Of a stretch of 64,000 nucleotides of DNA, positions 1 through 64,000 are shown in pieces. This DNA is from an uncultured delta proteobacterium. GTDB taxonomy: Bacteria > Desulfobacterota > BSN033 > UBA1163. The stretch is from assembly GCA_963827685.1 (NCBI GenBank), contig CAWHBU010000003.1, positions 832,001-896,000 of the forward strand, in the 5' to 3' direction. Made by a program: the position numbers and the translations under genes. How positions within the stretch are numbered: the stretch's first letter is position 1; each line of letters starts with the position of its first letter. The notes beneath the pieces were generated by a model. That model was not told where the DNA came from. It was given only the letters and a program-made list of their open reading frames with translations, and ran no database searches.

Positions 1-737
1 TGGCCTGCCATCCCATTGGCCAAAAGCAAAACCGTATCATTGGTGCTGGTCTCCCCATCAATCGTGATCCGGTTATACGATGCCTCAGCGGCCTTTTCCA
101 GCATTCGTTGAAGGAGGGGAGCCTTAATGCAGGCATCCGTGACAAGGAAGGAGAGCATCGTTGCCAAATTGGGACGAATCATTCCTGCCCCCTTCGCCAT
201 TCCGCACAACTTCACTTGCTTCCCTTTGATGCGACCCGTGGCCACCTCAACCTTCGGAAAGGTATCTGTGGTCATCATCGCCTCCACCGTGCTCATCCAA
301 CCCTCCGGAGAAAGCTGACCAATCAATTTAGGAATTCCTTCTTCAATCTTCTCCAATGGAAGCGGGCTTCCAATTACTCCTGTGGAGGAAGGGAAGACCA
401 GCCGTTCATCGATTTCCAACTGTTTTGCAACAAACGAAGAAACCCTTTTGGCATCTCTCAACCCTTGACTCCCTGTACAGGCGTTGGCATTACCGCTGTT
501 CACAATGATTGCCTGGCATAAACCTCTCTTGATACGCTCCATACCCAATTGCACGGGTGCTGCTTTTACGGCATTCGTTGTGAAAAGCCCGGCTACCTGA
601 GCGGGAACCTCTGAGTAGATCAAGCCCAAATCCCTTTTTCCATCTTTCTTGATCCCTGCTGAAATCCCCGAAAAAAGAAAACCTGAAACTTTAAATCGTG
701 AATCGTGATGCGTGACTCGTGATCCGTGATCTGACAT
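1..737 (-). CDS. argJ: Bifunctional ornithine acetyltransferase/N-acetylglutamate synthase (3' end runs off the window)
   Basis: Absent from the ORF track because it has no stop inside the window. Manual translation from ATG 737 gives MSDHGSRVTHHDSRFKVSGFLFSGISAGIKKDGKRDLGLIYSE...AGLFTTNAVKAAPV...AIIVNSGNANACTG, typical of ArgJ. AGGAG lies upstream. Confidence 0.93.
   Translation of the reverse strand, partial: MSDHGSRVTHHDSRFKVSGFLFSGISAGIKKDGKRDLGLIYSEVPAQVAGLFTTNAVKAAPVQLGMERIKRGLCQAIIVNSGNANACTGSQGLRDAKRVSSFVAKQLEIDERLVFPSSTGVIGSPLPLEKIEEGIPKLIGQLSPEGWMSTVEAMMTTDTFPKVEVATGRIKGKQVKLCGMAKGAGMIRPNLATMLSFLVTDACIKAPLLQRMLEKAAEASYNRITIDGETSTNDTVLLLANGMAG
696..733. repeat. TCGTGAN heptamer tandem array (solo CAC-type arm in mRNA sense) inside the argJ 5' end
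   Basis: tcgtgaa tcgtgat gcgtgac tcgtgat ccgtgat. Confidence 0.85.
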
Positions 738-811
738 CTTAAACTCTTCTCCTATTCCGCAATCCGAATTCCGGGCGAAGCATCCGTCTCGGATCAACCC
801 GCAATATTGGA

Positions 812-3484
812 TTAAGCCCTTGCCTCTTCCTTCAACAGGCAGCACCGCTTGTACTTCTTCCCACTCCCGCATGGACAGGGATCATTCCGTCCCACCTTCT
901 TTCCTTCCCGTCGAACGGTTACACCCTTTCCGCTTTCTGTTTTTCCACCTTCGCCGTGGGCTGCCTCCCCTCGGCTCAAGACAAAGTTCTGTTTCCGTTC
1001 CAGCTTTATCTCCTGAGCCTCCTTTTCCTTGGCAACCTGAATGGCAAAGAGTTTTTCAACCGTATCCCTTTTTATCCTGTCCAGCATCTCGAGAAACATT
1101 TGATAGGCTTCTTTTTGATATTCGATGAGGGGGTCCTTCTGACCATAACCTCTTAAACCGATCCCTTCCTTCAACTGATCAATGGCAAGAAGGTGGTCCT
1201 TCCAATGGAAATCAATGGATTGGAGCATAATCACCTTTTCCAGGTATCGAAGCATGGGTGCTCCAAATTCTTCCTCCTTCTTTTCGTAAACGTCCTTCGC
1301 ACTCTGCACAATCATTTCTTTTAATTGGTCTCTCCTGATCCCATTTTCTTCCATCGAGGGAACAGACCACTTGAAAGAAAATTGTTGAAAAAAGGCGTCC
1401 TGAAGCGCTTTCAGGTCCCACTCCTCGGGGTGTTCCTTTTCATCCGTATAGAAATCAACGAGCCCTTCGCCCTCCTCTTCAATCATCTCCATCACGGTGT
1501 CTTTCAGGTCTTCGCTGCCGAGAACCTCTCTCCGTTGGGAATAGATCACTTCTCTCTGTTTGTTCATGACATTGTCGTATTCCAACAGATGCTTCCGTAT
1601 TTCGAAATTGTGGGCCTCCACTTTCCTCTGGGCGCTCTCAATGGCCTTGGTAACCAGTCCATGTTCGATGGGCTGGTCCTCTTCAATCCCTAACCGATCC
1701 ATAATTTTAGAGATCCTCTCCGAGCCGAAAATCCTCAAGAGGTCATCCTCCAACGAGAGAAAGAATCGGGAGGAACCAGGATCGCCTTGTCTGCCAGATC
1801 TTCCTCTCAATTGATTATCAATGCGTCTCGCCTCATGCCGCTCGGTTCCCAATACATGGAGGCCTCCCACCTGAATGACTTTCTCCTTCTCCTTTTGAAC
1901 AATGCCTAAGGCCTTTCCGGTGGCCTCCTTCATCGTCTCTTCAGTGGCCTCCTCTTTCACGAGAGTCTTGGCTAAAAATTTTGGATTCCCTCCCAACAGG
2001 ATGTCTGTGCCTCTTCCAGCCATATTCGTAGAGATGGTCACGGCTCCTACCCTTCCCGCCTGAGCAATGATTTCAGCCTCTCTGTCATGATGTTTGGCGT
2101 TAAGGACATTATGCTGAACCCCCTGTTTCTTCAGGAGCTGACTCAATCTCTCAGACTTCTCAATGGAGATCGTGCCCACCAGAACCGGATGGCCGGATTG
2201 ATAGAGTTCTTTGATCTCACGGACGACGGCACGAAACTTCTCATCCTCAGTTTTATAAATGACATCCGCATAATTGGTGCGGATCAGGGGCATATTGGTG
2301 GGAATGACCACCACATCGAGATTATAAATTTTACGGAATTCCGCTGCTTCCGTGTCCGCGGTCCCCGTCATCCCGGCCAACTTTTTGTACATTCGAAAAT
2401 AATTTTGAAAGGTAACGGTGGCCAGTGTCTGATTTTCATTTTCGATCCGGACATTTTCTTTGGCTTCCACCGCCTGATGGAGACCATCGCTCCATCTCCT
2501 CCCGGGCATCAGCCTCCCGGTAAACTCATCGACAATGATCACCTCCCCCTCTTTGACCACATAGTCCACATCTCGTTTAAAAAGGGTATGGGCTTTCAAA
2601 CCCTGATTCACATGATGAAGCGTCTCAATATTTCTGGGATCGTACAGGTTTTCGACATGGATCAATTTCTCCACATGGACTACCCCCTCTTCTGTTAGGA
2701 AGGCGGTGTGGCTTTTCTCTTCTAACTGATAATCTGTCCCCTGCTTCAGAGAGGGGATGATGCGGTTGATCTTATAATATTTATCGGTGGATTCTTCTGC
2801 GGGGCCGGAGATAATGAGCGGGGTCCTGGCTTCATCGATCAGGATGCTATCCACCTCATCCACAATGCCATAGTTCAGATCCCGCTGGACATAATCTTCA
2901 AGGGTAAATTTCATATTGTCCCGGAGGTAGTCGAACCCGAATTCGTTATTCGTCCCGTAGGTGATATCACAACCATACGCCTCCTTACGCTCCCGGTCAT
3001 TGAGTTCGTGAACGATCACCCCTACGGAAAGGCCCAGGAACCGGTAGATCACGCCCATCCATTCCCTATCCCTTTTCGCCAGGTAGTCATTCACCGTGAC
3101 GATGTGGACCCCTTTCCCCTCAAGGGCATTCAGATAAGCGGACAAGGTGGACACCAGGGTCTTCCCTTCACCAGTTGCCATCTCAGCGATTTTGCCTCCG
3201 TGAAGAACAATTCCTCCAATCAACTGGACATCATAATGTCTTTCACCAAGGGTCCGTTTCGCTGTCTCACGCACGACGGCAAAGGCTTCAGGAAGGATCT
3301 CATCGATGGACTCCCCGCGCCCAACTCGCTCTTTAAATTCAGAAGTCTTGGCGCGGAGCTGGTCATCACTCAGCGGGCTGATTTCCGGCTCCCATTGGTT
3401 GATTTTGTCGACGAGGGGCTGAATCCTTCTTAATTCCCTCTCGTTCTTACTGCCCACGATCTTCTTGATCAGTGACCCAATCAT
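812..3484 (-). CDS. secA: Preprotein translocase ATPase SecA
   Basis: [36 protein letters not shown] and C-terminal [18 protein letters not shown]. Confidence 0.99.
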
Positions 3485-3525
3485 AAAATGCCCTTCTCCT
3501 ATTGGTTCTTCTTTAATTTCGGAAA

Positions 3526-3554
3526 ATTATATAACGGATTGCTCAGGGTTGCAA
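3526..3554 (-). promoter_or_regulatory. Sigma70-type promoter for secA
   Basis: Minus strand TTGCAA (3554-3549), 17 nt, TATAAT (3531-3526). Confidence 0.65.
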
Positions 3555-3615
3555 TCCTCAAAGATCAAAATCTCCAACAGAGAGCTTTGAAAAACTCCGA
3601 TCTGCCTCTTAAGCA

Positions 3616-3661
3616 GAGATTTCTGGACTTTTTCAGAAATCTCTAAACATAGCCCTTGACA
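3616..3661 (+). promoter_or_regulatory. Palindromic operator GAGATTTCTG-GACTTTTT-CAGAAATCTC 12 nt upstream of TTGACA
   Basis: Perfect 10-bp arms; a near-identical copy with the same spacing is at 33006-32961. Confidence 0.6.
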
Positions 3662-3708
3662 AAAACTATTTCTTTCACTTGAATGGAAGGGTGGGAAGTC
3701 AAAGAAGG

Positions 3709-4836
3709 ATGTGGACGAAACTCGAAATGGTATCGATTTCATTCTGGCTCATTCTCTTTCTGTTGTCGAATAGAATCGTTCAAGCGGAGGAGATCGTCCA
3801 AGCCGTTCCGGTGATCACTGTGACGGCGGTTGGAGATATCATGATGGGGACAGATTACCCTTCTCCAAAGCTCCCGAAGAAGGATGGAAGGTTTCTCTTT
3901 GAAGCGTCAAAGGAATTTTTGAGAAAGGCCGATATCGTATTTGGTAATCTTGAGGGACCCCTCTATGAGGGAGGCTCACCTGAAAAAAAGGGGAAAGACG
4001 GAGAATCTTATGTCTTTCGAACTCCGCCGAGGTATGTCAAGAACCTTGTCGATGCCGGCTTTAATGTCGTCTCGCTTGCAAACAATCACGCGGGAGATTT
4101 TGGATATCCGGGGATGTCCTCCACCAAAAAAGTTTTGGATACCGAACGAATAAAGTATTCGAGCAAGGCAGGAGAGGTGGCGGAGTTTGAAATCAAAGGG
4201 GTAAGAATTGGTCTTGTCGCATTTTCCTTCGGTTCACCTCCGAGGTCCATTGTATACCCTGAGAGGGCATTGGAAGAGATAGAGGAGCTTTCGAAGAAAT
4301 ATGATCTGTTGATCTTATCGATTCACGGAGGCAGAGAAGGAAGGACAGCCTTGCAAACCAAAAATGAGTTTGAGTATTTCTTGGACGAACCAAGAGGGAA
4401 TCTCATTCAATTTGCCCATGAGGCTGTTGAGAGGGGCGCGGATCTTGTCCTGGGTCATGGACCCCATGTCCCGAGAGCGATAGAGATCTATCACGACAGG
4501 CTGATTGTTTACAGTCTTGGCAACTTCTGTACCTATGAAGGAATGAGTTTGGATAAGGAAAAGGGCTATGCCCCTTTGTTATGGGTGGAATTGGGTAAGA
4601 ACGGCGAGTTCATAAGAGGAAAGATATACTCTTTCATACAGGTCCCGCCAGGAGGACCTATATGGGATGAACGAGAAAGGGCCTATACCCTGATCAAAAA
4701 ACTTTCTCAAGAGGATTTCCCAGAAACGACTCCTTTTTTCGGTGAATCAGAGATCATGCTCCCGAGAGAAAAACCTTTAGAGGGTGACGCTTTTTCCACC
4801 TTCGGGAATCTTTCGACAGTCGATCTATCCGAGTAA
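3709..4836 (+). CDS. CapA/PGA_cap family metallophosphoesterase with signal peptide
   Basis: AVGDIMMG, GNLEG, SLANNH, SIHGG, LGHGPHV and YSLGNF motifs; start moved to ATG 3709. Confidence 0.9.
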   Translation: MWTKLEMVSISFWLILFLLSNRIVQAEEIVQAVPVITVTAVGDIMMGTDYPSPKLPKKDGRFLFEASKEFLRKADIVFGNLEGPLYEGGSPEKKGKDGESYVFRTPPRYVKNLVDAGFNVVSLANNHAGDFGYPGMSSTKKVLDTERIKYSSKAGEVAEFEIKGVRIGLVAFSFGSPPRSIVYPERALEEIEELSKKYDLLILSIHGGREGRTALQTKNEFEYFLDEPRGNLIQFAHEAVERGADLVLGHGPHVPRAIEIYHDRLIVYSLGNFCTYEGMSLDKEKGYAPLLWVELGKNGEFIRGKIYSFIQVPPGGPIWDERERAYTLIKKLSQEDFPETTPFFGESEIMLPREKPLEGDAFSTFGNLSTVDLSE

Positions 4837-4965
4837 ACCCCGTTAGAAATTCCAGCGAGGTATTAAACCCTACCGGAATTATTCTAAAATATAACCCCGC
4901 TGCACAGCCCTGCACCGCATGGTGTACAGGGCAGAGCAGCGGGGCATTATTTCTAACGGGGTAAA
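4834..4965. mobile_element. MITE-like element with CCCCGTTAGAAAT...ATTTCTAACGGGG termini, flanking TAAA direct repeats and a nested internal hairpin
   Basis: 14-bp perfect inverted repeat at 4837-4850/4949-4962; internal CCCCGCTGC...GCAGCGGGG at 4895-4944. Confidence 0.65.
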
Positions 4966-5031
4966 GCAGGGGCATTCCGGGGAAAGAAAGAGGGGGTTGA
5001 TGCGCTGTTTTGGTCTATTTATTCGAGTGCT

Positions 5032-5940
5032 TTAATTCAGGATATACCTTACGGGGTTGACAGGAATGCCGTTCACCCTTACTTCATAATGGAGATGGGG
5101 ACCTGTTGATTTGCCCGTCGTCCCGACCTCGGCAATTTTATCCCCCCGCTTCACCTTTTGCCCGGCTCTTACAAAAACTTTATTGAGGTGAAAGTAGCGG
5201 CTGTTCGTTCCGAATCCATGGGAAATCACCACCACGTTCCCATGGGAGGAATCCCTCCCGGTGTCCGAAACGATCCCATCTGCTGTAGCAATGACAGGGG
5301 TTCCAATCCGATTCGAAATATCAAGGCCTTCGTGCATCTGGTTCAATCCCGTGAAGGGATTGGTCCGAAAACCAAAACCCGATGTCACCCATCCATGGAC
5401 CGGCCATATCGAGGGGGTGTGGACTAACATCTCCTTTTTATTTTGTAAAAGTTTTTCGAGTTCGGAAAGGCTCTCTTCTTGAGACGTTGCCTCTGATTCG
5501 AGACGTTCGATGTCCGTTCTCAGCTGCTGAGCCAGCCCTTTCTCATCCTTCTCTGTCTTCAATTTTTCTCTGACATCAGAGGGGGAGGGCCCACCCATTC
5601 CTATAAAGGAAGTCGTTTCCTGGCTTTTCTCCAAATTGGCAATGATTCGAATTCTCTTGTCAAAATCCTTCAATCTGGAGAGTTGTTTCTCCAGATCTTC
5701 AATCTTGGATGAGAAAAAATGAATCTTAGATTTCTGCTCTTGGGTCTGCTGCCGCAATTGACTCAATTCAAAGGTTTTTTTCCTGACCTGAATATAGTCG
5801 CAGAGGAAGAAAATGGTGGAGAGGAGAACAAAGCCTAAAAGATAAAGTCCAATCGTAAAAGTTTTTTTATGTATTCTGAGGTGCCGGGTCTTGGAAGTCT
5901 TTTGGCCAAAGACAAGAACATTAAAGTAATCTTTATCCAA
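5032..5940 (-). CDS. M23 family metallopeptidase with N-terminal TM and coiled coil
   Basis: HEGLD and TGPHLHYEV zinc motifs; TTG start preceded by AAGGAGG. Confidence 0.92.
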   Translation of the reverse strand: MDKDYFNVLVFGQKTSKTRHLRIHKKTFTIGLYLLGFVLLSTIFFLCDYIQVRKKTFELSQLRQQTQEQKSKIHFFSSKIEDLEKQLSRLKDFDKRIRIIANLEKSQETTSFIGMGGPSPSDVREKLKTEKDEKGLAQQLRTDIERLESEATSQEESLSELEKLLQNKKEMLVHTPSIWPVHGWVTSGFGFRTNPFTGLNQMHEGLDISNRIGTPVIATADGIVSDTGRDSSHGNVVVISHGFGTNSRYFHLNKVFVRAGQKVKRGDKIAEVGTTGKSTGPHLHYEVRVNGIPVNPVRYILN

Positions 5941-6100
5941 AATAACCTCCTTGTTTCATTCATTTATGAGTTATACTGCCCTTTGAAAGCCCTATTTTAA
6001 TACCAAACTAAACGTTCCCCTGTCAAGGCTTTTTTTAGGGAACCCCTCTCTTCTCAACTCCCTCCCCCTGAAGAAGAAGGGAATAAAATGAAATTTCTTT

Positions 6101-7486
6101 TTAATTTCCACTAATTAATAGCTCTTTCACTAATAGACTCGGAGACCCAACCCCGCCAAAAAATCTGAGGTCATCCCCTACGCCGATCACGTTTCGGAAG
6201 AGTTTGAAAAGGTTCCCCGCTATAGCGATCGATTTTACGGGATGGACTTTCTCTCCTCGATCGATCCAGTCGCCCGAACAGCCTAAAGAGAAGTCCCCTG
6301 AGATAGGGTCTACGGTATGGAGACCCATCACCTCCTCCACCACCAACCCCTGAGAAAGGTTTTCCATCAGCTTGGGTAAATCGAGATTTCCTGGCTCAAT
6401 GAAAAAGTTTGAGATCCCTACCCCAGGAGGGAATTTGATGCCATGGCGTCGGCTGTTTCCACTCGACTCAACGCGCGACCCTGAGGAGGATAGATTTTCT
6501 CGATTTGCCCAATATCGGTCGCATAAATAACCGGTCAGTACTCCCTGAACGACTAAGGAGGTTCGTTGACTCGGCACCCCCTCTCCGTCGATGGGAGCAG
6601 TTGAGATTCCTTTTGAATAAAGTCCGTCATCCACAATCGTGAGGAGGGGAGAAAAAAATCTTTCCCCTCGCCTTCCCTTCAAGGGCGATTTCCCTTTCTG
6701 CACCTGATCCGCCAAAAAGGAATGGGCGAGGAGTGATAAAAATTCTGAAGCCACGTTATTGCGAATGAGGACCGGATAGACACCTGTAGGAATTCGCTTT
6801 CCACCCAGCCTTTCCAATGCCTTCCTCCCGGCTAATCGCCCAACTTTCTCCACATCGAGATCATTGGTAAAATGGCTGAAATCGAAATCCCAACCCACCT
6901 CAGAATCTCCTGATTCCTCGGCCACGGCGGTCACGCTCACAGAGGCAAGAGAGTGGTCATAGGAAAACTGAAGGCCATTAGAATTGATCAAGGTTGTCCT
7001 GGAGAGAACCTCCTGGTAAGAGGCCTTCCTCACCTTTTTAATCCTCTCCGAATCTACAGACCTGGCTGACTCCTCTAAACATTTTGCTTTTTCGATCTTC
7101 GCCTTCTCCGAAGTCCTCTCCATTGTTTCATCAAAAATAGGTACCTGGGCAGGGGAGGCTTTGAGAGCAGGTGCGAAATCGAAACAGGAATCTGCGGAGG
7201 TCGCCTCGGCACTCCTGATCGCATCCTCGACCATCCGATTCAGCTCGCCTGAAAAATTCCCTCTGACAAAAGGAGAGGGATTCGAAAAAGTGGTGTATGA
7301 AAAACCCATTCGCTGATGATCTAAAATACGGAAGGCCATCCCCGAGTATCGAGAGGTCTCAAGGGTTTCGATCTTTCCCTCTTTTGATTCAATATCAAAA
7401 TGGGAAGATTGATTGAAATAAATCTCATAACCATCAATCGGTCTTTTTCTTAGAATGCTCAGCGCTTGATTAATTATTTCATTCAT
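6101..7486 (-). CDS. pmbA: TldD/PmbA family protein (PmbA/TldE-like)
   Basis: DGEGVP, NFFIEPG, GDFSLG and IAGNL motifs. Confidence 0.88.
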   Translation of the reverse strand: MNEIINQALSILRKRPIDGYEIYFNQSSHFDIESKEGKIETLETSRYSGMAFRILDHQRMGFSYTTFSNPSPFVRGNFSGELNRMVEDAIRSAEATSADSCFDFAPALKASPAQVPIFDETMERTSEKAKIEKAKCLEESARSVDSERIKKVRKASYQEVLSRTTLINSNGLQFSYDHSLASVSVTAVAEESGDSEVGWDFDFSHFTNDLDVEKVGRLAGRKALERLGGKRIPTGVYPVLIRNNVASEFLSLLAHSFLADQVQKGKSPLKGRRGERFFSPLLTIVDDGLYSKGISTAPIDGEGVPSQRTSLVVQGVLTGYLCDRYWANRENLSSSGSRVESSGNSRRHGIKFPPGVGISNFFIEPGNLDLPKLMENLSQGLVVEEVMGLHTVDPISGDFSLGCSGDWIDRGEKVHPVKSIAIAGNLFKLFRNVIGVGDDLRFFGGVGSPSLLVKELLISGN

Positions 7487-7501
7487 AAAACGCGTCTATC
7501 T

Positions 7502-7580
7502 TTCGTGATTCGTGAATCGTGATTCGTGATTCGCAAAAGAATGTTACTCTACGAATCACCAATCACGAATCACGAATCAC
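7502..7580. repeat. Empty heptamer hairpin element: (TTCGTGA)n, loop, (CGAATCA)n
   Basis: Arms at 7502-7533 and 7552-7580; the fabH TGA stop lies inside a repeat unit. Confidence 0.9.
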
Positions 7581-8608
7581 CATCTAATGAGACTGCTTGC
7601 CCAGGTGAGGCCTCCCCCAAATGCGGTGAGGACGATCAAATCCCCCTTTTGGATCGATCCGTCCCGGACCGCCTCATCGAGGGCAATAGGAATCGTAGCG
7701 GAAGAGATATTGGCATATTTCTCAATGGTGAGATAGACTTTTTCAATAGGTACATTCAGTCGCTTGGCCACCTGCTGAAGCATGCGCAGATTGGCCTGGT
7801 GGGGAATGATCCACTTTATATCGGACATTTGAACACCGTTAAAGGCAGCCGCCTCTTCGGCGGCCTCCGCAAATCGCTTCACTGCCACCCGGACAGATTC
7901 ATTGGCCTTAATCATCCTCAGGGTATGAAGTTTCCTGTCCACACTTTCATAAGAGATGGGAGTCGTTTTCGACCCACCGCCAGGAAGAAGCAGGTTTTCA
8001 CCGTTCGCTCCATCTGTGTGGATATGGGTGGAAAGGACTTCGCTGATCTCCTTTCCTGACTCCCGCAGGGGTTGATTCTCCCCAGAATCATCAAAGGCTC
8101 GAAGCACCACCGCACCTGCCCCGTCCCCCCATAGAATACAACTCTCCCGGTCCGTCCAATCAAGACTCCGGCTCATGATTTCTACAGACGCAACCAGAGC
8201 CGTTTTGTAAGTACCCGCTTTCAGATACTGCTCGGCAACAGAAAGACCAAATACAAATCCACTGCAGGCGGCGGTCACATCGAAGGAGACCGCCTTTTCA
8301 GCCCCTAATTTCGCCTCTAACCAGTTGGCTCCGGAAGGACAAGCCGTATCGGGTGTCATGGTGGTCATGATGATAAGGTCTATCCCCTCGACCGAAATCC
8401 CTGCCATTTCCATGGCTCGTAGTGAAGCCTCTTTGGCAAGGTCCGAGGCATTGACATTCGGCCCCGCAATTCTTCGTTCCCTAATTCCGGTCCTTTTATA
8501 AATCCACTCGTCATTGGTGTCTAAGGTCTTTTCCAGATCAATATTGGTGAGAATTCTCTCCGGAAGAAATGAACCGGTCCCCAATATCCCAATCCTCTTA
8601 CTACCCAT
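7577..8608 (-). CDS. fabH: 3-oxoacyl-ACP synthase III
   Basis: RTGIRERR, AACSGF, GDGAGA, PHQAN and AFGGGLTW. Confidence 0.93.
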   Translation of the reverse strand: MGSKRIGILGTGSFLPERILTNIDLEKTLDTNDEWIYKRTGIRERRIAGPNVNASDLAKEASLRAMEMAGISVEGIDLIIMTTMTPDTACPSGANWLEAKLGAEKAVSFDVTAACSGFVFGLSVAEQYLKAGTYKTALVASVEIMSRSLDWTDRESCILWGDGAGAVVLRAFDDSGENQPLRESGKEISEVLSTHIHTDGANGENLLLPGGGSKTTPISYESVDRKLHTLRMIKANESVRVAVKRFAEAAEEAAAFNGVQMSDIKWIIPHQANLRMLQQVAKRLNVPIEKVYLTIEKYANISSATIPIALDEAVRDGSIQKGDLIVLTAFGGGLTWASSLIRW

Positions 8609-8663
8609 TAGCAAACTCCTTTTCGTTCGAACGCCACGCGTTATGCTCTGCGCTTAGCGTATT

Positions 8664-9794
8664 TCACTCTTTATAAATCCGTGGCACCCTCTTCCCTATC
8701 AAACACAACACTTCGTAAGAGATCGAGTTGATTTTTTCTGCGATCTCCTCGGCAGTGATTTGTTCTCTCCCCTGCTTTCCCATCAATATTACTTCGTCTC
8801 CTGCTGAAACACTGGGGATATCGGTCACATCCACCATGATGAAATCCATGCACACCTTCCCCACGACAGGAGCCCTCTTTCCCCGGACCAACACCTCTCC
8901 ATGATTCGAGAGATGACGGCTGTACCCATCCGCATATCCAATCGGGAGGGTAGCGATGAGGCTCTCCCGCCTTGTTGTAAATGTCCCTCCGTAACTAATC
9001 CTTGTTCCAGGCGGAACCGATTTCAGAAAATGGATGCGGGTCTTCAGGGTCATGACGGGTTTGAGGGAAATAAGGGCTCGAAACGCGGGAGAAGGATACG
9101 AACCATAAAGCATGATTCCGGGTCGAACCAACCTGGCTGAGTATGCCGGGAAAGCGGCGAGCGCCGCGCTGCTGGCCATGTGAAGATATTCGTAGGAAAT
9201 TCCCAACTCTTCGGCAATGGCCACAGCTCTTTGAAATGCTTTCCATTGGCTTTGAGTAAAACCTTTTTCTTCGTCGGTCATGGAGAAATGGGAAAGGATA
9301 CCTTCTATTTCAATTTTTGGAGACCGTTTGACCTCATTTAAAAAATCGGGCCAAAGGTTGAGTGGTACACCCAGTCTTCCCATTCCCGTATCCACCTTGA
9401 GGTGAACCTTCACTTTCCTCCTCCGCTTCTCTGCCTCTCGGGAAAGGAGTTTTAATGAATCCCTTCTAAAGATGACGGGGGTGAGACGGAAACGAAAAAT
9501 TTGATCTACCTCTCCTCCAAAAATCCCTCCTAAGACAAGAATGGGGGCTTTCACCCCCCCCTTTCTCAACTCCACTCCTTCCTCAGAAATCGCGACACCC
9601 AAATACTCCACTCCTAACTTCTCCAATTTAAGAGAAACCGGAATGGCTCCGTGACCATAGGCATCCGCCTTGACCACAGCCAGGAGTTTCACGCCCTCAG
9701 GGATTCTTTTCTTAATTTGCCGATAATTAAATTCCAATGCCCCAAGATCGACTTCCCCAACCGTTGGTCTTCCTGAAGGAATAGACTTCTTCAT
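8664..9794 (-). CDS. alr: Alanine racemase
   Basis: AVVKADAYGHG PLP lysine motif, KVDTGMGRLG, GYADGY. Confidence 0.97.
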   Translation of the reverse strand: MKKSIPSGRPTVGEVDLGALEFNYRQIKKRIPEGVKLLAVVKADAYGHGAIPVSLKLEKLGVEYLGVAISEEGVELRKGGVKAPILVLGGIFGGEVDQIFRFRLTPVIFRRDSLKLLSREAEKRRRKVKVHLKVDTGMGRLGVPLNLWPDFLNEVKRSPKIEIEGILSHFSMTDEEKGFTQSQWKAFQRAVAIAEELGISYEYLHMASSAALAAFPAYSARLVRPGIMLYGSYPSPAFRALISLKPVMTLKTRIHFLKSVPPGTRISYGGTFTTRRESLIATLPIGYADGYSRHLSNHGEVLVRGKRAPVVGKVCMDFIMVDVTDIPSVSAGDEVILMGKQGREQITAEEIAEKINSISYEVLCLIGKRVPRIYKE

Positions 9795-9884
9795 CGATAT
9801 CCTTCTAAATCCGTGAATAAGAAGAAAAAAAGAATAAAAAAATTCTTAACATCAACGCTATCAAAAGTCAATGGAAACCCGACC

Positions 9885-9913
9885 TTGACAATTCCATCCC
9901 CGTCCATTAATCT
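9885..9913 (+). promoter_or_regulatory. Sigma70 promoter for thiF (likely leaderless)
   Basis: TTGACA 9885-9890, 17 nt, TAATCT 9908-9913; GTG at 9921. Confidence 0.55.
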
Positions 9914-9920
9914 GATCCTC

Positions 9921-10748
9921 GTGACAGAAAAGATTCCACAAGAAATCAGAATTAAGATCAATGAAAAGGAGAAACCCGTTCCCTCAAACGCCACTCTTTT
10001 TCATCTCAAGAATCAGTTCAAGCCCAACGCGGATGTGATCATCTACAACGGGTTTCCAGTCAACTCTGATCGTCCTCTTAAAGAGGGAGACGAGATCGTC
10101 TTCATCAAAAAGGAAGAAACCCCTTCTCCGGAAGAATTCGAATGCTTAATGATGGCAAGGCATACCCCCGGAATTCATCAGAAAATCAAAAAATCTGTTG
10201 TAGGAATCGCTGGACTAGGAGGTCTTGGGTCGGCCATTGCCATTGCATTAGCTCGTGTCGGAGTGGGAAGACTTATCTTGGTCGATTTCGATGTGGTGGA
10301 ACCTTCCAATCTGAATCGCCAGCAATACTTCGTCCATCAGATCGGAATGACCAAGGTGGAAGCCCTTCAAAAAAATATCGCCATCATCAATCCGTATGTG
10401 AAGGTTCAGACCTATCAAGAGAAAATAGACCGAAATAATGTGGAAAGAATCTTTGAAGAAGCCGAGGTGGTCGTGGAGGCCTTCGATCGCGCTGAAGAAA
10501 AGGCCATGTTGATCAATACGGTCTCAGAGAAGATGCCGGATAAATATATTGTAGCCGCTTCAGGCGTGGCGGGTTATGGAGATAATAATGAGATCAAAAC
10601 GGTCCGGTTCTCTTCAAAAATTTTCATTGTGGGAGACCACGAGACAGCCGCCCAGCCTGGAGTGGGCTTGATGGCACCGAGGGTTGGAATCGCCGCTCAC
10701 CATCAAGCCAACACCGTATTGAGAATCCTCTTAGGCGAGGAAAAGTAA
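9921..10748 (+). CDS. thiF: Sulfur-carrier adenylyltransferase ThiF with N-terminal ThiS-like ubiquitin domain
   Basis: GLGGLGS and DFDVVEPSNLNRQ; the ORF-track extension 9813-9920 is low-complexity and overlaps the promoter, so GTG 9921 is preferred. Confidence 0.85.
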   Translation: MTEKIPQEIRIKINEKEKPVPSNATLFHLKNQFKPNADVIIYNGFPVNSDRPLKEGDEIVFIKKEETPSPEEFECLMMARHTPGIHQKIKKSVVGIAGLGGLGSAIAIALARVGVGRLILVDFDVVEPSNLNRQQYFVHQIGMTKVEALQKNIAIINPYVKVQTYQEKIDRNNVERIFEEAEVVVEAFDRAEEKAMLINTVSEKMPDKYIVAASGVAGYGDNNEIKTVRFSSKIFIVGDHETAAQPGVGLMAPRVGIAAHHQANTVLRILLGEEK

Positions 10749-10796
10749 CAGCCGTTTATCTTGGTTGGGTATCAAAGGAATATTTTAATATCGTTT

Positions 10797-12092
10797 TTAA
10801 AAAGGAGCCCCATCAAATTTTGCAATGGGTTTCAAATCTTTGAACTGTGCGCAATAGTCCCGTGGATATTTGTAAGCCCTATAAATATAGTTTAAAGGCC
10901 CGGGTGGAGAGGTAGGTGGTTCCGGAGTCCACGGACTCAGCCACTCCCAGACGATCTCTTTTTTTTCGGTCACCTCGAACAATCTACCCGGCCATCCCTC
11001 AACGACGAAAGTATTCCCGTTGGGGAGCCTCTGGGCATTGCCGACATAATTGCTGAAGAAATGGCCCTGCTGAGTTACACGCTGGCCCCAGGCAACTGCT
11101 TCATATTTCCAAACGATTTCCTTCTTCACAGGATTTACTTCAATCACCCTCGAATAGCCTCTGACTTTTCTCGGATAGCCCGCTTCGCCGCCATTATCGA
11201 AGATGAGGATATTTCCTTCTCCCTGTAATCCTCTTCGGATCATGTGGGCATCATGCTGTCCGATGATTTGATCAATATTTCCATCCGGATAGTCTGGACC
11301 CAGTCTCCAGACAATTTTTTTCGTATCTCTATCAATGATGCATACGACATTCAAATCCCTGAAGCTGGTCAAAAGGTTCCCGGGCTTAAACCTCTGATCA
11401 CCTCGATCGTACCATTGATTTGGCGGCAGCACAGACAAATCATTACAATGTGCCCAATCTGTGTCGAAGACTCCCGCTTGATTAAAGATGAGTTTCTTCT
11501 GTTCATCTGTAAATCCAAACTGGTCATAAAGATCAACTGCCTTCAGTTCCCAGACCACTTTACCATGTCCGGTCACTTCATAGAAAGTATCGTCCATGAG
11601 TTCCTTGTCAGATATGTTTGGACGCTTCACTTTATCCATCGCCAAAACAAGCGTGTTTCCGTTTTCCAATCTGGCGAAATCATGGTGAAAGGGAGAGGTG
11701 ACAGGTTGTCTACCCGGAATCTCACCTTTCCATTGCCAGACTTCTTTGCCATTCCAATCGAGTTCCGTAAGATCCCCATAGTAATAGACCCGAAGCCCCG
11801 GGGCAGACTCGTTTTCGTACACGAAGATATTTCCATTTGGAAGCAATCTGGCCGGCTTTCCACTGTATTTCCATTCCTTTAAGATATACCCGGTCAAATT
11901 ATCGATGAGGATCGTACCCCTACCAGGAGCATCGGGCGATAACAGGATATAACCGGGTTCGACTCTATCAATCTTACATAGGGTCACTCCTCTTGGGTAG
12001 ACGGTGGGCCACGTGAAACCCAACCGTGCCAAGGTAACTGAAATGGCCGCCAATAAAACTCCTATTAGTAAAATTCTCTTTTTGTCCTTCAT
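10797..12092 (-). CDS. Arylsulfotransferase (ASST)-family beta-propeller, exported
   Basis: HHDFARLENGN, DWAHCN, GQHDAH, IFDNG and AQRLPNGNT; ATG 12092 follows AAAGGAGG. Confidence 0.85.
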   Translation of the reverse strand: MKDKKRILLIGVLLAAISVTLARLGFTWPTVYPRGVTLCKIDRVEPGYILLSPDAPGRGTILIDNLTGYILKEWKYSGKPARLLPNGNIFVYENESAPGLRVYYYGDLTELDWNGKEVWQWKGEIPGRQPVTSPFHHDFARLENGNTLVLAMDKVKRPNISDKELMDDTFYEVTGHGKVVWELKAVDLYDQFGFTDEQKKLIFNQAGVFDTDWAHCNDLSVLPPNQWYDRGDQRFKPGNLLTSFRDLNVVCIIDRDTKKIVWRLGPDYPDGNIDQIIGQHDAHMIRRGLQGEGNILIFDNGGEAGYPRKVRGYSRVIEVNPVKKEIVWKYEAVAWGQRVTQQGHFFSNYVGNAQRLPNGNTFVVEGWPGRLFEVTEKKEIVWEWLSPWTPEPPTSPPGPLNYIYRAYKYPRDYCAQFKDLKPIAKFDGAPF

Positions 12093-12470
12093 ATAGTATC
12101 CTCCTTTCCGTTCATGATTTTCGCGTTTCAACTTTTAATAATGATCTCTTACCACTGGCAAAAATATATTGTCTGTTCACTGAAAGCCTCTTGTAATTCC
12201 TCTTTATATAGACTAACATGTTTTGGTCACCGAGTAAGGAGACCCGATAGCCAAAAATACCGTACTTCCAACCCCAAAATACGAAATTCACCTTACTTTG
12301 TTCATGCACCATCTTGATAGAATAAAAAATAATAATCGAAGCTAAGCGTTCCGCCTTAAGAGCGAGTCCGGACTGTTACAGAACATCTCCGTAAGAGAGA
12401 AAGGAGATGAAGAGGCAGGAGTGAGACTCTATGTTTGTGGGCAGACCTTGGCTGATGACGGACTAACCAT

Positions 12471-12923
12471 CTAATCCAATTCTTTCAACATAGCGATTTC
12501 ATCGCAATCCGGGAATTTCACACATTTCAGGCAATCGGTCCAGATCTTATGAGGGAGCACTGCCTTATCCACTCTCTCAAAACCCACCTTCTCAAAAAAT
12601 TCGGGTTCATAGGTGAGGGCAAAAACTCTCTTCACTCCCAAAAGTCTTGACTCTTTCAAACAGGCCTTCACCAGTCTTAGACCAATCCCTTTGTTCTGAT
12701 CCTCCTCTTCTACCGCTAAGGATCGAATTTCTGCCAGATCATCCCAGCAAATGTGGAGGGCATAGATGCCTATGACCCTGCGATTCCGTACGAAGACGGA
12801 AAAATCCCGGAGATGGTCATACAGTTCGCTAAGAGACCGGGGGAGAACCCCTCCTCGAGGAGCATAAAGTTTGATCAACCGCTGAATCTCTTTGATGTCA
12901 TTGAGTTTAGCCTTTCGAATCAT
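12471..12923 (-). CDS. argA: Short N-acetylglutamate synthase / GNAT acetyltransferase
   Basis: LAEIRSLAV, VFALTY and LPHKIWTDCLKC...CDE. Confidence 0.8.
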   Translation of the reverse strand: MIRKAKLNDIKEIQRLIKLYAPRGGVLPRSLSELYDHLRDFSVFVRNRRVIGIYALHICWDDLAEIRSLAVEEEDQNKGIGLRLVKACLKESRLLGVKRVFALTYEPEFFEKVGFERVDKAVLPHKIWTDCLKCVKFPDCDEIAMLKELD

Positions 12924-12934
12924 CTTTTTTTCTC

Positions 12935-13030
12935 CGTGTCGGTGATTCGTGATTGGTGATTCGTCAACGAAGCATTTAAAATTCTTTTCATCCTTTTCTA
13001 CGAGTCACGAATCACGAGACACGTTTCACG
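12935..13030. repeat. Empty heptamer hairpin element between recN and argA
   Basis: Arms cgtgtcggtgattcgtgattggtgattcgt and acgagtcacgaatcacgagacacgtttcacg; the recN TGA lies in the outermost unit. Confidence 0.88.
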
Positions 13031-14705
13031 ATTTCCCGGCATTTTCAATCATCTCCTTGGCATGGGCTTTGGTTTTCTCGGTCACCTTCACTCCTCCCAA
13101 CATCCTGGCAATTTCATCCACGATCGACTCTTTATCCAATCGATCCACTAAAGTAATCGTCCGTCCTGCTTTCACCTCTTTCTTCACACTGTGGTGTTGG
13201 TCGGCAAAACAGGCAATCTGCGGAAGGTGAGTCACACAGATGACCTGATGATGCCGTGAAAGTTCTCTCAATTTCTTTCCGACCACCTCTGCCATCGCCC
13301 CTCCGATTCCAGCATCCACTTCATCAAAGATAAGAACCTGCCTTCCGCCTACTTTGGCCAGGATTCTTTTCATGGCCAACATAATTCGTGAGAGTTCACC
13401 TCCGGATGCAATCTTCGCCAGGGGTTTTACCTCCTCGCCGACATTGGGAGAAATGAGAAACTCTACCCGGTCCACACCTTTTAGAGAAAGAGGTAAAGGA
13501 TCAATATGGATTTCAAAAATGGTTTTTTTCATGCCCAAGGAATTCAATTCCCTTTCTACGGATTTTTTTAATTCTAATGCCACTTTCTTTCTCTCCTCCG
13601 AAAGTTTCTTTCCCAAATTATTCACTATTTGTCGCAGGGGATCCAAACGGCCTTCTAATTGAGAAAGTCTCTCTTCATCGGAGGTGAAGGATTTCAATGA
13701 CTCGTCAATCCTGTGTTTAAAGGAAAGGACCTCTTCAATCGTTGAACCATATTTTCTCTTCAGACGGTCAATCTCTTCTAACCTATTCTCAATCTCATCC
13801 AGCCTCACCGGGTTGATTTCCACCCTTCTTGAATAATCCCTCAGAGCAAGGGCGATGTCCTCCAATTGGATGAGGGTGGATTCAAGCGCCTTCAAGAGAT
13901 GTGAAAGAGAAGGATCAATGGCGGCCATCTCTCGCCCTTGATTGAGGATCCTCTGAATCTTTCCAATCGTCGAACCCTCCTCTGAGTAGAGCGTTTCTTC
14001 GGAGAGATGGGCAAAATCCATCAATTTCTTTGCGTGAGTGAGGATAGTGCGATCTTCCTTCAAAGACTCTTCTTCTCCGATTTGAATTCTGGAAGCCTCA
14101 ATCTCTTTCGACTGGAAGGCCATCAGTTCCCGCTCCTTGGCTCTTCTCTCCTTTTCTGTTCGAATCCTTTCGACCTCTTCAGACAAGGAGACAAATTCTT
14201 GGTATTGTTTCTGGAATTCCTCGCGAAGCCCAAGCAGTCCCCCGAATTCATCTAAAATATCAATGTGGGTCTCTACCCGCTGAAGAGATTGATGCTCATG
14301 TTGTCCATAGATGGTGAGAAGCCCTTCTCCAATCTCCGAAAGCACTCCAAGCGTGGCTAAATTTCCATTGACAAAAACCTTTCCTCTACCGGATCGGGAG
14401 ATCACGCGCCGAATGATGAGGGAATCCTCTTCTCCGGCACCCTGTAAATGCGGAGCCCTTTCTTTCATCCTTTCCTTGACCTCCTGGTTGCCCGAGATGT
14501 CGAAGAAAGCCTCCACGTTTGCTTCTTCTTCCGAACTTCGAATCCATTCCTCAGTCGTTTTATCCCCTAAGAGGAGGTGGACAGCATTGAGGATAATGGA
14601 TTTCCCTGCTCCCGTCTCGCCGGTGAGGATATTAAAGCCTTTTGAAAAGGATAGATTTAACTCATCGATAATGGCAAAATTCTTGATGCGAAGTTCGAGT
14701 AACAT
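13026..14705 (-). CDS. recN: DNA repair protein RecN
   Basis: TGETGAGKS, ASGGELSR, FDEVDAGIGG and VTHLPQ. Confidence 0.98.
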   Translation of the reverse strand: MLLELRIKNFAIIDELNLSFSKGFNILTGETGAGKSIILNAVHLLLGDKTTEEWIRSSEEEANVEAFFDISGNQEVKERMKERAPHLQGAGEEDSLIIRRVISRSGRGKVFVNGNLATLGVLSEIGEGLLTIYGQHEHQSLQRVETHIDILDEFGGLLGLREEFQKQYQEFVSLSEEVERIRTEKERRAKERELMAFQSKEIEASRIQIGEEESLKEDRTILTHAKKLMDFAHLSEETLYSEEGSTIGKIQRILNQGREMAAIDPSLSHLLKALESTLIQLEDIALALRDYSRRVEINPVRLDEIENRLEEIDRLKRKYGSTIEEVLSFKHRIDESLKSFTSDEERLSQLEGRLDPLRQIVNNLGKKLSEERKKVALELKKSVERELNSLGMKKTIFEIHIDPLPLSLKGVDRVEFLISPNVGEEVKPLAKIASGGELSRIMLAMKRILAKVGGRQVLIFDEVDAGIGGAMAEVVGKKLRELSRHHQVICVTHLPQIACFADQHHSVKKEVKAGRTITLVDRLDKESIVDEIARMLGGVKVTEKTKAHAKEMIENAGKS

Positions 14706-14717
14706 AACCCTAAATGA

Positions 14718-14825
14718 TGAGTTAAGAATTAAGAGTTATGAGTTATGAATTGCTGAATTATGAATAATAAAACTCTAAATTTTTAACTCTGAATTCTAAA
14801 CTCTAAACTCTTAACTCTAAACTCA
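14718..14825. repeat. GAGTTWA / TWAACTC heptamer inverted arms downstream of the four-helix gene
   Basis: gagttaagaattaagagttatgagttatgaatt ... aactctaaatttttaactctgaattctaaactctaaactcttaactctaaactc. Confidence 0.85.
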
Positions 14826-14829
14826 TTTT

Positions 14830-15186
14830 TCATTGTCCCTTAGATGTCTTGACGATTGAAGTCAATATTTTTCTCAATTCCTCTGACTCTTTCAAAAGGT
14901 AATCTAATTCGTTACTTGTTGTTAACTCAGAAACTTTTATCAATCTCAACCAGTAATTCGATTCTCTTGCCTCTTTTAATGCAACTCCCATTTTATATGT
15001 GAAGTCCTTTTTACTAAACCCTCCCGTTGCTTCCTCAACATTAGCTCCTACGGAAGTACCAGCTTCCAATAATTGACCTCCGATTTTATAACCAGCATGA
15101 TTTCTTGGTAAGTTTTGAATAAATTTAATAGTTCTTACTGCAAACTCGAAACTCCTTCCTTTGATATCTCTTTTATTCTTTTCCAT
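14830..15186 (-). CDS. Four-helix-bundle protein (23S rRNA IVS/Avd-like), subfamily A
   Basis: RSFEFAVR..QLLEAGTSVGANVEEA...KKDF..K..VALKEARES.YWL; visibly AT-rich; interrupts nadK-recN. Confidence 0.9.
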   Translation of the reverse strand: MEKNKRDIKGRSFEFAVRTIKFIQNLPRNHAGYKIGGQLLEAGTSVGANVEEATGGFSKKDFTYKMGVALKEARESNYWLRLIKVSELTTSNELDYLLKESEELRKILTSIVKTSKGQ

Positions 15187-15196
15187 TTTTTATCTC

Positions 15197-15229
15197 AATT
15201 CTAAACTCTAAACTCTTAACTCTTAATTC
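15197..15229. repeat. AACTCTW heptamer arm upstream of the four-helix gene
   Basis: aattcta aactcta aactctt aactctt aattc, directly after the nadK stop in mRNA sense. Confidence 0.85.
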
Positions 15230-15230
15230 G

Positions 15231-16106
15231 TTATCTTTCCCCCCATTTCAGCTTTTCTCTCAGCAATTCAAAATAGTGCCGGTAGGGCGATTTGATCAGA
15301 AGGATACGCCCCTCCGCCTTTCCCACCTCCACCACGTCCTCAAATTCCAGAGTGAATCCCTGTTGGCCATCCAAGGTAAGGGTCACTTCCTCGTTTCTCG
15401 ATTTGAGCAATGCCCGAATCTTCACATCATCGGGGATGATAATAGGACGGATGGTTAACGTATGAGGACAAATGGGAGTGATGATGATCGTATGGAGCGA
15501 TGGGTAAACAATCGGTCCCCCAGCGGAAAGATTGTAGGCGGTTGAACCCGTAGGCGTCGATATAATCAACCCGTCGGATCTAAAAGTCGATAGATATTCA
15601 CCGTTGACGGTGGTCTCGAGATCAATAATCCGCGCTAAAGCTCCTTTGTTGATGACTGCGTCGTTGAGCACGATGAACTCGGCAATCCCTTTCCCTCTTC
15701 GAATCACACCTGCTTTCAAGATTTCTCTCTCATTGATTTCAAAGTCATCCCGAAGGACTCTCTCTAAAACGGAGTACAATTCATCTAAGGTAATTTCTGT
15801 CAAGAAACCGAGTCCACCCAAGTTGACGCCAAGGATAGGTATATTCCTATTCCATACTTGGCGGGCAACACTGAGAAGCGTTCCATCTCCTCCAAGGACG
15901 ATAATCATCTCCACATCGGGTGGCATTTCCTCCCTCTCGACGGACTTCCAATAACCCTCTGGGGGGGTTGGGCTAAGGAGCTCCTCCATCTCTTTCTCAA
16001 TATAGACTTCGATCTTCTTCGGCCGCAGCCATTCCACTAAATTGCTGACGATGGTGGCAGCCTCTGGTTTATTCTTCTTAGCAATGATGCCGATTCGATT
16101 CATCAT
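15231..16106 (-). CDS. nadK: NAD(+) kinase
   Basis: GGDGT, LNDAV, DGLIISTPTGSTAY and LDGQ. Confidence 0.97.
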   Translation of the reverse strand: MMNRIGIIAKKNKPEAATIVSNLVEWLRPKKIEVYIEKEMEELLSPTPPEGYWKSVEREEMPPDVEMIIVLGGDGTLLSVARQVWNRNIPILGVNLGGLGFLTEITLDELYSVLERVLRDDFEINEREILKAGVIRRGKGIAEFIVLNDAVINKGALARIIDLETTVNGEYLSTFRSDGLIISTPTGSTAYNLSAGGPIVYPSLHTIIITPICPHTLTIRPIIIPDDVKIRALLKSRNEEVTLTLDGQQGFTLEFEDVVEVGKAEGRILLIKSPYRHYFELLREKLKWGER

Positions 16107-16119
16107 TCACCCCACTAAA

Positions 16120-16193
16120 CCCGTGTCTCGTGCCCGCCGTCCGTGTCCGGGAAAAAATAATTTAAACGGGCACGGTTCACGGTCACGGACACG
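16120..16193. repeat. Empty CCGTGT/ACACGG 6-7-mer hairpin element
   Basis: ccgtgtctcgtgcccgccgtccgtgtcc ... acgggcacggttcacggtcacggacacg. Confidence 0.78.
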
Positions 16194-16196
16194 TTT

Positions 16197-17228
16197 TTAT
16201 CTCAGATGATACTTCTCTCGTATTTTTTTCGACAACTCCCTTAAAACCTCAAACGCCTTCTCTACGGTCTTCTCTTTGTCCGGATTTAGCAGATTGCAGG
16301 TGGCTGGCGCTAAAAGAGATTGGCGAAGTAGTCTTTTGCGATCTACTCCTTTTCGGGAGAGGTCCTCCCAAAAAGTCTCCAGCTTCTCCAGCAGAGAACC
16401 AATCGTCTCCTGCTCCAAAATTTCCGTGTAAGTTGGAACGATTCCCCAAGAGACGATGCCTCCTCTCTCCACAAAATCTTTTAAGGATAGGTAGTTGATG
16501 ATCACCACTCCACAATTGAAGGAATCGAAGGAAAGGATTTCCATTTTCGATTTGAGGAGAAAGTCCCAATCCGGTTTGGCACAAAGATGAACCCCTTTCG
16601 GCCCTTCTAACCCTTCCAAAAACCGATCCAAATCGTCCTTCGCCTGGAACTCGTTATACCCGGATAACGCACTGAAGATGAGTACCAATCCCGGATCATC
16701 CACCCATACAAAGGCATTGCGATTCTTCTCCCTCAATTCCAGGAATTGTTGATTCACTTTCTTTTGAATAAAATCGAATAGGACTTCTCTGACCTCATCG
16801 TGGTAGATAATCGATTTCCGGTTCTCGTCCACGATCTTCAATCCCAAACTGATTGGGCTGATCATCTGACCCCGGATGGCAGAATATCGCGAAAGGTCTC
16901 TTTCTAAGAACCGATGGTACACAAGGGAAAACTCCTTTGTCAACCGAAAGGTCTGAGGATCATCTGCCTTTTTGAAATAGGAAGGAAGTTCTTCGTAAAA
17001 AAGGGAAAGGTCGAAATTGATTTTTTGATGAACAGGATCGATCCTCACACCAGGAAAATTTTCCAAAGCCTGGACATACATGTCCTCAAAGTAACTGACT
17101 TGGGGAAGTTGGGGCCAAAATGGAATATCCAGAGACAGGGCGACCTCGAGAGCTCTTTCAATATCTTGATGGGGCATAATGCCCATGGCCGTTGTCTGAC
17201 AATTGGGTGAGAAACCTAAACTGGCCAT
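16197..17228 (-). CDS. Core (MetE C-terminal-like) methionine synthase family protein
   Basis: IPFWPQLP, EDMYVQ, GVHLC (HxC Zn motif), WGIVPT and APATC. Confidence 0.7.
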   Translation of the reverse strand: MASLGFSPNCQTTAMGIMPHQDIERALEVALSLDIPFWPQLPQVSYFEDMYVQALENFPGVRIDPVHQKINFDLSLFYEELPSYFKKADDPQTFRLTKEFSLVYHRFLERDLSRYSAIRGQMISPISLGLKIVDENRKSIIYHDEVREVLFDFIQKKVNQQFLELREKNRNAFVWVDDPGLVLIFSALSGYNEFQAKDDLDRFLEGLEGPKGVHLCAKPDWDFLLKSKMEILSFDSFNCGVVIINYLSLKDFVERGGIVSWGIVPTYTEILEQETIGSLLEKLETFWEDLSRKGVDRKRLLRQSLLAPATCNLLNPDKEKTVEKAFEVLRELSKKIREKYHLR

Positions 17229-17944
17229 TAAGGGAGCCCTTCCAATAGGCGGACAAGCCTATGAATCTCTCCCCGGTTCGGAAGATAAGGATCTAACATT
17301 AAAGCCGCTTTTAAATGGTAGATAGCCTTCTGTCTGTTCTGGAATTCATACCAGTAGATTTTCCCTAAATTCAAATGGATAAGAGGATCGTAAGGATTGA
17401 TTCGAATTTCCCACTCAAATTCCGTAACCGCTTTATCAAACTTCTTTTGCGCAGCACAGACGATGGCCAAGAAACCGTGGACCTGCGGGATATAAGGATA
17501 TATCTTGAGAAATCTTTGAAAAGCCTCTTCAGACTCTTCGTAGCGACCGTTTTGAAAGTAGATCATCCCGAGAGAGTAATAGGCCATATACAGCGTGGGA
17601 TCGACTTCTACCGACTTCTTTTCCATCGCAATCGCCTTATCGATATCTCCCATTTGTCTGTAGGTGAGGCCAAGGTTATAATACGCCTCGCCAAATTTCG
17701 GATCGATTTCTATGGCCTTTTGGTATGTTTCAAGCGACTTGTCGTATATTCCTGCGGTAAAATAGGCAATGCCAAGGTTGACATACGGTCGAGCCTTGTT
17801 GGGGGATTTCTTCACACAATCTGCAAAGAGGGCTATCGGATCCTTCCAAAGCGCATTCCTTGAATAGGTCCCAATGGAGAGAAGAAGAATGACGATGACA
17901 AATATTGCGGTCTCAACGGGATGGAATCTGGTCTTCTCCGTCAA
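17228..17944 (-). CDS. Single-TM TPR protein (C-terminal module of a TMTC-like protein)
   Basis: TM helix, then TYSRNALWKDPIALF...KSPNKARPYVNLG, then TPR repeats. Confidence 0.85.
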   Translation of the reverse strand: MTEKTRFHPVETAIFVIVILLLSIGTYSRNALWKDPIALFADCVKKSPNKARPYVNLGIAYFTAGIYDKSLETYQKAIEIDPKFGEAYYNLGLTYRQMGDIDKAIAMEKKSVEVDPTLYMAYYSLGMIYFQNGRYEESEEAFQRFLKIYPYIPQVHGFLAIVCAAQKKFDKAVTEFEWEIRINPYDPLIHLNLGKIYWYEFQNRQKAIYHLKAALMLDPYLPNRGEIHRLVRLLEGLP

Positions 17945-18672
17945 TTCCCTTGCCCCCTTTTTCGTTCTTGCGCTGCCTCGATGGATACGATTGCCTTCCG
18001 GACCCGTTCGGCATCGGACACGCCGGGATAAGTAAGTGCTTTCCTACAATAGAAAAGGGCATTAGGGTAATCTCCCGATTCATAGTAAATCAACCCTAAT
18101 TCAGCGTGGCCATAACCACTGTCAGGATGGTGTTTCAATTCCTCTTCAAAGCATCGAATCGCCTTCGCCCGTTGTCCTAATCCTTTATAGGCAAGCCCCA
18201 GATTGATGTTGGCATTTTCGTAATCGGGTTTGGCTTCTAAACATTTTTTATAGGCCTCAATCGCATCCCTGTACAGCCCCTTTTGATAATAGGCAATACC
18301 GAGGTTGTAAAAGGAATCCGGAAAACTTGAATCCAATTCGATAGCCTTTTTATAATGGCTAATAGCCTCATCCATAAGCCCTTTTTCGTAATAAACCAGG
18401 CCTAAGTTATACATCGACAGAGAATAGTAAGGATTCAAGCTCAGTGCCTCCTCATATTCTTCTTGGGCATCGTCCCATCTTCCCAGTTCGTGATAGGCAA
18501 AACCTAAATTGTGGTGAGTCCTCTCTTTCTTAGGGAACTTTTTAACACTGGCCTTCCACAACTCCACTTCACTCTTCCACAGAAAATTTCGCTGATAAGT
18601 ACCCATTGATAGCAAAAGTATGATTATGAATAAGATAGACCAGTCGGCTATCACCTTGCCAAACTTTTTCAT
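17941..18672 (-). CDS. Single-TM TPR protein, paralog of 17228-17944
   Basis: TYQRNFLWKSEVELW...KERTHHNLG plus TPRs; the ORF-track extension to 18741 is element-derived, so ATG 18672 is preferred. Confidence 0.85.
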   Translation of the reverse strand: MKKFGKVIADWSILFIIILLLSMGTYQRNFLWKSEVELWKASVKKFPKKERTHHNLGFAYHELGRWDDAQEEYEEALSLNPYYSLSMYNLGLVYYEKGLMDEAISHYKKAIELDSSFPDSFYNLGIAYYQKGLYRDAIEAYKKCLEAKPDYENANINLGLAYKGLGQRAKAIRCFEEELKHHPDSGYGHAELGLIYYESGDYPNALFYCRKALTYPGVSDAERVRKAIVSIEAAQERKRGQGN

Positions 18673-18687
18673 ATTCAAATTATGGGC

Positions 18688-18798
18688 TTGACCGGTATGT
18701 GCCCCGCAAGCCCCGCCGTTTAGGGTGGGGTCGAGGGGCACAATATAAACGGAAACTACCTCACCGGGAAGCCGCGCCCTTTAGGGCGTGGAGCTTCA
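18688..18798 (+). mobile_element. Non-autonomous IS200/IS605-type palindromic element (PATE-like)
   Basis: TTGAC at the left end, subterminal hairpins AAGCCCCGCCGTTTAGGGTGGGG and AAGCCGCGCCCTTTAGGGCGTGG, ending in GCTTCA. Confidence 0.7.
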
Positions 18799-20058
18799 TT
18801 TATCAACCTCCATGGCTGGTTTTAAGAAAGGCAGCTTGTATTTCCATTTCTCTATTCCCCTCACCACTAATAAACTAAAAAGAACAAACGGGCCCACGGC
18901 CGGGAGGTAAAGCCTATGTTCGTACACCATTTCCAAAGGAAAGATCGACAATTCAATCACCAGATTTCCAAAATACCACAAGATGCAGAACGAGAGCACG
19001 GGTCTCTTTTTGGCAGTCCAGATACTGTACCCGATAAGCGCGACAATGATCAGAATAGAAATCAGGGTCGTGGGAGGATCAAGAATCGTTTTGGAGATGG
19101 GGAAATCGTAATCCAGATTGAGACGGGACGGATGAGGAAATGCAAGGAGAGTCAAATAGTAAAGGACAACGCGAGATTGGGTGAGAACCCTCTCCAACAT
19201 GGTGAACGGCCGATCTTGATAACCTTCTATGGTAACGTCAATATACCTTTTCCCCCAGATGATAAACCCAAAGGCTCCCAGAACGAGGAGGATGCCAATA
19301 AGAGTAAAAAGGATCTTTTTGCCCCTTGGGCTCAGATCAAATTTTTGGAGAAAATAAAACTCATAGAGAGCAATGAATAACGGAAGAATGGCCACATTCT
19401 CTTTTGAAAAAACTCCCAATAGATAACTCAACACCGTTCCTCCAAAGTAAAAAACCCGAGGCCGCCCCGTGGATAGTCTTCCCTTGATATAGAGAACCAG
19501 AGAGAGGAGATAAAACATCCCGGCCATGCTGGCCATTCGTTGAACAATGTAAGTGACCGATTGGGATTGAATGGGATGGGAGACAAAGATCAAGCTTGAA
19601 AAAAGAGCCACTTTATACGAAATGGGTCCGTATTTTTCTTTTAATGATGGTAGATTGAACGTCAGCAGAAGGAACCAATACAAGAAGATTCCCGAGGCGA
19701 TGTGGATGAAGAAATTCACCAGATGGTAACCAAATACATTGAATCCTCCAAAATAGTAATTCAGTGCAAAAGTAAAATACGAAAAAACTCGAATGGACAC
19801 CACGTAAGTATTTTTGATCAGCCGTTCCAGCCGGTCCCACGTGAGGGCGGTGATCTGGATGTTGGGGTTTTCGACGATATTGGGCCGATCGTCAAAATGA
19901 AATGGGACGTAGAAGGTATTCGAATAGGCCACCAAGGCCACTCCCGCAATCAGTCCCATGGCAATCAGGTGGCGAAAAGAGAATCGCCGTTTCTGCTCTG
20001 TTTTTGGGGGGATCTTCTTTTCGTGGTCCGGTTTTTTATGTTTCTTACGCTTCGCCAT
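18796..20058 (-). CDS. Multi-TM GT-C/TMTC-like membrane protein lacking its TPR tail
   Basis: FHFDD loop, GYHLVN, HPIQSQSVTYIVQR, SKEN, LNLDYD and YEHRLYLP. Confidence 0.82.
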   Translation of the reverse strand: MAKRKKHKKPDHEKKIPPKTEQKRRFSFRHLIAMGLIAGVALVAYSNTFYVPFHFDDRPNIVENPNIQITALTWDRLERLIKNTYVVSIRVFSYFTFALNYYFGGFNVFGYHLVNFFIHIASGIFLYWFLLLTFNLPSLKEKYGPISYKVALFSSLIFVSHPIQSQSVTYIVQRMASMAGMFYLLSLVLYIKGRLSTGRPRVFYFGGTVLSYLLGVFSKENVAILPLFIALYEFYFLQKFDLSPRGKKILFTLIGILLVLGAFGFIIWGKRYIDVTIEGYQDRPFTMLERVLTQSRVVLYYLTLLAFPHPSRLNLDYDFPISKTILDPPTTLISILIIVALIGYSIWTAKKRPVLSFCILWYFGNLVIELSIFPLEMVYEHRLYLPAVGPFVLFSLLVVRGIEKWKYKLPFLKPAMEVDK

Positions 20059-21013
20059 GTTCTTTCCTTTTCTTTTGGTTTTGGAGTTGCCGGAGTAAGT
20101 ATACCACTCCGATCAATCCGATTTCAATGAGGGTCATCCAGATACGAGTGAGAATAGAAACGATCACCGCAACTGGAGTTGCCATCATAAATGAGAGAAG
20201 GTAGACCAAAACCCCTTCCCTCACCCCCAACCCGCTGGGAGCAAAGAGCGCGATCAAACCTACCGTGCTCGAGATGGCCAAGGCTCCTGTCAAAAATAAA
20301 ATGTATTGCGGCGCCACAGAATATACGGAGTCAACCAAGAGGTAAAAACCGACTCCTCCGACTATCCAAGAAATGATACAGACAAATAATATCCAAAGAA
20401 TATTAGAGTATGAAATAGACAAGGAGATGGGTTCCCTCTTAAATCGAACAAGGACCCAGTTTAATATTTTTTGAAGAACTCGGGGATGGAGAGAGATAAA
20501 GCCTGAGAGGAATAGAAAGGCCAGCCACATGGATTGTCTTCCAGTGTAAAATGGCCTGACTTCTTTAAAAAAGATAAGGGCAGCTAAAAACATCAGACCA
20601 GCCGCCATAACAATGGTAGCTGTTTCAAGATAAAGGGCAATCGAAATGGCCTTCTTCGGTTTCCCCCTGGATTCGTAAAAATAGAAACGACTGAGGAGAA
20701 GCCAGACTTTCCCCGGCAGATATTTACCCAATTGCGAATAAAGCCAACTCTCCAATGTCTCCCTGAAGGAGATAGCAATTTTTAATTTAAGAGTGATGAG
20801 ATACCATGCCCATATTTGTATAAGATAACTGAAGGCAAAGATGAGGGTGGATAATATTAGAGGAAATATTTCGAAGGTGAACGAAGCGTCCTTCACCTGA
20901 TTCCAATTGTTCCATACCATCTTCCCCAAAAAAAGAAAAATGGCAAAGACAATGGCCCATCGAAGAACTTGCAGATAACGGGGGCTTGACTTTTTATCAT
21001 TCAAGAGCTTCAT
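20045..21013 (-). CDS. Lysylphosphatidylglycerol-synthase-TM/UPF0104 flippase-like membrane protein
   Basis: SQLGKYLPGK, APSGLGVREG and multiple TM helices. Confidence 0.8.
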   Translation of the reverse strand: MKLLNDKKSSPRYLQVLRWAIVFAIFLFLGKMVWNNWNQVKDASFTFEIFPLILSTLIFAFSYLIQIWAWYLITLKLKIAISFRETLESWLYSQLGKYLPGKVWLLLSRFYFYESRGKPKKAISIALYLETATIVMAAGLMFLAALIFFKEVRPFYTGRQSMWLAFLFLSGFISLHPRVLQKILNWVLVRFKREPISLSISYSNILWILFVCIISWIVGGVGFYLLVDSVYSVAPQYILFLTGALAISSTVGLIALFAPSGLGVREGVLVYLLSFMMATPVAVIVSILTRIWMTLIEIGLIGVVYLLRQLQNQKKRKEHGEA

Positions 21014-21033
21014 ATTCCTTTTTTACCGTTCCT

Positions 21034-22731
21034 CTATTCCCCTTCATCCCGTATGAGTAATTTTGCGAACACAGCCCGACCCCGATACACTTTCACGGTT
21101 CGATATTGAGGTAAGCTTACGTCATTGAATAAGAGATATTGCCATTCTTGCTCCATCCGGTAGGGTGTTCGGGCGCTTGTGAGAAGGATGGCATCCACAG
21201 GGATTCGTTTGTGGATTTCATAAATCATCTTGACCTGTGTCGGCAGCCATCCACATAATTGATCTCCTTCCCACTCTAAAATCTCGGGAAGGTCCGTCCA
21301 GATGACTTGATTTCCTTTCAACTCATGCCTTAAGAATTCGTTTAGTCTTTCTGCTTCCTGCTTTTCCACCAGGAAGCCAAACTGAGGAGTCTTGTAGTCC
21401 AATACGGGTGATTTATTAGGCGCAAAAGTAGTATAGAGAACGGGAAGCATAAAAAACACAAAAAATAAAAAAAAGAGAATTAAATAAATCCTCTGCTGCC
21501 ATGAAGCCTTGATTGCCGAGATTAGGGGGGTTGATACTCGCAAGAATCCTTTGGCTGCAAAGATAATAATCATCGGGATAAAGAATATAAAGAAACGAGT
21601 CGTAGAAAAATTCGCCGAAGAGATAAAAAGGATTTGGGATAAGAATAGAAAAAGGAATAGTGTTTTGATCCTGTTCCAGTCTTGGTTATCTTTCCAGTAG
21701 AACATTTCCAGGAGGAAAAAGGCCGATAGATACAGATTGGAGACGGAGAGGACTTGTTCCATTACGGTCACTAAATTCGTCAGGTATTTAAAGATAAACT
21801 GACCCGGTTCAACTGTTAGGAATTCAAAAAGGGAAGGATCTACAATATTTCGGAAGACATTTTCCCACGGATATTTCTCGGAATAAGACATCAACATAAA
21901 CTTCCCGTAAGAAAAAAGAGGAGACCTTGTCTCCGAAAAACTCCTTATCCCATCAAGAACAATTGGAATAAAAATGCCACTCATAAAAAAGGTTGTTTTC
22001 TTCCAACGGGGCAGATCGGGATAGAAATAGAGATAGACCAAAGTGGGAATGAGGAAAGGATAGATATTATTCCTGACCAACTGACTTATCCCTAAAAGAA
22101 TACCCGCGATAAAAATACCCCTCAAAGTTTTAGCTTTTACGAACAGGAAGAAGAAAAGAAAGAAGATCGGTATGTAGACGGTATCACTCAGTGCAATAAG
22201 ACTAAAATCTAATATTTCCTTGTTAAAAATTAACATCACAGTCGCGATGGCTGCCGTCTTAATATCCAGATACCTTTTGACAAAAAAGAAAAGGAGAATG
22301 ACAAGAATAAAATAGGAGAGATAAGAAGGAAGTAAAGCAACAAAGTCCGAAATCCCAAATAATTTGAAAAATCCGGCTATGATTAAGGGGTATCCGGGGG
22401 GGTGGAAAAATTCGGGTATGGGCGGCTTTTCGAAGAAATTGACATCCACAGGAAAAACAAAATTTTTAACAATGCCTTTCCCATTCGCAATATTTCTTGC
22501 TATCGAAGCAAACTCCCGATCGTCTGACCCAGCAATCTCTTTTGTATGTGTTGAATAAAAACCATACCAGACAATTCCTGCCAAAAGAAGGAGAAGGATG
22601 ACAAACCATTTCGAAGACAGCAGAGAAATTTTCCACCCGTCCTTCTCCTGTTGAGTTACCTTTCTAGGAAGTTCAGTAGCAGCAGTTTTTTTTCGCTTCA
22701 TCCTGAAATGCTCCTCCAAAACGGAACTCAA
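21034..22731 (-). CDS. GT39/ArnT-like (GT-C) membrane glycosyltransferase
   Basis: SDDREFASIARNI, HPPGYP and many TM helices; start uncertain. Confidence 0.72.
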   Translation of the reverse strand: MSSVLEEHFRMKRKKTAATELPRKVTQQEKDGWKISLLSSKWFVILLLLLAGIVWYGFYSTHTKEIAGSDDREFASIARNIANGKGIVKNFVFPVDVNFFEKPPIPEFFHPPGYPLIIAGFFKLFGISDFVALLPSYLSYFILVILLFFFVKRYLDIKTAAIATVMLIFNKEILDFSLIALSDTVYIPIFFLFFFLFVKAKTLRGIFIAGILLGISQLVRNNIYPFLIPTLVYLYFYPDLPRWKKTTFFMSGIFIPIVLDGIRSFSETRSPLFSYGKFMLMSYSEKYPWENVFRNIVDPSLFEFLTVEPGQFIFKYLTNLVTVMEQVLSVSNLYLSAFFLLEMFYWKDNQDWNRIKTLFLFLFLSQILFISSANFSTTRFFIFFIPMIIIFAAKGFLRVSTPLISAIKASWQQRIYLILFFLFFVFFMLPVLYTTFAPNKSPVLDYKTPQFGFLVEKQEAERLNEFLRHELKGNQVIWTDLPEILEWEGDQLCGWLPTQVKMIYEIHKRIPVDAILLTSARTPYRMEQEWQYLLFNDVSLPQYRTVKVYRGRAVFAKLLIRDEGE

Positions 22732-23448
22732 TCATTCTCTCTTTAACAAGAAAAGAAAGTCCTTATAAACACGGATTCGTCCTCTTTCCCCTCTCCTTTT
22801 CAACAATTCGTGATGGGCAATTTCGGGAAACCAATTTTTTGGAATGAATCCATATCGTATCAGATAGAGCATCCACCAACGGCCATTTCGAATGGGATAA
22901 TACTCGAGATGCTCCAATTTCGATTCTTTGAATGCTTGAAGATACTCCTCAACTTTAGGCCTGCCCACCTTTGGATTGTCAGAAACTTGCTCAATGAGAT
23001 AAAATTTTCCACCTTTTTTTAAATATTTGGTCAACTCAGAAATAGTCTTTTTCAATTTTTCACCTTCCATATATTGCAAAACCCATACAGAAAGGATGAT
23101 ATCAAAAAAGTACGAAAGCCCACGGAAGTGCATTCCATCATAAAGCATAAGATCTACATTATTGGCCCTTCGATTCTTTTCAGCCAACTGGATCATCTCG
23201 GGCGTGGCCTCTAAACCGATCACTTTCTTCACTTTCGGAGCAATCCAATAAGAAAATCTTCCGCTCCCGCATCCAAAATCTAAAACGACTTCATCCCCTT
23301 TTAACTCCAGCACTTCTTCTAAGGCTATCTTTTGGAGAAGATCAATATAATGATTCTTATGGCCTTTTCGGTCGGCCGGATCGATGCCCGAAGCTAAAAA
23401 CCCTCTTCGGGCCCTGTTGCTCCAATCTACATTCTCGATCAAATTCAT
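22732..23448 (-). CDS. Class I SAM-dependent methyltransferase
   Basis: VLDFGCGSG motif I. Confidence 0.88.
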   Translation of the reverse strand: MNLIENVDWSNRARRGFLASGIDPADRKGHKNHYIDLLQKIALEEVLELKGDEVVLDFGCGSGRFSYWIAPKVKKVIGLEATPEMIQLAEKNRRANNVDLMLYDGMHFRGLSYFFDIILSVWVLQYMEGEKLKKTISELTKYLKKGGKFYLIEQVSDNPKVGRPKVEEYLQAFKESKLEHLEYYPIRNGRWWMLYLIRYGFIPKNWFPEIAHHELLKRRGERGRIRVYKDFLFLLKRE

Positions 23449-23452
23449 CCCC

Positions 23453-24451
23453 TTACTTTCGAACCATTCTTACCAACCGACTCCCTATTTGAGAACTTCC
23501 CAGTCTTTTGCCCCATTCCCAAATCTTGCATCGAAAGGGATGATAATCTTTCACAAAAGTGCAAACGTCCTTCGACTGACCGCCCCATTTCTCTTTGAAT
23601 CGGAGTAAAGGGAGACCATTAGGATCCGAACCCATAAAATCAAAAAATGAAATCCTTTTCTCAACTGCATTCTCTATCGAAGAATGAACCAATAGCTCAT
23701 TGGGACAGAACTTCAAAAATTCATATTTGGACCCGTTATGGAAATAGTGGGTTGAAGAAGGTGAGTAGATGAGGACCACTCCAGCAATCGCCCCTTCATT
23801 CAGTTCGGCAATCAGGATAGCACCCAATCCTTTTTTTGTCACGATTTCGTAAAGGGTCTCAAACCAGTGTAATGGGTACTTCGCCATAGCCCTATTCCGC
23901 TCCATGGAGGCCAGATAAAGTTTATAAAACATATTGACACCCTCTATCGAATCACCACTACGAATTGTAATCCCGCTCCTTTGGGCTTTTCTAACATCTC
24001 GACGAATATTTTTCCTGTAACCTTCCCAAATCTTCTCTTTATCATACCCTCTCAAATCTAATAGGGTACATTTGGCAGAGATTGGCTTAAAAGACTTAGG
24101 TGGATAGGAATCGGAAAAAGGCGACTCGGTCAAACGGACCTGATCGATTCCTCTCCTCCTAAACTCCTTCTCTAAGAGTTGCAGAAAAGCTGAATAATAA
24201 GGTTTCTCACCGATCAGGTGACCGTACGGAATGGAGGCATATAGAATTTTAAAAATTCTAAAGTTGAGCAATACCCCTGGTAAACCGGCAACGATTTGTC
24301 CTCCGTCCTTCAGACAAAAATAAAGGGGTTGCCCTCCTAACCCCTCTTTGAGCACCTGGCTCCAGACCGATTGATAAAAGATAAGGTCGGTATATCGGGA
24401 GGCAAATTCGTCCCATTCTTGCCCCGGTGATTCGAAAATTGTTAACTCCAT
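23453..24451 (-). CDS. FemAB-like GNAT acyltransferase
   Basis: RRDVRKAQR, PNELL, FDFMGS and FKEKWG. Confidence 0.8.
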   Translation of the reverse strand: MELTIFESPGQEWDEFASRYTDLIFYQSVWSQVLKEGLGGQPLYFCLKDGGQIVAGLPGVLLNFRIFKILYASIPYGHLIGEKPYYSAFLQLLEKEFRRRGIDQVRLTESPFSDSYPPKSFKPISAKCTLLDLRGYDKEKIWEGYRKNIRRDVRKAQRSGITIRSGDSIEGVNMFYKLYLASMERNRAMAKYPLHWFETLYEIVTKKGLGAILIAELNEGAIAGVVLIYSPSSTHYFHNGSKYEFLKFCPNELLVHSSIENAVEKRISFFDFMGSDPNGLPLLRFKEKWGGQSKDVCTFVKDYHPFRCKIWEWGKRLGSSQIGSRLVRMVRK

Positions 24452-24472
24452 TTCAGATTCGAACGCTCCACA

Positions 24473-26383
24473 CTATTTAGACATCCTCTGGTATAGGATA
24501 TTGGCCAGATTTGGATTGATCGCTCTAAGAGTTTTGTATTCTTCCAATGCTAAGTCCTGTCTCCCTGTCACCAAATAAGCAATGCATAAGGAAAAATGGG
24601 CTTCTGCAAAATTCGGCTTTAATCGCAGCGCCTCTCGAAATTGGTTAATGGCCTCCTGATAGTGACCCTGCTCTGACAACGCGACCCCTATGTTGTTGTG
24701 CGCATCAGCATATTCTGGGTCGATCCGGAGCGCTTCTTCAAAATGAGCAATGGCCTCTTGGTACCTCTTTTGACCAGCCAACAGAACCCCCAATCTGCTT
24801 CTTATTTCTACATCATGAGGCTTGATTCGAAGGGCTGCCTTATAATGTCCGATGGCCTCCTCGACCTGTCCCTGTTTGGCAAAAGCGTTCCCAAGGTTAT
24901 AGTGTGCGTCCGCATAATTCGGTTTGATCCTCAAGGCTTCGACATAGTGTAAAATGGCCTCATCATACCTTCCCCGGTCAGCCAGGACGGCTCCCAGATT
25001 GTTATGCGCAAGATAATTGTTAGAAGTGACCTGGATGGCATGTTCAAAGAGGCTCACACTGTTCCGCCAGTGCCTAATCTCGAATCTGGTCGCCACCGCG
25101 CAGATCCCAATCAAAAGACCCGCCGATACAAAAAGGATTGCCTTGCGATAACGCCACCTCGCAATAAAAACAGAGCTGCCTGTGACAATAATGAAAAAGA
25201 GGCCAATTTGCGGAACATATGTGAAGCGGTCAGCCATGGCCTGATCTCCCGTTTGAATCAGACCGATGACCGGCGCCAATGTCAAGAGATACCACAGCCA
25301 TCCGACCAGAAAATAGGAGTGCTTTCGTACTGAATGGATTGCAAAAATTGAAATTCCCAGCAGCAGCAAACCGGCTCCCATAGCTTGCCATAGCGGTATG
25401 CTGTCTGGATAGGGGTAGAAACAAGCCAAAGGATGAGGCCAGATCGTCTTTCCAATGTAGTTGATATATGATATGAGGGCGTTAGAAACCCGCATTCCTA
25501 TCGGGTAGGATTCGATCGTTTTTAAGGCAGCAGTACTTTTTGCTGCAAGAAGGGTCAAAAAGCCCAGAAGAACCGAAAGCATGAAAAAAGGAACTTTTTC
25601 TAAAACTAAGTGACTGACCGTCAAGCTTGAATCTTTTAGATCCTTCAATTGTGTTTGCTTCGAATTGGCATCACTCACAAAAGGCCTTAATTGAAATCGA
25701 CCGAGCGGCCAATAGTCTATCAAAAGCAGTACAAATGGCAAAGTTACTATCATCGGCTTTGCCGTAAGACCCGCAATAAAAAAGAGAAGGACGGTGAGAT
25801 ATCTTTTAGTTCCCCCGCTTTCAACATAATATAGGTAGGCCCACATCGATAAAATCCAAAAAAAGGCACACAAAACATCCTTTCGCTCTGCTACCCACGC
25901 GACCGACTCAACGCGAAGCGGATGGATTGCGAAAAGCATCGCAATGAGGCCACTCAACCAGATGTTATTGAACATTCGGGAAAGAACCAGAAAAAGGATG
26001 ACGACATTGGCTATATGGAACAGTAAATTGGTGAAATGATGCCCCCTCGGATTCAATCCGTACAACTCGTAATCCACCATATGAGAGAGCCAGGTCAATG
26101 GCTGCCATTGAGTGGAAATTGTCGCAGTAAAAGACCAGATGAGGCTTTCCCGGGTCAATCCCGACTGTACATGGGGGTTATGGGTAACATACACGTCATC
26201 GTCAAGATCGACAAATTCAAAGTTCTGAACAGGCCAATAAACGGTCAACGTGACCGCAATCAAAGCCACCCCGATGAACAATTTAAGGCGATGACGCCAC
26301 CATAGCTCCTTGATCTGTTTCAAGCTGGTCTGGCTCGTCGTCTGCTGGCATTTGATTTTCTGTCTGTTCTTAGATTTTGACAC
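24473..26383 (-). CDS. Full-length TMTC-like GT-C membrane protein with C-terminal TPRs
   Basis: DDDVYV, WQPLTWLSH, HPLRVESVAWVAERKD, ADRFTY, WRNSVSLF and TPRs. Confidence 0.88.
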   Translation of the reverse strand: MSKSKNRQKIKCQQTTSQTSLKQIKELWWRHRLKLFIGVALIAVTLTVYWPVQNFEFVDLDDDVYVTHNPHVQSGLTRESLIWSFTATISTQWQPLTWLSHMVDYELYGLNPRGHHFTNLLFHIANVVILFLVLSRMFNNIWLSGLIAMLFAIHPLRVESVAWVAERKDVLCAFFWILSMWAYLYYVESGGTKRYLTVLLFFIAGLTAKPMIVTLPFVLLLIDYWPLGRFQLRPFVSDANSKQTQLKDLKDSSLTVSHLVLEKVPFFMLSVLLGFLTLLAAKSTAALKTIESYPIGMRVSNALISYINYIGKTIWPHPLACFYPYPDSIPLWQAMGAGLLLLGISIFAIHSVRKHSYFLVGWLWYLLTLAPVIGLIQTGDQAMADRFTYVPQIGLFFIIVTGSSVFIARWRYRKAILFVSAGLLIGICAVATRFEIRHWRNSVSLFEHAIQVTSNNYLAHNNLGAVLADRGRYDEAILHYVEALRIKPNYADAHYNLGNAFAKQGQVEEAIGHYKAALRIKPHDVEIRSRLGVLLAGQKRYQEAIAHFEEALRIDPEYADAHNNIGVALSEQGHYQEAINQFREALRLKPNFAEAHFSLCIAYLVTGRQDLALEEYKTLRAINPNLANILYQRMSK

Positions 26384-26385
26384 GG

Positions 26386-27528
26386 CTATTTTTGAATCAC
26401 CATCTTCTTCACTTTTCTTACGATCTGCTTCACATCCTCTTCCTTCATCACCGAATGGAGTGGAAGGGTTAATTCTCTTCCGCTCACCTCTTCTGTTCTC
26501 GGAAGATCCCCTTTTTTGTAACCGGACTGGTTGCGATAAAGGGAAAAAAGATGGACCGGCGGATAATGAACGCTTGTCTGAATTCCAAAATCCTTCAGCC
26601 TCTCCATCACCCTATTTCTATTGATTCGCGGTGCCACCAGAATCGGGAAGAGATGATAAGAAGGATTGCCCCTAAATTTTGAAAAGGGAATAGAGATTTC
26701 ATCAACCTCTTGAAGTCCCTCTCGATAAATCTCAACCAGCCTTTTTCTCTTCCTATTATTTCGATCCAATTTTTTCAACTGGACCAATCCCAGAGCGGAT
26801 TGAATTTCTGTTGTTCGATAGTTATAACCGACTTCCTGGATATCATAAGATGAGAGGTGACCGCGGTACTTATCCCACGAAAGCGCCTCCATCCCGTGAG
26901 ACCTCATCCTTCGAACCTTGTCCGCCCATGCTTTATTCCGAGTCACCACCATCCCACCTTCGCCGGTCACCAAATTCTTATTCGAAAAAAAACTGAAACA
27001 GCCTATATCTCCGACCAACCCGCACTTTTTCCCCCGATATTCTGCGCCAGGTGCATGAGCTGCGTCCTCAATTACATAAAGACCATGCCTCTTGGCTATT
27101 CCCAGGATGGCCTTCATCTCACAGGGATAGCCTCCGTAATGCATCACCATAATAGCCTTTGTCTTTTCAGTAATCTTTTTTTCAATTTCTTCAGGAGAAA
27201 TGTTCAGATCTTCTTCGCTTGCAATATCGGCAAAGACAGGTTTTGCCCCGGCATAAAGTACGGCATTGGCTGTAGCAATGAAGGTAAGAGAGGGAAGAAT
27301 CACCTCATCTCCTTCCTTTATACCAAGGCTTGCCAAGGCTAAATGGAGGGCAGCTGTTCCATTCGCAACAGCAATCGCATATCCTCCGCCAAGATATTCC
27401 GAAAAGGCTTTTTCAAACTTTTCAGTCACGGGGCCTGTAGAAAGCCACCTCGAGCGCAGGACCCTGAGAACCTCTTGTTCTTCTTCTTTCCCAAGATCAA
27501 TATCAGAAAGGGGGTAACGCCATTTCAT
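26386..27528 (-). CDS. DegT/DnrJ/EryC1/StrS sugar aminotransferase
   Basis: NGTAALH, EDAAHA, SFFSNKNLVTGEGG and GYNYR. Confidence 0.95.
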   Translation of the reverse strand: MKWRYPLSDIDLGKEEEQEVLRVLRSRWLSTGPVTEKFEKAFSEYLGGGYAIAVANGTAALHLALASLGIKEGDEVILPSLTFIATANAVLYAGAKPVFADIASEEDLNISPEEIEKKITEKTKAIMVMHYGGYPCEMKAILGIAKRHGLYVIEDAAHAPGAEYRGKKCGLVGDIGCFSFFSNKNLVTGEGGMVVTRNKAWADKVRRMRSHGMEALSWDKYRGHLSSYDIQEVGYNYRTTEIQSALGLVQLKKLDRNNRKRKRLVEIYREGLQEVDEISIPFSKFRGNPSYHLFPILVAPRINRNRVMERLKDFGIQTSVHYPPVHLFSLYRNQSGYKKGDLPRTEEVSGRELTLPLHSVMKEEDVKQIVRKVKKMVIQK

Positions 27529-27530
27529 CG

Positions 27531-27609
27531 TCGTGACTCGTGAATCGTGACTCGTGAATCGTGACTCGTGAATCGGATGAACGAATCACCAATCACCAGC
27601 ACGAATCAC
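27531..27609. repeat. Heptamer inverted arms downstream of the four-helix gene
   Basis: Perfect (TCGTGAC TCGTGAA)x3 at 27531-27572, then cgaatcaccaatcaccagcacgaatcac. Confidence 0.9.
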
Positions 27610-27619
27610 TTATTTCATA

Positions 27620-27976
27620 TCATCGTTTCAAAGTCCTAATAAGGCCGGTCAACATCTTTGCTACACGACCATATCTTTCTTTTAATGACGCATAATCTTG
27701 TTCCGAAAGGTAGCCCAGGTCTCTTGACAAAAGCAGCTGATAGCTTATTTCAGCGGATGATCCCCTCGCAATTCCTACAAACTGTCGATATTCCTTTGTA
27801 CCCAACCGAGATGCTCCTTCCACTATATTTACAGGTATAGAATATGCAGACCTTCGTATTTGTGAAGAAAGGCCAAATTTTTCTTCAGAAGGGAATTTTT
27901 CAGTTATTTTATAAATATCGATTGTAAGAGAGTGAGATAACTTGAACACATCCATATCTTGTGCACAATTTATCAT
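27620..27976 (-). CDS. Four-helix-bundle protein (23S rRNA IVS/Avd-like), subfamily B
   Basis: FPSEEKFGLSSQIRRSAYSIPVNIVEG...F..IARGS..E..YQL.L..DLGY; ATG 27976 follows AAAGGAGG. Confidence 0.92.
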   Translation of the reverse strand: MINCAQDMDVFKLSHSLTIDIYKITEKFPSEEKFGLSSQIRRSAYSIPVNIVEGASRLGTKEYRQFVGIARGSSAEISYQLLLSRDLGYLSEQDYASLKERYGRVAKMLTGLIRTLKR

Positions 27977-27991
27977 AAATTGCCTCCTTTG

Positions 27992-28021
27992 ACGAATCAC
28001 GAATCACGAGTCACCAACACG
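27992..28021. repeat. Heptamer arm upstream of the four-helix gene
   Basis: acgaatc acgaatc acgagtc accaacacg. Confidence 0.88.
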
Positions 28022-28023
28022 TA

Positions 28024-29004
28024 TTATAATGGATAACTCCCCACCTTAAATCGGGACAAATTCTTTCGATACCACTCAATGGTCTCTCTCAATCCCTCCT
28101 CAAGCGTATGTCGGGGTGCCCATTGAAAAAGTTTCTGAGCCAAATGGGTATCAGAAAGAAGTTGCATCACTTCACTCTTCTCAGGACGAATTCTACGATC
28201 CTCAACCTCAATCTCTCCTTGTCTCCCCATCAGACCAAGAATCTTCTTGACCAATTCTTCAATGGAGATGTCTATTCCACCTCCAATGTTGATCACTCTC
28301 CCCACCGCCCCTTCGCATTTCCCAACTTGAATAAAACCCCTCACCGTGTCTTTCACAAAAAGAAAATCCCGCCGAGGCTGAGTATTGCCCAAACGGATTT
28401 TTTTACCCTCAATGGCTTGTGAGATGATGGTGGGAATGATCGCCCGGAGGGATTGCCGAGGCCCAAACGTATTGAAGGGTCGAACCGTGGCAATGGGAAG
28501 ACCGAAGGAAAGATGGTAGCTCTCTGCCAACTTATCTGCTGCGATCTTACTGGCAGCATAGGGAGATTGAGCTTGGAGTGGATGTTTTTCATCAATGGGG
28601 ACATATTGGGCTGTCCCATAGACTTCACTCGTAGAGGTATGGATGAACCTTTCCACTGTGCCCTCTTCGAGACAGGCATTGAGGAGATGAGCCGTGCCAA
28701 GGACATTTGTCTGAATAAAATCGAATGGGTGAATATAAGAATAAGGAATAGCAATGAGGGCACCCAGATGAAAGACTTTATGACACTCCTTCACCACCTT
28801 TCTCACACCATCCGGATCCTTCAGATCCCCTGGAATTACTTCAATTTGATTTTGAATGTCTTTGGGCAACTCTTCCAAAAGGCCCCTTTCATCTCTCGAA
28901 TTGTATCGGACAAAGGCCCTGACATCTTCTCCCTGTCTGACCAACTCCTCAGTGAGATGGCTTCCGATAAATCCTCCCGCACCCGTTACTAGAATCTTTG
29001 CCAT
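28024..29004 (-). CDS. NAD-dependent nucleotide-sugar 4,6-dehydratase/epimerase
   Basis: TGAGGFIG, ALIAIPYSY, STSEVYG and YAASK. Confidence 0.93.
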   Translation of the reverse strand: MAKILVTGAGGFIGSHLTEELVRQGEDVRAFVRYNSRDERGLLEELPKDIQNQIEVIPGDLKDPDGVRKVVKECHKVFHLGALIAIPYSYIHPFDFIQTNVLGTAHLLNACLEEGTVERFIHTSTSEVYGTAQYVPIDEKHPLQAQSPYAASKIAADKLAESYHLSFGLPIATVRPFNTFGPRQSLRAIIPTIISQAIEGKKIRLGNTQPRRDFLFVKDTVRGFIQVGKCEGAVGRVINIGGGIDISIEELVKKILGLMGRQGEIEVEDRRIRPEKSEVMQLLSDTHLAQKLFQWAPRHTLEEGLRETIEWYRKNLSRFKVGSYPL

Positions 29005-29020
29005 AATAACCTCACATTTG

Positions 29021-29127
29021 TCGTGTTAGTGATTGGTGATTCGTGATTCGAAAAGATTTATAGTCCTTTAGCTATCATCTAGCTATCATCATCATTGACG
29101 ATTCACGAATCACGAGTCACGACTCAC
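29021..29127. repeat. Empty heptamer hairpin element
   Basis: tcgtgttagtgattggtgattcgtgattcg ... acgattcacgaatcacgagtcacgactcac; the loop contains TAGCTATCATC x2. Confidence 0.88.
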
Positions 29128-29132
29128 TGTTT

Positions 29133-29849
29133 TTATCCTTTTTCGTATAATAACTTTCCCTTCATTTCCTTAAATCTTTTCTGTGCTTCCTCATAGTCTT
29201 CATGCCTGCCAATGTCCAGCCAAAAATCGTTACTGGGATAACACACCACTTTGACCCTTTGTTTAATCAGTTTCTGGATCAATTCTGGAAAATCCAGATA
29301 TTTCTGCGATGGAATCCATTCTAAAACTTTTCTCTCAAAGGCATAGATCCCCATACTGACAGAGTAAGGGAGCGTTGGTTTTTCAATATATCGAGTCAGC
29401 TGATGGGTACGATCAAACTCCATGACTCCCAATTCCAATTGGACTTTCTTCTGACTCATGGCAATCGTGACCATCCCTCGATGTTGGCGATGGTATCTGA
29501 TCAACTTTTGATAATTGAGAGTGGTGAGGATGTCTCCGTTCATCATGAGAAAAGTCTCCGGAAGATTTGGGATGATTGAAAGAGGGCCAGCCGTTCCAAG
29601 GGGTCTCCCTTCCTTCGAATAACGAATGTCTACTCCGTATCGGCTCCCATTTCCAAAATAAGCTGAGAGGAGTGGTTCGGATTGTTGACTCACGGTGAAT
29701 ACCATCTCTTTAATCCGAAAATGGGCTAACTGCCTGACGATCACTTCAAGAATGGGCATTCCATCAATGGGCATTAAGGGTTTAGGGAATACGGTTGTAT
29801 AAGGGGCAAGCCTTGTCCCCTTCCCTCCAGCCAAGATAATCGCCTTCAT
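29133..29849 (-). CDS. Sugar-phosphate nucleotidyltransferase
   Basis: ILAGGKGTRL.P.T...PKPL, PLGTAG and WLDIG. Confidence 0.93.
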   Translation of the reverse strand: MKAIILAGGKGTRLAPYTTVFPKPLMPIDGMPILEVIVRQLAHFRIKEMVFTVSQQSEPLLSAYFGNGSRYGVDIRYSKEGRPLGTAGPLSIIPNLPETFLMMNGDILTTLNYQKLIRYHRQHRGMVTIAMSQKKVQLELGVMEFDRTHQLTRYIEKPTLPYSVSMGIYAFERKVLEWIPSQKYLDFPELIQKLIKQRVKVVCYPSNDFWLDIGRHEDYEEAQKRFKEMKGKLLYEKG

Positions 29850-29860
29850 GTCAGCTCCTT

Positions 29861-29966
29861 CTCGTGTTCGTGACGCGTGTCACGTGTCCGTTATCCGTGT
29901 TTCGTGTTGGTGATTCGTGATTGTGTTTCAAAATCTACGAATCACCAACACGATTCACCAATCACG
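29861..29966. repeat. Empty heptamer hairpin element with one extended arm
   Basis: ctcgtgttcgtgacgcgtgtcacgtgtccgttatccgtgtttcgtgttggtgattcgtgattg ... acgaatcaccaacacgattcaccaatcacg. Confidence 0.85.
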
Positions 29967-29974
29967 TTATTTCC

Positions 29975-31129
29975 TCAATAATCTGCCAAAAATCTCTCCA
30001 CAGAAGTCTCCATATCGAATAATCTTTTCAATTCCTCCCTTTTGGCTTCATCCCTTCCTTTTTCACCATGATCCTTATATTCAACTCTCCTCCTCATGGC
30101 TTCCTTAAGGGCCGTAATATTTTCTGGAGGAATCACCCAGGCCACTCCATACTGGCGACCCAGCATTCCCATATCCCCCACATCGGTGACGATCAGTTCT
30201 TTATTAAACCTCAATGCTTCTGAAAACACCAGAGGGATTGATTCAGACCTGGAAGGGATCACCACACCATCGGACGATTCATAAAGGGAAGCCAATGTCT
30301 CATCCGGTACATTTCCCATCCATGAAACGTGTTCCTCAAGTGCTTTCTCTTTAATAAAATTCTTTGCCCAATCCTCCATCCCACCTTTCCCGACGACCGT
30401 GAGATGGACACTCAATGCTTCTTTCTTCAGGTATGCCATGGATTGAAGCAGCAGGTCGATCCCTTTCACCCTCTCAATTCTTCCCACAAACAGAAAACGG
30501 TAAGGGCCCTCTGGTTTTTTAAGTCTCTGTTGTTTCTCGGGCTTATCCGGCCCCATTTTTTCAATGGTTCGTGTGGTGGCCAAAAAAAAACACTTTCTCT
30601 CAAACCGTTCTTCTATTCTCTTCGAAAGATCAAAACCATCCGCAAAAACACCTCTGGCTTCCTGAATGATTCTCCTCATCATCGGATAAAGGAAGGGATT
30701 CTTACCGTATCGATAAATATCTGAGCCGAGGGACCAAATGGAATAAGGAATCTTCGCTTGCCGGAAGGCCTGATTAGCAAAATAACCACTTGGAAGAACC
30801 CACAGGGCGAGGCATGCCTCCATCTTACTTTCTCTTATAAAGGTACACAATTCTCTCTTTCCGTTATGAAACAGACTTAAAATTTTGAACAAATCGAGCG
30901 GGCTAAAAGGGTTAAGCTGGACAAGGGGCTTCCTCGATTTGATCCAGGGGAACCATTTGACTTCTACATCTTTTAAAAACTCTTCCTTTTCTCCTGTGCG
31001 ATCCTGGGTAAAGACAAAGACCTGATGTCCCCTTTTTTTTAATCCCTTAATAAAATCGATAAGAAAAGGAGCCTGAGCGATGTCATCAGGGCGGGATGGA
31101 AAGGAAGAGGTAATGATGCAGATATTCAT
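29975..31129 (-). CDS. Glycosyltransferase family 4
   Basis: FVGRIERVKG, PSRSES.PLV..EA and TDVG. Confidence 0.9.
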   Translation of the reverse strand: MNICIITSSFPSRPDDIAQAPFLIDFIKGLKKRGHQVFVFTQDRTGEKEEFLKDVEVKWFPWIKSRKPLVQLNPFSPLDLFKILSLFHNGKRELCTFIRESKMEACLALWVLPSGYFANQAFRQAKIPYSIWSLGSDIYRYGKNPFLYPMMRRIIQEARGVFADGFDLSKRIEERFERKCFFLATTRTIEKMGPDKPEKQQRLKKPEGPYRFLFVGRIERVKGIDLLLQSMAYLKKEALSVHLTVVGKGGMEDWAKNFIKEKALEEHVSWMGNVPDETLASLYESSDGVVIPSRSESIPLVFSEALRFNKELIVTDVGDMGMLGRQYGVAWVIPPENITALKEAMRRRVEYKDHGEKGRDEAKREELKRLFDMETSVERFLADY

Positions 31130-31176
31130 GGATTCGTGTTAGTGATTCGTGTCAGTGATTCGTGATGATGGTTCGT
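31130..31176. repeat. Solo heptamer arm abutting the GT4 start codon
   Basis: gattcgtgttagtgattcgtgtcagtgattcgtga. Confidence 0.8.
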
Positions 31177-31181
31177 TAACA

Positions 31182-32129
31182 CTATTTCAGCTCCTTATTA
31201 TATTCCATATCGAACCACATGGCGAAAAAGAGGGACTGAAGACCTGATATCGCAAAGAAGGCTGCGAACAGAGCGCTCGTGGCTGCCACAGGTCCAGTAA
31301 AAAGTCTATAAATAAGAAGATAGCAGCCAAAAACAAAACCAATGGGGGTGAGGATGAAACCCAACAAGTAAAAAAGAACCAGCGGATGAAAATCTCGAAT
31401 AATGTATTTCTCTTTGAGCCGCCATAAAAAGAGTTTCAGAAGAAGAAAAGACAGGGTAAAAATGACCCTTGAGATTTTGATGCCGGAACGTTCCCCAATC
31501 CCATAGACGGGGTTGACGGACACATCCCTGACTCTGAAATGATAGACATTCAATCTCACTAAAAAATCGTTAGGCATTCCATAACGTCTGTAAACGCTAT
31601 CGAGATCGATGGTTTTAAGCACCTCCGAGTTAACGGCTCCATAGCCTGATTGGGAATCCGCGACATGCCAATATCCGGAAGCGATCTTTGTTAAAAAAGA
31701 AAGAACGGCATTTCCCAGATAACGGGTTTTGGGAATAACTTTCCAGGCCTTACCCGTAAAGAGACGGTTCCCTTTGGAATAGTCCACTTCCCCATCGACT
31801 ACGGGGTCCAATAAATTGGGAAGGTCTCTCGGGTCCATCTGCGCATCACCTGCCATGACCGCGCTGATGGAAATTCCATTGTCTCGGGCCCATTTATAGC
31901 CGGTGACGACGGCCCCGCCGACCCCCTCATTTCTTGGATGACGCAAATAGATGATCCGGGAATCTTCCTCCTGATGGGCTTTCACGACCTCCCCTGTCCG
32001 ATCGCTGCTGGCGTCATCCACGACGACAATGTGGTCGATAAAGGTTGGGGTTGTTTGAAGAACCTTTCCAATTAATTTCTCTTCGTTATAGGCAGGAACA
32101 ATGACAGCAATGACTTTATCTCGGTACAT
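31182..32129 (-). CDS. Glycosyltransferase family 2 (DPM-synthase-like, C-terminal TMs)
   Basis: VPAYNEE, VDDASSD, GDAQMDP and DSQSGY. Confidence 0.92.
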   Translation of the reverse strand: MYRDKVIAVIVPAYNEEKLIGKVLQTTPTFIDHIVVVDDASSDRTGEVVKAHQEEDSRIIYLRHPRNEGVGGAVVTGYKWARDNGISISAVMAGDAQMDPRDLPNLLDPVVDGEVDYSKGNRLFTGKAWKVIPKTRYLGNAVLSFLTKIASGYWHVADSQSGYGAVNSEVLKTIDLDSVYRRYGMPNDFLVRLNVYHFRVRDVSVNPVYGIGERSGIKISRVIFTLSFLLLKLFLWRLKEKYIIRDFHPLVLFYLLGFILTPIGFVFGCYLLIYRLFTGPVAATSALFAAFFAISGLQSLFFAMWFDMEYNKELK

Positions 32130-32144
32130 GTTTTCTCCAAAAGA

Positions 32145-32268
32145 CGTATCCGTGTCCGTTTTCCGTTTCCGGATTCGCTATGAGCATAGCGCCTGGAATA
32201 GCCCCGGGAGAGCAGATTAGGTGCCTACGGTTTTATTTCAAGCGGACACGTCACACGCTCACGGACAC
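32145..32268. repeat. CCGTGT-family hairpin element in the leader of the glycosylation operon
   Basis: cgtatccgtgtccgttttccgtttccgg ... cggacacgtcacacgctcacggacac. Confidence 0.7.
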
Positions 32269-32309
32269 ATTCTTATGAAGTCAATGGATATCACATAGAT
32301 AGGAGGGTG

Positions 32310-32427
32310 TCAACCCTGCGGAGTATTCTTGTGGAGTATTCCTACCCAAATCACTTCTTGCAAAGAACAAAATTCAAAGGCTCGCAATCTAGGGTCTATT
32401 GCCTTGGAGCTTACTCCACAGGGTCAA
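32310..32427. mobile_element. MITE-like element CCCTGCGGAGTA...TACTCCACAGGG flanked by TCAA direct repeats
   Basis: 12/13 inverted repeat at 32313-32325/32412-32424; TCAA at 32310 and 32424. Confidence 0.55.
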
Positions 32428-32572
32428 CCCTGTCGTTGAAGGAAGATCTCGCCGAATTTACCAGAAACTCCGATAAAAAAATAAATATTTCGGGTGTAGA
32501 CTTTCATACAACCATCGGGTCAATTGAGTTTCAAGAAATAGGAATGGAGAAATGTGAACTCATGAATGATTG

Positions 32573-32788
32573 TTACTCAATCACGGCAATGGTCGCGTCC
32601 GCTTCTACCTCCTGGCCTGCAGAGACGCATATCTGTTTCACCACCCCGCTCACTGGAGCAACCAGAGGCATTTCCATCTTCATGGCTTCCAATACGGCCA
32701 CCTGATCATCCTCTCTTACGTGATCTCCCACTTTTACTGAAACCGACACAATCTTCCCTACCATGGGTACTGTCACGGGTGTTGCCAT
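32573..32788 (-). CDS. Stand-alone biotin/lipoyl carrier protein
   Basis: EAMKME biotinylation motif; ATG 32788 follows AAGGAGGAGG. Confidence 0.9.
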   Translation of the reverse strand: MATPVTVPMVGKIVSVSVKVGDHVREDDQVAVLEAMKMEMPLVAPVSGVVKQICVSAGQEVEADATIAVIE

Positions 32789-32809
32789 AAATACCTCCTC
32801 CTTATTCCA

Positions 32810-32917
32810 TCGTGTCCGTATTCGTTTTCCGTGTCCGTCTTGGTCATGGATAGAAAGATGAGTGTTCAATGGGCTTATTATCACGGACACGAAACACGCC
32901 TGCCTGACGGTAGGCAG
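32810..32917. repeat. CCGTGT-family hairpin with an inserted CCTGCCTGACGGTAGGCAG palindrome
   Basis: cgtgtccgtattcgttttccgtgtccg ... cacggacacgaaacacg, followed by the REP-like palindrome at 32899-32917. Confidence 0.7.
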
Positions 32918-32960
32918 CGCGATGCCGGACTCGTTGATTTAACCTGAATCGCCCCTTATT

Positions 32961-33086
32961 TGTCAAGGAATTTTTACGGAGATTTCTGAAAAAGTCCAGA
33001 GATCTCCGATTACACCGATTAGGAAATGATTGCACAGATCAGAAAGTTCTGAATTTTTTCGGAACTTTCAAAAAAAAGAATTGACA
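32961..33086. promoter_or_regulatory. Back-to-back TTGACA promoters, each preceded by a 28-bp palindromic operator
   Basis: Minus strand GAGATCTCTG-GACTTTTT-CAGAAATCTC-N12-TTGACA; plus strand GAAAGTTCTG-AATTTTTT-CGGAACTTTC-N11-TTGACA. Confidence 0.6.
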
Positions 33087-33167
33087 TCACGAATAGATTA
33101 TAATAATTTATGTGAAAAAATTAACTAAATCCTGTAAAGAAAGACCAAACACAGGGAAGGAGGGTTT

Positions 33168-34022
33168 ATGGACATTAAGACGATCGGCGTATTGGGTGCA
33201 GGTTCCATGGGGAACGGAATTGCTCAGGTGGCGGCACAAGCCGGATACCAAGTGGTAATGAGAGATATCGAAGACCGCTTCGTTGAAAACGGTCTGAAAG
33301 CCATCGGAAAGTTCCTTGCCAAAAGCGTTGAAAAAGGAAAAATGACCGAAGAACAGAAGAAAGGAGTTCTCGGCAGAATCAAAGGAACGATCCGAATGGA
33401 GGATCTCAGGGATGCGGACTTTGTGATTGAAGCGGTTTTCGAAGACCTGGAGTTAAAGAAAAACATCTTCAAACAATTAGATGAACTGACACGACCCGGT
33501 GTCATCCTCACCACCAATACTTCCTCCATGTCGATCACAGAAATCGCGATGTCTACCAAACGACCTGAGAAGGTGGCAGGAATGCACTTTTTCAACCCTG
33601 CCCCCATCATGAAATTGGTCGAGGTGATACGGGGATATCATACGAATGACGAAACAATCCACGCCGTCATGGAGATGACGAAGAAGATGGGAAAGGAACC
33701 TGTCGAGGTGAAAAAGGATACCCCAGGATTCATCGTCAACCGCCTGATGATTCCCCATATGGTAGAGGCGATCAAGATGCTCGAGGAAGGGGTGGCCACC
33801 GCCGAAGACATCGATAAAGCGGTCAAATTGGGGCTGAATTATCCTATGGGGCCATTCGAGTTGATGGACCTCACCGGAGTGGACATCACCCTTCATGTCA
33901 CAGAATATCTTTATAAAGAATTAAACAAGGAGAGCAAGTGGTCTGCCCCTACCCTCTTCAAGTCGATGGTTCGGGCAGGAAGACTGGGAAGAAAAACCGG
34001 AGCAGGCTGGTATAAATACTAA
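33168..34022 (+). CDS. hbd: 3-hydroxybutyryl-CoA dehydrogenase
   Basis: GAGSMGNG, EAVFE, NTSS, GMHFFNPAP, PGFIVNR and GRKTGAGWY. Confidence 0.9.
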   Translation: MDIKTIGVLGAGSMGNGIAQVAAQAGYQVVMRDIEDRFVENGLKAIGKFLAKSVEKGKMTEEQKKGVLGRIKGTIRMEDLRDADFVIEAVFEDLELKKNIFKQLDELTRPGVILTTNTSSMSITEIAMSTKRPEKVAGMHFFNPAPIMKLVEVIRGYHTNDETIHAVMEMTKKMGKEPVEVKKDTPGFIVNRLMIPHMVEAIKMLEEGVATAEDIDKAVKLGLNYPMGPFELMDLTGVDITLHVTEYLYKELNKESKWSAPTLFKSMVRAGRLGRKTGAGWYKY

Positions 34023-34103
34023 AAAACGTGTCCGTCTTCCGTGTCGCGTGCCGAAAATAAAAAATAAATGCTAGCCGAAGATATGTGAATCTGCCCCTAT
34101 ATA

Positions 34104-34268
34104 CTCCCTCGCCCTTCGATGCCTGCCGGTAGGCAGGGGTGAGCGTGGACAAAATCGATTGGTTCCCTCTCCCCTTCACCCTGTTAGATTAGGGTGTTTG
34201 TTCAGCCCCTTTGCTCAAGCAATCTTCTATCTAACAGGGTCAACCCCCTCCCACGGTGGGGAGGGGAG
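34104..34268. repeat. Nested composite of REP-like palindromes
   Basis: CCCTCGCCC/CCCTCTCCCC...GGGGAGGGGA-type repeats interrupted by TGCCTGCCGGTAGGCAGG (34120-34137) and by ACCCTGTTAGAT...ATCTAACAGGGT (34178-34240). Confidence 0.65.
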
Positions 34269-34419
34269 GCTTTCAGGGAAATTGTCTTAAGTGATAAAGA
34301 TAACTCCTCAGAATTTGGATTAAAATATCTTAATTTGACAAATTTCCATAAATAAATCATTATATCCTTACCGTGTCCGGCCCAGGACACGAAATCCAAG
34401 CCAGAAGAAAGGAATTCCA

Positions 34420-36018
34420 ATGAAACTTAAAGCAATATTCCTATGCTTGTTTCTCGCCCTTATTCTTACCCTTCCTTCTCCTTCGATCACCCAAACCAGA
34501 GATCCCAACAAGGTCTACAAGGTAGCCATCCTCCCTTTTATGATTTATAGCCAAGAAAATCTGGATTATCTGCGGGAAGGGATCTATGACATCCTCACTT
34601 CTCGAATTACCGTGCAGGAGAGAATCGTCGTCATGGAACGGTCCATCGTTGAACGGGCTCTTTACGAAGAGAAGCCGACGCGACTCGACGAGGCAGCGGC
34701 CGCGAAGATCGGGATGAAAATCGGAGCCGATTATATCGTTCTCGGAAGTATCACAAAGGTCGGCGATTATATTAGCCTTGACGCCCGCCTCGTCAGCATC
34801 ACCGAGGAGAAGCCTCCTCTCAGCGCCTTTACCCAGCATAAAGGTATTGATGATGTGATGGTGAAGATCGGCGATTTTGCCCAGGACATCGGATATAAGA
34901 TCCTGGGCCGTCGCACCATGGCTGGCCGCCCCGGTGAACCCGGACAAAGGAGGGGGATCGAGAGGTTTGAGCGCGGGAGCATCGATTTTAAGAAGAGTCA
35001 GACCTTCGGCTTTGAAATCAAAGGCCTCGACATCGGCGATGTGTACGGGGACGGGAAGAACGAAGTGGTGGTCATGGATAACCATGACCTCTACATTTTT
35101 AAATATGATGGGGAGAAATTAAGCTTCTTTCAAAAGATCGAGCAAGGGTTCGAACACAACTTTTTGACCCTTGATGTGGCCGATTTGAACCATAACGGAC
35201 ATGCAGAAATTATTGTAACCTCTGTCGTTGAAGATGACCTCCGTTCCTTCATCCTGGAATACGAAGAGGGGAAATTCAAGAAGATCACCGAAAAAGCTGG
35301 CTGGTTTTTTCGCGTGCTGGACCATCCAAAAGAAGGACCTATCTTACTGGGTCAACAGAGAGGTTCAGACGGCCTGCCCGTCGACCCGATCTACAGGATG
35401 GTCTGGAAGAAAAAATCTTTTGAGAAGGGACCCAAGATGAATTTCCCAAGTGGGACGATGATCTTCGGCTTCACCATGGCCGACCTCCGGGGAAAAGGGA
35501 AACCTGAGATCATTGCCCTCGATAAGTTTGATCGTTTGAATATCTTTTCAGAAGACGGAAAAGGCCAGTGGAAGAGCGGGGACCGATTTGGTGGAACAAA
35601 CAACTACTACGATACGAAAAGGAAAGCAGATACCGGTTCCCGGCCCGACGACCCCCGGGCCTTCCGGGTATTTATCCCCGGAAGAGTCCTTACCAGGGAT
35701 CTCTACGGGGACGGGACCCCTCAGATTATCGTCAACAGGAACGAATTTTCATCCGGAAAGCTCTCCGAAAGGATAAGAACTTACGAGAAAGGGGAAATCC
35801 ATGGTCTCATCTGGGAGGAAGAGGGCCTGACGGCCAGCTGGAAGACCCGGGAGATCAAAGGCTATATAGCCGATTACCAGATAAGAGATGTGGAGAATAA
35901 TGGTAATGAAGAGCTGGTCGTCGCGGTCGTTGCTCCCGCAGACAGCGAAGAAGGCATTATTACAGGAATTCTCTCCCCCAAATCGAGAAGCAACATCTAT
36001 TTTTTCAAGCTCTATTAG
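34420..36018 (+). CDS. Exported protein with N-terminal TolB-N/CsgG-like domain and FG-GAP/VCBS repeats
   Basis: Signal peptide, VAILPF...GADYIVLGSI; repeated GDVYGDGKNE, ADLNHNGHAE and DVENNGNEE. Confidence 0.78.
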   Translation: MKLKAIFLCLFLALILTLPSPSITQTRDPNKVYKVAILPFMIYSQENLDYLREGIYDILTSRITVQERIVVMERSIVERALYEEKPTRLDEAAAAKIGMKIGADYIVLGSITKVGDYISLDARLVSITEEKPPLSAFTQHKGIDDVMVKIGDFAQDIGYKILGRRTMAGRPGEPGQRRGIERFERGSIDFKKSQTFGFEIKGLDIGDVYGDGKNEVVVMDNHDLYIFKYDGEKLSFFQKIEQGFEHNFLTLDVADLNHNGHAEIIVTSVVEDDLRSFILEYEEGKFKKITEKAGWFFRVLDHPKEGPILLGQQRGSDGLPVDPIYRMVWKKKSFEKGPKMNFPSGTMIFGFTMADLRGKGKPEIIALDKFDRLNIFSEDGKGQWKSGDRFGGTNNYYDTKRKADTGSRPDDPRAFRVFIPGRVLTRDLYGDGTPQIIVNRNEFSSGKLSERIRTYEKGEIHGLIWEEEGLTASWKTREIKGYIADYQIRDVENNGNEELVVAVVAPADSEEGIITGILSPKSRSNIYFFKLY

Positions 36019-36019
36019 C

Positions 36020-36454
36020 AGTGATGGTGTTTAGTGATGGTGGTGCGTAAAATAAGGTTGAAGACCTGGAGGTTTTTAAATTGTCGCATTCATTAGTCCT
36101 GAATGTTTACAAATTGACAGAGAATTTTCCGAAGGAAGAAAGGTTCGGCCTCATTTCTCAGATGAGGCGGTCGGCCTATTCTATCCCTACGAATATTATT
36201 GAGGGAAGCAATCCTTTGGATACAAAAGATTATAGGCGTTTTGTCGGAATAGCGAAAGGTTCGGCAGGCGAAATCTCTTATCAGATACTGCTTGCAAAAG
36301 ACTTAGGCTATGTTTCGGAGGAAATTTATTCAGAGATGAGAGAAAAATATGAAATTGTGATTAAAATGCTCTCCAGTTTAGCCAAATCATTGGGTAAAAA
36401 GACTCAATAAATCACCTACTTACCTGCACCATCACTATACACTATCACTAACAC
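36020..36454 (+). mobile_element. Filled element: AGTGATGGTG arm, four-helix gene, complementary CACCATCACT arm
   Basis: Arm 36020-36043 pairs with 36426-36449 at 21/24 positions. Confidence 0.7.
36081..36410 (+). CDS. Four-helix-bundle protein, subfamily B (N-terminus possibly damaged)
   Basis: FPKEERFGLISQMRRSAYSIPTNIIEG...FVGIAKGSAGEISYQILLAKDLGY; homology extends upstream (KVEDLEVFK) to an in-frame TAA at 36048. Confidence 0.85.
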   Translation: MSHSLVLNVYKLTENFPKEERFGLISQMRRSAYSIPTNIIEGSNPLDTKDYRRFVGIAKGSAGEISYQILLAKDLGYVSEEIYSEMREKYEIVIKMLSSLAKSLGKKTQ

Positions 36455-36594
36455 AAAAAAATGCTTGACAACTTTTGGGAGGGGTGGTATAAAACCAAAA
36501 CATTAAAAATTTCTAATTTTGATGAAGTGATTTTTCACAAATCCAAACAAGAAAGGGGGTGAAGATTCAGGGGGTGTAGTGGCAGGGAATTTTG

Positions 36595-36645
36595 TTAGTG
36601 AGTTTTGAGTTTAGGAATCACGAAACACGATTCACCAATCACGAA
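36595..36645. repeat. Chimeric arms in the porin leader: GAGTTT type followed by GAATCAC type
   Basis: ttagtgagttttgagtttag gaatcacgaaacacgattcaccaatcacgaa. Confidence 0.72.
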
Positions 36646-36666
36646 ATTAATTGAGGAGGAAAAGAG

Positions 36667-38295
36667 ATGAGAAAATTAATTGTTTTATCATTAGCTGGGC
36701 TCTTAATTTTGGCGTTTAGTGCGACAGGATATGCCCAGGCGCCAAAATTAGACTTCAGAGCATCAGGTTTTATCACTTTTCAATCGTTTATAGGCGAAGG
36801 CGTTCCGCAGTATGGTAGCGCCTCGACTATTTACGGGGTTGTCAACGGAAACTATAAGCAAATGGCATATGGATTGCCCGTTGGAGCGGTTGCCGTGAAC
36901 GCTCCAGGCTGGAACAGGACCCAGTCCAACTGGGAGGGACGCGCCCACCTCAAATTCGATGCGGTGATGGGCCCGAATTTGAGCGGAACCATCTGGTTTG
37001 AAATAGACACTATGCGATGGGGCGGCCCAATGAATTCATATGGCGCATGGCAGAGAGAGGCGAATAACTTTGGCACGTGGACGACTGACCGGACTGCCGT
37101 CGAGGTCAAGTGCATCTATATCGACGTCGGCCTCCCCTACTTTGGAATCCCGGTGCCCATGACGATGAGGATAGGTGCCCAGCCAATAGCCGTCCGGCCG
37201 AACATGATGGTCTATTCAGATGGTACAGGAATCACAGGCGGCATCAAGATTGACCCTGTGATGATCATGCCGATTTATGCCAAGGCCCTTGAAAACCTCG
37301 ATTTTGCCGACGACGATGTGGATGTCTATGGTCTTCATGCGAATGCCAAGATTGGTAAAATCACGGTAGGTGGCTATGGCCTGGTTTACAGAATGAACAC
37401 CTATCCGTTCAAAGTGGTACAATTACCGGGCATTATCTCCGCCCCTTTTGGTGGTGTACCAGCCGGTGCCACCGGTTTATATAGCGAAATCCCAGGGACC
37501 CTCAAATCCCATATGTGGTGGTTGGGAGCTTATTCGGATGGGAAGGTAGGTCCGGTTAATTACAATTACGACTTTGTGTATGACTACGGCTCGGTTGACG
37601 AGCGACTAACCCCAAATATGCACGATGTCAAATATGAGGGCTGGGCAACACGACTCCAAGTTGACTATCCGTGGGAGAAGTTCAACTTCGGAGTGGTTGG
37701 CATGTATGCTACGGGTGCTGACGCCAGAAGGAGTTCAACAAGTGGCCTCCCGGGAACCTCAACAGGCGCTTTTCCCGGTGCAGCTGCTGGGAAGCTTTCT
37801 ACCAGAAACACAAGCTTTGTCGTTCCACCTGGTTCAGAACAGGGACCAATACAAGGTGAATCGATGGTTGTCTATAGCATGGAGGGCAACACAGGCACCG
37901 GAGGCTACGGTATTGCCAACAATGCCAATTACGCCCAATTGAGCAGGGGCGGATTCGGTGGAACCTGGTTTACCAAGCTCTACGGCAGTGTGAAGTTAGC
38001 ACCGTGGTATAAAGTCACCGTTCAGGGACTTTATATTGGTGATACCACCGAACGCGGGAATACCTTCGGTAATGCTGTGAAGTACCAAGGTACCGGTATA
38101 CTGAGGGATGACACCAGCATCGGCTGGGAAATGGATCTGCTCCACGATTTCCAGATTTACCCAAACCTCAGGTTCTGGGTCGGTGCTGGATACCTCTTCG
38201 CTGGACCCGCACTGGATGTCAAAATGGCATCGGGAGGGAACCGCGCAGCGACCAACCCCTGGGCGGTCAGGACAAGCCTGACGTACACCTTCTAA
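36667..38295 (+). CDS. Outer-membrane beta-barrel porin-like protein
   Basis: Signal peptide, alternating amphipathic strands, Gly/Tyr-rich, C-terminal LTYTF. Confidence 0.78.
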   Translation: MRKLIVLSLAGLLILAFSATGYAQAPKLDFRASGFITFQSFIGEGVPQYGSASTIYGVVNGNYKQMAYGLPVGAVAVNAPGWNRTQSNWEGRAHLKFDAVMGPNLSGTIWFEIDTMRWGGPMNSYGAWQREANNFGTWTTDRTAVEVKCIYIDVGLPYFGIPVPMTMRIGAQPIAVRPNMMVYSDGTGITGGIKIDPVMIMPIYAKALENLDFADDDVDVYGLHANAKIGKITVGGYGLVYRMNTYPFKVVQLPGIISAPFGGVPAGATGLYSEIPGTLKSHMWWLGAYSDGKVGPVNYNYDFVYDYGSVDERLTPNMHDVKYEGWATRLQVDYPWEKFNFGVVGMYATGADARRSSTSGLPGTSTGAFPGAAAGKLSTRNTSFVVPPGSEQGPIQGESMVVYSMEGNTGTGGYGIANNANYAQLSRGGFGGTWFTKLYGSVKLAPWYKVTVQGLYIGDTTERGNTFGNAVKYQGTGILRDDTSIGWEMDLLHDFQIYPNLRFWVGAGYLFAGPALDVKMASGGNRAATNPWAVRTSLTYTF

Positions 38296-38308
38296 CCGAA
38301 GTGTAGCT

Positions 38309-38341
38309 AAAAGGGCGGTCATTTTGGCCGCCCTTTTTTTT
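38309..38341 (+). terminator. Rho-independent terminator
   Basis: AAAAGGGCGGTC-ATTTT-GGCCGCCC-TTTTTTTT. Confidence 0.88.
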
Positions 38342-38505
38342 GTCCCAAAAATAATCTCACTTGACTTTTGAAAGACAATATATCACCATCCATTCACTTA
38401 GCTTGACATCTCCATCAAAGTTGGTAATATAGCACTAAATTTTAACTCCTTCTCAACCTCCCTCCGGGTAGAGGAAGGTTGAGGGATGAAAGGAAGGAAG
38501 ACTTT

Positions 38506-39597
38506 ATGGCTCAAAAGAAGAAGTTCATCGCGACCATTTTTATTTTCTCAACAGCGTTCCTCTTCACCCTCACCTCCTGTTCTAATCTTTTCGGAAGTAA
38601 GAAGGACGAGAAGATAGTAAAGCTACCTGAGGGAAGGACCGTAACCGTCGAAGGGATGGAGACGATAAAAGGCGTTAATCCACCGAAGTCGGAGACCCCC
38701 TCCACTAAAAAATCTCCCACGCCAATACCTCCTGCGATGAAAGAAACAGAAACCAAGGTCGCTTCCACTCCCTCCAGGCCTTTATATAGCCCCTCCGTTC
38801 CCATGTTCCAAATGGGGTTTAAGAAAAAGGTGGCCATCTTAGACTTCGAGAATAATACCAATTATAAAGAGGAAAAGATTGGAGAGGCCGTGGCTAAGAA
38901 GCTTTCTGATAAATTGGAGGCAACCCAGCGAGTGGTAACTTTGGATAAGACCGTTGTCTCGGAGATGTTCAATCGGGAGGGCATTAAATTCGAAACCCTT
39001 TCAGATCCTTCGGTGATAAAACGTGCTCGCCAATCCTTGGGAATCCAGGCATTTGCCCTGGGAACCGTGACGGATGTAAGCCTCCTTTCGGCTAAAGCCT
39101 CCGAAACCTCAGACGAGGAAGTTGCTTTTGCCACAACCAAAGTGGAGATCCGTCTCATCGATGCCTCTACCGGAAACCTGCTGAAAACCTTTATCGGGAG
39201 AAGCCCCATCTTCGGTGCCAAAGAGACGGGAGAAAATTGCCGGGGAAAGGCTGTGCTCAAAGCGATTGAGATCGGTCTGGATGACGTCTTGGATGGCTTT
39301 CTTCGACAGCTCGACCTCTTGGATTGGACCACCACCATCGCCAAGGTCGATGGAGAGAATATTTACCTGAATGCAGGCAAATTATCCGGCGTTCGCATTG
39401 GAGATACCTTAGAAGTCTTCGAACCCGGGAAGGAGATCTTTCATCCAACCACAAACCTCTCCCTCGGATGGACCACCGGCAAAACAAAGGGGACAGTAAG
39501 AGTCACCGACCTGTTCGGTGTGGATGCCGCTGTCGCAAAAATAGTTCAAGGCGCCGGGTTCAGTACCAATGATGTGGTCAAGTCCACAACGAGATAG
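38506..39597 (+). CDS. Lipoprotein, CsgG/FlgT-like
   Basis: Lipobox LTSC, KVAILDFEN and C-terminal IYLNAG..SGVRIGD. Confidence 0.72.
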   Translation: MAQKKKFIATIFIFSTAFLFTLTSCSNLFGSKKDEKIVKLPEGRTVTVEGMETIKGVNPPKSETPSTKKSPTPIPPAMKETETKVASTPSRPLYSPSVPMFQMGFKKKVAILDFENNTNYKEEKIGEAVAKKLSDKLEATQRVVTLDKTVVSEMFNREGIKFETLSDPSVIKRARQSLGIQAFALGTVTDVSLLSAKASETSDEEVAFATTKVEIRLIDASTGNLLKTFIGRSPIFGAKETGENCRGKAVLKAIEIGLDDVLDGFLRQLDLLDWTTTIAKVDGENIYLNAGKLSGVRIGDTLEVFEPGKEIFHPTTNLSLGWTTGKTKGTVRVTDLFGVDAAVAKIVQGAGFSTNDVVKSTTR

Positions 39598-40023
39598 TGT
39601 TTAAAATGATGTAAGAACTATCCTCCATGATCTGGATCATTCTCATCCTTCGGTTTTACGAAGTAAAGAAGACCAGCGGAAACGTGGAGCCTTCATTCGG
39701 ACCTACTTCAGTCTTGGTGGAAAACCTGCCTCATTCAACCCGATAAACAAAAAAACCTTACTTCAGGCTCAGCTAAAATCCGGAGCACTACGGTGGACCA
39801 GATCAAGAGGGGTTTATCCGTTTCTGCCAAGAAATAAGTCTTGCTTTTTCGGGGAGCTGTTTGATAAAGTAACCTCGTTTTTTTAAGGATGAGATCATCA
39901 TGGCCCTAAAGGTAACGCGAGGGGAGGAAGGAGGTGAGAGCTGCATAATGAGAGGAATTGGCCGCTATAGGACTTTAACCAAAAACGGGATGGACTCGTA
40001 CTATTAAAACCAAAGGAGGATCT

Positions 40024-41181
40024 ATGAAGAGAAGAATTCTTATCGTCGCATTTTTGTTGCTCTTGTGCCTTGTGGTAACTCATCAGCCCCCCACTGCAGA
40101 AGCAGCGGGGAAAGAACCATACAAAATTGGAGCGGTTCTTCCCCTAACCGGACCTGTTTCTTGGCTTGGAGGACTGGCCGATGAGGGGACTAAGTTAAAG
40201 GTGGAAATGATCAATAAGGCAGGGGGGGTCAATGGCCACCCTCTCAAACTCATCACCTATGATAGCCAATCTAAGCCTGAAGAGGCGAACATGGTGGCCC
40301 AGAGGTTGATCACACGGGATCAGGTTGTTGCTATCATTGGTGACGGTTCTGTTCCTATCGCGGCCCCGGTGTTTGCTTTGGGGAACCAGAAAAAGGTCCC
40401 GGTTCTCTTCGCCTGCGGTTATGCAATCGATACTCAGAAGGAGCCGTATTCTTTTAACCAGGCGCATCCGACCGAATTTGCGGCGGCGCGTCCGTTCAAG
40501 TACTTTAAGGAAAAAGGGATGACCAAGGTTGCCTTTCTGATGGTTGTGGGGTCGTTGGGTGAACTGGGCAGCAGGATTGGGAACAAAGTGGCAAAGGAGT
40601 ATGGTATCACAGTGGTGGGCGAGGAGAAATTTGAAGCGCAAGCAACAGATGTAACGCCACAACTGACAAAACTGCGAGGGTTAAAACCGGATGTGATCTT
40701 TTCATTTTCAACGGGCGAGCCGGCTGCCATGATCGCCCGCAACATGGCACAGGTTAATATGACTATTCCTCTGCTCGTCAGTCACGGCAATGCGTCGCCG
40801 GGGTTTCTGAAGATGGTTGGCGACCTGCCGACGATGGTCATTGTGCCTTCGGGAAAAATCACTGTGGTGGATCAGGTTCCTGACACCGATCCGGCGAAAA
40901 AGGTGTTGCAGGCATTTAACAAGCTGTATATGGAGCGGTTCAAAGCCCCTGCTACGTATTATGCTGGTCAGTCGGCAGATGGAGTGGCCCTGATCGCCGA
41001 GGCCTTGAGGATCGCCAAGTCAGGTGATCCGGTAAAAGTACGTGATGCCCTGGAGGGAATCAAAAATTTTGTCGGGAATAATGGCGTCTTTAACATGTCT
41101 CCAAAGGATCACCAGGGTACTCGCCTGGAGGATATGGTCAACGTGACCATCAAGAATGGAAAGTGGCAACTGTTGCAATAA
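40024..41181 (+). CDS. LIV-type ABC transporter substrate-binding protein
   Basis: KIGAVLPLTG and INKAGGVNG; signal peptide. Confidence 0.9.
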   Translation: MKRRILIVAFLLLLCLVVTHQPPTAEAAGKEPYKIGAVLPLTGPVSWLGGLADEGTKLKVEMINKAGGVNGHPLKLITYDSQSKPEEANMVAQRLITRDQVVAIIGDGSVPIAAPVFALGNQKKVPVLFACGYAIDTQKEPYSFNQAHPTEFAAARPFKYFKEKGMTKVAFLMVVGSLGELGSRIGNKVAKEYGITVVGEEKFEAQATDVTPQLTKLRGLKPDVIFSFSTGEPAAMIARNMAQVNMTIPLLVSHGNASPGFLKMVGDLPTMVIVPSGKITVVDQVPDTDPAKKVLQAFNKLYMERFKAPATYYAGQSADGVALIAEALRIAKSGDPVKVRDALEGIKNFVGNNGVFNMSPKDHQGTRLEDMVNVTIKNGKWQLLQ

Positions 41182-41343
41182 CTCTAAAGTGTGATAGGCC
41201 CAGGATGCCTCAGATTCTAGACGCAAGGGTAACCTGCTCTGCCGAGTAAGACCTTGAATCCCTGCCAATGCATGAAATGTGCGGCATTCTGGGCGTTCTT
41301 TTGTATATGAAAAAGAGCTGCTTGTATCCGTGGAGGACTGGCT

Positions 41344-42222
41344 TTGATTGACCGATCGGTTCTTTTACAGTTTCTGTTTAGCGGTATTACACTGGGGAGC
41401 GTCTATGCGCTGATCGCCATTAGCCTCGTGATTGTCTACAACGTCTCCCGGGTCCTCTGTTTTGCACAGGGTGAATTTTTCGTGTTCGGGGCCCTGACCA
41501 TGATTGCCCTGACTGCTTTGGGTATACCGATGTCGATTGGGTTCATCCTCACCATCGTCCTCGTCTCGGGACTTGGAGTGGTCATTGAAAGATTGTTGAT
41601 TAGGCCCGTGCAAAATTCTTCCGTTGGAACGGTGATCACCATGACAGTAGCGATTTCGCTGTGCCTGCGGGGTTTAGGGCTGCTCATCTGGGGGAGAGAA
41701 GCTCACACATTACCTGCTTTTACAAAGAGTAAAGCACTGGGCATTTTCGGGGCCTACCTCTCGGTACAGGTGCTCTGGATTATTGGTGCCGCGGCGATCG
41801 TTCTGCTGATCATCTGGTTGTTTTTCGAAAAGACACTTTTAGGATTGTCTATGAGGGCTTGTGCTGAGAATCGTTTAGGCGCCAGCCTGGTTGGGATCAG
41901 TGTCTGGAAAACCACGCTCTTTGCGTGGGCCTGGGGTGCCGCACTGGGCGCTTTAGCGGGTATGGTCATAGCCCCCTTGATATTTGTGCGGTACATCAGT
42001 GGGACCATGCCCATGTTAAAGGGGTTCACGGCAATAGCCATTGGCGGACTAACGACGGTCGGATCAGTCATGGCCGGGTTGCTGCTGGGGATTATGGAGG
42101 CGTACACCGTGGGTCTGATCTCATCAGAGTTCGCAGACGCAATCGTTTTCTCTGTTTTGATCCTTGTACTGCTTGGCCGGTCTTACGGCCTATTAGGAAG
42201 AACTGAGGATGGTGGAATGTGA
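41344..42222 (+). CDS. livH: LIV-type ABC permease (LivH-like)
   Basis: GSVYALIA, FAQGEF and GLSMRACAEN. Confidence 0.85.
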   Translation: MIDRSVLLQFLFSGITLGSVYALIAISLVIVYNVSRVLCFAQGEFFVFGALTMIALTALGIPMSIGFILTIVLVSGLGVVIERLLIRPVQNSSVGTVITMTVAISLCLRGLGLLIWGREAHTLPAFTKSKALGIFGAYLSVQVLWIIGAAAIVLLIIWLFFEKTLLGLSMRACAENRLGASLVGISVWKTTLFAWAWGAALGALAGMVIAPLIFVRYISGTMPMLKGFTAIAIGGLTTVGSVMAGLLLGIMEAYTVGLISSEFADAIVFSVLILVLLGRSYGLLGRTEDGGM

Positions 42223-43205
42223 AAGTGAAAAGGAATTTATGGTGGCTGGCCCTTTTGCTTTTCATCGCCCTGTTCCCTGCTACAGTGGGGAGGATCAGCC
42301 CTTACTACAATACTGTTTTGATCCTCGTGGGCATTTACGTGATTCTGGCCGTGAGCCTTGATTTACTCATTGGATTTGCCGGTCAGATATCAGTAGGTCA
42401 TGCGGCTTTTTTTGCTCTGGGAGCGTATACTTCGGGTATTTTGACTGCCAAGCATAGTATCTCTCCCTCCATCGCTCTCCTTGGTGGTCTTTTCGTAAGT
42501 GGGCTTGTCGCATGGGGAATAGGGCGAGCGGTGTTGAGGCTCAAGGGTTATTATTTGGCAATGGCCACGCTGGGTTTGAATGCGGTTGTCGTCAAACTCA
42601 TTACAGGCTTTGCCTCCATCACTGGAGGCGCTTCCGGCCTTCTTAATATTCCCCCGTTCCAGATTTTTGGTTTGACGCTTCAAGATCACACTTATTATTA
42701 CTATTTCGTATGGGGGATTGTGATTCTCGTGATTACCTGTTGCCTGGCACTGACCAAATCCCCCTTTGGCAGTACACTGATTGCTATCCATTCTGATGAA
42801 GAGGCGGCCAGCACACTCGGTATAGACTGCCCAAAGTACAAATTGCATGTTTTTGTGATTTCCAGCATGCTTGCAGGGGTGGCTGGGTCTCTCTTCGCAC
42901 ACTTCATGGGATTTATTGCACCGGACGATTTTGATATTTTTACCTCTATCCTGATTTTGGTGATGCTTTTCTTGGGAGGCGTTGGGACCATTTACGGAGC
43001 TGCTCTTGGAGCTGCCTTTCTTAAACTCCTCCCTGAGGTAACGTATCGATTTCAGACTTATGAGCTGTTTTTCCACGGATTGATATTGATTCTGGTACTG
43101 ATCTTCATGCCAAAGGGGCTGCTGGGTATTCTAACAAACGTAAAGAATCGGTTGCTGGGATCCGAGTACCTATCGAATCCTCCTTCTTTGGGAACGGATC
43201 GATAA
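42219..43205 (+). CDS. livM: LIV-type ABC permease (LivM-like)
   Basis: GQISVGHAAFF and LKGYYLAMATL. Confidence 0.85.
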   Translation: MKVKRNLWWLALLLFIALFPATVGRISPYYNTVLILVGIYVILAVSLDLLIGFAGQISVGHAAFFALGAYTSGILTAKHSISPSIALLGGLFVSGLVAWGIGRAVLRLKGYYLAMATLGLNAVVVKLITGFASITGGASGLLNIPPFQIFGLTLQDHTYYYYFVWGIVILVITCCLALTKSPFGSTLIAIHSDEEAASTLGIDCPKYKLHVFVISSMLAGVAGSLFAHFMGFIAPDDFDIFTSILILVMLFLGGVGTIYGAALGAAFLKLLPEVTYRFQTYELFFHGLILILVLIFMPKGLLGILTNVKNRLLGSEYLSNPPSLGTDR

Positions 43206-43239
43206 AGGTCTTGAGGATCGGGTTTAGGAGTGCGTCAGA

Positions 43240-44079
43240 ATGCACGATGAGGCATACGAAAATAACCGATTGCATGGAAAGCATTTACTTTGGGTAGACA
43301 ATATAACCAAAAGCTTCTCAGGCCTGACGGCGCTCCTCGATGTCAGTTTTGGGATTGAGCGCGGTCACATCAAGGCCTTAATCGGGCCAAATGGGGCAGG
43401 AAAGACAACGCTTCTTAATGTCATCAGCGGTATTCTCTCTCCGGATAGCGGTCACGTGTATTACCGAGGAAAGGACCTCTCGAGATTGAGACCACATGAG
43501 ATTGCTGCCCAGGGTCTTTCCCGGACCTTTCAACTCGTTCGCCTGTTTAGGGCCAACAACGCGAAGGTTCTGGATAACCTGATGATAGGCGCTCATTTGA
43601 AATTGAAGCCCTCGTTTGCGAAGTCCCTTTTTTTGAGGGGTACAATACATCATCAAGATCGTGTTATGCGGGAAACCGCCTATGAAAAGCTCAGATTTGT
43701 GGGGTTGGAACGGGCAGTGGGTGATACCTCACCCTCTAACTTGCCTTTTGGGAACCAGCGGTTGCTTGAAATTGCGCGGGCACTGATGGCAGAACCTGAA
43801 ATGCTGTTACTCGACGAGCCGGCCTCTGGGCTGAATGACGCCGAGGTAGAGGATTTTAAAAAACTTCTCCTGGCCGTGAAAGAGAAAGGGATGACAATTC
43901 TGCTGGTTGAACACAACATGAAGCTCGTCATGGACGTAGCCGATGAAATTGTAGTCCTCAATTTTGGCCGGAAGTTGGCAGAGGGAAATTGCGATGAAAT
44001 ATCCTGTAACCGGAAAGTGATCGAAGCGTATCTTGGCTCTGGTTACGTGAACGTAGCTGGAGGGAATCATTCGGGATGA
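43240..44079 (+). CDS. livG: LIV-type ABC ATPase (LivG-like)
   Basis: GPNGAGKTT, LLLDEPASG and VEHNM. Confidence 0.88.
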   Translation: MHDEAYENNRLHGKHLLWVDNITKSFSGLTALLDVSFGIERGHIKALIGPNGAGKTTLLNVISGILSPDSGHVYYRGKDLSRLRPHEIAAQGLSRTFQLVRLFRANNAKVLDNLMIGAHLKLKPSFAKSLFLRGTIHHQDRVMRETAYEKLRFVGLERAVGDTSPSNLPFGNQRLLEIARALMAEPEMLLLDEPASGLNDAEVEDFKKLLLAVKEKGMTILLVEHNMKLVMDVADEIVVLNFGRKLAEGNCDEISCNRKVIEAYLGSGYVNVAGGNHSG

Positions 44080-44786
44080 TGCTTCGGGTCAACGATCTCC
44101 ATGCCGCATACGGGGATATCGGAGTGCTTAAAGGGATAACCATCGAAATTTGCACAGGCGAGATTGTCTGTCTATTAGGGGCAAACGGGGGCGGAAAGTC
44201 AACTCTGTTGAAGGTGATATCGGGTGTTCTTCACCCACTCCAGGGGAATGTGTTGTTCCAAGACCAGGAGATCACCCGATACAGTCCTCATAAGATCGTG
44301 CGAATGGGTCTCAGCCATGTTCCAGAGGGGAGGCAGATTTTTTCGCGCCTGACGGTTATGCAAAACCTGCTCCTGGGCGGTTACCCCCGGAAAAGCAAAA
44401 AGGCTGAGGCGCAAGAGCTTTTCGACTTCATTTTCAACCTCTTTCCCATCCTAAAGGAGAGATTGAAACAAAAGGCAGGCACGCTCTCCGGTGGGGAGCA
44501 GCAGATGCTTGCTATTTCAAGAAGCCTCATGTCTCGACCCAGGCTGTTGCTCCTTGACGAACCATCCCTTGGGTTGGCTCCATTGATTGTGGAGGAAATA
44601 TTCAGAGTGATCAAGGATCTTCGTTCGCGCGGTATCTCGATACTCCTGGTCGAACAGAATGTGATAGGGGCTCTCAAGATTGCTGACCGGGGCTATATCA
44701 TGGAGATCGGAAAAATTGCAACCCATGGGAAGGCCGCGGATATGCGAGGAGATGACGAAGTCCGAAGAAGATACCTCGGGAAATAA
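44076..44786 (+). CDS. livF: LIV-type ABC ATPase (LivF-like)
   Basis: GANGGGKST, VPEGR and LSGGEQQM. Confidence 0.88.
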   Translation: MMLRVNDLHAAYGDIGVLKGITIEICTGEIVCLLGANGGGKSTLLKVISGVLHPLQGNVLFQDQEITRYSPHKIVRMGLSHVPEGRQIFSRLTVMQNLLLGGYPRKSKKAEAQELFDFIFNLFPILKERLKQKAGTLSGGEQQMLAISRSLMSRPRLLLLDEPSLGLAPLIVEEIFRVIKDLRSRGISILLVEQNVIGALKIADRGYIMEIGKIATHGKAADMRGDDEVRRRYLGK

Positions 44787-44848
44787 CCGGAAGAGAGCCA
44801 GCACCCACTTCGGGAAACTTCAACTCAGCCCGAGAGGAGGATTCAACC

Positions 44849-45523
44849 ATGTTTTACGAAGCGAAAAAAAACAATCACGGACTGGCACACGATCCTTTTA
44901 AATCCTGTGTGGTACCCCGGCCGATCGGGTGGATCTCTACTGTGGGGGCCGATGGGGTGGCCAACCTCGCTCCCTACAGCCAGTTCCAGAATCTCACCTT
45001 CGATCCCCCCTATGTCATGTTCGCAGCAAACCAGACACCCAACGGTCGTCGCAAGGATAGCGTGGTCAACGCCGAACAGAGCGGGGAGTTCGTCTACAAC
45101 ATGGCGACCTATGACCTGAAAGAGGCAATCAATCTGTCTGCTCAACAGGTGCCCCCCGAGGTCGACGAGTTTGAACTGGCGGGTGTCACCAAGGCTCCTT
45201 CAAAGCTCGTGAAAGCTCCCCGTGTGGCGGAATCACCTATCCATTTTGAATGCCGTTATCACCAGACGATTCGATTGCCCGGTAACGGCACGATGGGCAC
45301 GGTGGACATCGTTGTCGGCCAGGTCATTGGCATTCACATCAAAGACGAGTTTATCCAACCGGACGGCAAGCTAAATATTCTCAAGATCCGGCCGTTAGCG
45401 CGTCTGGGCTACTACGACTACACCAGCATAGAGTCCGTCTTTGAAATGGTCATTCCAGGCCCGGATGAGAAGCTTCGTTCAGGGATGGAAGGGAAAAAGG
45501 AGACCACAGGGTCGAAGGATTGA
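44849..45523 (+). CDS. Flavin reductase family (DIM6/NTAB) protein
   Basis: VVPRPIGWIST, NLAPYS, KDS..N and PLARLG. Confidence 0.88.
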   Translation: MFYEAKKNNHGLAHDPFKSCVVPRPIGWISTVGADGVANLAPYSQFQNLTFDPPYVMFAANQTPNGRRKDSVVNAEQSGEFVYNMATYDLKEAINLSAQQVPPEVDEFELAGVTKAPSKLVKAPRVAESPIHFECRYHQTIRLPGNGTMGTVDIVVGQVIGIHIKDEFIQPDGKLNILKIRPLARLGYYDYTSIESVFEMVIPGPDEKLRSGMEGKKETTGSKD

Positions 45524-45736
45524 AACCCTGAGCCATATACGGTATATCTCAACGGTAAAGGAGAGGTGGGAGATAGTTTGTCATTTGAGAACTATTAAGA
45601 ACATAACAGGCAGAGACTTCGCCTTTGAGACAGAGCCCGGAAACCACGCCAACTAAAAGGAGCCAAGGATGCGTCTTCCTAAATTTGAGTATTTGGAACC
45701 GAGGACTCTCAAAGAGGCGGCCAATGCCCTTGCCTC

Positions 45737-46140
45737 AGACAGGAAAGGTGAAAGTTTTAAAGATGGTGGCAAGCCATGATTGCGGCAAGGCCATCAATCC
45801 CATGCTGGTAGAAGGTCAACTGGAAGGTTCCGTCGTTGGAGGGATGGGCCAAGCGCTCTATGAAGAAGTGATCACAGAGAAAGGGCAGGCTCTGAATCCC
45901 TCCTTCCTGGATTATGGCATCCCAACTGCCATGGAGATCCCTTCCATTACTTCTGTGGAGGTCGAGACAAACGATCCTGAAGGTCCTTTCGGTGCCAAAG
46001 AATCAGGAGAGGGAACCCGGTTGGCCCCTGCGCCGGCAATTATCAATGCCATTTATGATGCCATCGGAGTGAGATTTAAAACCCTCCCGGTCACACCTGA
46101 AAAGATTCTCCAGGCCCTCGATGAGAAGGAGAAAGAGTAG
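45737..46140 (+). pseudogene. C-terminal fragment of a xanthine-dehydrogenase-family Mo-binding subunit (HcrA-like)
   Basis: HDCGKAINPMLVEGQLEG, NPSFLDY and GPFGAKESGE; only ~135 aa with no credible N-terminus or partner subunits. Confidence 0.75.
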
Positions 46141-46545
46141 TCGGTGTCATATCCATGTCGGTTTCAATTCAAGTTCTACCACTTTCTCATCGGTCTGCCA
46201 TGGGAAAAATTCTCCCCAAATGTGATGCCTCAGTTAACTGGGGCGATGGTTTGGTAGGGGTCTGAGGGAGTACTCCCAAACCCATCTTCTTTGACAGCTC
46301 CTTCTAGAACATGAACTCTGATTTGCTTTCGTATAGGGGCTCAATCGCTTTCTATCTCACTATAAGATACGGAAGTCCGGGGCATACATGGGGATATTTC
46401 ATGGTTATCACGGAAAATAGACGCTTCCGTCCCTCAAAAAATGCTTGACAATATCTTTTCATGCAAATGATAATAGAGACTCCAATTCGTATTTTGGATG
46501 AAAACATCCAAAATTTTCAGACATTCAACTTTAGGAGGTGGGAAG

Positions 46546-47733
46546 ATGAAAGAGCTTTCAATTATTTTTGCCGTGGCGTTTCTATCAACTTTTCTTACGG
46601 CCAATCTCTTCGCACAAGATGTCAAGTTTAGCATTCCCCTTCCACTGACAGGGACGAATGCAAAATTTGGCGAAATAGAGAAGAGGTCTTATGAGATTGC
46701 CATGGAAGAGATCAACGCCAAAGGAGGTATCAAAGGCAAAAAAATTGTCCTGGAGTTCGAAGATTCTCAGGGCAAACCAGAGGTATCGCGGTCTATCGCA
46801 GAGAAGTTGATTGATGTGAAGAAGCAGCCTGTTATTTTCGGGGAGTACAGTTCCTCCTGCTCAAAGGCGATTGCACCCGTGGCAGAGGAGAGGAAAATTC
46901 CTTATATGGTGGTGACCGGGGCGACCGATGACATCACCCAGCAGAAGTATAAATATGTTTTCCGAATGAATCCCACGAACGCCTATTACGCCAGTGGGTT
47001 GCTTTCTTTCTTTAAAGAGGTCGTCAAACCCACATCGATTGCTGTTCTTTACGAAAGTTCAGATTTTGGCACCTCCGGTGCAGAAGACATGGTGAAACAG
47101 GCTGAAAAATTCCCGATGAAAGTCCTGGTGAAAGAAAAGTATGAGAAGGGAGCCGTCGATTTTAAGCCCATCCTTTCGAAGGTGAAAGCGGAAAGGCCCG
47201 ATGTCATTTATATGGTCTCTTATGTCATGGATGCAGCTCTTCTGATGAAACAGATCAAGGAACTCCGGATTGACGCAAAACTCTTTGCAGGGGGTGCTGC
47301 AGGTTTTGCCATCCCGGAATTTATAGACAATGCCAAAGAGGCCTCTGAATATGTCGTCTCAGCCACACTCTGGAGCCCCCAGGTCGCTTATCTTGGAGCA
47401 AAGGAATTTGCAGAAAAGTATAAGAAACTCTATAAAGACTACCCCTCCTATCACGGGGCCGAGGCTTATTCGGCGCTTTACATCATCAGGGACGTTCTGA
47501 ATAGGGCCAAGTCTATGACCCCCGATGATATTCGTGTTGCGATGAAGGCGACGAATATGATGACTGCCTTTGGCCCGATTAAATTCGACGATAAAGAGGG
47601 TTATACCAATCAGAACTTCATGGATACTTTGGTGATGCAGGTCATCAACGGCCAGCATGAGACTATCTGGCCACAAAAGTATGCAAGCAAGAAATATATC
47701 TTCCCTATTCCAAGATGGAGAGATAGGAAATAA
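46546..47733 (+). CDS. LIV-type ABC substrate-binding protein
   Basis: PLPLTG and INAKGGIKG; ATG 46546 follows AGGAGG. Confidence 0.9.
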   Translation: MKELSIIFAVAFLSTFLTANLFAQDVKFSIPLPLTGTNAKFGEIEKRSYEIAMEEINAKGGIKGKKIVLEFEDSQGKPEVSRSIAEKLIDVKKQPVIFGEYSSSCSKAIAPVAEERKIPYMVVTGATDDITQQKYKYVFRMNPTNAYYASGLLSFFKEVVKPTSIAVLYESSDFGTSGAEDMVKQAEKFPMKVLVKEKYEKGAVDFKPILSKVKAERPDVIYMVSYVMDAALLMKQIKELRIDAKLFAGGAAGFAIPEFIDNAKEASEYVVSATLWSPQVAYLGAKEFAEKYKKLYKDYPSYHGAEAYSALYIIRDVLNRAKSMTPDDIRVAMKATNMMTAFGPIKFDDKEGYTNQNFMDTLVMQVINGQHETIWPQKYASKKYIFPIPRWRDRK

Positions 47734-47740
47734 TCAAGCA

Positions 47741-47890
47741 ATTTCAAATGTCAAAGCTCAAGGTTCAAAAGACTTCCAAAGTTCAAAATGGAAAACGTAC
47801 AGCCTTAGGTCTGCTTGCTGAAAAGAAAAATGTTTTGCCATTTGTCATTTGAGCTTCATTTGACATTTGGATTTTGAAATTTGGATTTGA
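47741..47890. repeat. Empty TCAAA/TTTGA heptamer hairpin element
   Basis: atttcaaatgtcaaagctcaaggttcaaa ... catttgtcatttgagcttcatttgacatttggattttgaaatttggatttga. Confidence 0.78.
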
Positions 47891-47900
47891 GAATTCTCAT

Positions 47901-48827
47901 ATGGCTGTCCAGATTGAACTCTTTTTACAGACCCTGATCGCTGGAATATTGCTCGGCGGTCTGTATGCTCTCATCGGTATCGGAATGACCCTCATCATGG
48001 GCGTGATGAAGATCATCAATCTCGCCCATGGCGAGCTCATGATGGTGGGCATGTATATCGCCTTCTGGCTCTTTACTCTCCTCCATATCGATCCCTACAT
48101 TTCCGTATTTGTTGCCGCCCCGGCGTTATTCTTTCTGGGGGTCGCCTTACAGAAGTTTCTCATCAATCCTGTATTAAGGGTGGAATCAATCCTGCCCGAG
48201 AATCAGGTGATCCTCACTGTTGGCATCGGAATGGTTTTGGCCAATTTGGCGACTATTTTCTTCACGTCCAATTACCGTTCGACACCGGTCGACTACGCCA
48301 CGAAGGCTTTCTATCTGACCGACTTTTGGAAAAACGCTCCCATTGAACTCTCTCTCTCGATGGCATGGTCCTTGTCTTTTTTGATTGCTGTGTTCATCAC
48401 CGTGATGCTCTGGTTTTTTCTAACCCGAACGGATACGGGGAAATCGATCCGGGCAACCGCACAGGATCTCGATGCCGCACTCCTCATGGGCGTGAACGTA
48501 AGAAAGATGAGAGTGGTGACCTTTGGTATTGGATGTGCCCTGGTGGGGGCAGCAGGTTGTCTTTTCCTTCCTATTTACTATTTGTTTCCATCCCTGGGAG
48601 GACAATTCACCTTGATCGCCTTTGTCATCACCATTCTCGGTGGACTCGGCTCCACCAATGGAGCGATCATCGGAGGAATCATTCTTGGAATCTTTGAGTC
48701 GATGACCGCTACCTATGTAGGCATGGGATGGGCTCCTGTGGGTAGGTTTCTCATCTTCGTAGCAGCGCTGATCTTTCTGCCAGGGGGGGTCGCCTCTCTG
48801 TTACGAAGTAAAAAGCTGGGAAAATGA
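47901..48827 (+). CDS. livH: LIV-type ABC permease (LivH-like)
   Basis: GGLYALIG, INLAHGE and GKSIRATAQD; the ORF-track extension lies in the repeat. Confidence 0.85.
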   Translation: MAVQIELFLQTLIAGILLGGLYALIGIGMTLIMGVMKIINLAHGELMMVGMYIAFWLFTLLHIDPYISVFVAAPALFFLGVALQKFLINPVLRVESILPENQVILTVGIGMVLANLATIFFTSNYRSTPVDYATKAFYLTDFWKNAPIELSLSMAWSLSFLIAVFITVMLWFFLTRTDTGKSIRATAQDLDAALLMGVNVRKMRVVTFGIGCALVGAAGCLFLPIYYLFPSLGGQFTLIAFVITILGGLGSTNGAIIGGIILGIFESMTATYVGMGWAPVGRFLIFVAALIFLPGGVASLLRSKKLGK

Positions 48828-49765
48828 AAAAAAGTCTGCCCATACTTATTGTCATTTTGCTCGCTGTCTTGCCCCTGATTGGGTTGAGTTCCTATCTGAT
48901 GCACATCTTCATTCTGGTCATCATGTATTCGATGATTGGGATGGCATGGAATCTCCTTGGAGGATACTGTGGTCAGGTCTCCTTTGGCCATGCCGCTTTC
49001 TTCGGTGTAGGAGCTTACACCGCAGGTCTCCTCTATTCCAAACTCGGAGTCTCTGGCTGGTGGGGTTTGCTCCTTAGCCTATTTGTCGTCACGGCTTTTT
49101 CCCTCATCATCGGTTTTATCTGTTTGAGATTAAGAGGCCCCTACTTTGCTCTTGCCACCTTGGCGATGGGAGAGGTTCTCAGGGTGACCTCTGAGAATCT
49201 TGTAAAATTCACTGGCGGCGATGTGGGGATACTGATCCGAGAAAGGACCTGGGTGGATAAGACTTGGTTCTACTATATCATCCTGTTATTGGCGATTGGA
49301 GCTTTCATATTGGTGAAGAAAGTGATCGAATCGAAGCTCGGCTACTATTTTGTATCGATCCGGGAAGATCAGGATGCGGCAGAATCGTTGGGAATAGACA
49401 CCACCTTTTATAAAACGATTGCCCTTTGTTTGAGCGGTGCCATCACAGGGCTGGCGGGCGCCTTCTATACAAACTACATGGGATATATCGATCCAAAAGT
49501 CGTCTTTAACCTTCACGATATCTCCATCGTAACCATTATGGTTGTGATGGTCGGAGGGGTGGCCACTTATTGGGGCCCCACCGTAGGAGCCGTTATCATG
49601 GTCTTTCTGGCAGAACTGATCAGGTCGAATCCAGGACTGGGAGCAGCCCATCAAACCCTTTTTGGTATCCTTCTCATCTTCATCATCATCTTTTTACCAA
49701 ATGGGATTGTAGGAGATTTTCCTAAATTGACAAGGCTTTTCAAAATGGGGAGAGCTTCGTCATGA
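48824..49765 (+). CDS. livM: LIV-type ABC permease (LivM-like)
   Basis: GQVSFGHAAFFG and LRGPYFALATL. Confidence 0.85.
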   Translation: MKKSLPILIVILLAVLPLIGLSSYLMHIFILVIMYSMIGMAWNLLGGYCGQVSFGHAAFFGVGAYTAGLLYSKLGVSGWWGLLLSLFVVTAFSLIIGFICLRLRGPYFALATLAMGEVLRVTSENLVKFTGGDVGILIRERTWVDKTWFYYIILLLAIGAFILVKKVIESKLGYYFVSIREDQDAAESLGIDTTFYKTIALCLSGAITGLAGAFYTNYMGYIDPKVVFNLHDISIVTIMVVMVGGVATYWGPTVGAVIMVFLAELIRSNPGLGAAHQTLFGILLIFIIIFLPNGIVGDFPKLTRLFKMGRASS

Positions 49766-50484
49766 GTTTACTCGAAATTCGGGATGTGTCAAAGCGATTT
49801 GGAGGACTCGCCGCCCTCGTGGATTTATCCTATGCTGTCCAGAAAGGCGAAATCCTCGGTCTGATCGGTCCAAATGGTGCAGGCAAGACCACCCTGTTCA
49901 ATGTGGTAAATGGATTCTACCCGCCGACAAAGGGGGAGGTTCTCTTCAAGGGAGAGAAGATATCTCACTTAAAGCCCCATCAGATTTGCAAATTGGGAAT
50001 TGGGAGAACCTTTCAGGTGGTGAGGCCCCTGCAAAGAATGACCGTGCTTGACAATGTCGTCGCCTCTGCCTTTCTCCGGGCAAAGGATAAGGCAGGGGCT
50101 GAGAGGATAGCTCTCGACGCTCTCCAATTTACCGGTCTCTATGAGGACCGAAGTCTTGTTTCGAAAGGCCTTCCGCTGGGCAAGAGAAAAAAACTTGAGA
50201 TAGCGAGAGCCCTTGCCACACAACCCGAAATGCTTCTTCTCGACGAGTCGTTTGCTGGACTCAATCCCTTCGAGCAAAATGAACTGATCGATATTATCAG
50301 AAAGGTGAAAGCCAAGGGCATAACGATTATGATCATAGAACATCACATGAAGGTGATCATGTCTCTTTCCGACCGGGTGGTCGTCCTGAACTATGGTGAG
50401 AAAATAGCAGAAGGAACTCCCAAGGAGATAGGGAATAACCCTCTTGTGATTGAAGCGTATCTTGGAGAGGCGGAAAGTGCTTGA
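49762..50484 (+). CDS. livG: LIV-type ABC ATPase (LivG-like)
   Basis: GPNGAGKTT, RTFQ and LLLDE. Confidence 0.88.
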   Translation: MSLLEIRDVSKRFGGLAALVDLSYAVQKGEILGLIGPNGAGKTTLFNVVNGFYPPTKGEVLFKGEKISHLKPHQICKLGIGRTFQVVRPLQRMTVLDNVVASAFLRAKDKAGAERIALDALQFTGLYEDRSLVSKGLPLGKRKKLEIARALATQPEMLLLDESFAGLNPFEQNELIDIIRKVKAKGITIMIIEHHMKVIMSLSDRVVVLNYGEKIAEGTPKEIGNNPLVIEAYLGEAESA

Positions 50485-51181
50485 AATCAAAAATATCGAT
50501 GTCCTTTATGGAGATGTTCAGGTCATCTGGGGTGTCTCTTTTGAGGTGAAGGAGAGGGAGGTCGTAGCGATGATTGGCGCCAACGGTGCGGGAAAGTCTA
50601 CGATTCTAAAAACCATCTCCGGCATTCTAAGACCGAAGAGGGGAGAGATATTATTCGAGGGCAAACCGATCTACAAAATGGATCCTTTCAGGCTGACCGA
50701 ACTGGGGATCGCCCACGTGCCAGAAGCCAGGAGACTCTTTGTGGAGATGACCGTTGAAGAAAATTTAGACATGGGGTCCCTCAGAGGAGAGGCAAGGGCT
50801 CAACGTGAAAAGACAAAGGAGATGGTCTTCGAGCTATTGCCGAGGCTGAGAGAGCGAAGGAGACAACTCGCCGGAACCCTAAGCGGTGGAGAACAACAGA
50901 TGCTCGCCGTAGGAAGGGGACTGATGTCATTACCCAAACTTCAGATGTTTGACGAACCTTCCCTGGGACTTGCCCCTCTTCTTGTCAGGGAGATATTCAA
51001 TACGATCAGAAAGATCAATGGTGAAGGGACAACGGTCCTCATCGTAGAGCAGAATGTAAAACAGACCCTTTTGGTAGCCAATAGAGGATATGTGCTCGAA
51101 ACGGGCAAGATCACCAAACAGGGAACAGGTCAATCGTTACTCAGTGATGAGCACGTCAAGACAGCCTACCTCGGCGTTTAA
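50477..51181 (+). CDS. livF: LIV-type ABC ATPase (LivF-like)
   Basis: GANGAGKST and LSGGEQQM; GTG start at 50477. Confidence 0.88.
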   Translation: MLEIKNIDVLYGDVQVIWGVSFEVKEREVVAMIGANGAGKSTILKTISGILRPKRGEILFEGKPIYKMDPFRLTELGIAHVPEARRLFVEMTVEENLDMGSLRGEARAQREKTKEMVFELLPRLRERRRQLAGTLSGGEQQMLAVGRGLMSLPKLQMFDEPSLGLAPLLVREIFNTIRKINGEGTTVLIVEQNVKQTLLVANRGYVLETGKITKQGTGQSLLSDEHVKTAYLGV

Positions 51182-51285
51182 TTCTTCTTGAAACCCCAGC
51201 CAGTCATGAATCTTAGCCATCATCACGTCATGCCCTCCGATCTCTGAGGTCTTCAAGAAAATATCTATGAAGGCTTTCTTCCCTC

Positions 51286-52056
51286 TCACCTGCCGTGGTC
51301 CTTCACGGAACGATTAATCTCTTGTGCCGTTTTCCGAATCTCCAGGATCACCTTCTCCATTTTCTCATCATTGAGGCTTGAAGTGAATCCCACCACCCAG
51401 ATCGCAGCCGGAGGAAGTAAAGCCGTTTGAATGGGTGCGGCGACCGCTCTTACACCAGGAAGATATTCCTCATCATCAATCGCACAACCTTTTTTCTTCG
51501 TTTCTTCAAGTTCTTTAAAAAATTTTTTCGGATCGACAATCGACTTTGAAGTATATCTTTTTAACCCCATCTTCTGCAGAATTTCCTTAACCTTCTTCTC
51601 CTCAAATTGAGCGAGAAAAATCTTCCCGATCGCTCCAGCCAGAAGTGGAAGCCTGGTCCCCGGGGGCGACGTAATCTTCATCTCACGATACGATTCCACC
51701 ACATCCAAAATCGTGATGTGATCCCCGTTCATGATCCCCAGAAAAACGCTCTCCTCAACCTTTTCCATCAGCTTTTCCATGGGGATTCTGGCAATATCCC
51801 TCAATTCCATCCTTCTATAGAACTTGCGATTGAGTTCCAAAAGGGAATATCCCAACTGATATTTCTTGTGAAGGGGGTCCCGCACCAAAAGGCCTAACTC
51901 TACTAAAGCAGCTGTGACCCCGTGGACCGTGCTTTTCCCGATTTTCAATTTTTTCGCGATCTCACTGATCCCGAAACCGTTTTTGGAATCGGAAACGGTT
52001 TGTAAGATTCTAAAGGCTTTTTTTACGGACGGTGCAGAATAAGAATTTTTTCCCAT
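51286..52056 (-). CDS. IclR family transcriptional regulator
   Basis: N-terminal wHTH (SVKKAFRIL...KSTVH), GAIGKIFLA and DDEEYLPGVRAVAAP. Confidence 0.93.
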   Translation of the reverse strand: MGKNSYSAPSVKKAFRILQTVSDSKNGFGISEIAKKLKIGKSTVHGVTAALVELGLLVRDPLHKKYQLGYSLLELNRKFYRRMELRDIARIPMEKLMEKVEESVFLGIMNGDHITILDVVESYREMKITSPPGTRLPLLAGAIGKIFLAQFEEKKVKEILQKMGLKRYTSKSIVDPKKFFKELEETKKKGCAIDDEEYLPGVRAVAAPIQTALLPPAAIWVVGFTSSLNDEKMEKVILEIRKTAQEINRSVKDHGR

Positions 52057-52074
52057 TGTTCAACTTGCTGAACA
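52057..52074. promoter_or_regulatory. Putative IclR operator TGTTCA-N6-TGAACA
   Basis: Perfect arms abutting the iclR ATG; related sites at 52188 and 54026. Confidence 0.65.
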
Positions 52075-52143
52075 CATTTTGAGCAAACTTAACAGGATCA
52101 TTGACTTATGTCAATATAATCTATTAGAATTCTATTCAAATAC

Positions 52144-52205
52144 TTGACAAGAATGATTTGTGTGCTATCCTTTCTACTAGGACTGCTTGTTCACTATGGA
52201 GAACT
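52144..52205 (+). promoter_or_regulatory. Promoter (TTGACA...TGCTATCCT) plus operator TGTTCACTATGGAGAACT
   Basis: TTGACA at 52144, TATCCT at 52166, operator at 52188-52205. Confidence 0.55.
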
Positions 52206-52267
52206 ATTGATCCAGGGGTCATAATCCAAAGGAGCCTTCAAAGTAATTTCTGAGACATGATACTCGT

Positions 52268-53275
52268 ATGATTACCGACCCCACACTTCCCATTGGAAAC
52301 CCCAAAGTTCAGCGACCCCAGAGAGAGTGGGGGTGGGAGATTGCCATCTATCTCTATATGGCAGGTATGGGGGCGGGGTCCTTTGTTGTAGGGATGTTCA
52401 CAAATTGGCTTGAGAATCCCTCCATCACGATTCAAGTCTGGGGTTTTTCTTTCGATATCGCCAAATTCGCCCTTTTTGGCGGACCTATCCTCGTTGCCAT
52501 GGGTGCCCCCTTCCTCATTATGGATCTTGGAATAAAAAGAAGATTCCTTTACGCCTGTCTCAACCCAAGATCCTCTTGGGTAGCCCGCGGGTTCCTCATT
52601 CTTTCCACCTTTATCGTTCTCGGATTAGCCGTCTTAGTCATTTCCTTTTTTTATCCAACTGTATTTATTAAAAGACCAGCCTCTTGGCTGGCCTTAGAGA
52701 TCCTCAGTCTTGTTTTCGCCTTTGCAACCGCCATCTATACGGGTGTTCTCCTGAAATCGGTCAAATATGTGTCCCTCTGGAACACTCCCCTTCTCCCGAT
52801 CCTATTCTTGGTTTCCGCTCTCTCCACAGGAACGCTGGTCCTCCTGCTCTCCACTCTTGGATATGGATACTTGGTCCCACGTGGAGAATGGTTCTACAAG
52901 ATGATAGATCTATGGGTCTGTTTTGGACAAATACTGATTCTCATAGAGTGTTTTGTGCTCGCTCTCTACTTTATGGTTTACCGGAAAGACGATCGAGAAC
53001 CAAGCCAGGTGTATCATTTCGTATTAAGAGAAATAGGATGGCTGATCTGTGGGGGCATTGCCTTATTTCTATATGCTTATTTTTTCAAACATCCCATTCT
53101 TTTAATAGCTGCTGGCCTATTTCTGTTTATCGGAGGGTTCTCTCTTCGATTGCAGGTTCTCGCCCAGGGGGTAAAAGAACAGCCTCCTATGTATCGATGG
53201 ATTGAAATGATGGCAAACATCAGGTCTTCGGAAAGGGTTGATCACCAAGTGAGAAAGTCGTTATGGCGGGGGTGA
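52268..53275 (+). CDS. NrfD/PsrC family membrane anchor
   Basis: WGWEIAIYLYMAGMGAG, NPRSSWVARG and YTGVLL...LWN. Confidence 0.85.
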   Translation: MITDPTLPIGNPKVQRPQREWGWEIAIYLYMAGMGAGSFVVGMFTNWLENPSITIQVWGFSFDIAKFALFGGPILVAMGAPFLIMDLGIKRRFLYACLNPRSSWVARGFLILSTFIVLGLAVLVISFFYPTVFIKRPASWLALEILSLVFAFATAIYTGVLLKSVKYVSLWNTPLLPILFLVSALSTGTLVLLLSTLGYGYLVPRGEWFYKMIDLWVCFGQILILIECFVLALYFMVYRKDDREPSQVYHFVLREIGWLICGGIALFLYAYFFKHPILLIAAGLFLFIGGFSLRLQVLAQGVKEQPPMYRWIEMMANIRSSERVDHQVRKSLWRG

Positions 53276-53289
53276 TGAGGATTTTTTCA

Positions 53290-53775
53290 ATGCTTGAGAA
53301 GGTATTGGTCATAGATCTTGAGCGATGTACGGGTTGCCGGCAGTGTGAGATGGTTTGCTCGGTGTTTCATACAGGCGCAAGCAATCCAAGCCGTTCCCGC
53401 ATCAAAGTTATCAAGTGGGAGAATGTCGGGGTGTACCTTCCGATGGCCTGCAACCATTGTGAACAAGCCTATTGCGTGGAGGTATGCCCGACCAAAGCCT
53501 GTCACAGGGAACCTGTAAATCATAACCGAGTGATGATCGATAAAAAACGGTGCATCGGATGCAGGACCTGCATCCTTGCTTGCCCTTTTGGTCATCCGTT
53601 CTTTGATGTGCAGGAACGGGTGACGGTGAAGTGCGACTACTGTGACGGAGATCCTCAGTGTGTTCGTTTCTGCGAGGTCAAGGCCATTTCTTTCACGGAT
53701 GCGGATAAGGCAAACATCTCCAGAAGACGAGAATTCGCCAACAAGTTGGCCGATCTCATGAGACAGGGAAAGTAA
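53290..53775 (+). CDS. 4x[4Fe-4S] electron-transfer protein
   Basis: CTGCRQC..VC, CNHC..AYC..VCP, CIGCRTC..ACP and KCDYC..PQC..FC. Confidence 0.92.
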   Translation: MLEKVLVIDLERCTGCRQCEMVCSVFHTGASNPSRSRIKVIKWENVGVYLPMACNHCEQAYCVEVCPTKACHREPVNHNRVMIDKKRCIGCRTCILACPFGHPFFDVQERVTVKCDYCDGDPQCVRFCEVKAISFTDADKANISRRREFANKLADLMRQGK

Positions 53776-53806
53776 GTAAGAACCATTCAGATCTGTTCGT
53801 AGAACC

Positions 53807-53888
53807 CTTGGTTCCTTGTGTTACTTGGGTTGCTTGGGTTCTTTGGGCTTCTTGCGTTAACCCAACAAACCCAATAAGCCCAATAAAC
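53807..53888. repeat. Empty 9-mer hairpin element (CTTGGGTTN / ACCCAAYAA)
   Basis: cttggttc cttgtgtta cttgggttg cttgggttc tttgggctt cttgcgtta, then acccaacaa acccaataa gcccaataa. Confidence 0.8.
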
Positions 53889-54025
53889 TACTGTGGCTCA
53901 TTCCAGGCATGTTTTAGTCGTTCACGATTGTGACCCCGACTCTGTCACAGAGACAAAGGTTGTCCTTGACAAAGAAACAAATGTGCTTTATTTATTTGCT
54001 TATAGTTAGTCTGTTCCGCTTCGGT

Positions 54026-54043
54026 TGTTCACTATTGTGAACA
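54026..54043. promoter_or_regulatory. Putative IclR operator TGTTCACTATTGTGAACA
   Basis: Palindrome downstream of TTGACA at 53966. Confidence 0.65.
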
Positions 54044-54112
54044 TTGCTCAAAAGGTGCTGAGTTCTGCAATACTTCTATCATTCATTCCTTGTATTGACA
54101 AAGGAGGTTGAT

Positions 54113-54391
54113 ATGGGAAACGAGAAAGAAGGACTTTCAACGGCTGAGAGTCTGCGAAAGACTCGCACCTATGGCCAGGTGAGGTGCCATAATCCCAGTT
54201 GCATGGGAAGACTACAGCCAGAGTCAGGGGCGAATCAAGTGAAATGTCCTGCTTGTGGGATGGAATATCGCCTGGTCTGGCTCAAAAGTGGTTTTCCGCG
54301 TATCAGAGGCCCGGTGTGGGATGTAAACAAAAGATTAGCCGATGAGGAGTTCGAGAGAAAAATGAAGGAGGTTAAGAAAGATGGCCCTTAA
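54113..54391 (+). CDS. Small Cys-rich (zinc-ribbon-like) protein
   Basis: CHNPSC and CPAC; AAGGAGG RBS; overlaps the AOR start. Confidence 0.75.
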   Translation: MGNEKEGLSTAESLRKTRTYGQVRCHNPSCMGRLQPESGANQVKCPACGMEYRLVWLKSGFPRIRGPVWDVNKRLADEEFERKMKEVKKDGP

Positions 54392-56321
54392 TAGGAAGTT
54401 GGCAATTATTGATCTCTCCACAGGTAAAATAGAAATCAAGTCCATCCCGATTGAGGTCCGGAAAAAATTCCTGGGGGGCCGGGGACTCGATGCCTATCTG
54501 CTTTATAATCACACAAAACAAGGATGCGACCCTCTTGGTCCTGACAACACAGTCATGGTGAGTGGCGGATTTTTGGCGGCCACATTGGCTTCAGCAACCG
54601 CCAGAACCCATGTGATGGCTAAATCTCCGCTCGGAGGCATGCTGGGGAGTTGCAACATGGGAGGGTTCTTCGCTCCTGAGTTGGCCTGGGCAGGCTTCCA
54701 TCATCTCGTCATCAAGGGTAAAGCAGAAAGGCCGGTCTACTTATGGATCCACAATGGCAAAATTGAGATCCGTGATGCCAAAAATATTTGGGGGAAAACG
54801 GTCACGGATGCCCAATGGGCGATCCGGGATGATCTGGGAGATGAAGACGTCAAGAGTCTGGTCATCGGTCCGGCCGGTGAAAATCTCGTCAGGTTTGCCA
54901 ATGTCATGACCGGAATTAAGAATTCGGGCGGAAGAACCGGTATGGGAGCGGTCATGGGTTCAAAAAATTTGAAGGCCATTGCTGCCCGGGGCACCATGGA
55001 TATAAAAATCGCCTATCCAAGGGAAGCCCTCGATTACAACAAACGCTTTATTGACCAAATTACGAGCGCTAAGGTGAATCAAACTCAGGGGGCCCTCGGA
55101 ACCCCCTTTATTTGGGGAGCCACCAACTGCTGGGGGGGTGTCCGAACCAGAAACTTTCAGTATAACCAAATGCTCTACTGTGACGAAGTTGAGCCGGAAT
55201 CGATCGATGAGAATTGTACAGAGACGATCGGTCCCTACCACATGACAGGCTGCTTTGGTTGCCAGGTACACTGCCGGGCCAAGTATAAAATTCCTACCGG
55301 GCCCTATACGGGAAAATATGACGAGGGTCCCGAATATACGTCCCAGGGCGCCTTTTCTTCAGAGCCGGATATTCCAAGCCTGGAGAACCTATTGGTGGCA
55401 AATCACCTGGTCAATCAGTGGGGCGTGGATAATCTGGAAATCGGGAGCATCATCTCTTGGGCAATGGAGCTCTATGAGTTGGGAATTCTTACCAACAAAG
55501 AGACCGATGGCCTCGAATTGCGGTTTGGCAGCAGCGAGGCTCTCTTAGAGATGATTGAGCGTATCTGCTTTAGAAAGGGCTGGCTAGGTAATGTCTTGGC
55601 TGACGGGGGAATCATCGCTTCTGAAAAGATTGGAAAGAATTCATTTGACTACCTGATTCAGGTAAAAGGGGTAAACAATCTTCACTCTGATGAGCGAGCA
55701 ACGCCCGCCCTTGCGCTGAATATTGCGACCGCTTCCCGTGGTTCAGACCACTTAAGAAGCCGCCCTGCGATCGACCTGTACCATTTACCGGAAGAGGTGA
55801 TGAGAAAAATCTACGGCAACCCAGTCCCTTACGACGGACCCTTGAGTTCAGAGCATACGGAATACATTGGCAAGCCGTGGCAGGTCTTCTGGCAGGAGAA
55901 CTGTTATATGGCCGTGGATTGCCTCGGCATCTGTAAATATCACACGGTCTTCCTGGGGGCGACACTTCCGAATTTTGAAGATTGGTCGAAAGTGCTTTAC
56001 TACAATACGGGACTGGAGTTTACTCCCCGGGAAATTTGGGACATTGCTGAGCGATGTAACATGATCGAGCGCCTCTTTAACCTCCGCGAAGGTTTGCAGA
56101 GAGAGGATCTCAAGAAGGGCGATATGCTTAATCACCGCTACTTCGATGAACCCGTCCGAAGGGGCGCTCCCGATGTCGTGGGAACAGTCATCGATCGAGA
56201 AAAATTCAAGAAGATGGTTGATGAATTTTACGAATACAAGGGCCTTGATCGGGATGGCGTCCCGAAGCCGGAAACGCTTAAGAGGCTTGGCCTGGAAAAT
56301 GAGCCTTCCCACTTGCTGTAA
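54381..56321 (+). CDS. Tungsten-dependent aldehyde:ferredoxin oxidoreductase family protein
   Basis: FLGGRG, KSP, GRTGMGAVMGSKNLKA, CFGCQVHC, GPEY and RGSDH. Confidence 0.92.
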   Translation: MALNRKLAIIDLSTGKIEIKSIPIEVRKKFLGGRGLDAYLLYNHTKQGCDPLGPDNTVMVSGGFLAATLASATARTHVMAKSPLGGMLGSCNMGGFFAPELAWAGFHHLVIKGKAERPVYLWIHNGKIEIRDAKNIWGKTVTDAQWAIRDDLGDEDVKSLVIGPAGENLVRFANVMTGIKNSGGRTGMGAVMGSKNLKAIAARGTMDIKIAYPREALDYNKRFIDQITSAKVNQTQGALGTPFIWGATNCWGGVRTRNFQYNQMLYCDEVEPESIDENCTETIGPYHMTGCFGCQVHCRAKYKIPTGPYTGKYDEGPEYTSQGAFSSEPDIPSLENLLVANHLVNQWGVDNLEIGSIISWAMELYELGILTNKETDGLELRFGSSEALLEMIERICFRKGWLGNVLADGGIIASEKIGKNSFDYLIQVKGVNNLHSDERATPALALNIATASRGSDHLRSRPAIDLYHLPEEVMRKIYGNPVPYDGPLSSEHTEYIGKPWQVFWQENCYMAVDCLGICKYHTVFLGATLPNFEDWSKVLYYNTGLEFTPREIWDIAERCNMIERLFNLREGLQREDLKKGDMLNHRYFDEPVRRGAPDVVGTVIDREKFKKMVDEFYEYKGLDRDGVPKPETLKRLGLENEPSHLL

Positions 56322-56326
56322 TACAA

Positions 56327-56415
56327 GCGAATTTAGCGAATGGCAGCGAAATAATCGAACTTTAAGTAGTTCTTTTAGTTAATTCGCCAAATTCGGTTTG
56401 ATTCGTGTAATTCGC
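56327..56415. repeat. Empty 9-10-mer hairpin element (GCGAAT / ATTCGC)
   Basis: gcgaatttagcgaatggcagcgaaataatcgaa ... taattcgccaaattcggtttgattcgtgtaattcgc. Confidence 0.75.
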
Positions 56416-56437
56416 TCACTATGAAAGGAGAGGGCTA

Positions 56438-56947
56438 ATGGAACCCATGGGTAAAGTTCTTGCAATCAGTCCTGAGAAATGCACTGGCTGTAGGCTGTGT
56501 GAGCTTGTCTGCTCGGTTTTCCATGATGGCGTATCGAATGCGAATCGGAGCCGGATAAAAATTGTTAAATGGGAGTCAGAAGGCCTTTACATCCCCATGT
56601 GCTGCCAACAGTGTCAGGATGCCCCGTGTATGACGGTTTGCCCGGTGAAGGCCATCACCCGGGATGAGAAACTCAGTCGGGTGACGGTGAATCACAATGT
56701 GTGCATTGGATGCCGTTCCTGCGTGGCGGTTTGCCCTTTTGGTGCGATGAATTTCAACGTCATTGACCGAAAGAATTTCAAGTGCGACCTCTGCGACGGG
56801 GATCCGCAGTGCGTTCGTTTCTGCGAACTCAAAGCCGTGGATTATGTGGAGGCGGACCGGGTGAGTGGTTTGAAAAAGAAGGCGGCCGCCGAGAAAATCT
56901 CCGCTGCTCGAAGAGAGGCTGCCGCATTAGAGTCAGAATCCCGCTGA
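56438..56947 (+). CDS. 4x[4Fe-4S] protein (AOR small-subunit-like), paralog of 53290-53775
   Basis: Four CxxCxxC/CP clusters. Confidence 0.92.
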   Translation: MEPMGKVLAISPEKCTGCRLCELVCSVFHDGVSNANRSRIKIVKWESEGLYIPMCCQQCQDAPCMTVCPVKAITRDEKLSRVTVNHNVCIGCRSCVAVCPFGAMNFNVIDRKNFKCDLCDGDPQCVRFCELKAVDYVEADRVSGLKKKAAAEKISAARREAAALESESR

Positions 56948-56986
56948 GGCTCCCCCTCCTGCAACCCCGAATTCCGGCGTGAGCCG

Positions 56987-57928
56987 TCAGACCGGTTTGA
57001 ATGCCTCGAGGTTTTCGAGAAAATCGAGCATCTTCAGGTAAAGAAGGTCCCTCTTCCTGAGAATCTCTTCTTCACTTCGTCCGCCATAATCGTAGATCCC
57101 TTTGGAAGTCCTTGCACCCAGATGCCCCTGCTTCACCTTTTCTTCAATGAGGGGGTTATCCGTCCCCGAGCTTTTTGTGATGTCATAAACCAAATTAAGT
57201 CCGGTAAAATCCAGGCTCTGGACGATGCCCACGATGGGCAGGCGGATTCCCAGACTGGTCTTCACGGCGAGATCAATTTGGTCGGGAGTGGCCCACCCGT
57301 TCCTCATCATCTCCATAGCCGCCGAGATCATTGCGTTCTGAATTCGGTTGACAATGAAACGCTTGACGAATTGTTTCATGACCAACGGTTTTTTGCCGAT
57401 CCTCTCCATCAGTGTTGCGGCAAATTGCAGAACATCGGGAGCAGTCGCTGGTCCAGGAACCACTTCCACCAGGGGAATGATATGCGGAGGAGCAAACCAG
57501 TGGGTAACCACAACGCGGGAAGGATTTTTGACCTCTATGATGTTGAAGATTTCCAAACCTGAGGTGTTGCTGGCTAGGACCGTTTTTTCAGGGCAGGCTG
57601 CTTCCAATTGGGCAAAGACTTTTTTCTTCACTTCAGGAATTTCGACCACCGCTTCCAAAACGAAATCAACCTCCTTGACTGCACTTGCCAGGTCGGTCAT
57701 GGGACGGATGCGCTCCAAAATAACAGGGATCTCCTGAGAATTCACCCGTCCGTATTCGGACAGGGTCTGAAGATTCGACTTCACCAACTTGAGCGCATGA
57801 GCCAGAAGCTCATTCTTTAAATCAACCAAATGTACCAGAATGCCGGCCTGGGCGAAGACCTGAGCGATGGAATGACCCATCACCCCGGCCCCGATCACAG
57901 CGGCCCGTTTAACATTTTGGGGATCCAC
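56987..57928 (-). CDS. 3-hydroxyacyl-CoA dehydrogenase family protein
   Basis: GAGVMG, EAVVE, SNTS and THWFAPPHIIPLVE. Confidence 0.88.
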   Translation of the reverse strand: MDPQNVKRAAVIGAGVMGHSIAQVFAQAGILVHLVDLKNELLAHALKLVKSNLQTLSEYGRVNSQEIPVILERIRPMTDLASAVKEVDFVLEAVVEIPEVKKKVFAQLEAACPEKTVLASNTSGLEIFNIIEVKNPSRVVVTHWFAPPHIIPLVEVVPGPATAPDVLQFAATLMERIGKKPLVMKQFVKRFIVNRIQNAMISAAMEMMRNGWATPDQIDLAVKTSLGIRLPIVGIVQSLDFTGLNLVYDITKSSGTDNPLIEEKVKQGHLGARTSKGIYDYGGRSEEEILRKRDLLYLKMLDFLENLEAFKPV

Positions 57929-58038
57929 TCATAGCCTCCTTGTTTTTCGCGTAAAATGGGTAACGAAGTATTTTCCCTATAACACAATATAAGGTATTCG
58001 TTTTCAACACTCCTTTTGCCTTTGGCCTTTGATGCCGC

Positions 58039-58311
58039 TTATCCTCCAGCGAGCATCACGACCAGGTGAATCTCGTCACCATCCTTAACGGGCTTAACGA
58101 GTTCGTTCGGATACGCACTGGTATGATTTACAAAAACTTCAACGACGTTGAGCAGTTTATCTTTTTTGGCAAACAGGGCCTTCTCCATTCCAGGGAACTG
58201 CTTGATGAGCTGATTCAGACATTCACCCACTGTTCTTCCCTCTACCGCTACCATCTCCAAGCCATTGGTGAATTGACGATGAGTTTTATGAATGTGAACA
58301 TTAACAGGCAT
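58039..58311 (-). CDS. MoaD/ThiS sulfur carrier
   Basis: Ubiquitin-like fold with C-terminal AGG. Confidence 0.88.
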   Translation of the reverse strand: MPVNVHIHKTHRQFTNGLEMVAVEGRTVGECLNQLIKQFPGMEKALFAKKDKLLNVVEVFVNHTSAYPNELVKPVKDGDEIHLVVMLAGG

Positions 58312-58339
58312 ATTTACCCCTTTCCTGCCAATTCGAACG

Positions 58340-58425
58340 CCCCTCTCACCCTAACTCCCCTTCATCCCCCTCTTGTAACCCCCCTCTATTCCCCCCTTAA
58401 ATTAAGGGGGGATGAAGGGGGGTTA
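58340..58425. repeat. REP-like palindrome CCCCCCTTAA-A-TTAAGGGGGG inside C-rich repeats
   Basis: taacccccc..ccccccttaaattaagggggg..ggggggtta. Confidence 0.65.
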
Positions 58426-58436
58426 TAGTGATTCGT

Positions 58437-59582
58437 TTATTTCGATTTTAAGAGCGTATGGGCCACCACCATCCTCTGGATTTGATTCGTTCCTTCAAAA
58501 ATCTGGATGACCTTTGCATCTCTCATCATTCTTTCCACCGGATGATTCCTGGTAAGACCTTGCCATTGCAAGATCTGGACAGCATCGGTCGTCACTTTCA
58601 TGGCCACATCCGAAGCGAAGTATTTGGACATCGCGGAGAACATCTGAACCGGAGTGCCCTTCACCTTTTCATCCATCATATTCGCCGCCTTATAGACAAG
58701 CGCTCTGGATGCCTCAATCTCAACAGCCATATCCGCCAGCATCAATGGAACTCCCAGGCTGTTTCCCTTTCCCCTTGCCCAGCCTTCTTCCTTACCAAAC
58801 CGAATGAGATAATCCAAGGCACCTTGAGCCAAACCCACCGCTTGGGCCCCAATGGCCGGCCTTGAACGATTTAGCGTTCTCATCATTTGCCACCAGCCTG
58901 CTCCTTCATCTCCAATCCTTTGGGCAACGGGAACCTTGACATCCTCAAAAATGACTTCCGTGGTATTGGAACCTCGAATGCCCATCTTTTCTTCCGCCTT
59001 TCCGACGGAAAGGCCGGGAGTTCCTTTTTCCACCACGAAGCCTGTTATTCCTTCTATTTTGTTACCAGAATGAGTCGTAGTAAAGACCGTATAGAAATCA
59101 GCGACGCCACCGTTCGTGATGAAGCATTTTTGCCCGTTGATGACATAATGGTCACCTTTTAATATGGCTTTCGTTTGGACAGACGCCGCATCCGAACCCG
59201 CTTCAGGTTCGGTCAAGCAAAAACAAATCAGACCTCTCTCTCTGGCCAATCTGGGCAACACCTTCTCCTTCAGTTCATTGCCCCCTCCTAAAACCACAGG
59301 CATCGTCCCCACCGCCTGAACGATCACGAGGAGGGCAGAAGAAGCACAGATGTTGGCAATCTCTTCTGTAACCAAACAGAAAGAAGTAATATCCGTATCC
59401 ATTCCTCCGTACTCTTTGGGAATGAGGAGGCTCAAAAAACCATACTTGGAATACACTTCGGCGAGATCCCAAGCAAATTCGCCCTTGGCATCGATCTCTG
59501 CTGCCCGCGGGGCGATAACATTCTTGGCGACTTCTCTGGCCTTCGTTCTCCAACTTTCTCTTTGTTGTTCGATATCATTCAT
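58437..59582 (-). CDS. Acyl-CoA dehydrogenase
   Basis: FCLTEPEAGSD, NGQKCFITNG, KMGIRGS and RDAK..QIFEGTNQIQR. Confidence 0.93.
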   Translation of the reverse strand: MNDIEQQRESWRTKAREVAKNVIAPRAAEIDAKGEFAWDLAEVYSKYGFLSLLIPKEYGGMDTDITSFCLVTEEIANICASSALLVIVQAVGTMPVVLGGGNELKEKVLPRLARERGLICFCLTEPEAGSDAASVQTKAILKGDHYVINGQKCFITNGGVADFYTVFTTTHSGNKIEGITGFVVEKGTPGLSVGKAEEKMGIRGSNTTEVIFEDVKVPVAQRIGDEGAGWWQMMRTLNRSRPAIGAQAVGLAQGALDYLIRFGKEEGWARGKGNSLGVPLMLADMAVEIEASRALVYKAANMMDEKVKGTPVQMFSAMSKYFASDVAMKVTTDAVQILQWQGLTRNHPVERMMRDAKVIQIFEGTNQIQRMVVAHTLLKSK

Positions 59583-59603
59583 GGGCCCACACTCCTCAGT
59601 GCT

Positions 59604-60344
59604 CTACATATTCGACCCGCCGGAGACATCCACCGTAGCTCCGGTCATGAAACTCGCTTCATCCGATGCCAGGAAAGCCACGACATTGGCAACTTCCTCG
59701 GGTTGGCCAATCCGACCAAGGGGAGTATGATCGAGAATTAATTTTTTGTATTTCTCAGCCATTTTGGCAATGGTGGGGGTTAAAATCAATCCTGGCACAA
59801 CCACGTTGACATTGATCTGATAACGGCCGAGTTCCCTGGCAATGCTCTTCGTCAGACCGATTATCCCTGCTTTCGCAGCACTGTAACTGATCGCGGCCAT
59901 TCCCCCACTTTTCCCGTAAATGGAAGAAATATTTATGATCTTGCCGTATCGATTCTCGATCATATGAGGAGCAACGGCTTGAATACAATTCAGGGTCCCT
60001 TTCAGGTGGACGCCCAATACGGCATCCCAATCCTCCTCTTTCACTTTCAGAAGCGTCGCCCCTCGGTCAAATCCTGCATTGTTGACTAAGATATCGATCC
60101 TTTTCCAGACACCCAATACCTGCTTTACCATGTTCTGGACCGATCTTTGATCTGATACATCCACGGCAACGAACATGGCTTTTCTACCCAGAGCCTCAAT
60201 CTCTCTCGTCGTTTGACCACCGGTATCAGGATTCAGCTCAGCAATGACCACATCCGCTCCTCCTTGGGCCACCTTCAATGCAATGCTCCGACCGATCCCC
60301 TGCCCTGCTCCGGTGACAATCGCCTTCTTGTCTTTCAGTCTCAT
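59604..60344 (-). CDS. SDR oxidoreductase (FabG-like)
   Basis: TGAGQGIG, NNAG and YSAAK. Confidence 0.9.
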   Translation of the reverse strand: MRLKDKKAIVTGAGQGIGRSIALKVAQGGADVVIAELNPDTGGQTTREIEALGRKAMFVAVDVSDQRSVQNMVKQVLGVWKRIDILVNNAGFDRGATLLKVKEEDWDAVLGVHLKGTLNCIQAVAPHMIENRYGKIINISSIYGKSGGMAAISYSAAKAGIIGLTKSIARELGRYQINVNVVVPGLILTPTIAKMAEKYKKLILDHTPLGRIGQPEEVANVVAFLASDEASFMTGATVDVSGGSNM

Positions 60345-60794
60345 CTCTCCACCTTAGGAGACTAAAATATCTCTAAGTTGTTAAACTTTCAAAATTTCAA
60401 AAATTCTAACAGATGGGCCTATGGTCGTCAATCTGTTTGTTATTCTTGCCCTCCCCCAGTTTTTTAGAAGCTCTGAGCTTTTTAGGAACATGTTACCTGG
60501 CCGAGCCCCTCAGAGAGGCTTCACAGGCCGCACCGCTCTGCGCCTAGGCACATGGATCTCAACGTTATAAGCAAGTCCCCCATGTTCCTCGGTCGGGTTA
60601 CAAAATACTCTCTAAGAAATCGGCCTTATGAAGCCATGAAGAGGGGGTTGGCCAGGGGGCATGTTCCATTTATTCCACCAAACCTGGAGGGGGTAAGGAA
60701 AAACTGGGGGTGGGCAAGGTTTGTTATTAAAAAGAAGTAGGTTGGAAAAAGAAAAGGTGGGTTTGGGAGGTCAAAGAGAGACCTCCCCTTTGGA

Positions 60795-61562
60795 TCAGTT
60801 ATCTTTCCAGGTTGGTTTTCGTTTATCCAAGAAGGCTTTAAGTCCCTCGATCGCATCATGAGTCTTCATTAAACGATCCAAATAGATTTTCTCAATAGCT
60901 TTGAGCCCCTTATCCATATCATCATTGAGTCCAGCGAGCATCGCCTCCTTCGTCAATTTCAAAACGATTCCGCTCAGTTTCCTAAACTTCTCAATAAATC
61001 CCCTCGCTTCTTCAGTGAGGGAAGCTTCGGGAACTATCTTATTGACCAATCCCAATGATAATGCCTCTTGAGCGCTGATGACATCGCCGGAGAGAATTAG
61101 TTCCAGCGCCTTCTTTCGTCCGATCATTCTCGGAAAGGCCAGAGCGGCAATAGGGGGAAAGACCCCAACCTGGATCTCAGGTTGTCCAAACTTTGCCTTC
61201 TCTGTGGCAATGACCATATCGCAATAGAGGGCCAGTTCGCATCCACCTCCAAGGGCTGAACCATTCACCACCGCAATGGATGGAACCTTCAGGGCGTCCA
61301 TCAAGCGGAACATTTTATGAAAAACTTCAATCATCTTATAAACCAAATCGCCGAGATGTTCTCCGACATCCACACCAGCAGAAAATGCCTTTCCCGCTGC
61401 CTGAATGACCAGGAGCTTCAGAGCCTTCTCTTTCAAGAGCTCAGCAAAGCAGGTATTGATCTCCTCCATCATCTCGATATTGAGGACATTAAGGGGAGGC
61501 CGGTTCAGTGTAAGAGTTGCCACTCCATCTTTCAGCTCTGTCTGAATATGTTTGAATGCCAT
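60795..61562 (-). CDS. dch: Cyclohexa-1,5-diene-1-carbonyl-CoA hydratase (Dch/BamR)
   Basis: Crotonase with FSAGVDVGEH, ALGGGCEL and GQPEIQVGVFPP; had-oah-dch synteny; ATG 61562 follows AGGAGG. Confidence 0.82.
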   Translation of the reverse strand: MAFKHIQTELKDGVATLTLNRPPLNVLNIEMMEEINTCFAELLKEKALKLLVIQAAGKAFSAGVDVGEHLGDLVYKMIEVFHKMFRLMDALKVPSIAVVNGSALGGGCELALYCDMVIATEKAKFGQPEIQVGVFPPIAALAFPRMIGRKKALELILSGDVISAQEALSLGLVNKIVPEASLTEEARGFIEKFRKLSGIVLKLTKEAMLAGLNDDMDKGLKAIEKIYLDRLMKTHDAIEGLKAFLDKRKPTWKDN

Positions 61563-61581
61563 TGGATTCACCTCCTATTAC

Positions 61582-61707
61582 CATGACTCGTGATTCGTGA
61601 ATGGTGATTCGCAAATGGGAGATTTGCCTTTGGCAAATCTCCGAAAAAGATACCCTTTGGGCGAAAGATAATTTTTAGCCCAAAGGGTATCTGCGTCACC
61701 AACCATG
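61582..61707. repeat. Heptamer element whose loop holds two perfect hairpins
   Basis: Arm tgactcgtgattcgtgaatggtgattcg; GGAGATTTGCC-ttt-GGCAAATCTCC at 61618-61642; AGATACCCTTTGGGC..GCCCAAAGGGTATCT at 61648-61692. Confidence 0.78.
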
Positions 61708-61713
61708 CTTATC

Positions 61714-62859
61714 CTACTTCTGCGGTTTGCCTAACACTTCCTCAAAGAATTTTTCATCCAGGATCTTACCTTCTGCAATATTCTGACGGTACTTGATGAA
61801 GTCGATAACATCCTGGCCGGTAATCTTCTTGGTATTGAAGGCCCCGAAGCCAAGGAATGCCTCGCCCATCATGTTGGCTGCCAGCCAGTGCCTGTTGTAG
61901 TTCTTCGAATAATCCCAGAAAAATTTCTTTTTAGCCCTGATCGAGTCAATCGACTTAATCAGGCAACCGGGAAACAGGTTGGCGAAAGTCCAAACGATCT
62001 TATCCACCTCGCCGTCGAGCAAAGAGAAATCATAATCGTTGTTTTTCAGTTTGTTATTAACCCATTCCCTGGCCTTTTTGAATTCCTCACCTGTCTTAAA
62101 TTCCCCGTAGACGATCTCGCCATTCTCAACATACTTATCGGTGATGACCTGCGGGTTGCGAACCCAATTTCCTTTCTCGTCTTTGAGTACCGGCACGCAC
62201 TTGGAGATGAGGGTCTTCATCTTCATCTTGTAAGCACTCCACATCTCGCAGCTTACGCAGTTCCACATGGCGTCCTCCATTCCCAAGAACCACGGCAGAA
62301 AGTCGGAAGAGCCGCCATCTGGAGCAGAGCCATGCCGGGGACCCGCCTGTCCAAAGATGGCCAAGTCCGAGGCAATGGCAAGATCACAGGCCATTCCAAT
62401 TTCCTGTCCCCCCGCCACCCTCATGCCATTCACACGGCAAATGACAGGCTTCTTACACATCAGGATGGCGTCCACCATGTTGTTAAAAAGCTCCATATAA
62501 GCCCCGTACTCCTCTGGACGCCTGCTGTAATATTCGGAGTACTCTTTCGTGTTCCCACCCGTGCAGAACGCATTGGGACCGGCTCCGGTAAAAATGGTAC
62601 AAACAACGGAGCGGTCCGTTGAAGAATTCTCCATGCCGGCAATAACACCCTTTACCATTTCAGTGGTATAGGAATTATACTGAGCTGGATTATTCAGCGT
62701 AATCCATGCGACGTATATGCCGGGTACCACGTTCCCTTTCGGATCTTTTAAAGGTCTTTTTTCATAGATTGTGCAGGGAGCCTTTGTCCCCCAGTGTTCC
62801 GAACCATATCGATCATGATTCTTCTCTTCACTCTCTCTTGGAACCCAATCTATCGACAT
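61714..62859 (-). CDS. oah: 6-oxocyclohex-1-ene-1-carbonyl-CoA hydrolase (Oah/BamA)
   Basis: NPAQYNSYTT, FCTGGNTKEY, GQAGPRHGSAP and EAFLGFGAFN. Confidence 0.93.
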   Translation of the reverse strand: MSIDWVPRESEEKNHDRYGSEHWGTKAPCTIYEKRPLKDPKGNVVPGIYVAWITLNNPAQYNSYTTEMVKGVIAGMENSSTDRSVVCTIFTGAGPNAFCTGGNTKEYSEYYSRRPEEYGAYMELFNNMVDAILMCKKPVICRVNGMRVAGGQEIGMACDLAIASDLAIFGQAGPRHGSAPDGGSSDFLPWFLGMEDAMWNCVSCEMWSAYKMKMKTLISKCVPVLKDEKGNWVRNPQVITDKYVENGEIVYGEFKTGEEFKKAREWVNNKLKNNDYDFSLLDGEVDKIVWTFANLFPGCLIKSIDSIRAKKKFFWDYSKNYNRHWLAANMMGEAFLGFGAFNTKKITGQDVIDFIKYRQNIAEGKILDEKFFEEVLGKPQK

Positions 62860-62923
62860 AAAAATTCCTCCTTTCTATTTTCGGATAAGACTTTCTCATT
62901 CATCTTTCTCTCAACCCTGACCG

Positions 62924-64000
62924 CTAAAAATCAGGTGTCAGAACCATCCTCTTCGCCGGAGAACCGGCCTTGTGAACCTCTTCAAAGACCGACTGGATCT
63001 GGCTCATCGGCCTGGTCTCCACAAACGGACCGATATCGATCTTCTTCGAAAGGACCATATCCAGCACGATGGGATAGTACTCGGGCAGACATCCCCATGT
63101 CCCGATCATTTCTGCATCAAAGGCCATGAGTCGAGAAATGCTATATTCACTCTTGGCCATCCCAAATCCAATCAAAACCAACTTTCCGGTGAAGGAGAGC
63201 ATCTCAAGAGCGATTTCTTGCCCTGCCTTGGTTCCGGTTACCTCAAAAATCTTCCAGCCAAAACTAGCCTCCAAACCATTCTTTTTGCAGATATCTCGAA
63301 ATTCATTTCGGAGATCCTTGATGGCCTTATCTTGAGAACTGATTACAAAATCGACCCCGTATTTTAAGGCCCTCTGCAATTTCTCTGGATTTCTTGCAAT
63401 CCCGATGACCGCTCTCGCACCCAGAGCCTTTGCCGTTTGAGCCATATAGACACCTACCCCTCCAGTCACCCCGATGATGATGACTTGATCTCCCGGCTGA
63501 AGCTCTGCTCTCTTGGCGGCCTGGTAGGGCGTGGTCACAGCATCCGCTACAACTGCTAATTGCTCCAAAGGAATATTCCCGCGGTTTCTTACTTCGCAGA
63601 GGTCAATGGAGGGTACAGGAATGTGACTCGAAAATCCACCGTAAAGGCCCAAGCTGTTTCCAGGCATCTTCTGAACTAAACAACGATTTCCTCTACCGGT
63701 TTTACAGAGGAGGCATTTTCGGCAAGGCATCACGGCTGGGATGATCACTTCCTTTCCCATCCATTTCTCATCTCCAGCCACGACTGTCCCACTGATCTCA
63801 TGTCCGAGAGTTAAAGGTGGTTTTTGTACGGTTGGCACGCCATCGTAAAAATAACCGAGATCGGTATGACAGACCCCGCATCCTGCCACCTTCACCAACA
63901 CTTCACCGGGAGCCAAAGATGGAACTGGAATGGAAGCCTTGGCTAACTTACCGGGCTTCACCTCTCCAGTCTCTTTATCCTTTGACGTCGGCTGAATCAT
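62924..64000 (-). CDS. had: 6-hydroxycyclohex-1-ene-1-carbonyl-CoA dehydrogenase (Had/BamQ); 5' end probably outside the window
   Basis: GCGVCHTDLGY, GHEISG, QKMPGN, VADAVTTP and SRLMAFDA..GTWGC. Confidence 0.9.
   Translation of the reverse strand: MIQPTSKDKETGEVKPGKLAKASIPVPSLAPGEVLVKVAGCGVCHTDLGYFYDGVPTVQKPPLTLGHEISGTVVAGDEKWMGKEVIIPAVMPCRKCLLCKTGRGNRCLVQKMPGNSLGLYGGFSSHIPVPSIDLCEVRNRGNIPLEQLAVVADAVTTPYQAAKRAELQPGDQVIIIGVTGGVGVYMAQTAKALGARAVIGIARNPEKLQRALKYGVDFVISSQDKAIKDLRNEFRDICKKNGLEASFGWKIFEVTGTKAGQEIALEMLSFTGKLVLIGFGMAKSEYSISRLMAFDAEMIGTWGCLPEYYPIVLDMVLSKKIDIGPFVETRPMSQIQSVFEEVHKAGSPAKRMVLTPDF

Follow-up and report, generated by a model that had tools for sequence, protein, structure and literature searches.

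Tandem-word hairpin elements, gene-less or carrying a four-helix-bundle gene, as putative two-part mobile DNA at gene junctions

Gene junctions of this genome carry short tandem repeats arranged as facing arms, some of them with a small four-helix-bundle gene in between, which raises the question of what these elements are and how they enter operons. For the window, i.e. the whole stretch of 64,000 nt that was analysed, the sequence-only reading had listed 21 coordinates, equivalent to 18 sites, and tandem arrays were found at all 21 of them. The units are short as described, with a period of 6-9 nt, mostly 7, instead of the 6-10 nt first given. When every arm was aligned locally to the reverse complement of the sequence around it, 13 of the 18 sites showed an inverted partner with scores of 11-25 (7502, 12935, 14718/15197, 16120, 27531/27992, 29021, 29861, 32145, 32810, 36020/36411, 47741, 53807 and 56327). 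The description as inverted arms fails at the other five (scores 6-9), namely the solo arms at 696, 31130, 34027 and 61582 and the weak hybrid at 36595. Placement at operon junctions does not extend to 32810, and the idea of a single family had to be given up, as the sites fall into several unrelated word families (Table 1). The three co-resident four-helix-bundle genes (ORFs 14830, 27620 and 36081) match TIGR02436 with 94.8, 122.1 and 114.9 bits, respectively, at a cut-off of 24 bits, and their neighbours nadK, recN, an argA-like N-acetyltransferase, fabH and a PmbA-like protein gene had been named correctly. The genes at 14830 and 27620 sit in three-armed cassettes, ordered as arm, gene, arm, loop and inverted arm.

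Table 1. Repeat elements and four-helix-bundle genes of the window.
Feature	Positions	Strand	Remarks
Solo arm, CGTGAT-type heptamers, downstream of secA	694..731		No partner
Empty element, CGTGATT, fabH/pmbA-like junction	7502..7582		Arms 7505-7537 and 7548-7580; -48 kcal/mol as RNA
Empty element, CGTGATT words, recN/argA-like junction	12935..13031		Relatives: other words or nothing
AAGAGTT second left arm, loop and right arm, 3' of gene	14711..14832	-	Equals gene-less allele of relative locus L005
Four-helix-bundle gene, 118 aa, intact, between nadK and recN	14830..15186	-	Purifying selection
First left arm, AAGAGTT words	15196..15229	-	Begins directly after nadK stop codon
Empty element, CGTGTC hexamer words, upstream of nadK	16120..16193
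CGTGATT second left arm (27581-27609), short loop, right arm (27531-27575)	27531..27609	-	Ends at aminotransferase start
Four-helix-bundle gene, 118 aa from ATG, intact	27620..27976	-	Predicted fold matches Xcc0516 and Avd
First left arm, CGTGATT words	27989..28019	-	Directly after legB-like stop
Empty element, CGTGATT words	29021..29128		Relatives: other word family or other four-helix-bundle cassette
Empty element, mixed CGTGTC/CGTGATT words	29861..29966		Absent from related contigs
Solo arm	31130..31164
Empty CGTGTC element, smaller hairpins nested in loop	32145..32268
Empty CGTGTC element, divergent spacer	32810..32898		Adjoins short REP-like palindrome
Solo left arm, CGTGTC words	34027..34055	+	Directly after stop codon
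Left arm, GTGATG hexamer words	36020..36042	+	Directly after upstream stop
Four-helix-bundle reading frame, no in-frame start before conserved N-terminal motif	36051..36410	+	Pseudogene or assembly error
Right arm	36411..36454	+	Relative L058: other word and other protein subfamily at same junction
Weak hybrid, two word families, upstream of porin gene	36595..36645
Empty element, largest family (AAATTCC-type words, long arms)	47739..47889
Empty element, 9-base TTGGGTT-type words	53806..53890
Degenerate empty element	56327..56420
Solo arm, CGTGATT words	61582..61618		Beside two unrelated perfect hairpins

In the 4007 spacers of the genome (assembly 94.5% complete, with 8% contamination) we found 788 arrays of period 6-10 nt against 51, 60 and 58 in three Markov resamplings, an excess of about fourteen-fold, and an inverted partner lies no more than 700 nt away from 346 of the 821 intergenic arrays, versus 5 of 821 in a one-sided random control. 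There are 316 hairpin elements, many of them extragenic and gene-less, and arrays occupy 613 of the 3665 spacers of at least 40 nt. Paired arrays are almost absent from the deep interior of called genes, with one doubtful case among 52. An element runs from arm tip to arm tip, starting at or just after the upstream stop codon and ending at the next ribosome-binding site or start; the stem begins within 10 nt of the stop codon in 158 of 271 cases (102 expected). The arms of most word families measure 30-37 nt, that is four to five words. Flanking direct repeats, sought as target-site duplications, are not in excess in 271 elements, the ends of which are fuzzy and old.

TIGR02436 is a large and widespread family with solved structures, for which we know of no function. 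The genome encodes 18 members, all arm-flanked and all between protein genes, five of them broken. All 18 are in the sense direction of the host transcript, as are at least 79 of the 89 from relatives, and gene-bearing copies carry their own ribosome-binding site where inspected. The model of the 27620 product (pLDDT 95) consists of four helices and matches Xcc0516 (Z 20.9, rmsd 1.0 over 112 residues; E 5.5e-23 by sequence). The relation to Avd suggested from the sequence agrees with the predicted fold (Z 15.2, rmsd 2.3; PDB 8ub7 and 4dwl, Z 15.2 and 14.9, respectively, at 10-11% identity), and a sequence search of the PDB gave no match to Avd. From the 40% identity to 2gsc, which has five chains, we infer that the protein would form a five-subunit ring. 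The protein has invariant Gln, Ser, Asn, Glu and Glu residues, and no catalytic motif of known kind was found. Judged from a comparison of six genomes, in which dN/dS is 0.066 and dS is 1.31 versus 1.33 for recN, the nadK-recN gene behaves as a long-term resident under strong purifying selection.

The predicted enrichment of repeats beside these genes was observed, since 92 of 107 gene loci are arm-flanked versus 16 of 348 control genes. Across the 107 loci, and in a tree, the word goes with the protein subfamily, at different sites and in different host families. At different sites a word similarity above 0.4 is found in no pair below 50% protein identity, in 49% of 59 pairs at 60-70% and in 81% of 37 pairs at 70-80%, and the nearest protein at another site has the same word in 35 of 63 cases, with 1.6 expected. 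The coupling would also arise if each unit were simply inherited as a linked whole, and the pairs are related by descent. With a cosine of 0.45 or more as the cognate call, a cognate gene was assigned to 14 of the 18 larger empty families, for 10 of them in this genome; for the largest empty family, with 74 copies, none was found in the 94.5%-complete assembly. In 13 of 18 families pairing is somewhat better between own than between swapped arms, in a test that is biased towards own pairing because the arms were delimited by it.

The analysis of orthologous junctions revealed the polymorphism that had been anticipated, as the nadK-recN, legB-aminotransferase, recN-argA-like and 29021 sites all differ among relatives. 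A cassette located at nadK-recN in G009 is 97% identical to that at the unrelated legB-aminotransferase junction in G002 and G010; the match opens with the first arm base behind the stop codon and closes with the last one ahead of the start codon, with dN of 0.013-0.018 and dS of 0.27-0.42 between the genes. This move could represent a cargo swap into arms already there. Related contigs lack the entire 27527-28025 stretch, three run X6 contigs joining 27526 to 28026 to give a stop/start overlap in which two letters fit both sides of the joint; the empty nadK-recN site of G022 is likewise a TAATG overlap. Among 24 same-family loci the occupant of nadK-recN varies between four word families, two protein subfamilies and a REP-like palindrome. 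An extra same-direction arm with a hairpin is present at 24 of the 107 gene loci; one junction has both three-arm forms and gene-less alleles that share the loop, and the gene-less L005 aligns with the second arm, loop and right arm of L004 over 93 ungapped columns. Samples of genomes with 0 and 2 four-helix-bundle genes contain 2 and 0 paired arrays per Mb, versus 82 and 80 with 9 and 18 genes, in a comparison of four genomes, three of them sampled in part. The moved cassette, the empty-site alleles and the near absence of paired arrays from the samples of gene-poor relatives support the earlier view of filled and empty forms of a mobile cassette.

We tentatively favour a REPIN/RAYT-like two-part DNA element, in which the cognate Avd-fold pentamer (predicted) would bind the words on DNA and license copying into stop/start gaps. 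It is likely that the protein binds the repeats as DNA and helps to spread them. Host operons would express the gene-bearing copies, as their sense orientation and own ribosome-binding sites suggest, and the coupling points to a protein that would recognise its cognate word sequence-specifically, with about one word per subunit. Recombination between same-direction arms would remove, add or swap the gene, and the gene-less copies would be spread in trans, as DNA and in both orientations, in the manner of REPINs with their RAYT. The candidate catalyst may be the pentamer itself, with its five invariant residues, or a recruited host or HUH enzyme. Points against this reading are the lack of excess flanking direct repeats, the largest empty family without a cognate gene, the long residence at nadK-recN, the slightly better pairing of own arms and the weak G-U excess of empty elements given below. 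A bolder proposal, which we regard as unlikely, has the S23p/Avd-fold pentamer carry out both recognition and strand transfer for a so far undescribed class of mobile DNA, with each subfamily reading its own tandem word, one per subunit, chemistry by Gln-Ser-Asn-Glu-Glu and a precise stop/start insertion harmless to both genes; ORF-bearing rRNA intervening sequences would then be stray landings and Avd a domesticated descendant. With the pairs of protein and cognate word, the exact ends and the empty target sites now defined, both binding and mobility are open to direct tests.

MITEs and animal foldback transposons are non-autonomous inverted-repeat elements with tandem-unit arms and a variable middle, and by this general description they resemble the gene-less copies; the filled form, however, encodes TIGR02436 and no DDE transposase, and the 271 elements, with their fuzzy ends, gave no target-site duplication signal. 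The STRR heptamer repeats of filamentous cyanobacteria are intergenic tandem heptamers as well. With REPIN-RAYT systems as reported (PMC3337134, 10.1101/2021.07.10.451892), our elements share extragenic inverted doublets of about 100 bp in hundreds of copies, and several families per genome with a specific repeat family around each small gene. Long residence of the gene at one site, as in RAYTs, fits the nadK-recN subfamily and not the CGTGTC subfamily. They differ in having an all-helical TIGR02436 partner without the HUH/Tyr transposase fold, in arms of tandem 6-9-base words instead of 14-bp palindromes, and in a gene-bearing unit found at new sites, whereas RAYTs are reported not to relocate. 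A literature search found no description of a word-armed four-helix-bundle cassette architecture. If the two-part DNA reading is true, subfamily-specific word recognition by a small ring protein would drive a kind of mobile DNA that slips into operons between stop and start codons and, at the spacer occupancy given above, accounts for a large share of the intergenic sequence in such genomes.

An RNA route, which we consider doubtful, would have the ring bind the words in the transcript, RNase III cut the stem in the manner of rRNA intervening sequences, and a co-opted reverse transcriptase recopy it to DNA, with the protein as an Avd-like cofactor. Its model is the ORF-bearing 23S intervening sequences of Coxiella and Leptospira, which encode the same protein family (TIGR02436, S23p); the Coxiella one, as reported (PMC4990558), has the ORF within terminal inverted repeats and tandem heptamers upstream of it and is cut by RNase III in vitro, and the origin of these sequences is stated there as open. 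Here too the complementary terminal arms are able to form a long stem, the predicted RNA stems being stable (median -31 kcal/mol), 94 of 106 proteins are net positive, and Avd is likewise small and basic. In the Avd complex all five subunits touch one stem-loop and flipped-out bases enter the crevices between subunits, as described in 10.1101/2023.10.23.563531; Avd's ligand, the only one known among the fold relatives, is RNA. The sense-facing genes and stop-anchored stems are also more easily explained by an RNA or transcription step. Against this stands the count of G-U versus A-C mismatches between arms on the transcribed strand, our test for RNA pairing, in which tRNA gave 15:0 and terminator-like stems 18:5, whereas filled cassettes gave 297:288 (isolated mismatches 73:73) and empty elements 638:560, a weak excess on a loose count (p 0.026; isolated 162:136). 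The sense strand folds better than the antisense in only 149 of 269 cases, and empties lie in both orientations, with ratios per family such as 9:5, 7:9, 8:6 and 33:9. These results give no support to an mRNA stem processed like an intervening sequence as the conserved function. The one reverse transcriptase match, of group II intron type, lies on C4 outside the window in an intron-like element with no four-helix-bundle gene near, and Avd's adjacent reverse transcriptase has no counterpart here. Unlike rRNA intervening sequences, all 18 genes lie between protein genes and none in the single 23S gene (contig C7), and there are hundreds of gene-less copies, many word families and no strand bias in pairing; the rRNA intervening sequence looks like one landing site of this wider element.

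It is also unlikely that the arrays form a host-kept regulatory module that tunes mRNA stability, pausing or translational coupling, with the protein as a retained regulator of its own words and spread by ordinary recombination and slippage. The purifying selection and recN-like divergence at one site in six genomes would fit it, as would the spacers wholly filled by arms at coupled genes, the three-arm forms, which permit alternative pairing over the gene's own start, and the arrays in 492 of 2681 co-directional versus 48 of 527 divergent spacers. However, one junction works with several words, with unrelated palindromes or with none, the stems have no U-tails and their mismatches no strand bias, five of the 18 genes are broken, and ordinary recombination leaves the first entry into a stop/start overlap unexplained.

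That the arms are the ends of an unrelated HUH transposase or nuclease, with the four-helix-bundle gene as cargo, is very improbable. The genome has 25 HUH transposase (Y1_Tnp) matches outside the window, 21 IS200-like and 4 RAYT-like; in two relatives the word arms at the legB junction enclose a RAYT-like and a DUF559-like gene, and one GxxExxY gene has word-like flanks. Nevertheless, 18 IS200-like copies have fixed ends that are not arrays. Of the genes inspected, the two RAYT-like, two DUF559 and four GIY-YIG ones are flanked by other sequences, in several cases by non-periodic hairpins of their own. Each word, moreover, follows a four-helix-bundle subfamily, and selection on the four-helix-bundle gene is purifying. 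Neutral slippage or assembly artefacts, which the contamination and varying unit numbers might recall, were rejected as extremely improbable in view of the excess over controls, the inverted pairing, the nadK-recN alleles, the cassette at two junctions and the recurrence of the same elements in independent genomes and runs. The unit number does differ between strains, as in the 7-base deletion at 29029 in run X3.

Tandem word arrays were found at every gene junction where the sequence-only reading had placed them; its description of them as inverted arms holds at 13 of the 18 sites, the other 5 carrying solo or hybrid arms, and its three four-helix-bundle ORFs all lie over the TIGR02436 cut-off. 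The assembly (5.2 Mb, 14 contigs, 94.5% complete, 8% contaminated; the window is C3:832001-896000) was surveyed with a hexamer-based gene caller (5223 genes, start positions approximate), on which the genome-wide counts rest; porin and benzoyl-CoA pathway genes in the window suggest a deltaproteobacterial anaerobe. Arrays of period 6-10 number 788 in the spacers (516 with period 7), versus 51-60 in three controls, and an inverted partner accompanies 346 of the 821 intergenic arrays, versus 5 of 821 by chance. The arrays are real and far above chance. Hairpin elements occupy 316 of the 514 array-bearing spacers of 40-400 nt (271 co-directional, 27 convergent and 18 divergent) and form 54 clusters, 18 of which have at least 4 members. 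Arms measure 30-37 nt in most families, about 43 nt in the 9-base family and 57-59 nt in the largest.

Of the 2681 co-directional spacers 492 carry arrays, as do 73 of the 457 convergent and 48 of the 527 divergent ones. With uniform placement, 102 of 271 stems would be expected to begin no more than 10 nt from the upstream stop; 158 do. In the 116 roomy spacers, 33 stems lie near that stop versus 13.6 expected, with no enrichment near the start codon (18 versus 26 expected). Among 52 arrays of period 7-8 deep inside called genes a single, doubtful one has a partner. Target-site duplications, including duplicated ribosome-binding sites or starts, show no excess over shuffled pairs. A terminator role was rejected, as the stems are not followed by U-tails.

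The genome contains 18 four-helix-bundle genes, 13 intact and 5 broken (36081 among the latter), each flanked by arrays of its own word, one behind the upstream stop and an inverted one downstream. They are oriented as the upstream gene in 18/18 cases and as the downstream gene in 17/18; the relatives' genes (n=89) were scored as 79 sense, 6 antisense, some of these doubtful, and 4 unclear, and the family is present in 38 of the 41 genomes searched. We compared 107 loci, namely the 18 own genes, 9 from recN loci and 80 high-scoring matches, mostly away from contig ends, taken among the 150 matches listed (119 further matches exist). The proposed co-occurrence of repeats and genes was borne out, inverted arms scoring at least 14 at 92 of the 107 loci versus 16 of 348 small control genes; an extra same-direction arm and hairpin occurs at 24. 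A scan for other cargo, with inverted partners at distances of 130-1500 nt, returned 153 rows, of which 21 covered four-helix-bundle genes; the remainder, read by eye, were mostly host genes between two same-word elements and were rejected as cargo.

At different sites, word similarity above 0.4 is found in no pair with protein identity below 50%, in 4% of 102 pairs at 50-60%, in 49% of 59 at 60-70% and in 81% of 37 at 70-80%, these pairs not being independent of one another, and the nearest protein at another site has the same word in 35 of 63 cases versus 1.6 expected. Linkage alone could give this pattern; it shows joint travel and drift of word and protein and is no demonstration of binding. 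The protein tree is a quick version, whose deep forks are unresolved and were left unused; within its subfamilies, members from different host families have words in common. Among the 18 larger empty families, a cognate gene was identified for 10 in their own genome and for 4 others in relatives; for the largest family the own genome offers none. Paired period 7-8 arrays per Mb number 2 in the relative G022 (400 kb sampled; no gene found), 0 in G018 (268 kb; 2 genes), 82 in G023 (291 kb; 9 genes) and 80 in the own genome (600 kb; 18 genes).

The protein is modelled with confidence as a four-helix bundle. Its fold matches are Xcc0516 (Z 20.9, rmsd 1.0), BT_0352 (Z 16.9) and, for Avd, two structures (Z 15.2 and 14.9), unrelated bundles reaching at most 13.2; Avd gave no match by sequence search and is found by fold comparison alone. 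Across 59 sequences Ser46, Glu53 and Glu76 never vary, and Gln39 and Asn50 hardly do, with a similar picture among the 107, and 94 of 106 proteins carry net positive charge. The likeness of PF05635 to Avd is pointed out in PMC10053308, and the available portions of PMC10910872, PMC8491059 and PMC8700078 mention the family just in lists. In the Avd complex (10.1101/2023.10.23.563531), one stem-loop is contacted by all five subunits and flipped-out bases enter inter-subunit crevices; by analogy, each subunit of the present protein might take up one word.

Orthologous junctions had been expected to differ between relatives, and nadK-recN is indeed polymorphic, being filled, empty or without any element among 24 same-family loci, one of them truncated where its contig ends, as read by eye (table); six loci from other families have no word arrays there.

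States of the nadK-recN junction and positions of further features (G000, own genome, with its contigs C; other G, relatives' genomes; L, compared loci)
Location	Content	Loci or remark
nadK-recN	AAGAGTT words and one protein subfamily	6 loci
nadK-recN	AAGAGTT words, empty	1 locus
nadK-recN	CGTGTC words and second protein subfamily, whole or decayed	6 loci
nadK-recN	CGTGTC words, empty	1 locus
nadK-recN	two further words, both empty	1 and 3 loci
nadK-recN	REP-like palindrome	2 loci
nadK-recN	solo arm	1 locus
nadK-recN	mixed relic	1 locus
nadK-recN	nothing	TAATG overlap in G022; 5 nt in G018
L117:700-1545 (legB junction, G012)	RAYT-like gene with GTAG palindromes	nested in word arms
L113 (legB junction, G009)	DUF559-like gene with C-rich hairpins	in arms from different word families
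G000:C2:785143; C3:689077	two unrelated four-helix-bundle genes	TGA at conserved N-terminal Trp codon
L073 (G030:C109)	four-helix-bundle gene	long same-direction arrays on both sides, versus the usual inverted layout
L064; L080 (G026)	89%-identical cassettes with matching ends	different sites of one genome
G000:C1:21554-21898	single GxxExxY gene between two ribosomal-protein genes, presumably rpsK and rpsD	short word-like repeat downstream
G000:C7:124532; C3:786163; C5:121252; C6:428228	DUF559, GIY-YIG and RAYT-like genes	own hairpin flanks right after stop codon
G000:C4:392300-394400	element that we take to be of group II intron type	425-aa RT frame, typical 3' end
G000:C4:788000-802000	phage-like gene run	arrays of 9-base and 7-base words in the gaps between several genes in a row
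window 18688-18798	multi-copy non-periodic repeat, outside word families	many loose ends in four runs
window 58352-58398	C-rich repeat	outside word families
window 61627-61700	pair of adjacent hairpins, both perfect and non-periodic	adjoining solo arm at 61582

The legB-aminotransferase junction holds, within word arms, two protein subfamilies and genes that we take from their motifs to be DUF559-like and RAYT-like, and three contigs of sequencing run X6 are without its entire 499 nt, leaving an ATGA stop/start overlap; contig joints with sides below 30 letters were left out of account, being taken for same-word elements that belong elsewhere, and those with an undetermined middle (14707-15230, 27535-28024, 29849-29978) served as hints only. 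The junction at 36020 carries a different word and protein subfamily in G021. The CGTGTC cassette at nadK-recN of G009 has 96-97% protein identity with those at the legB junction of G002 and G010. At the DNA level the match begins with the first arm base behind the stop and ends with the last one ahead of the start; this delimits the unit and demonstrates a change of site, whether through fresh insertion or through a swap into arms already in place. Over 93 ungapped columns, the empty allele L005 matches the part of the filled allele L004 that comprises its second arm, its loop and its right arm (score 63; ten same-word elements of the own genome score at most 36), and the two are, judging from this alignment, the states expected either side of recombination between two same-direction arms. 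In six genomes the gene at 14830 has a dN/dS of 0.066 and a dS of 1.31, close to recN (0.082 and 1.33), which counts against a simple parasite.

A stem selected in mRNA is expected to tolerate G-U, and not A-C, on the transcribed strand. The first control, short hairpins without U-tail, proved powerless (31:25), hence tRNA stems (G-U:A-C 15:0) and terminator-like stems (18:5) were used. The filled cassettes (92 loci) gave 297:288 overall and 73:73 for isolated mismatches, so that the proposal of arms maintained as an mRNA stem found no backing in them; the empty elements gave 638:560 in a loose count (p 0.026) and 162:136 in a strict one (p 0.15). Folding is better for the sense strand in 149 cases and for the antisense in 120. 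Length-normalised pairing, in which own arms exceeded the cross mean in 107 of 264, is open to distortion by arm length, and an arm-swap test was used instead; even though biased toward own arms, it showed little drop in pairing, own exceeding swapped in 13 of 18 families and swapped equalling or exceeding own in 5. The empties have an internal polarity, and all of the nine families examined include copies both along and against the direction of transcription (33:9, 9:5, 7:9, 7:2, 8:6, 4:4, 5:3, 7:4, 3:3), for which later inversion between the arms could be an alternative source. Balanced mismatches, the mild swap effect and both orientations together argue that it is mainly the word that is kept, on both strands. 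In transcripts the hairpins are predicted to form (median -31 kcal/mol), and their stems may be cut.

The arrays and four-helix-bundle genes fall outside the known element classes compared. We tentatively favour a two-part DNA element system that may work like REPIN-RAYT (PMC3337134; 10.1101/2021.07.10.451892) without being a member of it, since here the partner is a four-helix bundle and has no HUH/Tyr fold, tandem words make up the arms, and the unit with the gene moves between sites. The sense orientation of the genes and the anchoring of the stems at stop codons speak instead for a route through RNA, which we consider less likely and for which the filled cassettes offer no G-U excess, or for a regulator kept by the host, which we rate slightly lower still. 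Identity with an rRNA IVS is ruled out by location. Conversely, gene, terminal repeats and tandem heptamers all recur in the Coxiella IVS (PMC4990558), which is therefore itself likely one landing of the word-armed element; in the literature searched, with incomplete coverage, it was the one case that tied the family to tandem-word arms, and no account of the system turned up.

The DUF559, GIY-YIG and RAYT-like genes with hairpin flanks of their own, together with gene-less C-rich hairpin versions at recN junctions of relatives, suggest several hairpin-cassette systems in parallel. The GxxExxY gene is nuclease-fold cargo placed much as the four-helix-bundle genes are. Candidate helpers in the genome comprise one group II intron-like RT, 21 IS200-like and 4 RAYT-like enzymes; those copies that were inspected have no word flanks. 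Eighteen equal-scoring short IS200-like copies with fixed ends are spread over 7 contigs, some of them in or beside word arrays.

Follow-up and report, generated by a model that had tools for sequence, protein, structure and literature searches.

IVS elements, with their S23p proteins, have counted for some thirty years as oddities of ribosomal RNA. In the 23S rRNA of Leptospira, Coxiella, Xanthomonas and Brucella, such an element carries a sense open reading frame within the host transcript, and its complementary termini form a long stem. Its presence is sporadic among strains, and horizontal transfer has been proposed; RNase III cuts a 28-bp terminal stem, and the homologous protein Xcc0516 is reported to be a toroidal homopentamer (PMC4990558, the latter point citing Lin 2006). 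A second group of elements, the STRRs of filamentous cyanobacteria, is made up of tandem 7-bp repeats, which fold into hairpins in the spacers of co-transcribed genes, hupS-hupL among them. Stabilisation of the transcript or translational coupling has been proposed for them (PMC2670836). A homology between PF05635, the protein family of the 23S rRNA IVS, and the Avd proteins of DGRs has been remarked as well (in a passage of PMC10053308).

Here we describe cassettes that hold genes of the same family between ordinary operon genes. They were found in a 64-kb stretch of DNA, called the window below, from a member of the Thermodesulfobacteriota.

Two three-armed cassettes in operon spacers

Cassettes 1 and 2 each occupy the spacer from one gene's stop codon to the next gene's start codon (Table 1). 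In the direction of transcription each reads stop, arm A (A1), PF05635 gene, a second arm A (A2), loop, complementary arm B and start, with unrelated heptamer units (GAGTTWA in cassette 1, GTGATTC in cassette 2). This layout, noted in the first-pass annotation, is borne out by the coordinates and by tandem-repeat analysis with TRF. A1 of cassette 1 begins 2 nt past the nadK stop codon and 3 nt separate the end of its arm B from the recN ATG (14705); arm B of cassette 2 directly abuts the DegT ATG (27528). The cassette 2 gene likely starts at ATG 27976, which is preceded by an AAGGAGG SD sequence, rather than at GTG 28000 of the open-reading-frame list. Across the window, TRF returns period 7 for all arrays of these two cassettes and for four empty GTGATTC/GAATCAC hairpins. 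A third cassette has the plain form A-gene-B.

Table 1 Cassettes, neighbouring genes and empty hairpins of the window.
Feature	Position	Strand	Basis or remark
Empty GTGATTC-type hairpin, between FabH-like and PmbA/TldD genes	7502..7582	-	TRF; Pfam
Empty GTGATTC-type hairpin, between GNAT and recN genes	12942..13031	-	TRF
recN-like SMC/AAA gene, downstream neighbour of cassette 1	13026..14705	-	Pfam SMC_N + AAA_23
Cassette 1 arm B, complementary to A, G-poor, ATAACTC-type units	14709..14760	-	TRF 14713-14765; folds
Cassette 1 loop	~14761-14769	-	
Cassette 1 arm A2, direct copy of A1, ~8 units	14770..14826	-	TRF 14770-14824, period 7, 7.9 copies; sequence
Cassette 1 PF05635/TIGR02436 four-helix-bundle gene, 118 aa	14830..15186	-	Pfam + TIGR02436 profiles
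Cassette 1 arm A1, GAGTTWA heptamers, C-poor	15195..15229	-	Sequence; TRF 15200-15223, period 7
NAD kinase gene (nadK), upstream neighbour of cassette 1	15231..16106	-	Pfam NAD_kinase + NAD_kinase_C; stop 15231-15233
DegT/DnrJ/EryC1 aminotransferase gene, downstream neighbour of cassette 2	26386..27528	-	Pfam
Cassette 2 arm B, (GATTCAC GAGTCAC) x3	27529..27575	-	TRF 27531-27575, period 14, 100% matches
Cassette 2 loop	27576-27581	-	
Cassette 2 arm A2	27582..27609	-	TRF 27584-27609
Cassette 2 PF05635/TIGR02436 gene, 118 aa	27620..27976	-	Pfam + TIGR02436 profiles
Cassette 2 arm A1, GTGTTGG/GTGACTC/GTGATTC units (GTGAYTC)	27991..28020	-	Sequence; TRF 27992-28014
NAD-dependent epimerase/dehydratase gene, upstream neighbour of cassette 2	28024..29004	-	Pfam; stop 28024-28026
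Empty GTGATTC-type hairpin, between NTP-transferase and epimerase genes	29021..29127	-	TRF
Empty GTGATTC-type hairpin, between glycosyltransferase and NTP-transferase genes	29862..29966	-	TRF
Third cassette, plain A-gene-B	36019..36454	+	
Third cassette arm A, GTGATGG units	36019-36046	+	
Third cassette PF05635 open frame	36051-36410	+	First canonical start TTG 36081
Third cassette arm B	36411-36454	+	

The products of cassettes 1 and 2 match PF05635 with E-values of 3e-20 and 1.3e-37, and TIGR02436 with 94.8 and 122.4 bits (cut-off 24), respectively; both cassettes encode proteins of the S23p family. The closest solved structure to the cassette 2 protein is PDB 2GSC (E 6.7e-23). PADLOC and other functional searches gave no match to the cassette proteins. 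Comparison with orthologues from four congeners places the cassette 1 protein under purifying selection (dN/dS 0.05-0.14), and among these orthologues the three-arm layout is kept across dS >1.5.

An insertion in 23S or 16S rRNA was rejected for the window cassettes, which are flanked by nadK and recN or by the epimerase and DegT genes; Rfam gives no match in the window. An intrinsic terminator was rejected likewise: the next start codon comes straight after B, there is no T run, and only 7 of the 92 heptamer hairpins surveyed in the genome lie between convergent genes.

Heptamer arms bracket PF05635 genes generally

Inverted arms of degenerate tandem heptamers, with a unit specific to each locus, bracket PF05635 genes generally. 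An inverted-arm score of at least 14 is found for 14 of the 18 PF05635 genes of the genome (78%), against 12 of 1474 other ORFs of 90-200 aa (0.8%) and 13 of 600 random ORFs. The same score is reached at 20 of 30 loci found with the cassette 2 protein in many phyla, archaea included. Among 63 metagenome loci found with the cassette 1 protein, 51 beat all 60 of their shuffles. In one gammaproteobacterial chromosome, three 23S rRNA IVSs confirmed by Rfam are likewise bounded by heptamer arms (CAGAGGA x4 against TCTGTCC x4, and others), and these arms differ from one rrn operon to another.

The exact A-gene-A-loop-B form is a minority variant, the plain A-gene-B being the commoner, general form. 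Tabulating the architecture confirms that the former recurs elsewhere. By eye, it is seen at 3 of the 18 PF05635 loci of the genome and its mirror, A-loop-B-gene-B, at about 4 of them; a direct repeat stands both upstream and downstream of the gene at 17 of the 63 metagenome loci. The three-armed form can be read as a complete hairpin with a gene just 5' of it or inside its 5' arm, the repeat family being the same throughout.

Genome-wide, TRF yields 724 period-7 rows, 237 canonical heptamer units are present, and about 90 heptamer hairpins are empty. Inverted array pairs sit between co-directional ORFs in 80 of 92 cases, filling the spacer, with median distances to the neighbouring ORFs of 13 and 12.5 nt. 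The gaps within pairs are bimodal: they stay below 200 nt or start at 400 nt, the range in between being empty, and eight of the nine pairs with a gap of 400-600 nt have a PF05635 gene inside.

In a genome so rich in STRR-type hairpins, acting as mRNA stabilisers or coupling elements, small genes might come to lie between two neighbouring ones by chance, and a few ordinary genes are indeed bracketed by the hairpins of adjacent spacers. Such a coincidence is hardly credible. It is contradicted by the enrichment of arms at PF05635 genes over other small genes, by the metagenome loci, by the recurrence of this architecture within 23S rRNA, among archaea and across unrelated phyla, and by the covariation of arms with gene lineage.

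Arms and gene are inherited as one unit

The three protein pairs of highest similarity (76, 64 and 62% identity) coincide with the three arm pairs of highest similarity: arms and gene are inherited together, as one unit. No arm motif is common to more than a third of the loci within a protein subfamily. For 10 of the 18 cassettes, between 3 and 90 other arrays of the genome share at least four repeat 8-mers with the arms; for 8 of 18, the arms have no dispersed copies in the genome.

These data bear on a reading akin to REPIN/RAYT, in which the four-helix protein would act in trans on its own hairpin family, binding heptamer stems and helping them to spread, persist or undergo conversion; the empty hairpins would be its non-autonomous derivatives. 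It would fit a gene bracketed by inverted copies of a repeat with further, dispersed copies, the co-inheritance of the two, an association that spans bacteria, archaea and rRNA IVSs, a protein under purifying selection and nearly always in sense, and the toroidal pentamer reported for the Xcc0516 homologue. Avd relatives, moreover, bind nucleic acid. However, the family has no known catalytic motif and no functional match in PADLOC or elsewhere, the arms are unique in the 8 cassettes above, and no motif unites a subfamily. Large hairpin families such as AGCGCAT (31 arrays) and AAATCCC (27 arrays) could be matched to no cassette, and the RAYT genes of the genome use ordinary GTAG-type REPs. On balance we consider this reading unlikely.

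Arm polarity follows transcription

All but one of the 18 PF05635 genes are co-oriented with both neighbours. The polarity of the arms also follows transcription, the 5' arm being poor in C and the 3' arm poor in G. G exceeds C in the 5' arm at 15 of 16 loci of the genome, at 17 of 18 cross-taxon loci and, in the metagenome loci, by 41 to 10; empty hairpins show the same polarity by 64 to 14. It is found on both the inferred leading strand (43:12) and the inferred lagging strand (21:2). The fold quality of empty hairpins is equal on either strand (40:40). As symmetrical arms would allow insertion in both orientations, the sense bias of 17 in 18 genes requires additional selection.

Predicted folds engage both A copies

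Considered as arms only, the duplexes A1:B and A2:B have energies of -33.4 and -38.0 kcal/mol in cassette 1, and of -43.0 and -36.2 kcal/mol in cassette 2. The first-pass annotation had held that B can pair with either the proximal or the distal A, giving two alternative folds. The comparable complementarity agrees with the first half of that claim; the alternative folds do not appear, folding giving a single nested structure. In both minimum-free-energy and ensemble folds, for the window cassettes and for 5 of 5 orthologous ones, A1 takes up the distal part of B and A2 the proximal part. B is thus predicted to pair with both copies simultaneously, in an inner hairpin with A2 and an outer stem with A1 that loops out the gene.

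The fold z-score is -4.48 for cassette 2 and -1.64 for cassette 1, whose stem is weaker; its fold is matched by 6 of 100 shuffles and is not clearly better than they are. The arms of cassette 1 are systematically imperfect, made of 5-bp helices with 2-nt mismatches between them.

An RNA switch could be built from the same parts, B choosing the nearby A2 or the distant A1 and thereby regulating the four-helix gene or the downstream cistron. The similar stability of the two duplexes in both cassettes, the place of A1 immediately upstream of the ribosome-binding region of the cassette gene, and a three-arm layout retained in 5 of 5 orthologues despite large divergence would all suit such a device. 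We nonetheless judge it distinctly improbable: the nested folds occupy both A copies at once, and we found no ligand-binding or conserved unpaired element, nor any Rfam match in the window. Most PF05635 loci are two-armed, so a switch cannot be the mechanism of the whole family.

Filled, empty and swapped sites in related genomes

Among 16 genomes compared, the nadK-recN spacer contains a GAGTTWA cassette in five, a GTGTCCG cassette in four (two of them decayed), an empty heptamer hairpin in four and a REP-like hairpin in two; one genome has no spacer. Within the polysaccharide cluster, the spacers from glycosyltransferase to NTP-transferase, from NTP-transferase to epimerase and from epimerase to DegT are variable too, with arms common to filled and empty alleles. 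Spacers filled, empty or replaced among congeners give these cassettes the sporadic presence of IVS elements. Empty sites of the window are related to filled ones, as had been suspected: in the relative L033 the loop of the 29862-29966 hairpin carries the gene of cassette 2 (the 27620 type), and in G004 a third PF05635 gene, within arms of its own, occupies the 29021-29127 site.

One type of cassette has recently been exchanged between sites. The nadK-site gene of G009 is 93.7% identical to the epimerase-site gene of G010 and 92.0% identical to that of G002, against 86.5% and 77.7% for the flanking epimerase genes in the same comparison.

The first-pass annotation also derived the empty hairpins from recombination between the two A copies. 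Gene-less alleles joined within the A repeat do occur: the nadK-recN spacer of G015 is only the A-loop-B hairpin of the filled cassette of G011, and in one peat-metagenome contig 14791 continues directly into 15197, 27 letters at the joint fitting either side, although this k-mer contig may represent another organism or an assembly artefact. Such deletion is rare, since the cassette 1 layout has persisted over dS >1.5 under purifying selection.

Gene-sized units present or absent at hairpin sites, and the same cassette at different sites in relatives, could also suggest site-specific recombination of the integron kind, the arms serving as sites of a dedicated recombinase and excised circles being reinserted at empty hairpins. 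Contig joints between different GTGATTC hairpins point the same way, but they come from k-mer metagenome contigs and may be assembly artefacts. This is very unlikely, as the arms of different cassettes share no core, no recombinase adjoins the cassettes within the window, and the cassettes are single and scattered in housekeeping and polysaccharide operons, not arrayed. Integron gene cassettes proper were rejected on the first and last of these grounds.

A model for the cassettes

The elements are probably cassettes of IVS type, each a sense PF05635 gene inside an intercistronic heptamer stem-loop, and exchanged via their arms. RNA processing and the role of the protein are parts of this model that we infer. 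The element would be transcribed within the host operon, its closing stem holding the flanking cistrons adjacent. By analogy with rRNA IVSs, this stem is probably a double-strand RNA processing site for RNase III, whose gene is present in the genome; processing of the stem would render the insertion tolerable. Archaeal members carry the same arms although most archaea are not known to have RNase III, so that the enzyme cannot be the universal reason for the arms.

Within one repeat family, hairpins may acquire, lose or trade cassettes when their arms undergo homologous recombination or gene conversion. A double crossover would yield A-gene-B and a single crossover through one arm A-gene-A-loop-B or its mirror, while recombination between A copies would remove the gene and leave an empty hairpin. 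Against this route, the arms measure 25-55 nt, close to the shortest length that RecA-type recombination can use. Their tandem repeats might arise through slippage and be selected for a long, register-tolerant stem. Also running counter to the model are the cassettes whose arms lack dispersed copies (8 of 18), the imperfect arms and weak fold of cassette 1, the strand neutrality of empty hairpins and the additional selection that the sense bias calls for.

A wider proposal is tentative and, taken whole, rather doubtful: PF05635 proteins and heptamer stems would form a universal class of hairpin-resident cassettes in bacteria and archaea, with rRNA IVSs as the special case noticed first and STRR-like hairpins as gene-less derivatives or landing pads. 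The toroidal protein would act on the stems through binding, protection, conversion or spread. If true, such cassettes would constitute a mobile element of a new kind, without a transposase or recombinase of known family.

The same type of element lies between ordinary operon genes in many phyla, archaea included, and obeys a simple structural rule, inverted tandem-heptamer arms with the C-poor arm first. It ties IVS elements to a second old puzzle, the STRR-like heptamer hairpins of intergenic spacers. At defined sites, filled, empty and swapped alleles are available as natural variants in related genomes, and several questions are now directly testable: cleavage of the stem and its agent, binding of the protein to its own arms, and the need for RecA or for the protein in exchange. 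In annotation, each 'four helix bundle protein' gene could be called together with its flanking arrays as a single element.

Comparison with known systems

With DGR Avd the cassette proteins have a distant relationship in sequence and fold (NF033474 24.5 bits against a cut-off of 80, bAvd PF22296 27.8 bits, also under its cut-off). Unlike Avd, the cassettes have no reverse transcriptase nearby, and assignment to DGRs was rejected on the NF033474 score and on position, the only RVT_1 match of the genome (C4:393223) being distant from every one of the 18 loci.

REPIN-RAYT systems similarly place a gene between inverted copies of a repeat dispersed as intergenic hairpin doublets, with a repeat family per lineage. 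The cassette protein, however, is a four-helix bundle of about 120 aa and not a Y1 (IS200-like) transposase, and the arms are tandem heptamers instead of GTAG-type palindromes. We rejected membership in this class: the gene between the repeats is PF05635, and GTAG-type REPs are what borders the genome's RAYT-like ORFs.

The empty hairpins of the window answer to the description of STRRs, as period-7 intergenic hairpins that mostly separate co-directional ORFs (80 of 92 pairs in the genome). The STRR passages of PMC2670836 mention neither a link to PF05635 cassettes nor a transcription-linked polarity. The hairpins described here differ from STRRs in their host lineage, Thermodesulfobacteriota, and in the many unit families (237 canonical units) of a single genome.

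The 23S rRNA IVS differs from the window cassettes in location, helix 9, 25 or 45 as opposed to an operon spacer from stop to start. The 5' C-poor polarity, the nested three-arm variants and the dispersed empty hairpins of the same family also set the window cassettes apart, and excision by RNase III is here only putative. Common to both are the S23p/PF05635 protein, a sense open reading frame in the host transcript between complementary termini that form a long stem, and a sporadic distribution (PMC4990558 for IVSs). The true rRNA IVSs analysed here have tandem-heptamer arms too.

Two cassettes of the window share one layout

On the minus strand of the window, a gene of the PF05635 family occupies both the nadK-recN spacer (cassette 1) and the epimerase-DegT spacer (cassette 2). 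The first-pass annotation had read each site as a gene between two direct heptamer arms (A1 and A2), followed by a short loop and a complementary arm (B). This A-gene-A-loop-B order is borne out at both sites, and every array of the two cassettes has a period of 7 (TRF). Rfam has no family match anywhere in the window; PADLOC returned no match, and no defence-system model fits the cassette genes.

Features of the two cassettes, from upstream to downstream (positions of the window)
Feature	Positions	Strand
nadK stop, upstream of cassette 1	15231-15233	-
Cassette 1 arm A1, units GAGTTAA/GAGTTTA/GAATTGA	15195-15229	-
Cassette 1 PF05635 gene, 118 aa	14830-15186	-
Cassette 1 arm A2, ~8 units	14770-14826	-
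Cassette 1 loop, ~9 nt, between A2 and B		-
Cassette 1 arm B, units ATAACTC/TTAACTC	14709-14760	-
recN ATG, downstream of cassette 1	14705	-
Epimerase stop, upstream of cassette 2	28024-28026	-
Cassette 2 arm A1, units GTGTTGG/GTGACTC/GTGATTC	27991-28020	-
Cassette 2 gene, 118 aa, AAGGAGG before start	27620-27976	-
Cassette 2 arm A2	27582-27609	-
Cassette 2 loop, 6 nt, between A2 and B		-
Cassette 2 arm B, (GATTCAC GAGTCAC) x3	27529-27575	-
DegT ATG, downstream of cassette 2	27528	-

Both proteins match PF05635 (23S_rRNA_IVP; E = 3e-20 for cassette 1 and 1.3e-37 for cassette 2) and TIGR02436, 'four helix bundle protein'; among solved structures, 2GSC (Xcc0516, E = 6.7e-23) comes nearest. The flanking genes are ordinary: NAD kinase, a RecN-like ATPase, an epimerase and a DegT aminotransferase.

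TRF also recovered the four gene-less GTGATTC/GAATCAC hairpins noticed earlier, at 7502-7582, 12942-13031, 29021-29127 and 29862-29966. The GTGATTC family is clustered locally, with 10 other arrays within 30 kb of cassette 2. Related arrays lie at 31131-31164, 694-731, 36615-36645 and 61584-61618, some of them single arms whose partner is not obvious. A third PF05635 frame is found on the plus strand at 36051-36410; its first ATG, GTG or TTG is the TTG at 36081, so that the usual first ~10 residues are missing. Just 3' of its 3' arm, at 36465-36493, is a sigma-70-like TTGACA-17 nt-TATAAA.

Inverted arms bracket PF05635 genes across the genome

The genome (G000; 5.23 Mb in 14 contigs) has 18 PF05635 matches, three of them in the window. 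Read in mRNA sense, nearly all are bracketed by inverted arms of degenerate tandem 6-8-mers, with a unit specific to each locus (GGCAGAA, GCGGAAT, GGTTGAG, GGATACT, GGAATAA, GGGCATA and others). The layout of the window cassettes does recur at other four-helix loci, as the first-pass annotation had proposed to tabulate, but the majority form is A-gene-B: by eye, A-gene-A-loop-B is present at 3 of the 18 loci (both window cassettes and C2:768311), and a mirror form, A-loop-B-gene-B, at about 4. A-gene-A-loop-B is one variant of a broader inverted-arm rule in this genome.

We scored inverted arms by locally aligning the upstream flank to the reverse-complemented downstream flank; RNAduplex applied to the full 130/170-nt flanks was uninformative, as long sequences pair everywhere. 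A score of at least 14 was reached by 14 of the 18 PF05635 genes, against 12 of 1474 other ORFs of 90-200 aa and 13 of 600 random ORFs. The four loci below this threshold include two pseudogenes, where the called ORF end misplaces the downstream window. All PF05635 genes but one (17/18) are co-oriented with both neighbours, for which we calculate a coin-flip chance of about 7e-5. Arms and genes are inherited together: the 18 loci make 153 pairs, and the three with the most similar proteins (76, 64 and 62% identity) are also the three with the most similar arms. Their arm scores are 24, 23.5 and 20.5, where pairs with less than 45% protein identity score 9.8 ± 1.2.

At L024 (C2:294228-294539), the PF05635 ORF reads through its own 3' arm and gains a repetitive tail, NKPNKPNEPNKPNEPNEPNNS. 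The top inverted-arm score among non-PF05635 small ORFs (31) belongs to a 119-aa ORF with no family assigned, at C4:801476-801835; its arms are of the AACCCAAT family, as at C2:294228.

Orthologues of the cassette 1 gene in five genomes give dN/dS values of 0.05-0.14, with dS from 0.34 to saturation, which indicates that cassette 1 is old at nadK-recN and that its protein is under purifying selection. In-frame stops interrupt 3 of the 18 genomic matches, one further match is apparently truncated, and decayed copies are found in two relatives.

Three other memberships were rejected. With the Avd model of diversity-generating retroelements (DGR), the score is 24.5 bits where the cut-off is 80, and the sole reverse-transcriptase match is far from every cassette. 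The genome's RAYT-like ORFs (IS200-type Y1; C6:428144-428668 and C2:956005-956478) are flanked by ordinary GTAG-type REP palindromes, which argues against membership among RAYTs. A place among integron cassettes was rejected because no core is common to the arms of different cassettes and the cassettes are scattered one by one.

Empty hairpins lie between co-directional genes and have a polarity

TRF returned 2803 rows for the whole genome. Period 7 is the commonest (724 rows, which group into 237 canonical units), and period 14 adds another 199. The 1407 merged arrays form 112 inverted pairs, whose gaps fall below 100 nt in 91 cases, at 100-200 nt in 4, at 200-400 nt in none and at 400 nt or more in 16. 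A PF05635 gene is enclosed in eight of the nine pairs with gaps of 400-600 nt; wider-gap pairs are hairpins of neighbouring spacers around ordinary genes. A hairpin therefore contains either a whole gene or none.

The 92 short-gap pairs, a few of which overlap and two or three of which are the A2-loop-B part of cassettes, lie mostly between co-directional ORFs (80, with 7 convergent and 5 divergent), with median distances of 13 nt to the end of the upstream ORF and 12.5 nt to the start of the next. Such placement and tight spacing mark them as intercistronic elements. We rejected intrinsic terminators on the small convergent share and on cassettes 1 and 2, neither of which has a T tract after B.

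The arms are not symmetrical. When the loci are read in mRNA sense, G outnumbers C in the 5' arm of 15 of the 16 scorable cassettes of the genome, of 17 of 18 cross-taxon loci, and of 64 empty hairpins between co-directional genes versus 14 with the opposite bias and 3 ties (binomial p = 9e-9). The polarity follows the gene strand, at 43:12 on the leading and 21:2 on the lagging strand as assigned by GC skew, and the C content of 5' arms is only 9-12%. Strand-specific predicted stability, taken as the sign of G:U pairing, shows no difference (40 vs 40). Given the polarity, some constraint linked to transcription or RNA acts on filled and empty hairpins alike. One explanation we infer is that the polarity may spare the transcript from exposing a Rho loading site (a stretch rich in C and poor in G) before the partner arm is made; it cannot hold for the archaeal members.

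The predicted fold is nested

It had been proposed that B pairs alternatively with the proximal or the distal A. As arm-only duplexes, A1:B and A2:B give -33.4 and -38.0 kcal/mol in cassette 1, and -43.0 and -36.2 kcal/mol in cassette 2: the similar energies make both pairings feasible, but the structure predicted is a simultaneous, nested one. In full-length folds of both cassettes, A1 pairs with distal B and A2 with proximal B. The fold of cassette 1 (-105.2 kcal/mol, z = -1.64) is matched by 6 of 100 shuffles and that of cassette 2 (-152.8 kcal/mol, z = -4.48) by none of 100. The nested pattern is also seen in the partition-function folds of all five orthologous GAGTTWA cassettes. In mini-constructs it is the best arrangement, at -40.9 kcal/mol for cassette 1 and -60.7 for cassette 2, compared with -36.2 and -35.8 when A1 is blocked and -28.7 and -38.8 when A2 is blocked. 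The imperfection of the cassette 1 arms is systematic: where GAGTTTA faces the complement of ATAACTC, each unit has 5 bp and a 2-nt mismatch.

Sites are filled, empty or replaced in relatives

We compared the nadK-recN spacer across 16 genomes of the genus and family. The GAGTTWA cassette (A1-gene-A2-loop-B) is present in G000, G010, G011, G001 and G014. Another PF05635 gene, with GTGTCCG/CGGACAC arms in the A-gene-B layout, occupies the spacer in G009 and G004 and is decayed in G006 and G012. G015, G005, G002 and G016 have empty heptamer hairpins, which belong to three families; a short GTAG-type palindrome is found in G013 and G007 (L012 and L013), and only an 8-nt spacer in G018; the GTAG-type palindrome means that this spacer hosts two kinds of intergenic element. 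In both decayed loci (L007 in G006, L009 in G012), the gene is split by a short palindromic element of the TAATAACCCC...GGGGGGTTACAA type, which recurs in a mosaic spacer of G009 and is apparently a second small mobile repeat.

The polysaccharide cluster is just as variable, and sites that are empty in the window are filled elsewhere. At L033, a copy of the cassette 2 gene (84.6% nucleotide identity) lies exactly in the loop of the site at 29862-29966, with near-identical arms. The site at 29021-29127 holds a third PF05635 gene in G004, whose arms resemble the empty hairpins of that site in G010, G002 and G009.

In G000 and G005, the epimerase-DegT spacer is occupied by the GTGATTC cassette; G004, G010 and G002 have the GTGTCCG cassette there, and G009 has a mosaic that contains an unrelated ORF. 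The arms of this 720-nt mosaic (L065) are of the GTGTCCG type on the left and of the GTGAATC type on the right; the ORF between them has G/C-rich palindromic repeats on its flanks and resembles, by eye only, a DUF559-type endonuclease domain. The GTGTCCG-type gene at nadK-recN of G009 is 93.7% and 92.0% identical to the epimerase-DegT copies of G010 and G002, whereas the adjoining epimerase genes reach only 86.5% and 77.7% identity in the same comparisons. Movement or exchange of cassettes between sites is therefore more recent than the divergence of the genomes. The epimerase-site copy of G004 is only about 76% identical to the genes of G009, G010 and G002.

Deletion between the two A copies had been expected to leave an empty A-loop-B hairpin. 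The empty nadK-recN hairpin of G015 fits, as it matches the A-loop-B of the filled cassette of G011. We also sought deletion alleles in contigs of four metagenome runs (region 12500-31500). A contig from a peat metagenome runs from 14791 straight to 15197 and omits 405 nt; 27 letters fit either side, and the shorter side has 70 letters. This joint is as expected from recombination of A2 with A1, or from a never-filled relative. Weaker joints are 14824->15200 (depth 2), 14745->15193 (15 nt between) and 27562->27992 (26 nt between, side of 23); several contig joints connect different GTGATTC hairpins and are possible assembly artefacts.

The arms extend to other taxa and to 23S rRNA

A protein-only search with the cassette 2 protein gave 30 loci, including L032 and L033, which as close kin of the window's genus are not independent. 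They come from bacteria (Thermodesulfobacteriota, Acidobacteriota, Phycisphaerae, Cytophaga, Saccharibacteria, a Rickettsiales MAG, Persephonella, gammaproteobacteria) and archaea (Methanophagales, Nitrosotalea, Halobacteriota, Methanosarcinales). Inverted-arm scores reach at least 14 in 20 of them, and TRF mostly finds period 7 in their flanks, with 6 or 8 at times. The 1474 own-genome ORFs served as null, a cross-locus null being unsuitable where several loci share arm families. A scan of metagenome contigs with the cassette 1 protein kept 80 of 401 relatives, 63 with enough flank: inverted arms beat all 60 shuffles in 51, and in 36 of the 44 that share less than 70% identity with the query. 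The 5' arm is G-biased in 41 versus 10 loci (26 versus 10 in the distant subset), and the direct upstream/downstream repeat of A-gene-A occurs in 17/63 (6/44 distant).

In L038 and L039 (Desulfohalobiaceae and Persephonella MAGs), the 3' arm lies within the coding region of the next, epimerase/fucose-synthase-like gene, ~190 nt past the PF05635 stop, and encodes 'PPTTYHLPPITY' and 'FPLSFIPYPLS'; the stem would thus span the four-helix gene and the first ~50 codons of its neighbour. L035, L037 and L048 are three PF05635 genes at most about 22 kb apart on one 1.97-Mb contig; their arms are all CGTGAT/CGTGGT-type multi-arrays, and the three cassettes make up a local cluster of one family in another lineage.

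One gammaproteobacterial chromosome has three PF05635 genes inside 23S rRNA, as placed by Rfam LSU matches, which makes them classical intervening sequences (IVSs). Their termini are tandem heptamers (CAGAGGA x4 versus TCTGTCC x4, a TCAGAAG type and a CTAGAGA type), and two IVSs at the identical 23S position in two rrn copies differ in their arms. With heptamer termini on true rRNA IVSs as well, the window cassettes are elements of the same kind in another host transcript.

The main rival is that the four-helix protein acts on its own stems, in a partnership like that of REPINs and RAYTs. The universal gene-arm association, the co-inheritance of arms and gene and the purifying selection on the protein are what such a partnership would lead one to expect; we found no conserved arm motif within a protein subfamily, however, and regard it as unlikely.

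Probable IVS-type cassettes in intercistronic hairpins

The best-supported reading, which we hold to be probable, is that both elements are IVS-type cassettes residing in intercistronic hairpins. A-gene-B would arise when a filled hairpin and an empty one of the same family undergo gene conversion; a single crossover through one arm would yield A-gene-A-loop-B or A-loop-B-gene-B; and recombination between direct copies would remove the gene. Such recombination would account for all three layouts, the bimodal gaps, the arms shared by filled and empty alleles and the presence of one cassette at several sites of the same family. It does not explain the colonisation of new spacers by hairpins, the period of seven or the role of the protein.

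Two genome papers list PF05635-type genes simply as strain-specific. In the open literature that our search covered, we found no account of PF05635 elements having tandem-heptamer arms, of the intercistronic residence of PF05635 or 'four helix bundle protein' genes, of their arm polarity, or of a link between the cassettes and empty heptamer hairpins; an earlier description elsewhere is possible.

The IVSs of rRNA are established as elements that carry an S23p ORF, end in inverted repeats and are excised by RNase III (PMC4990558); the present genome has an RNase III gene. They have been proposed to be left over from transposition, and also to be mobile elements that their ORF helps to move (PMC4990558). 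Heptamer direct repeats are described in Beggiatoaceae, in a paper whose searched text leaves IVS or four-helix genes unmentioned (PMC4679880). The STRR hairpins of cyanobacteria are built of 7-bp repeats between co-transcribed genes, with a function given as unknown and roles in transcript stability or translational coupling proposed; as set out in that source, their description fits the empty intercistronic heptamer hairpins of this genome (PMC2670836).
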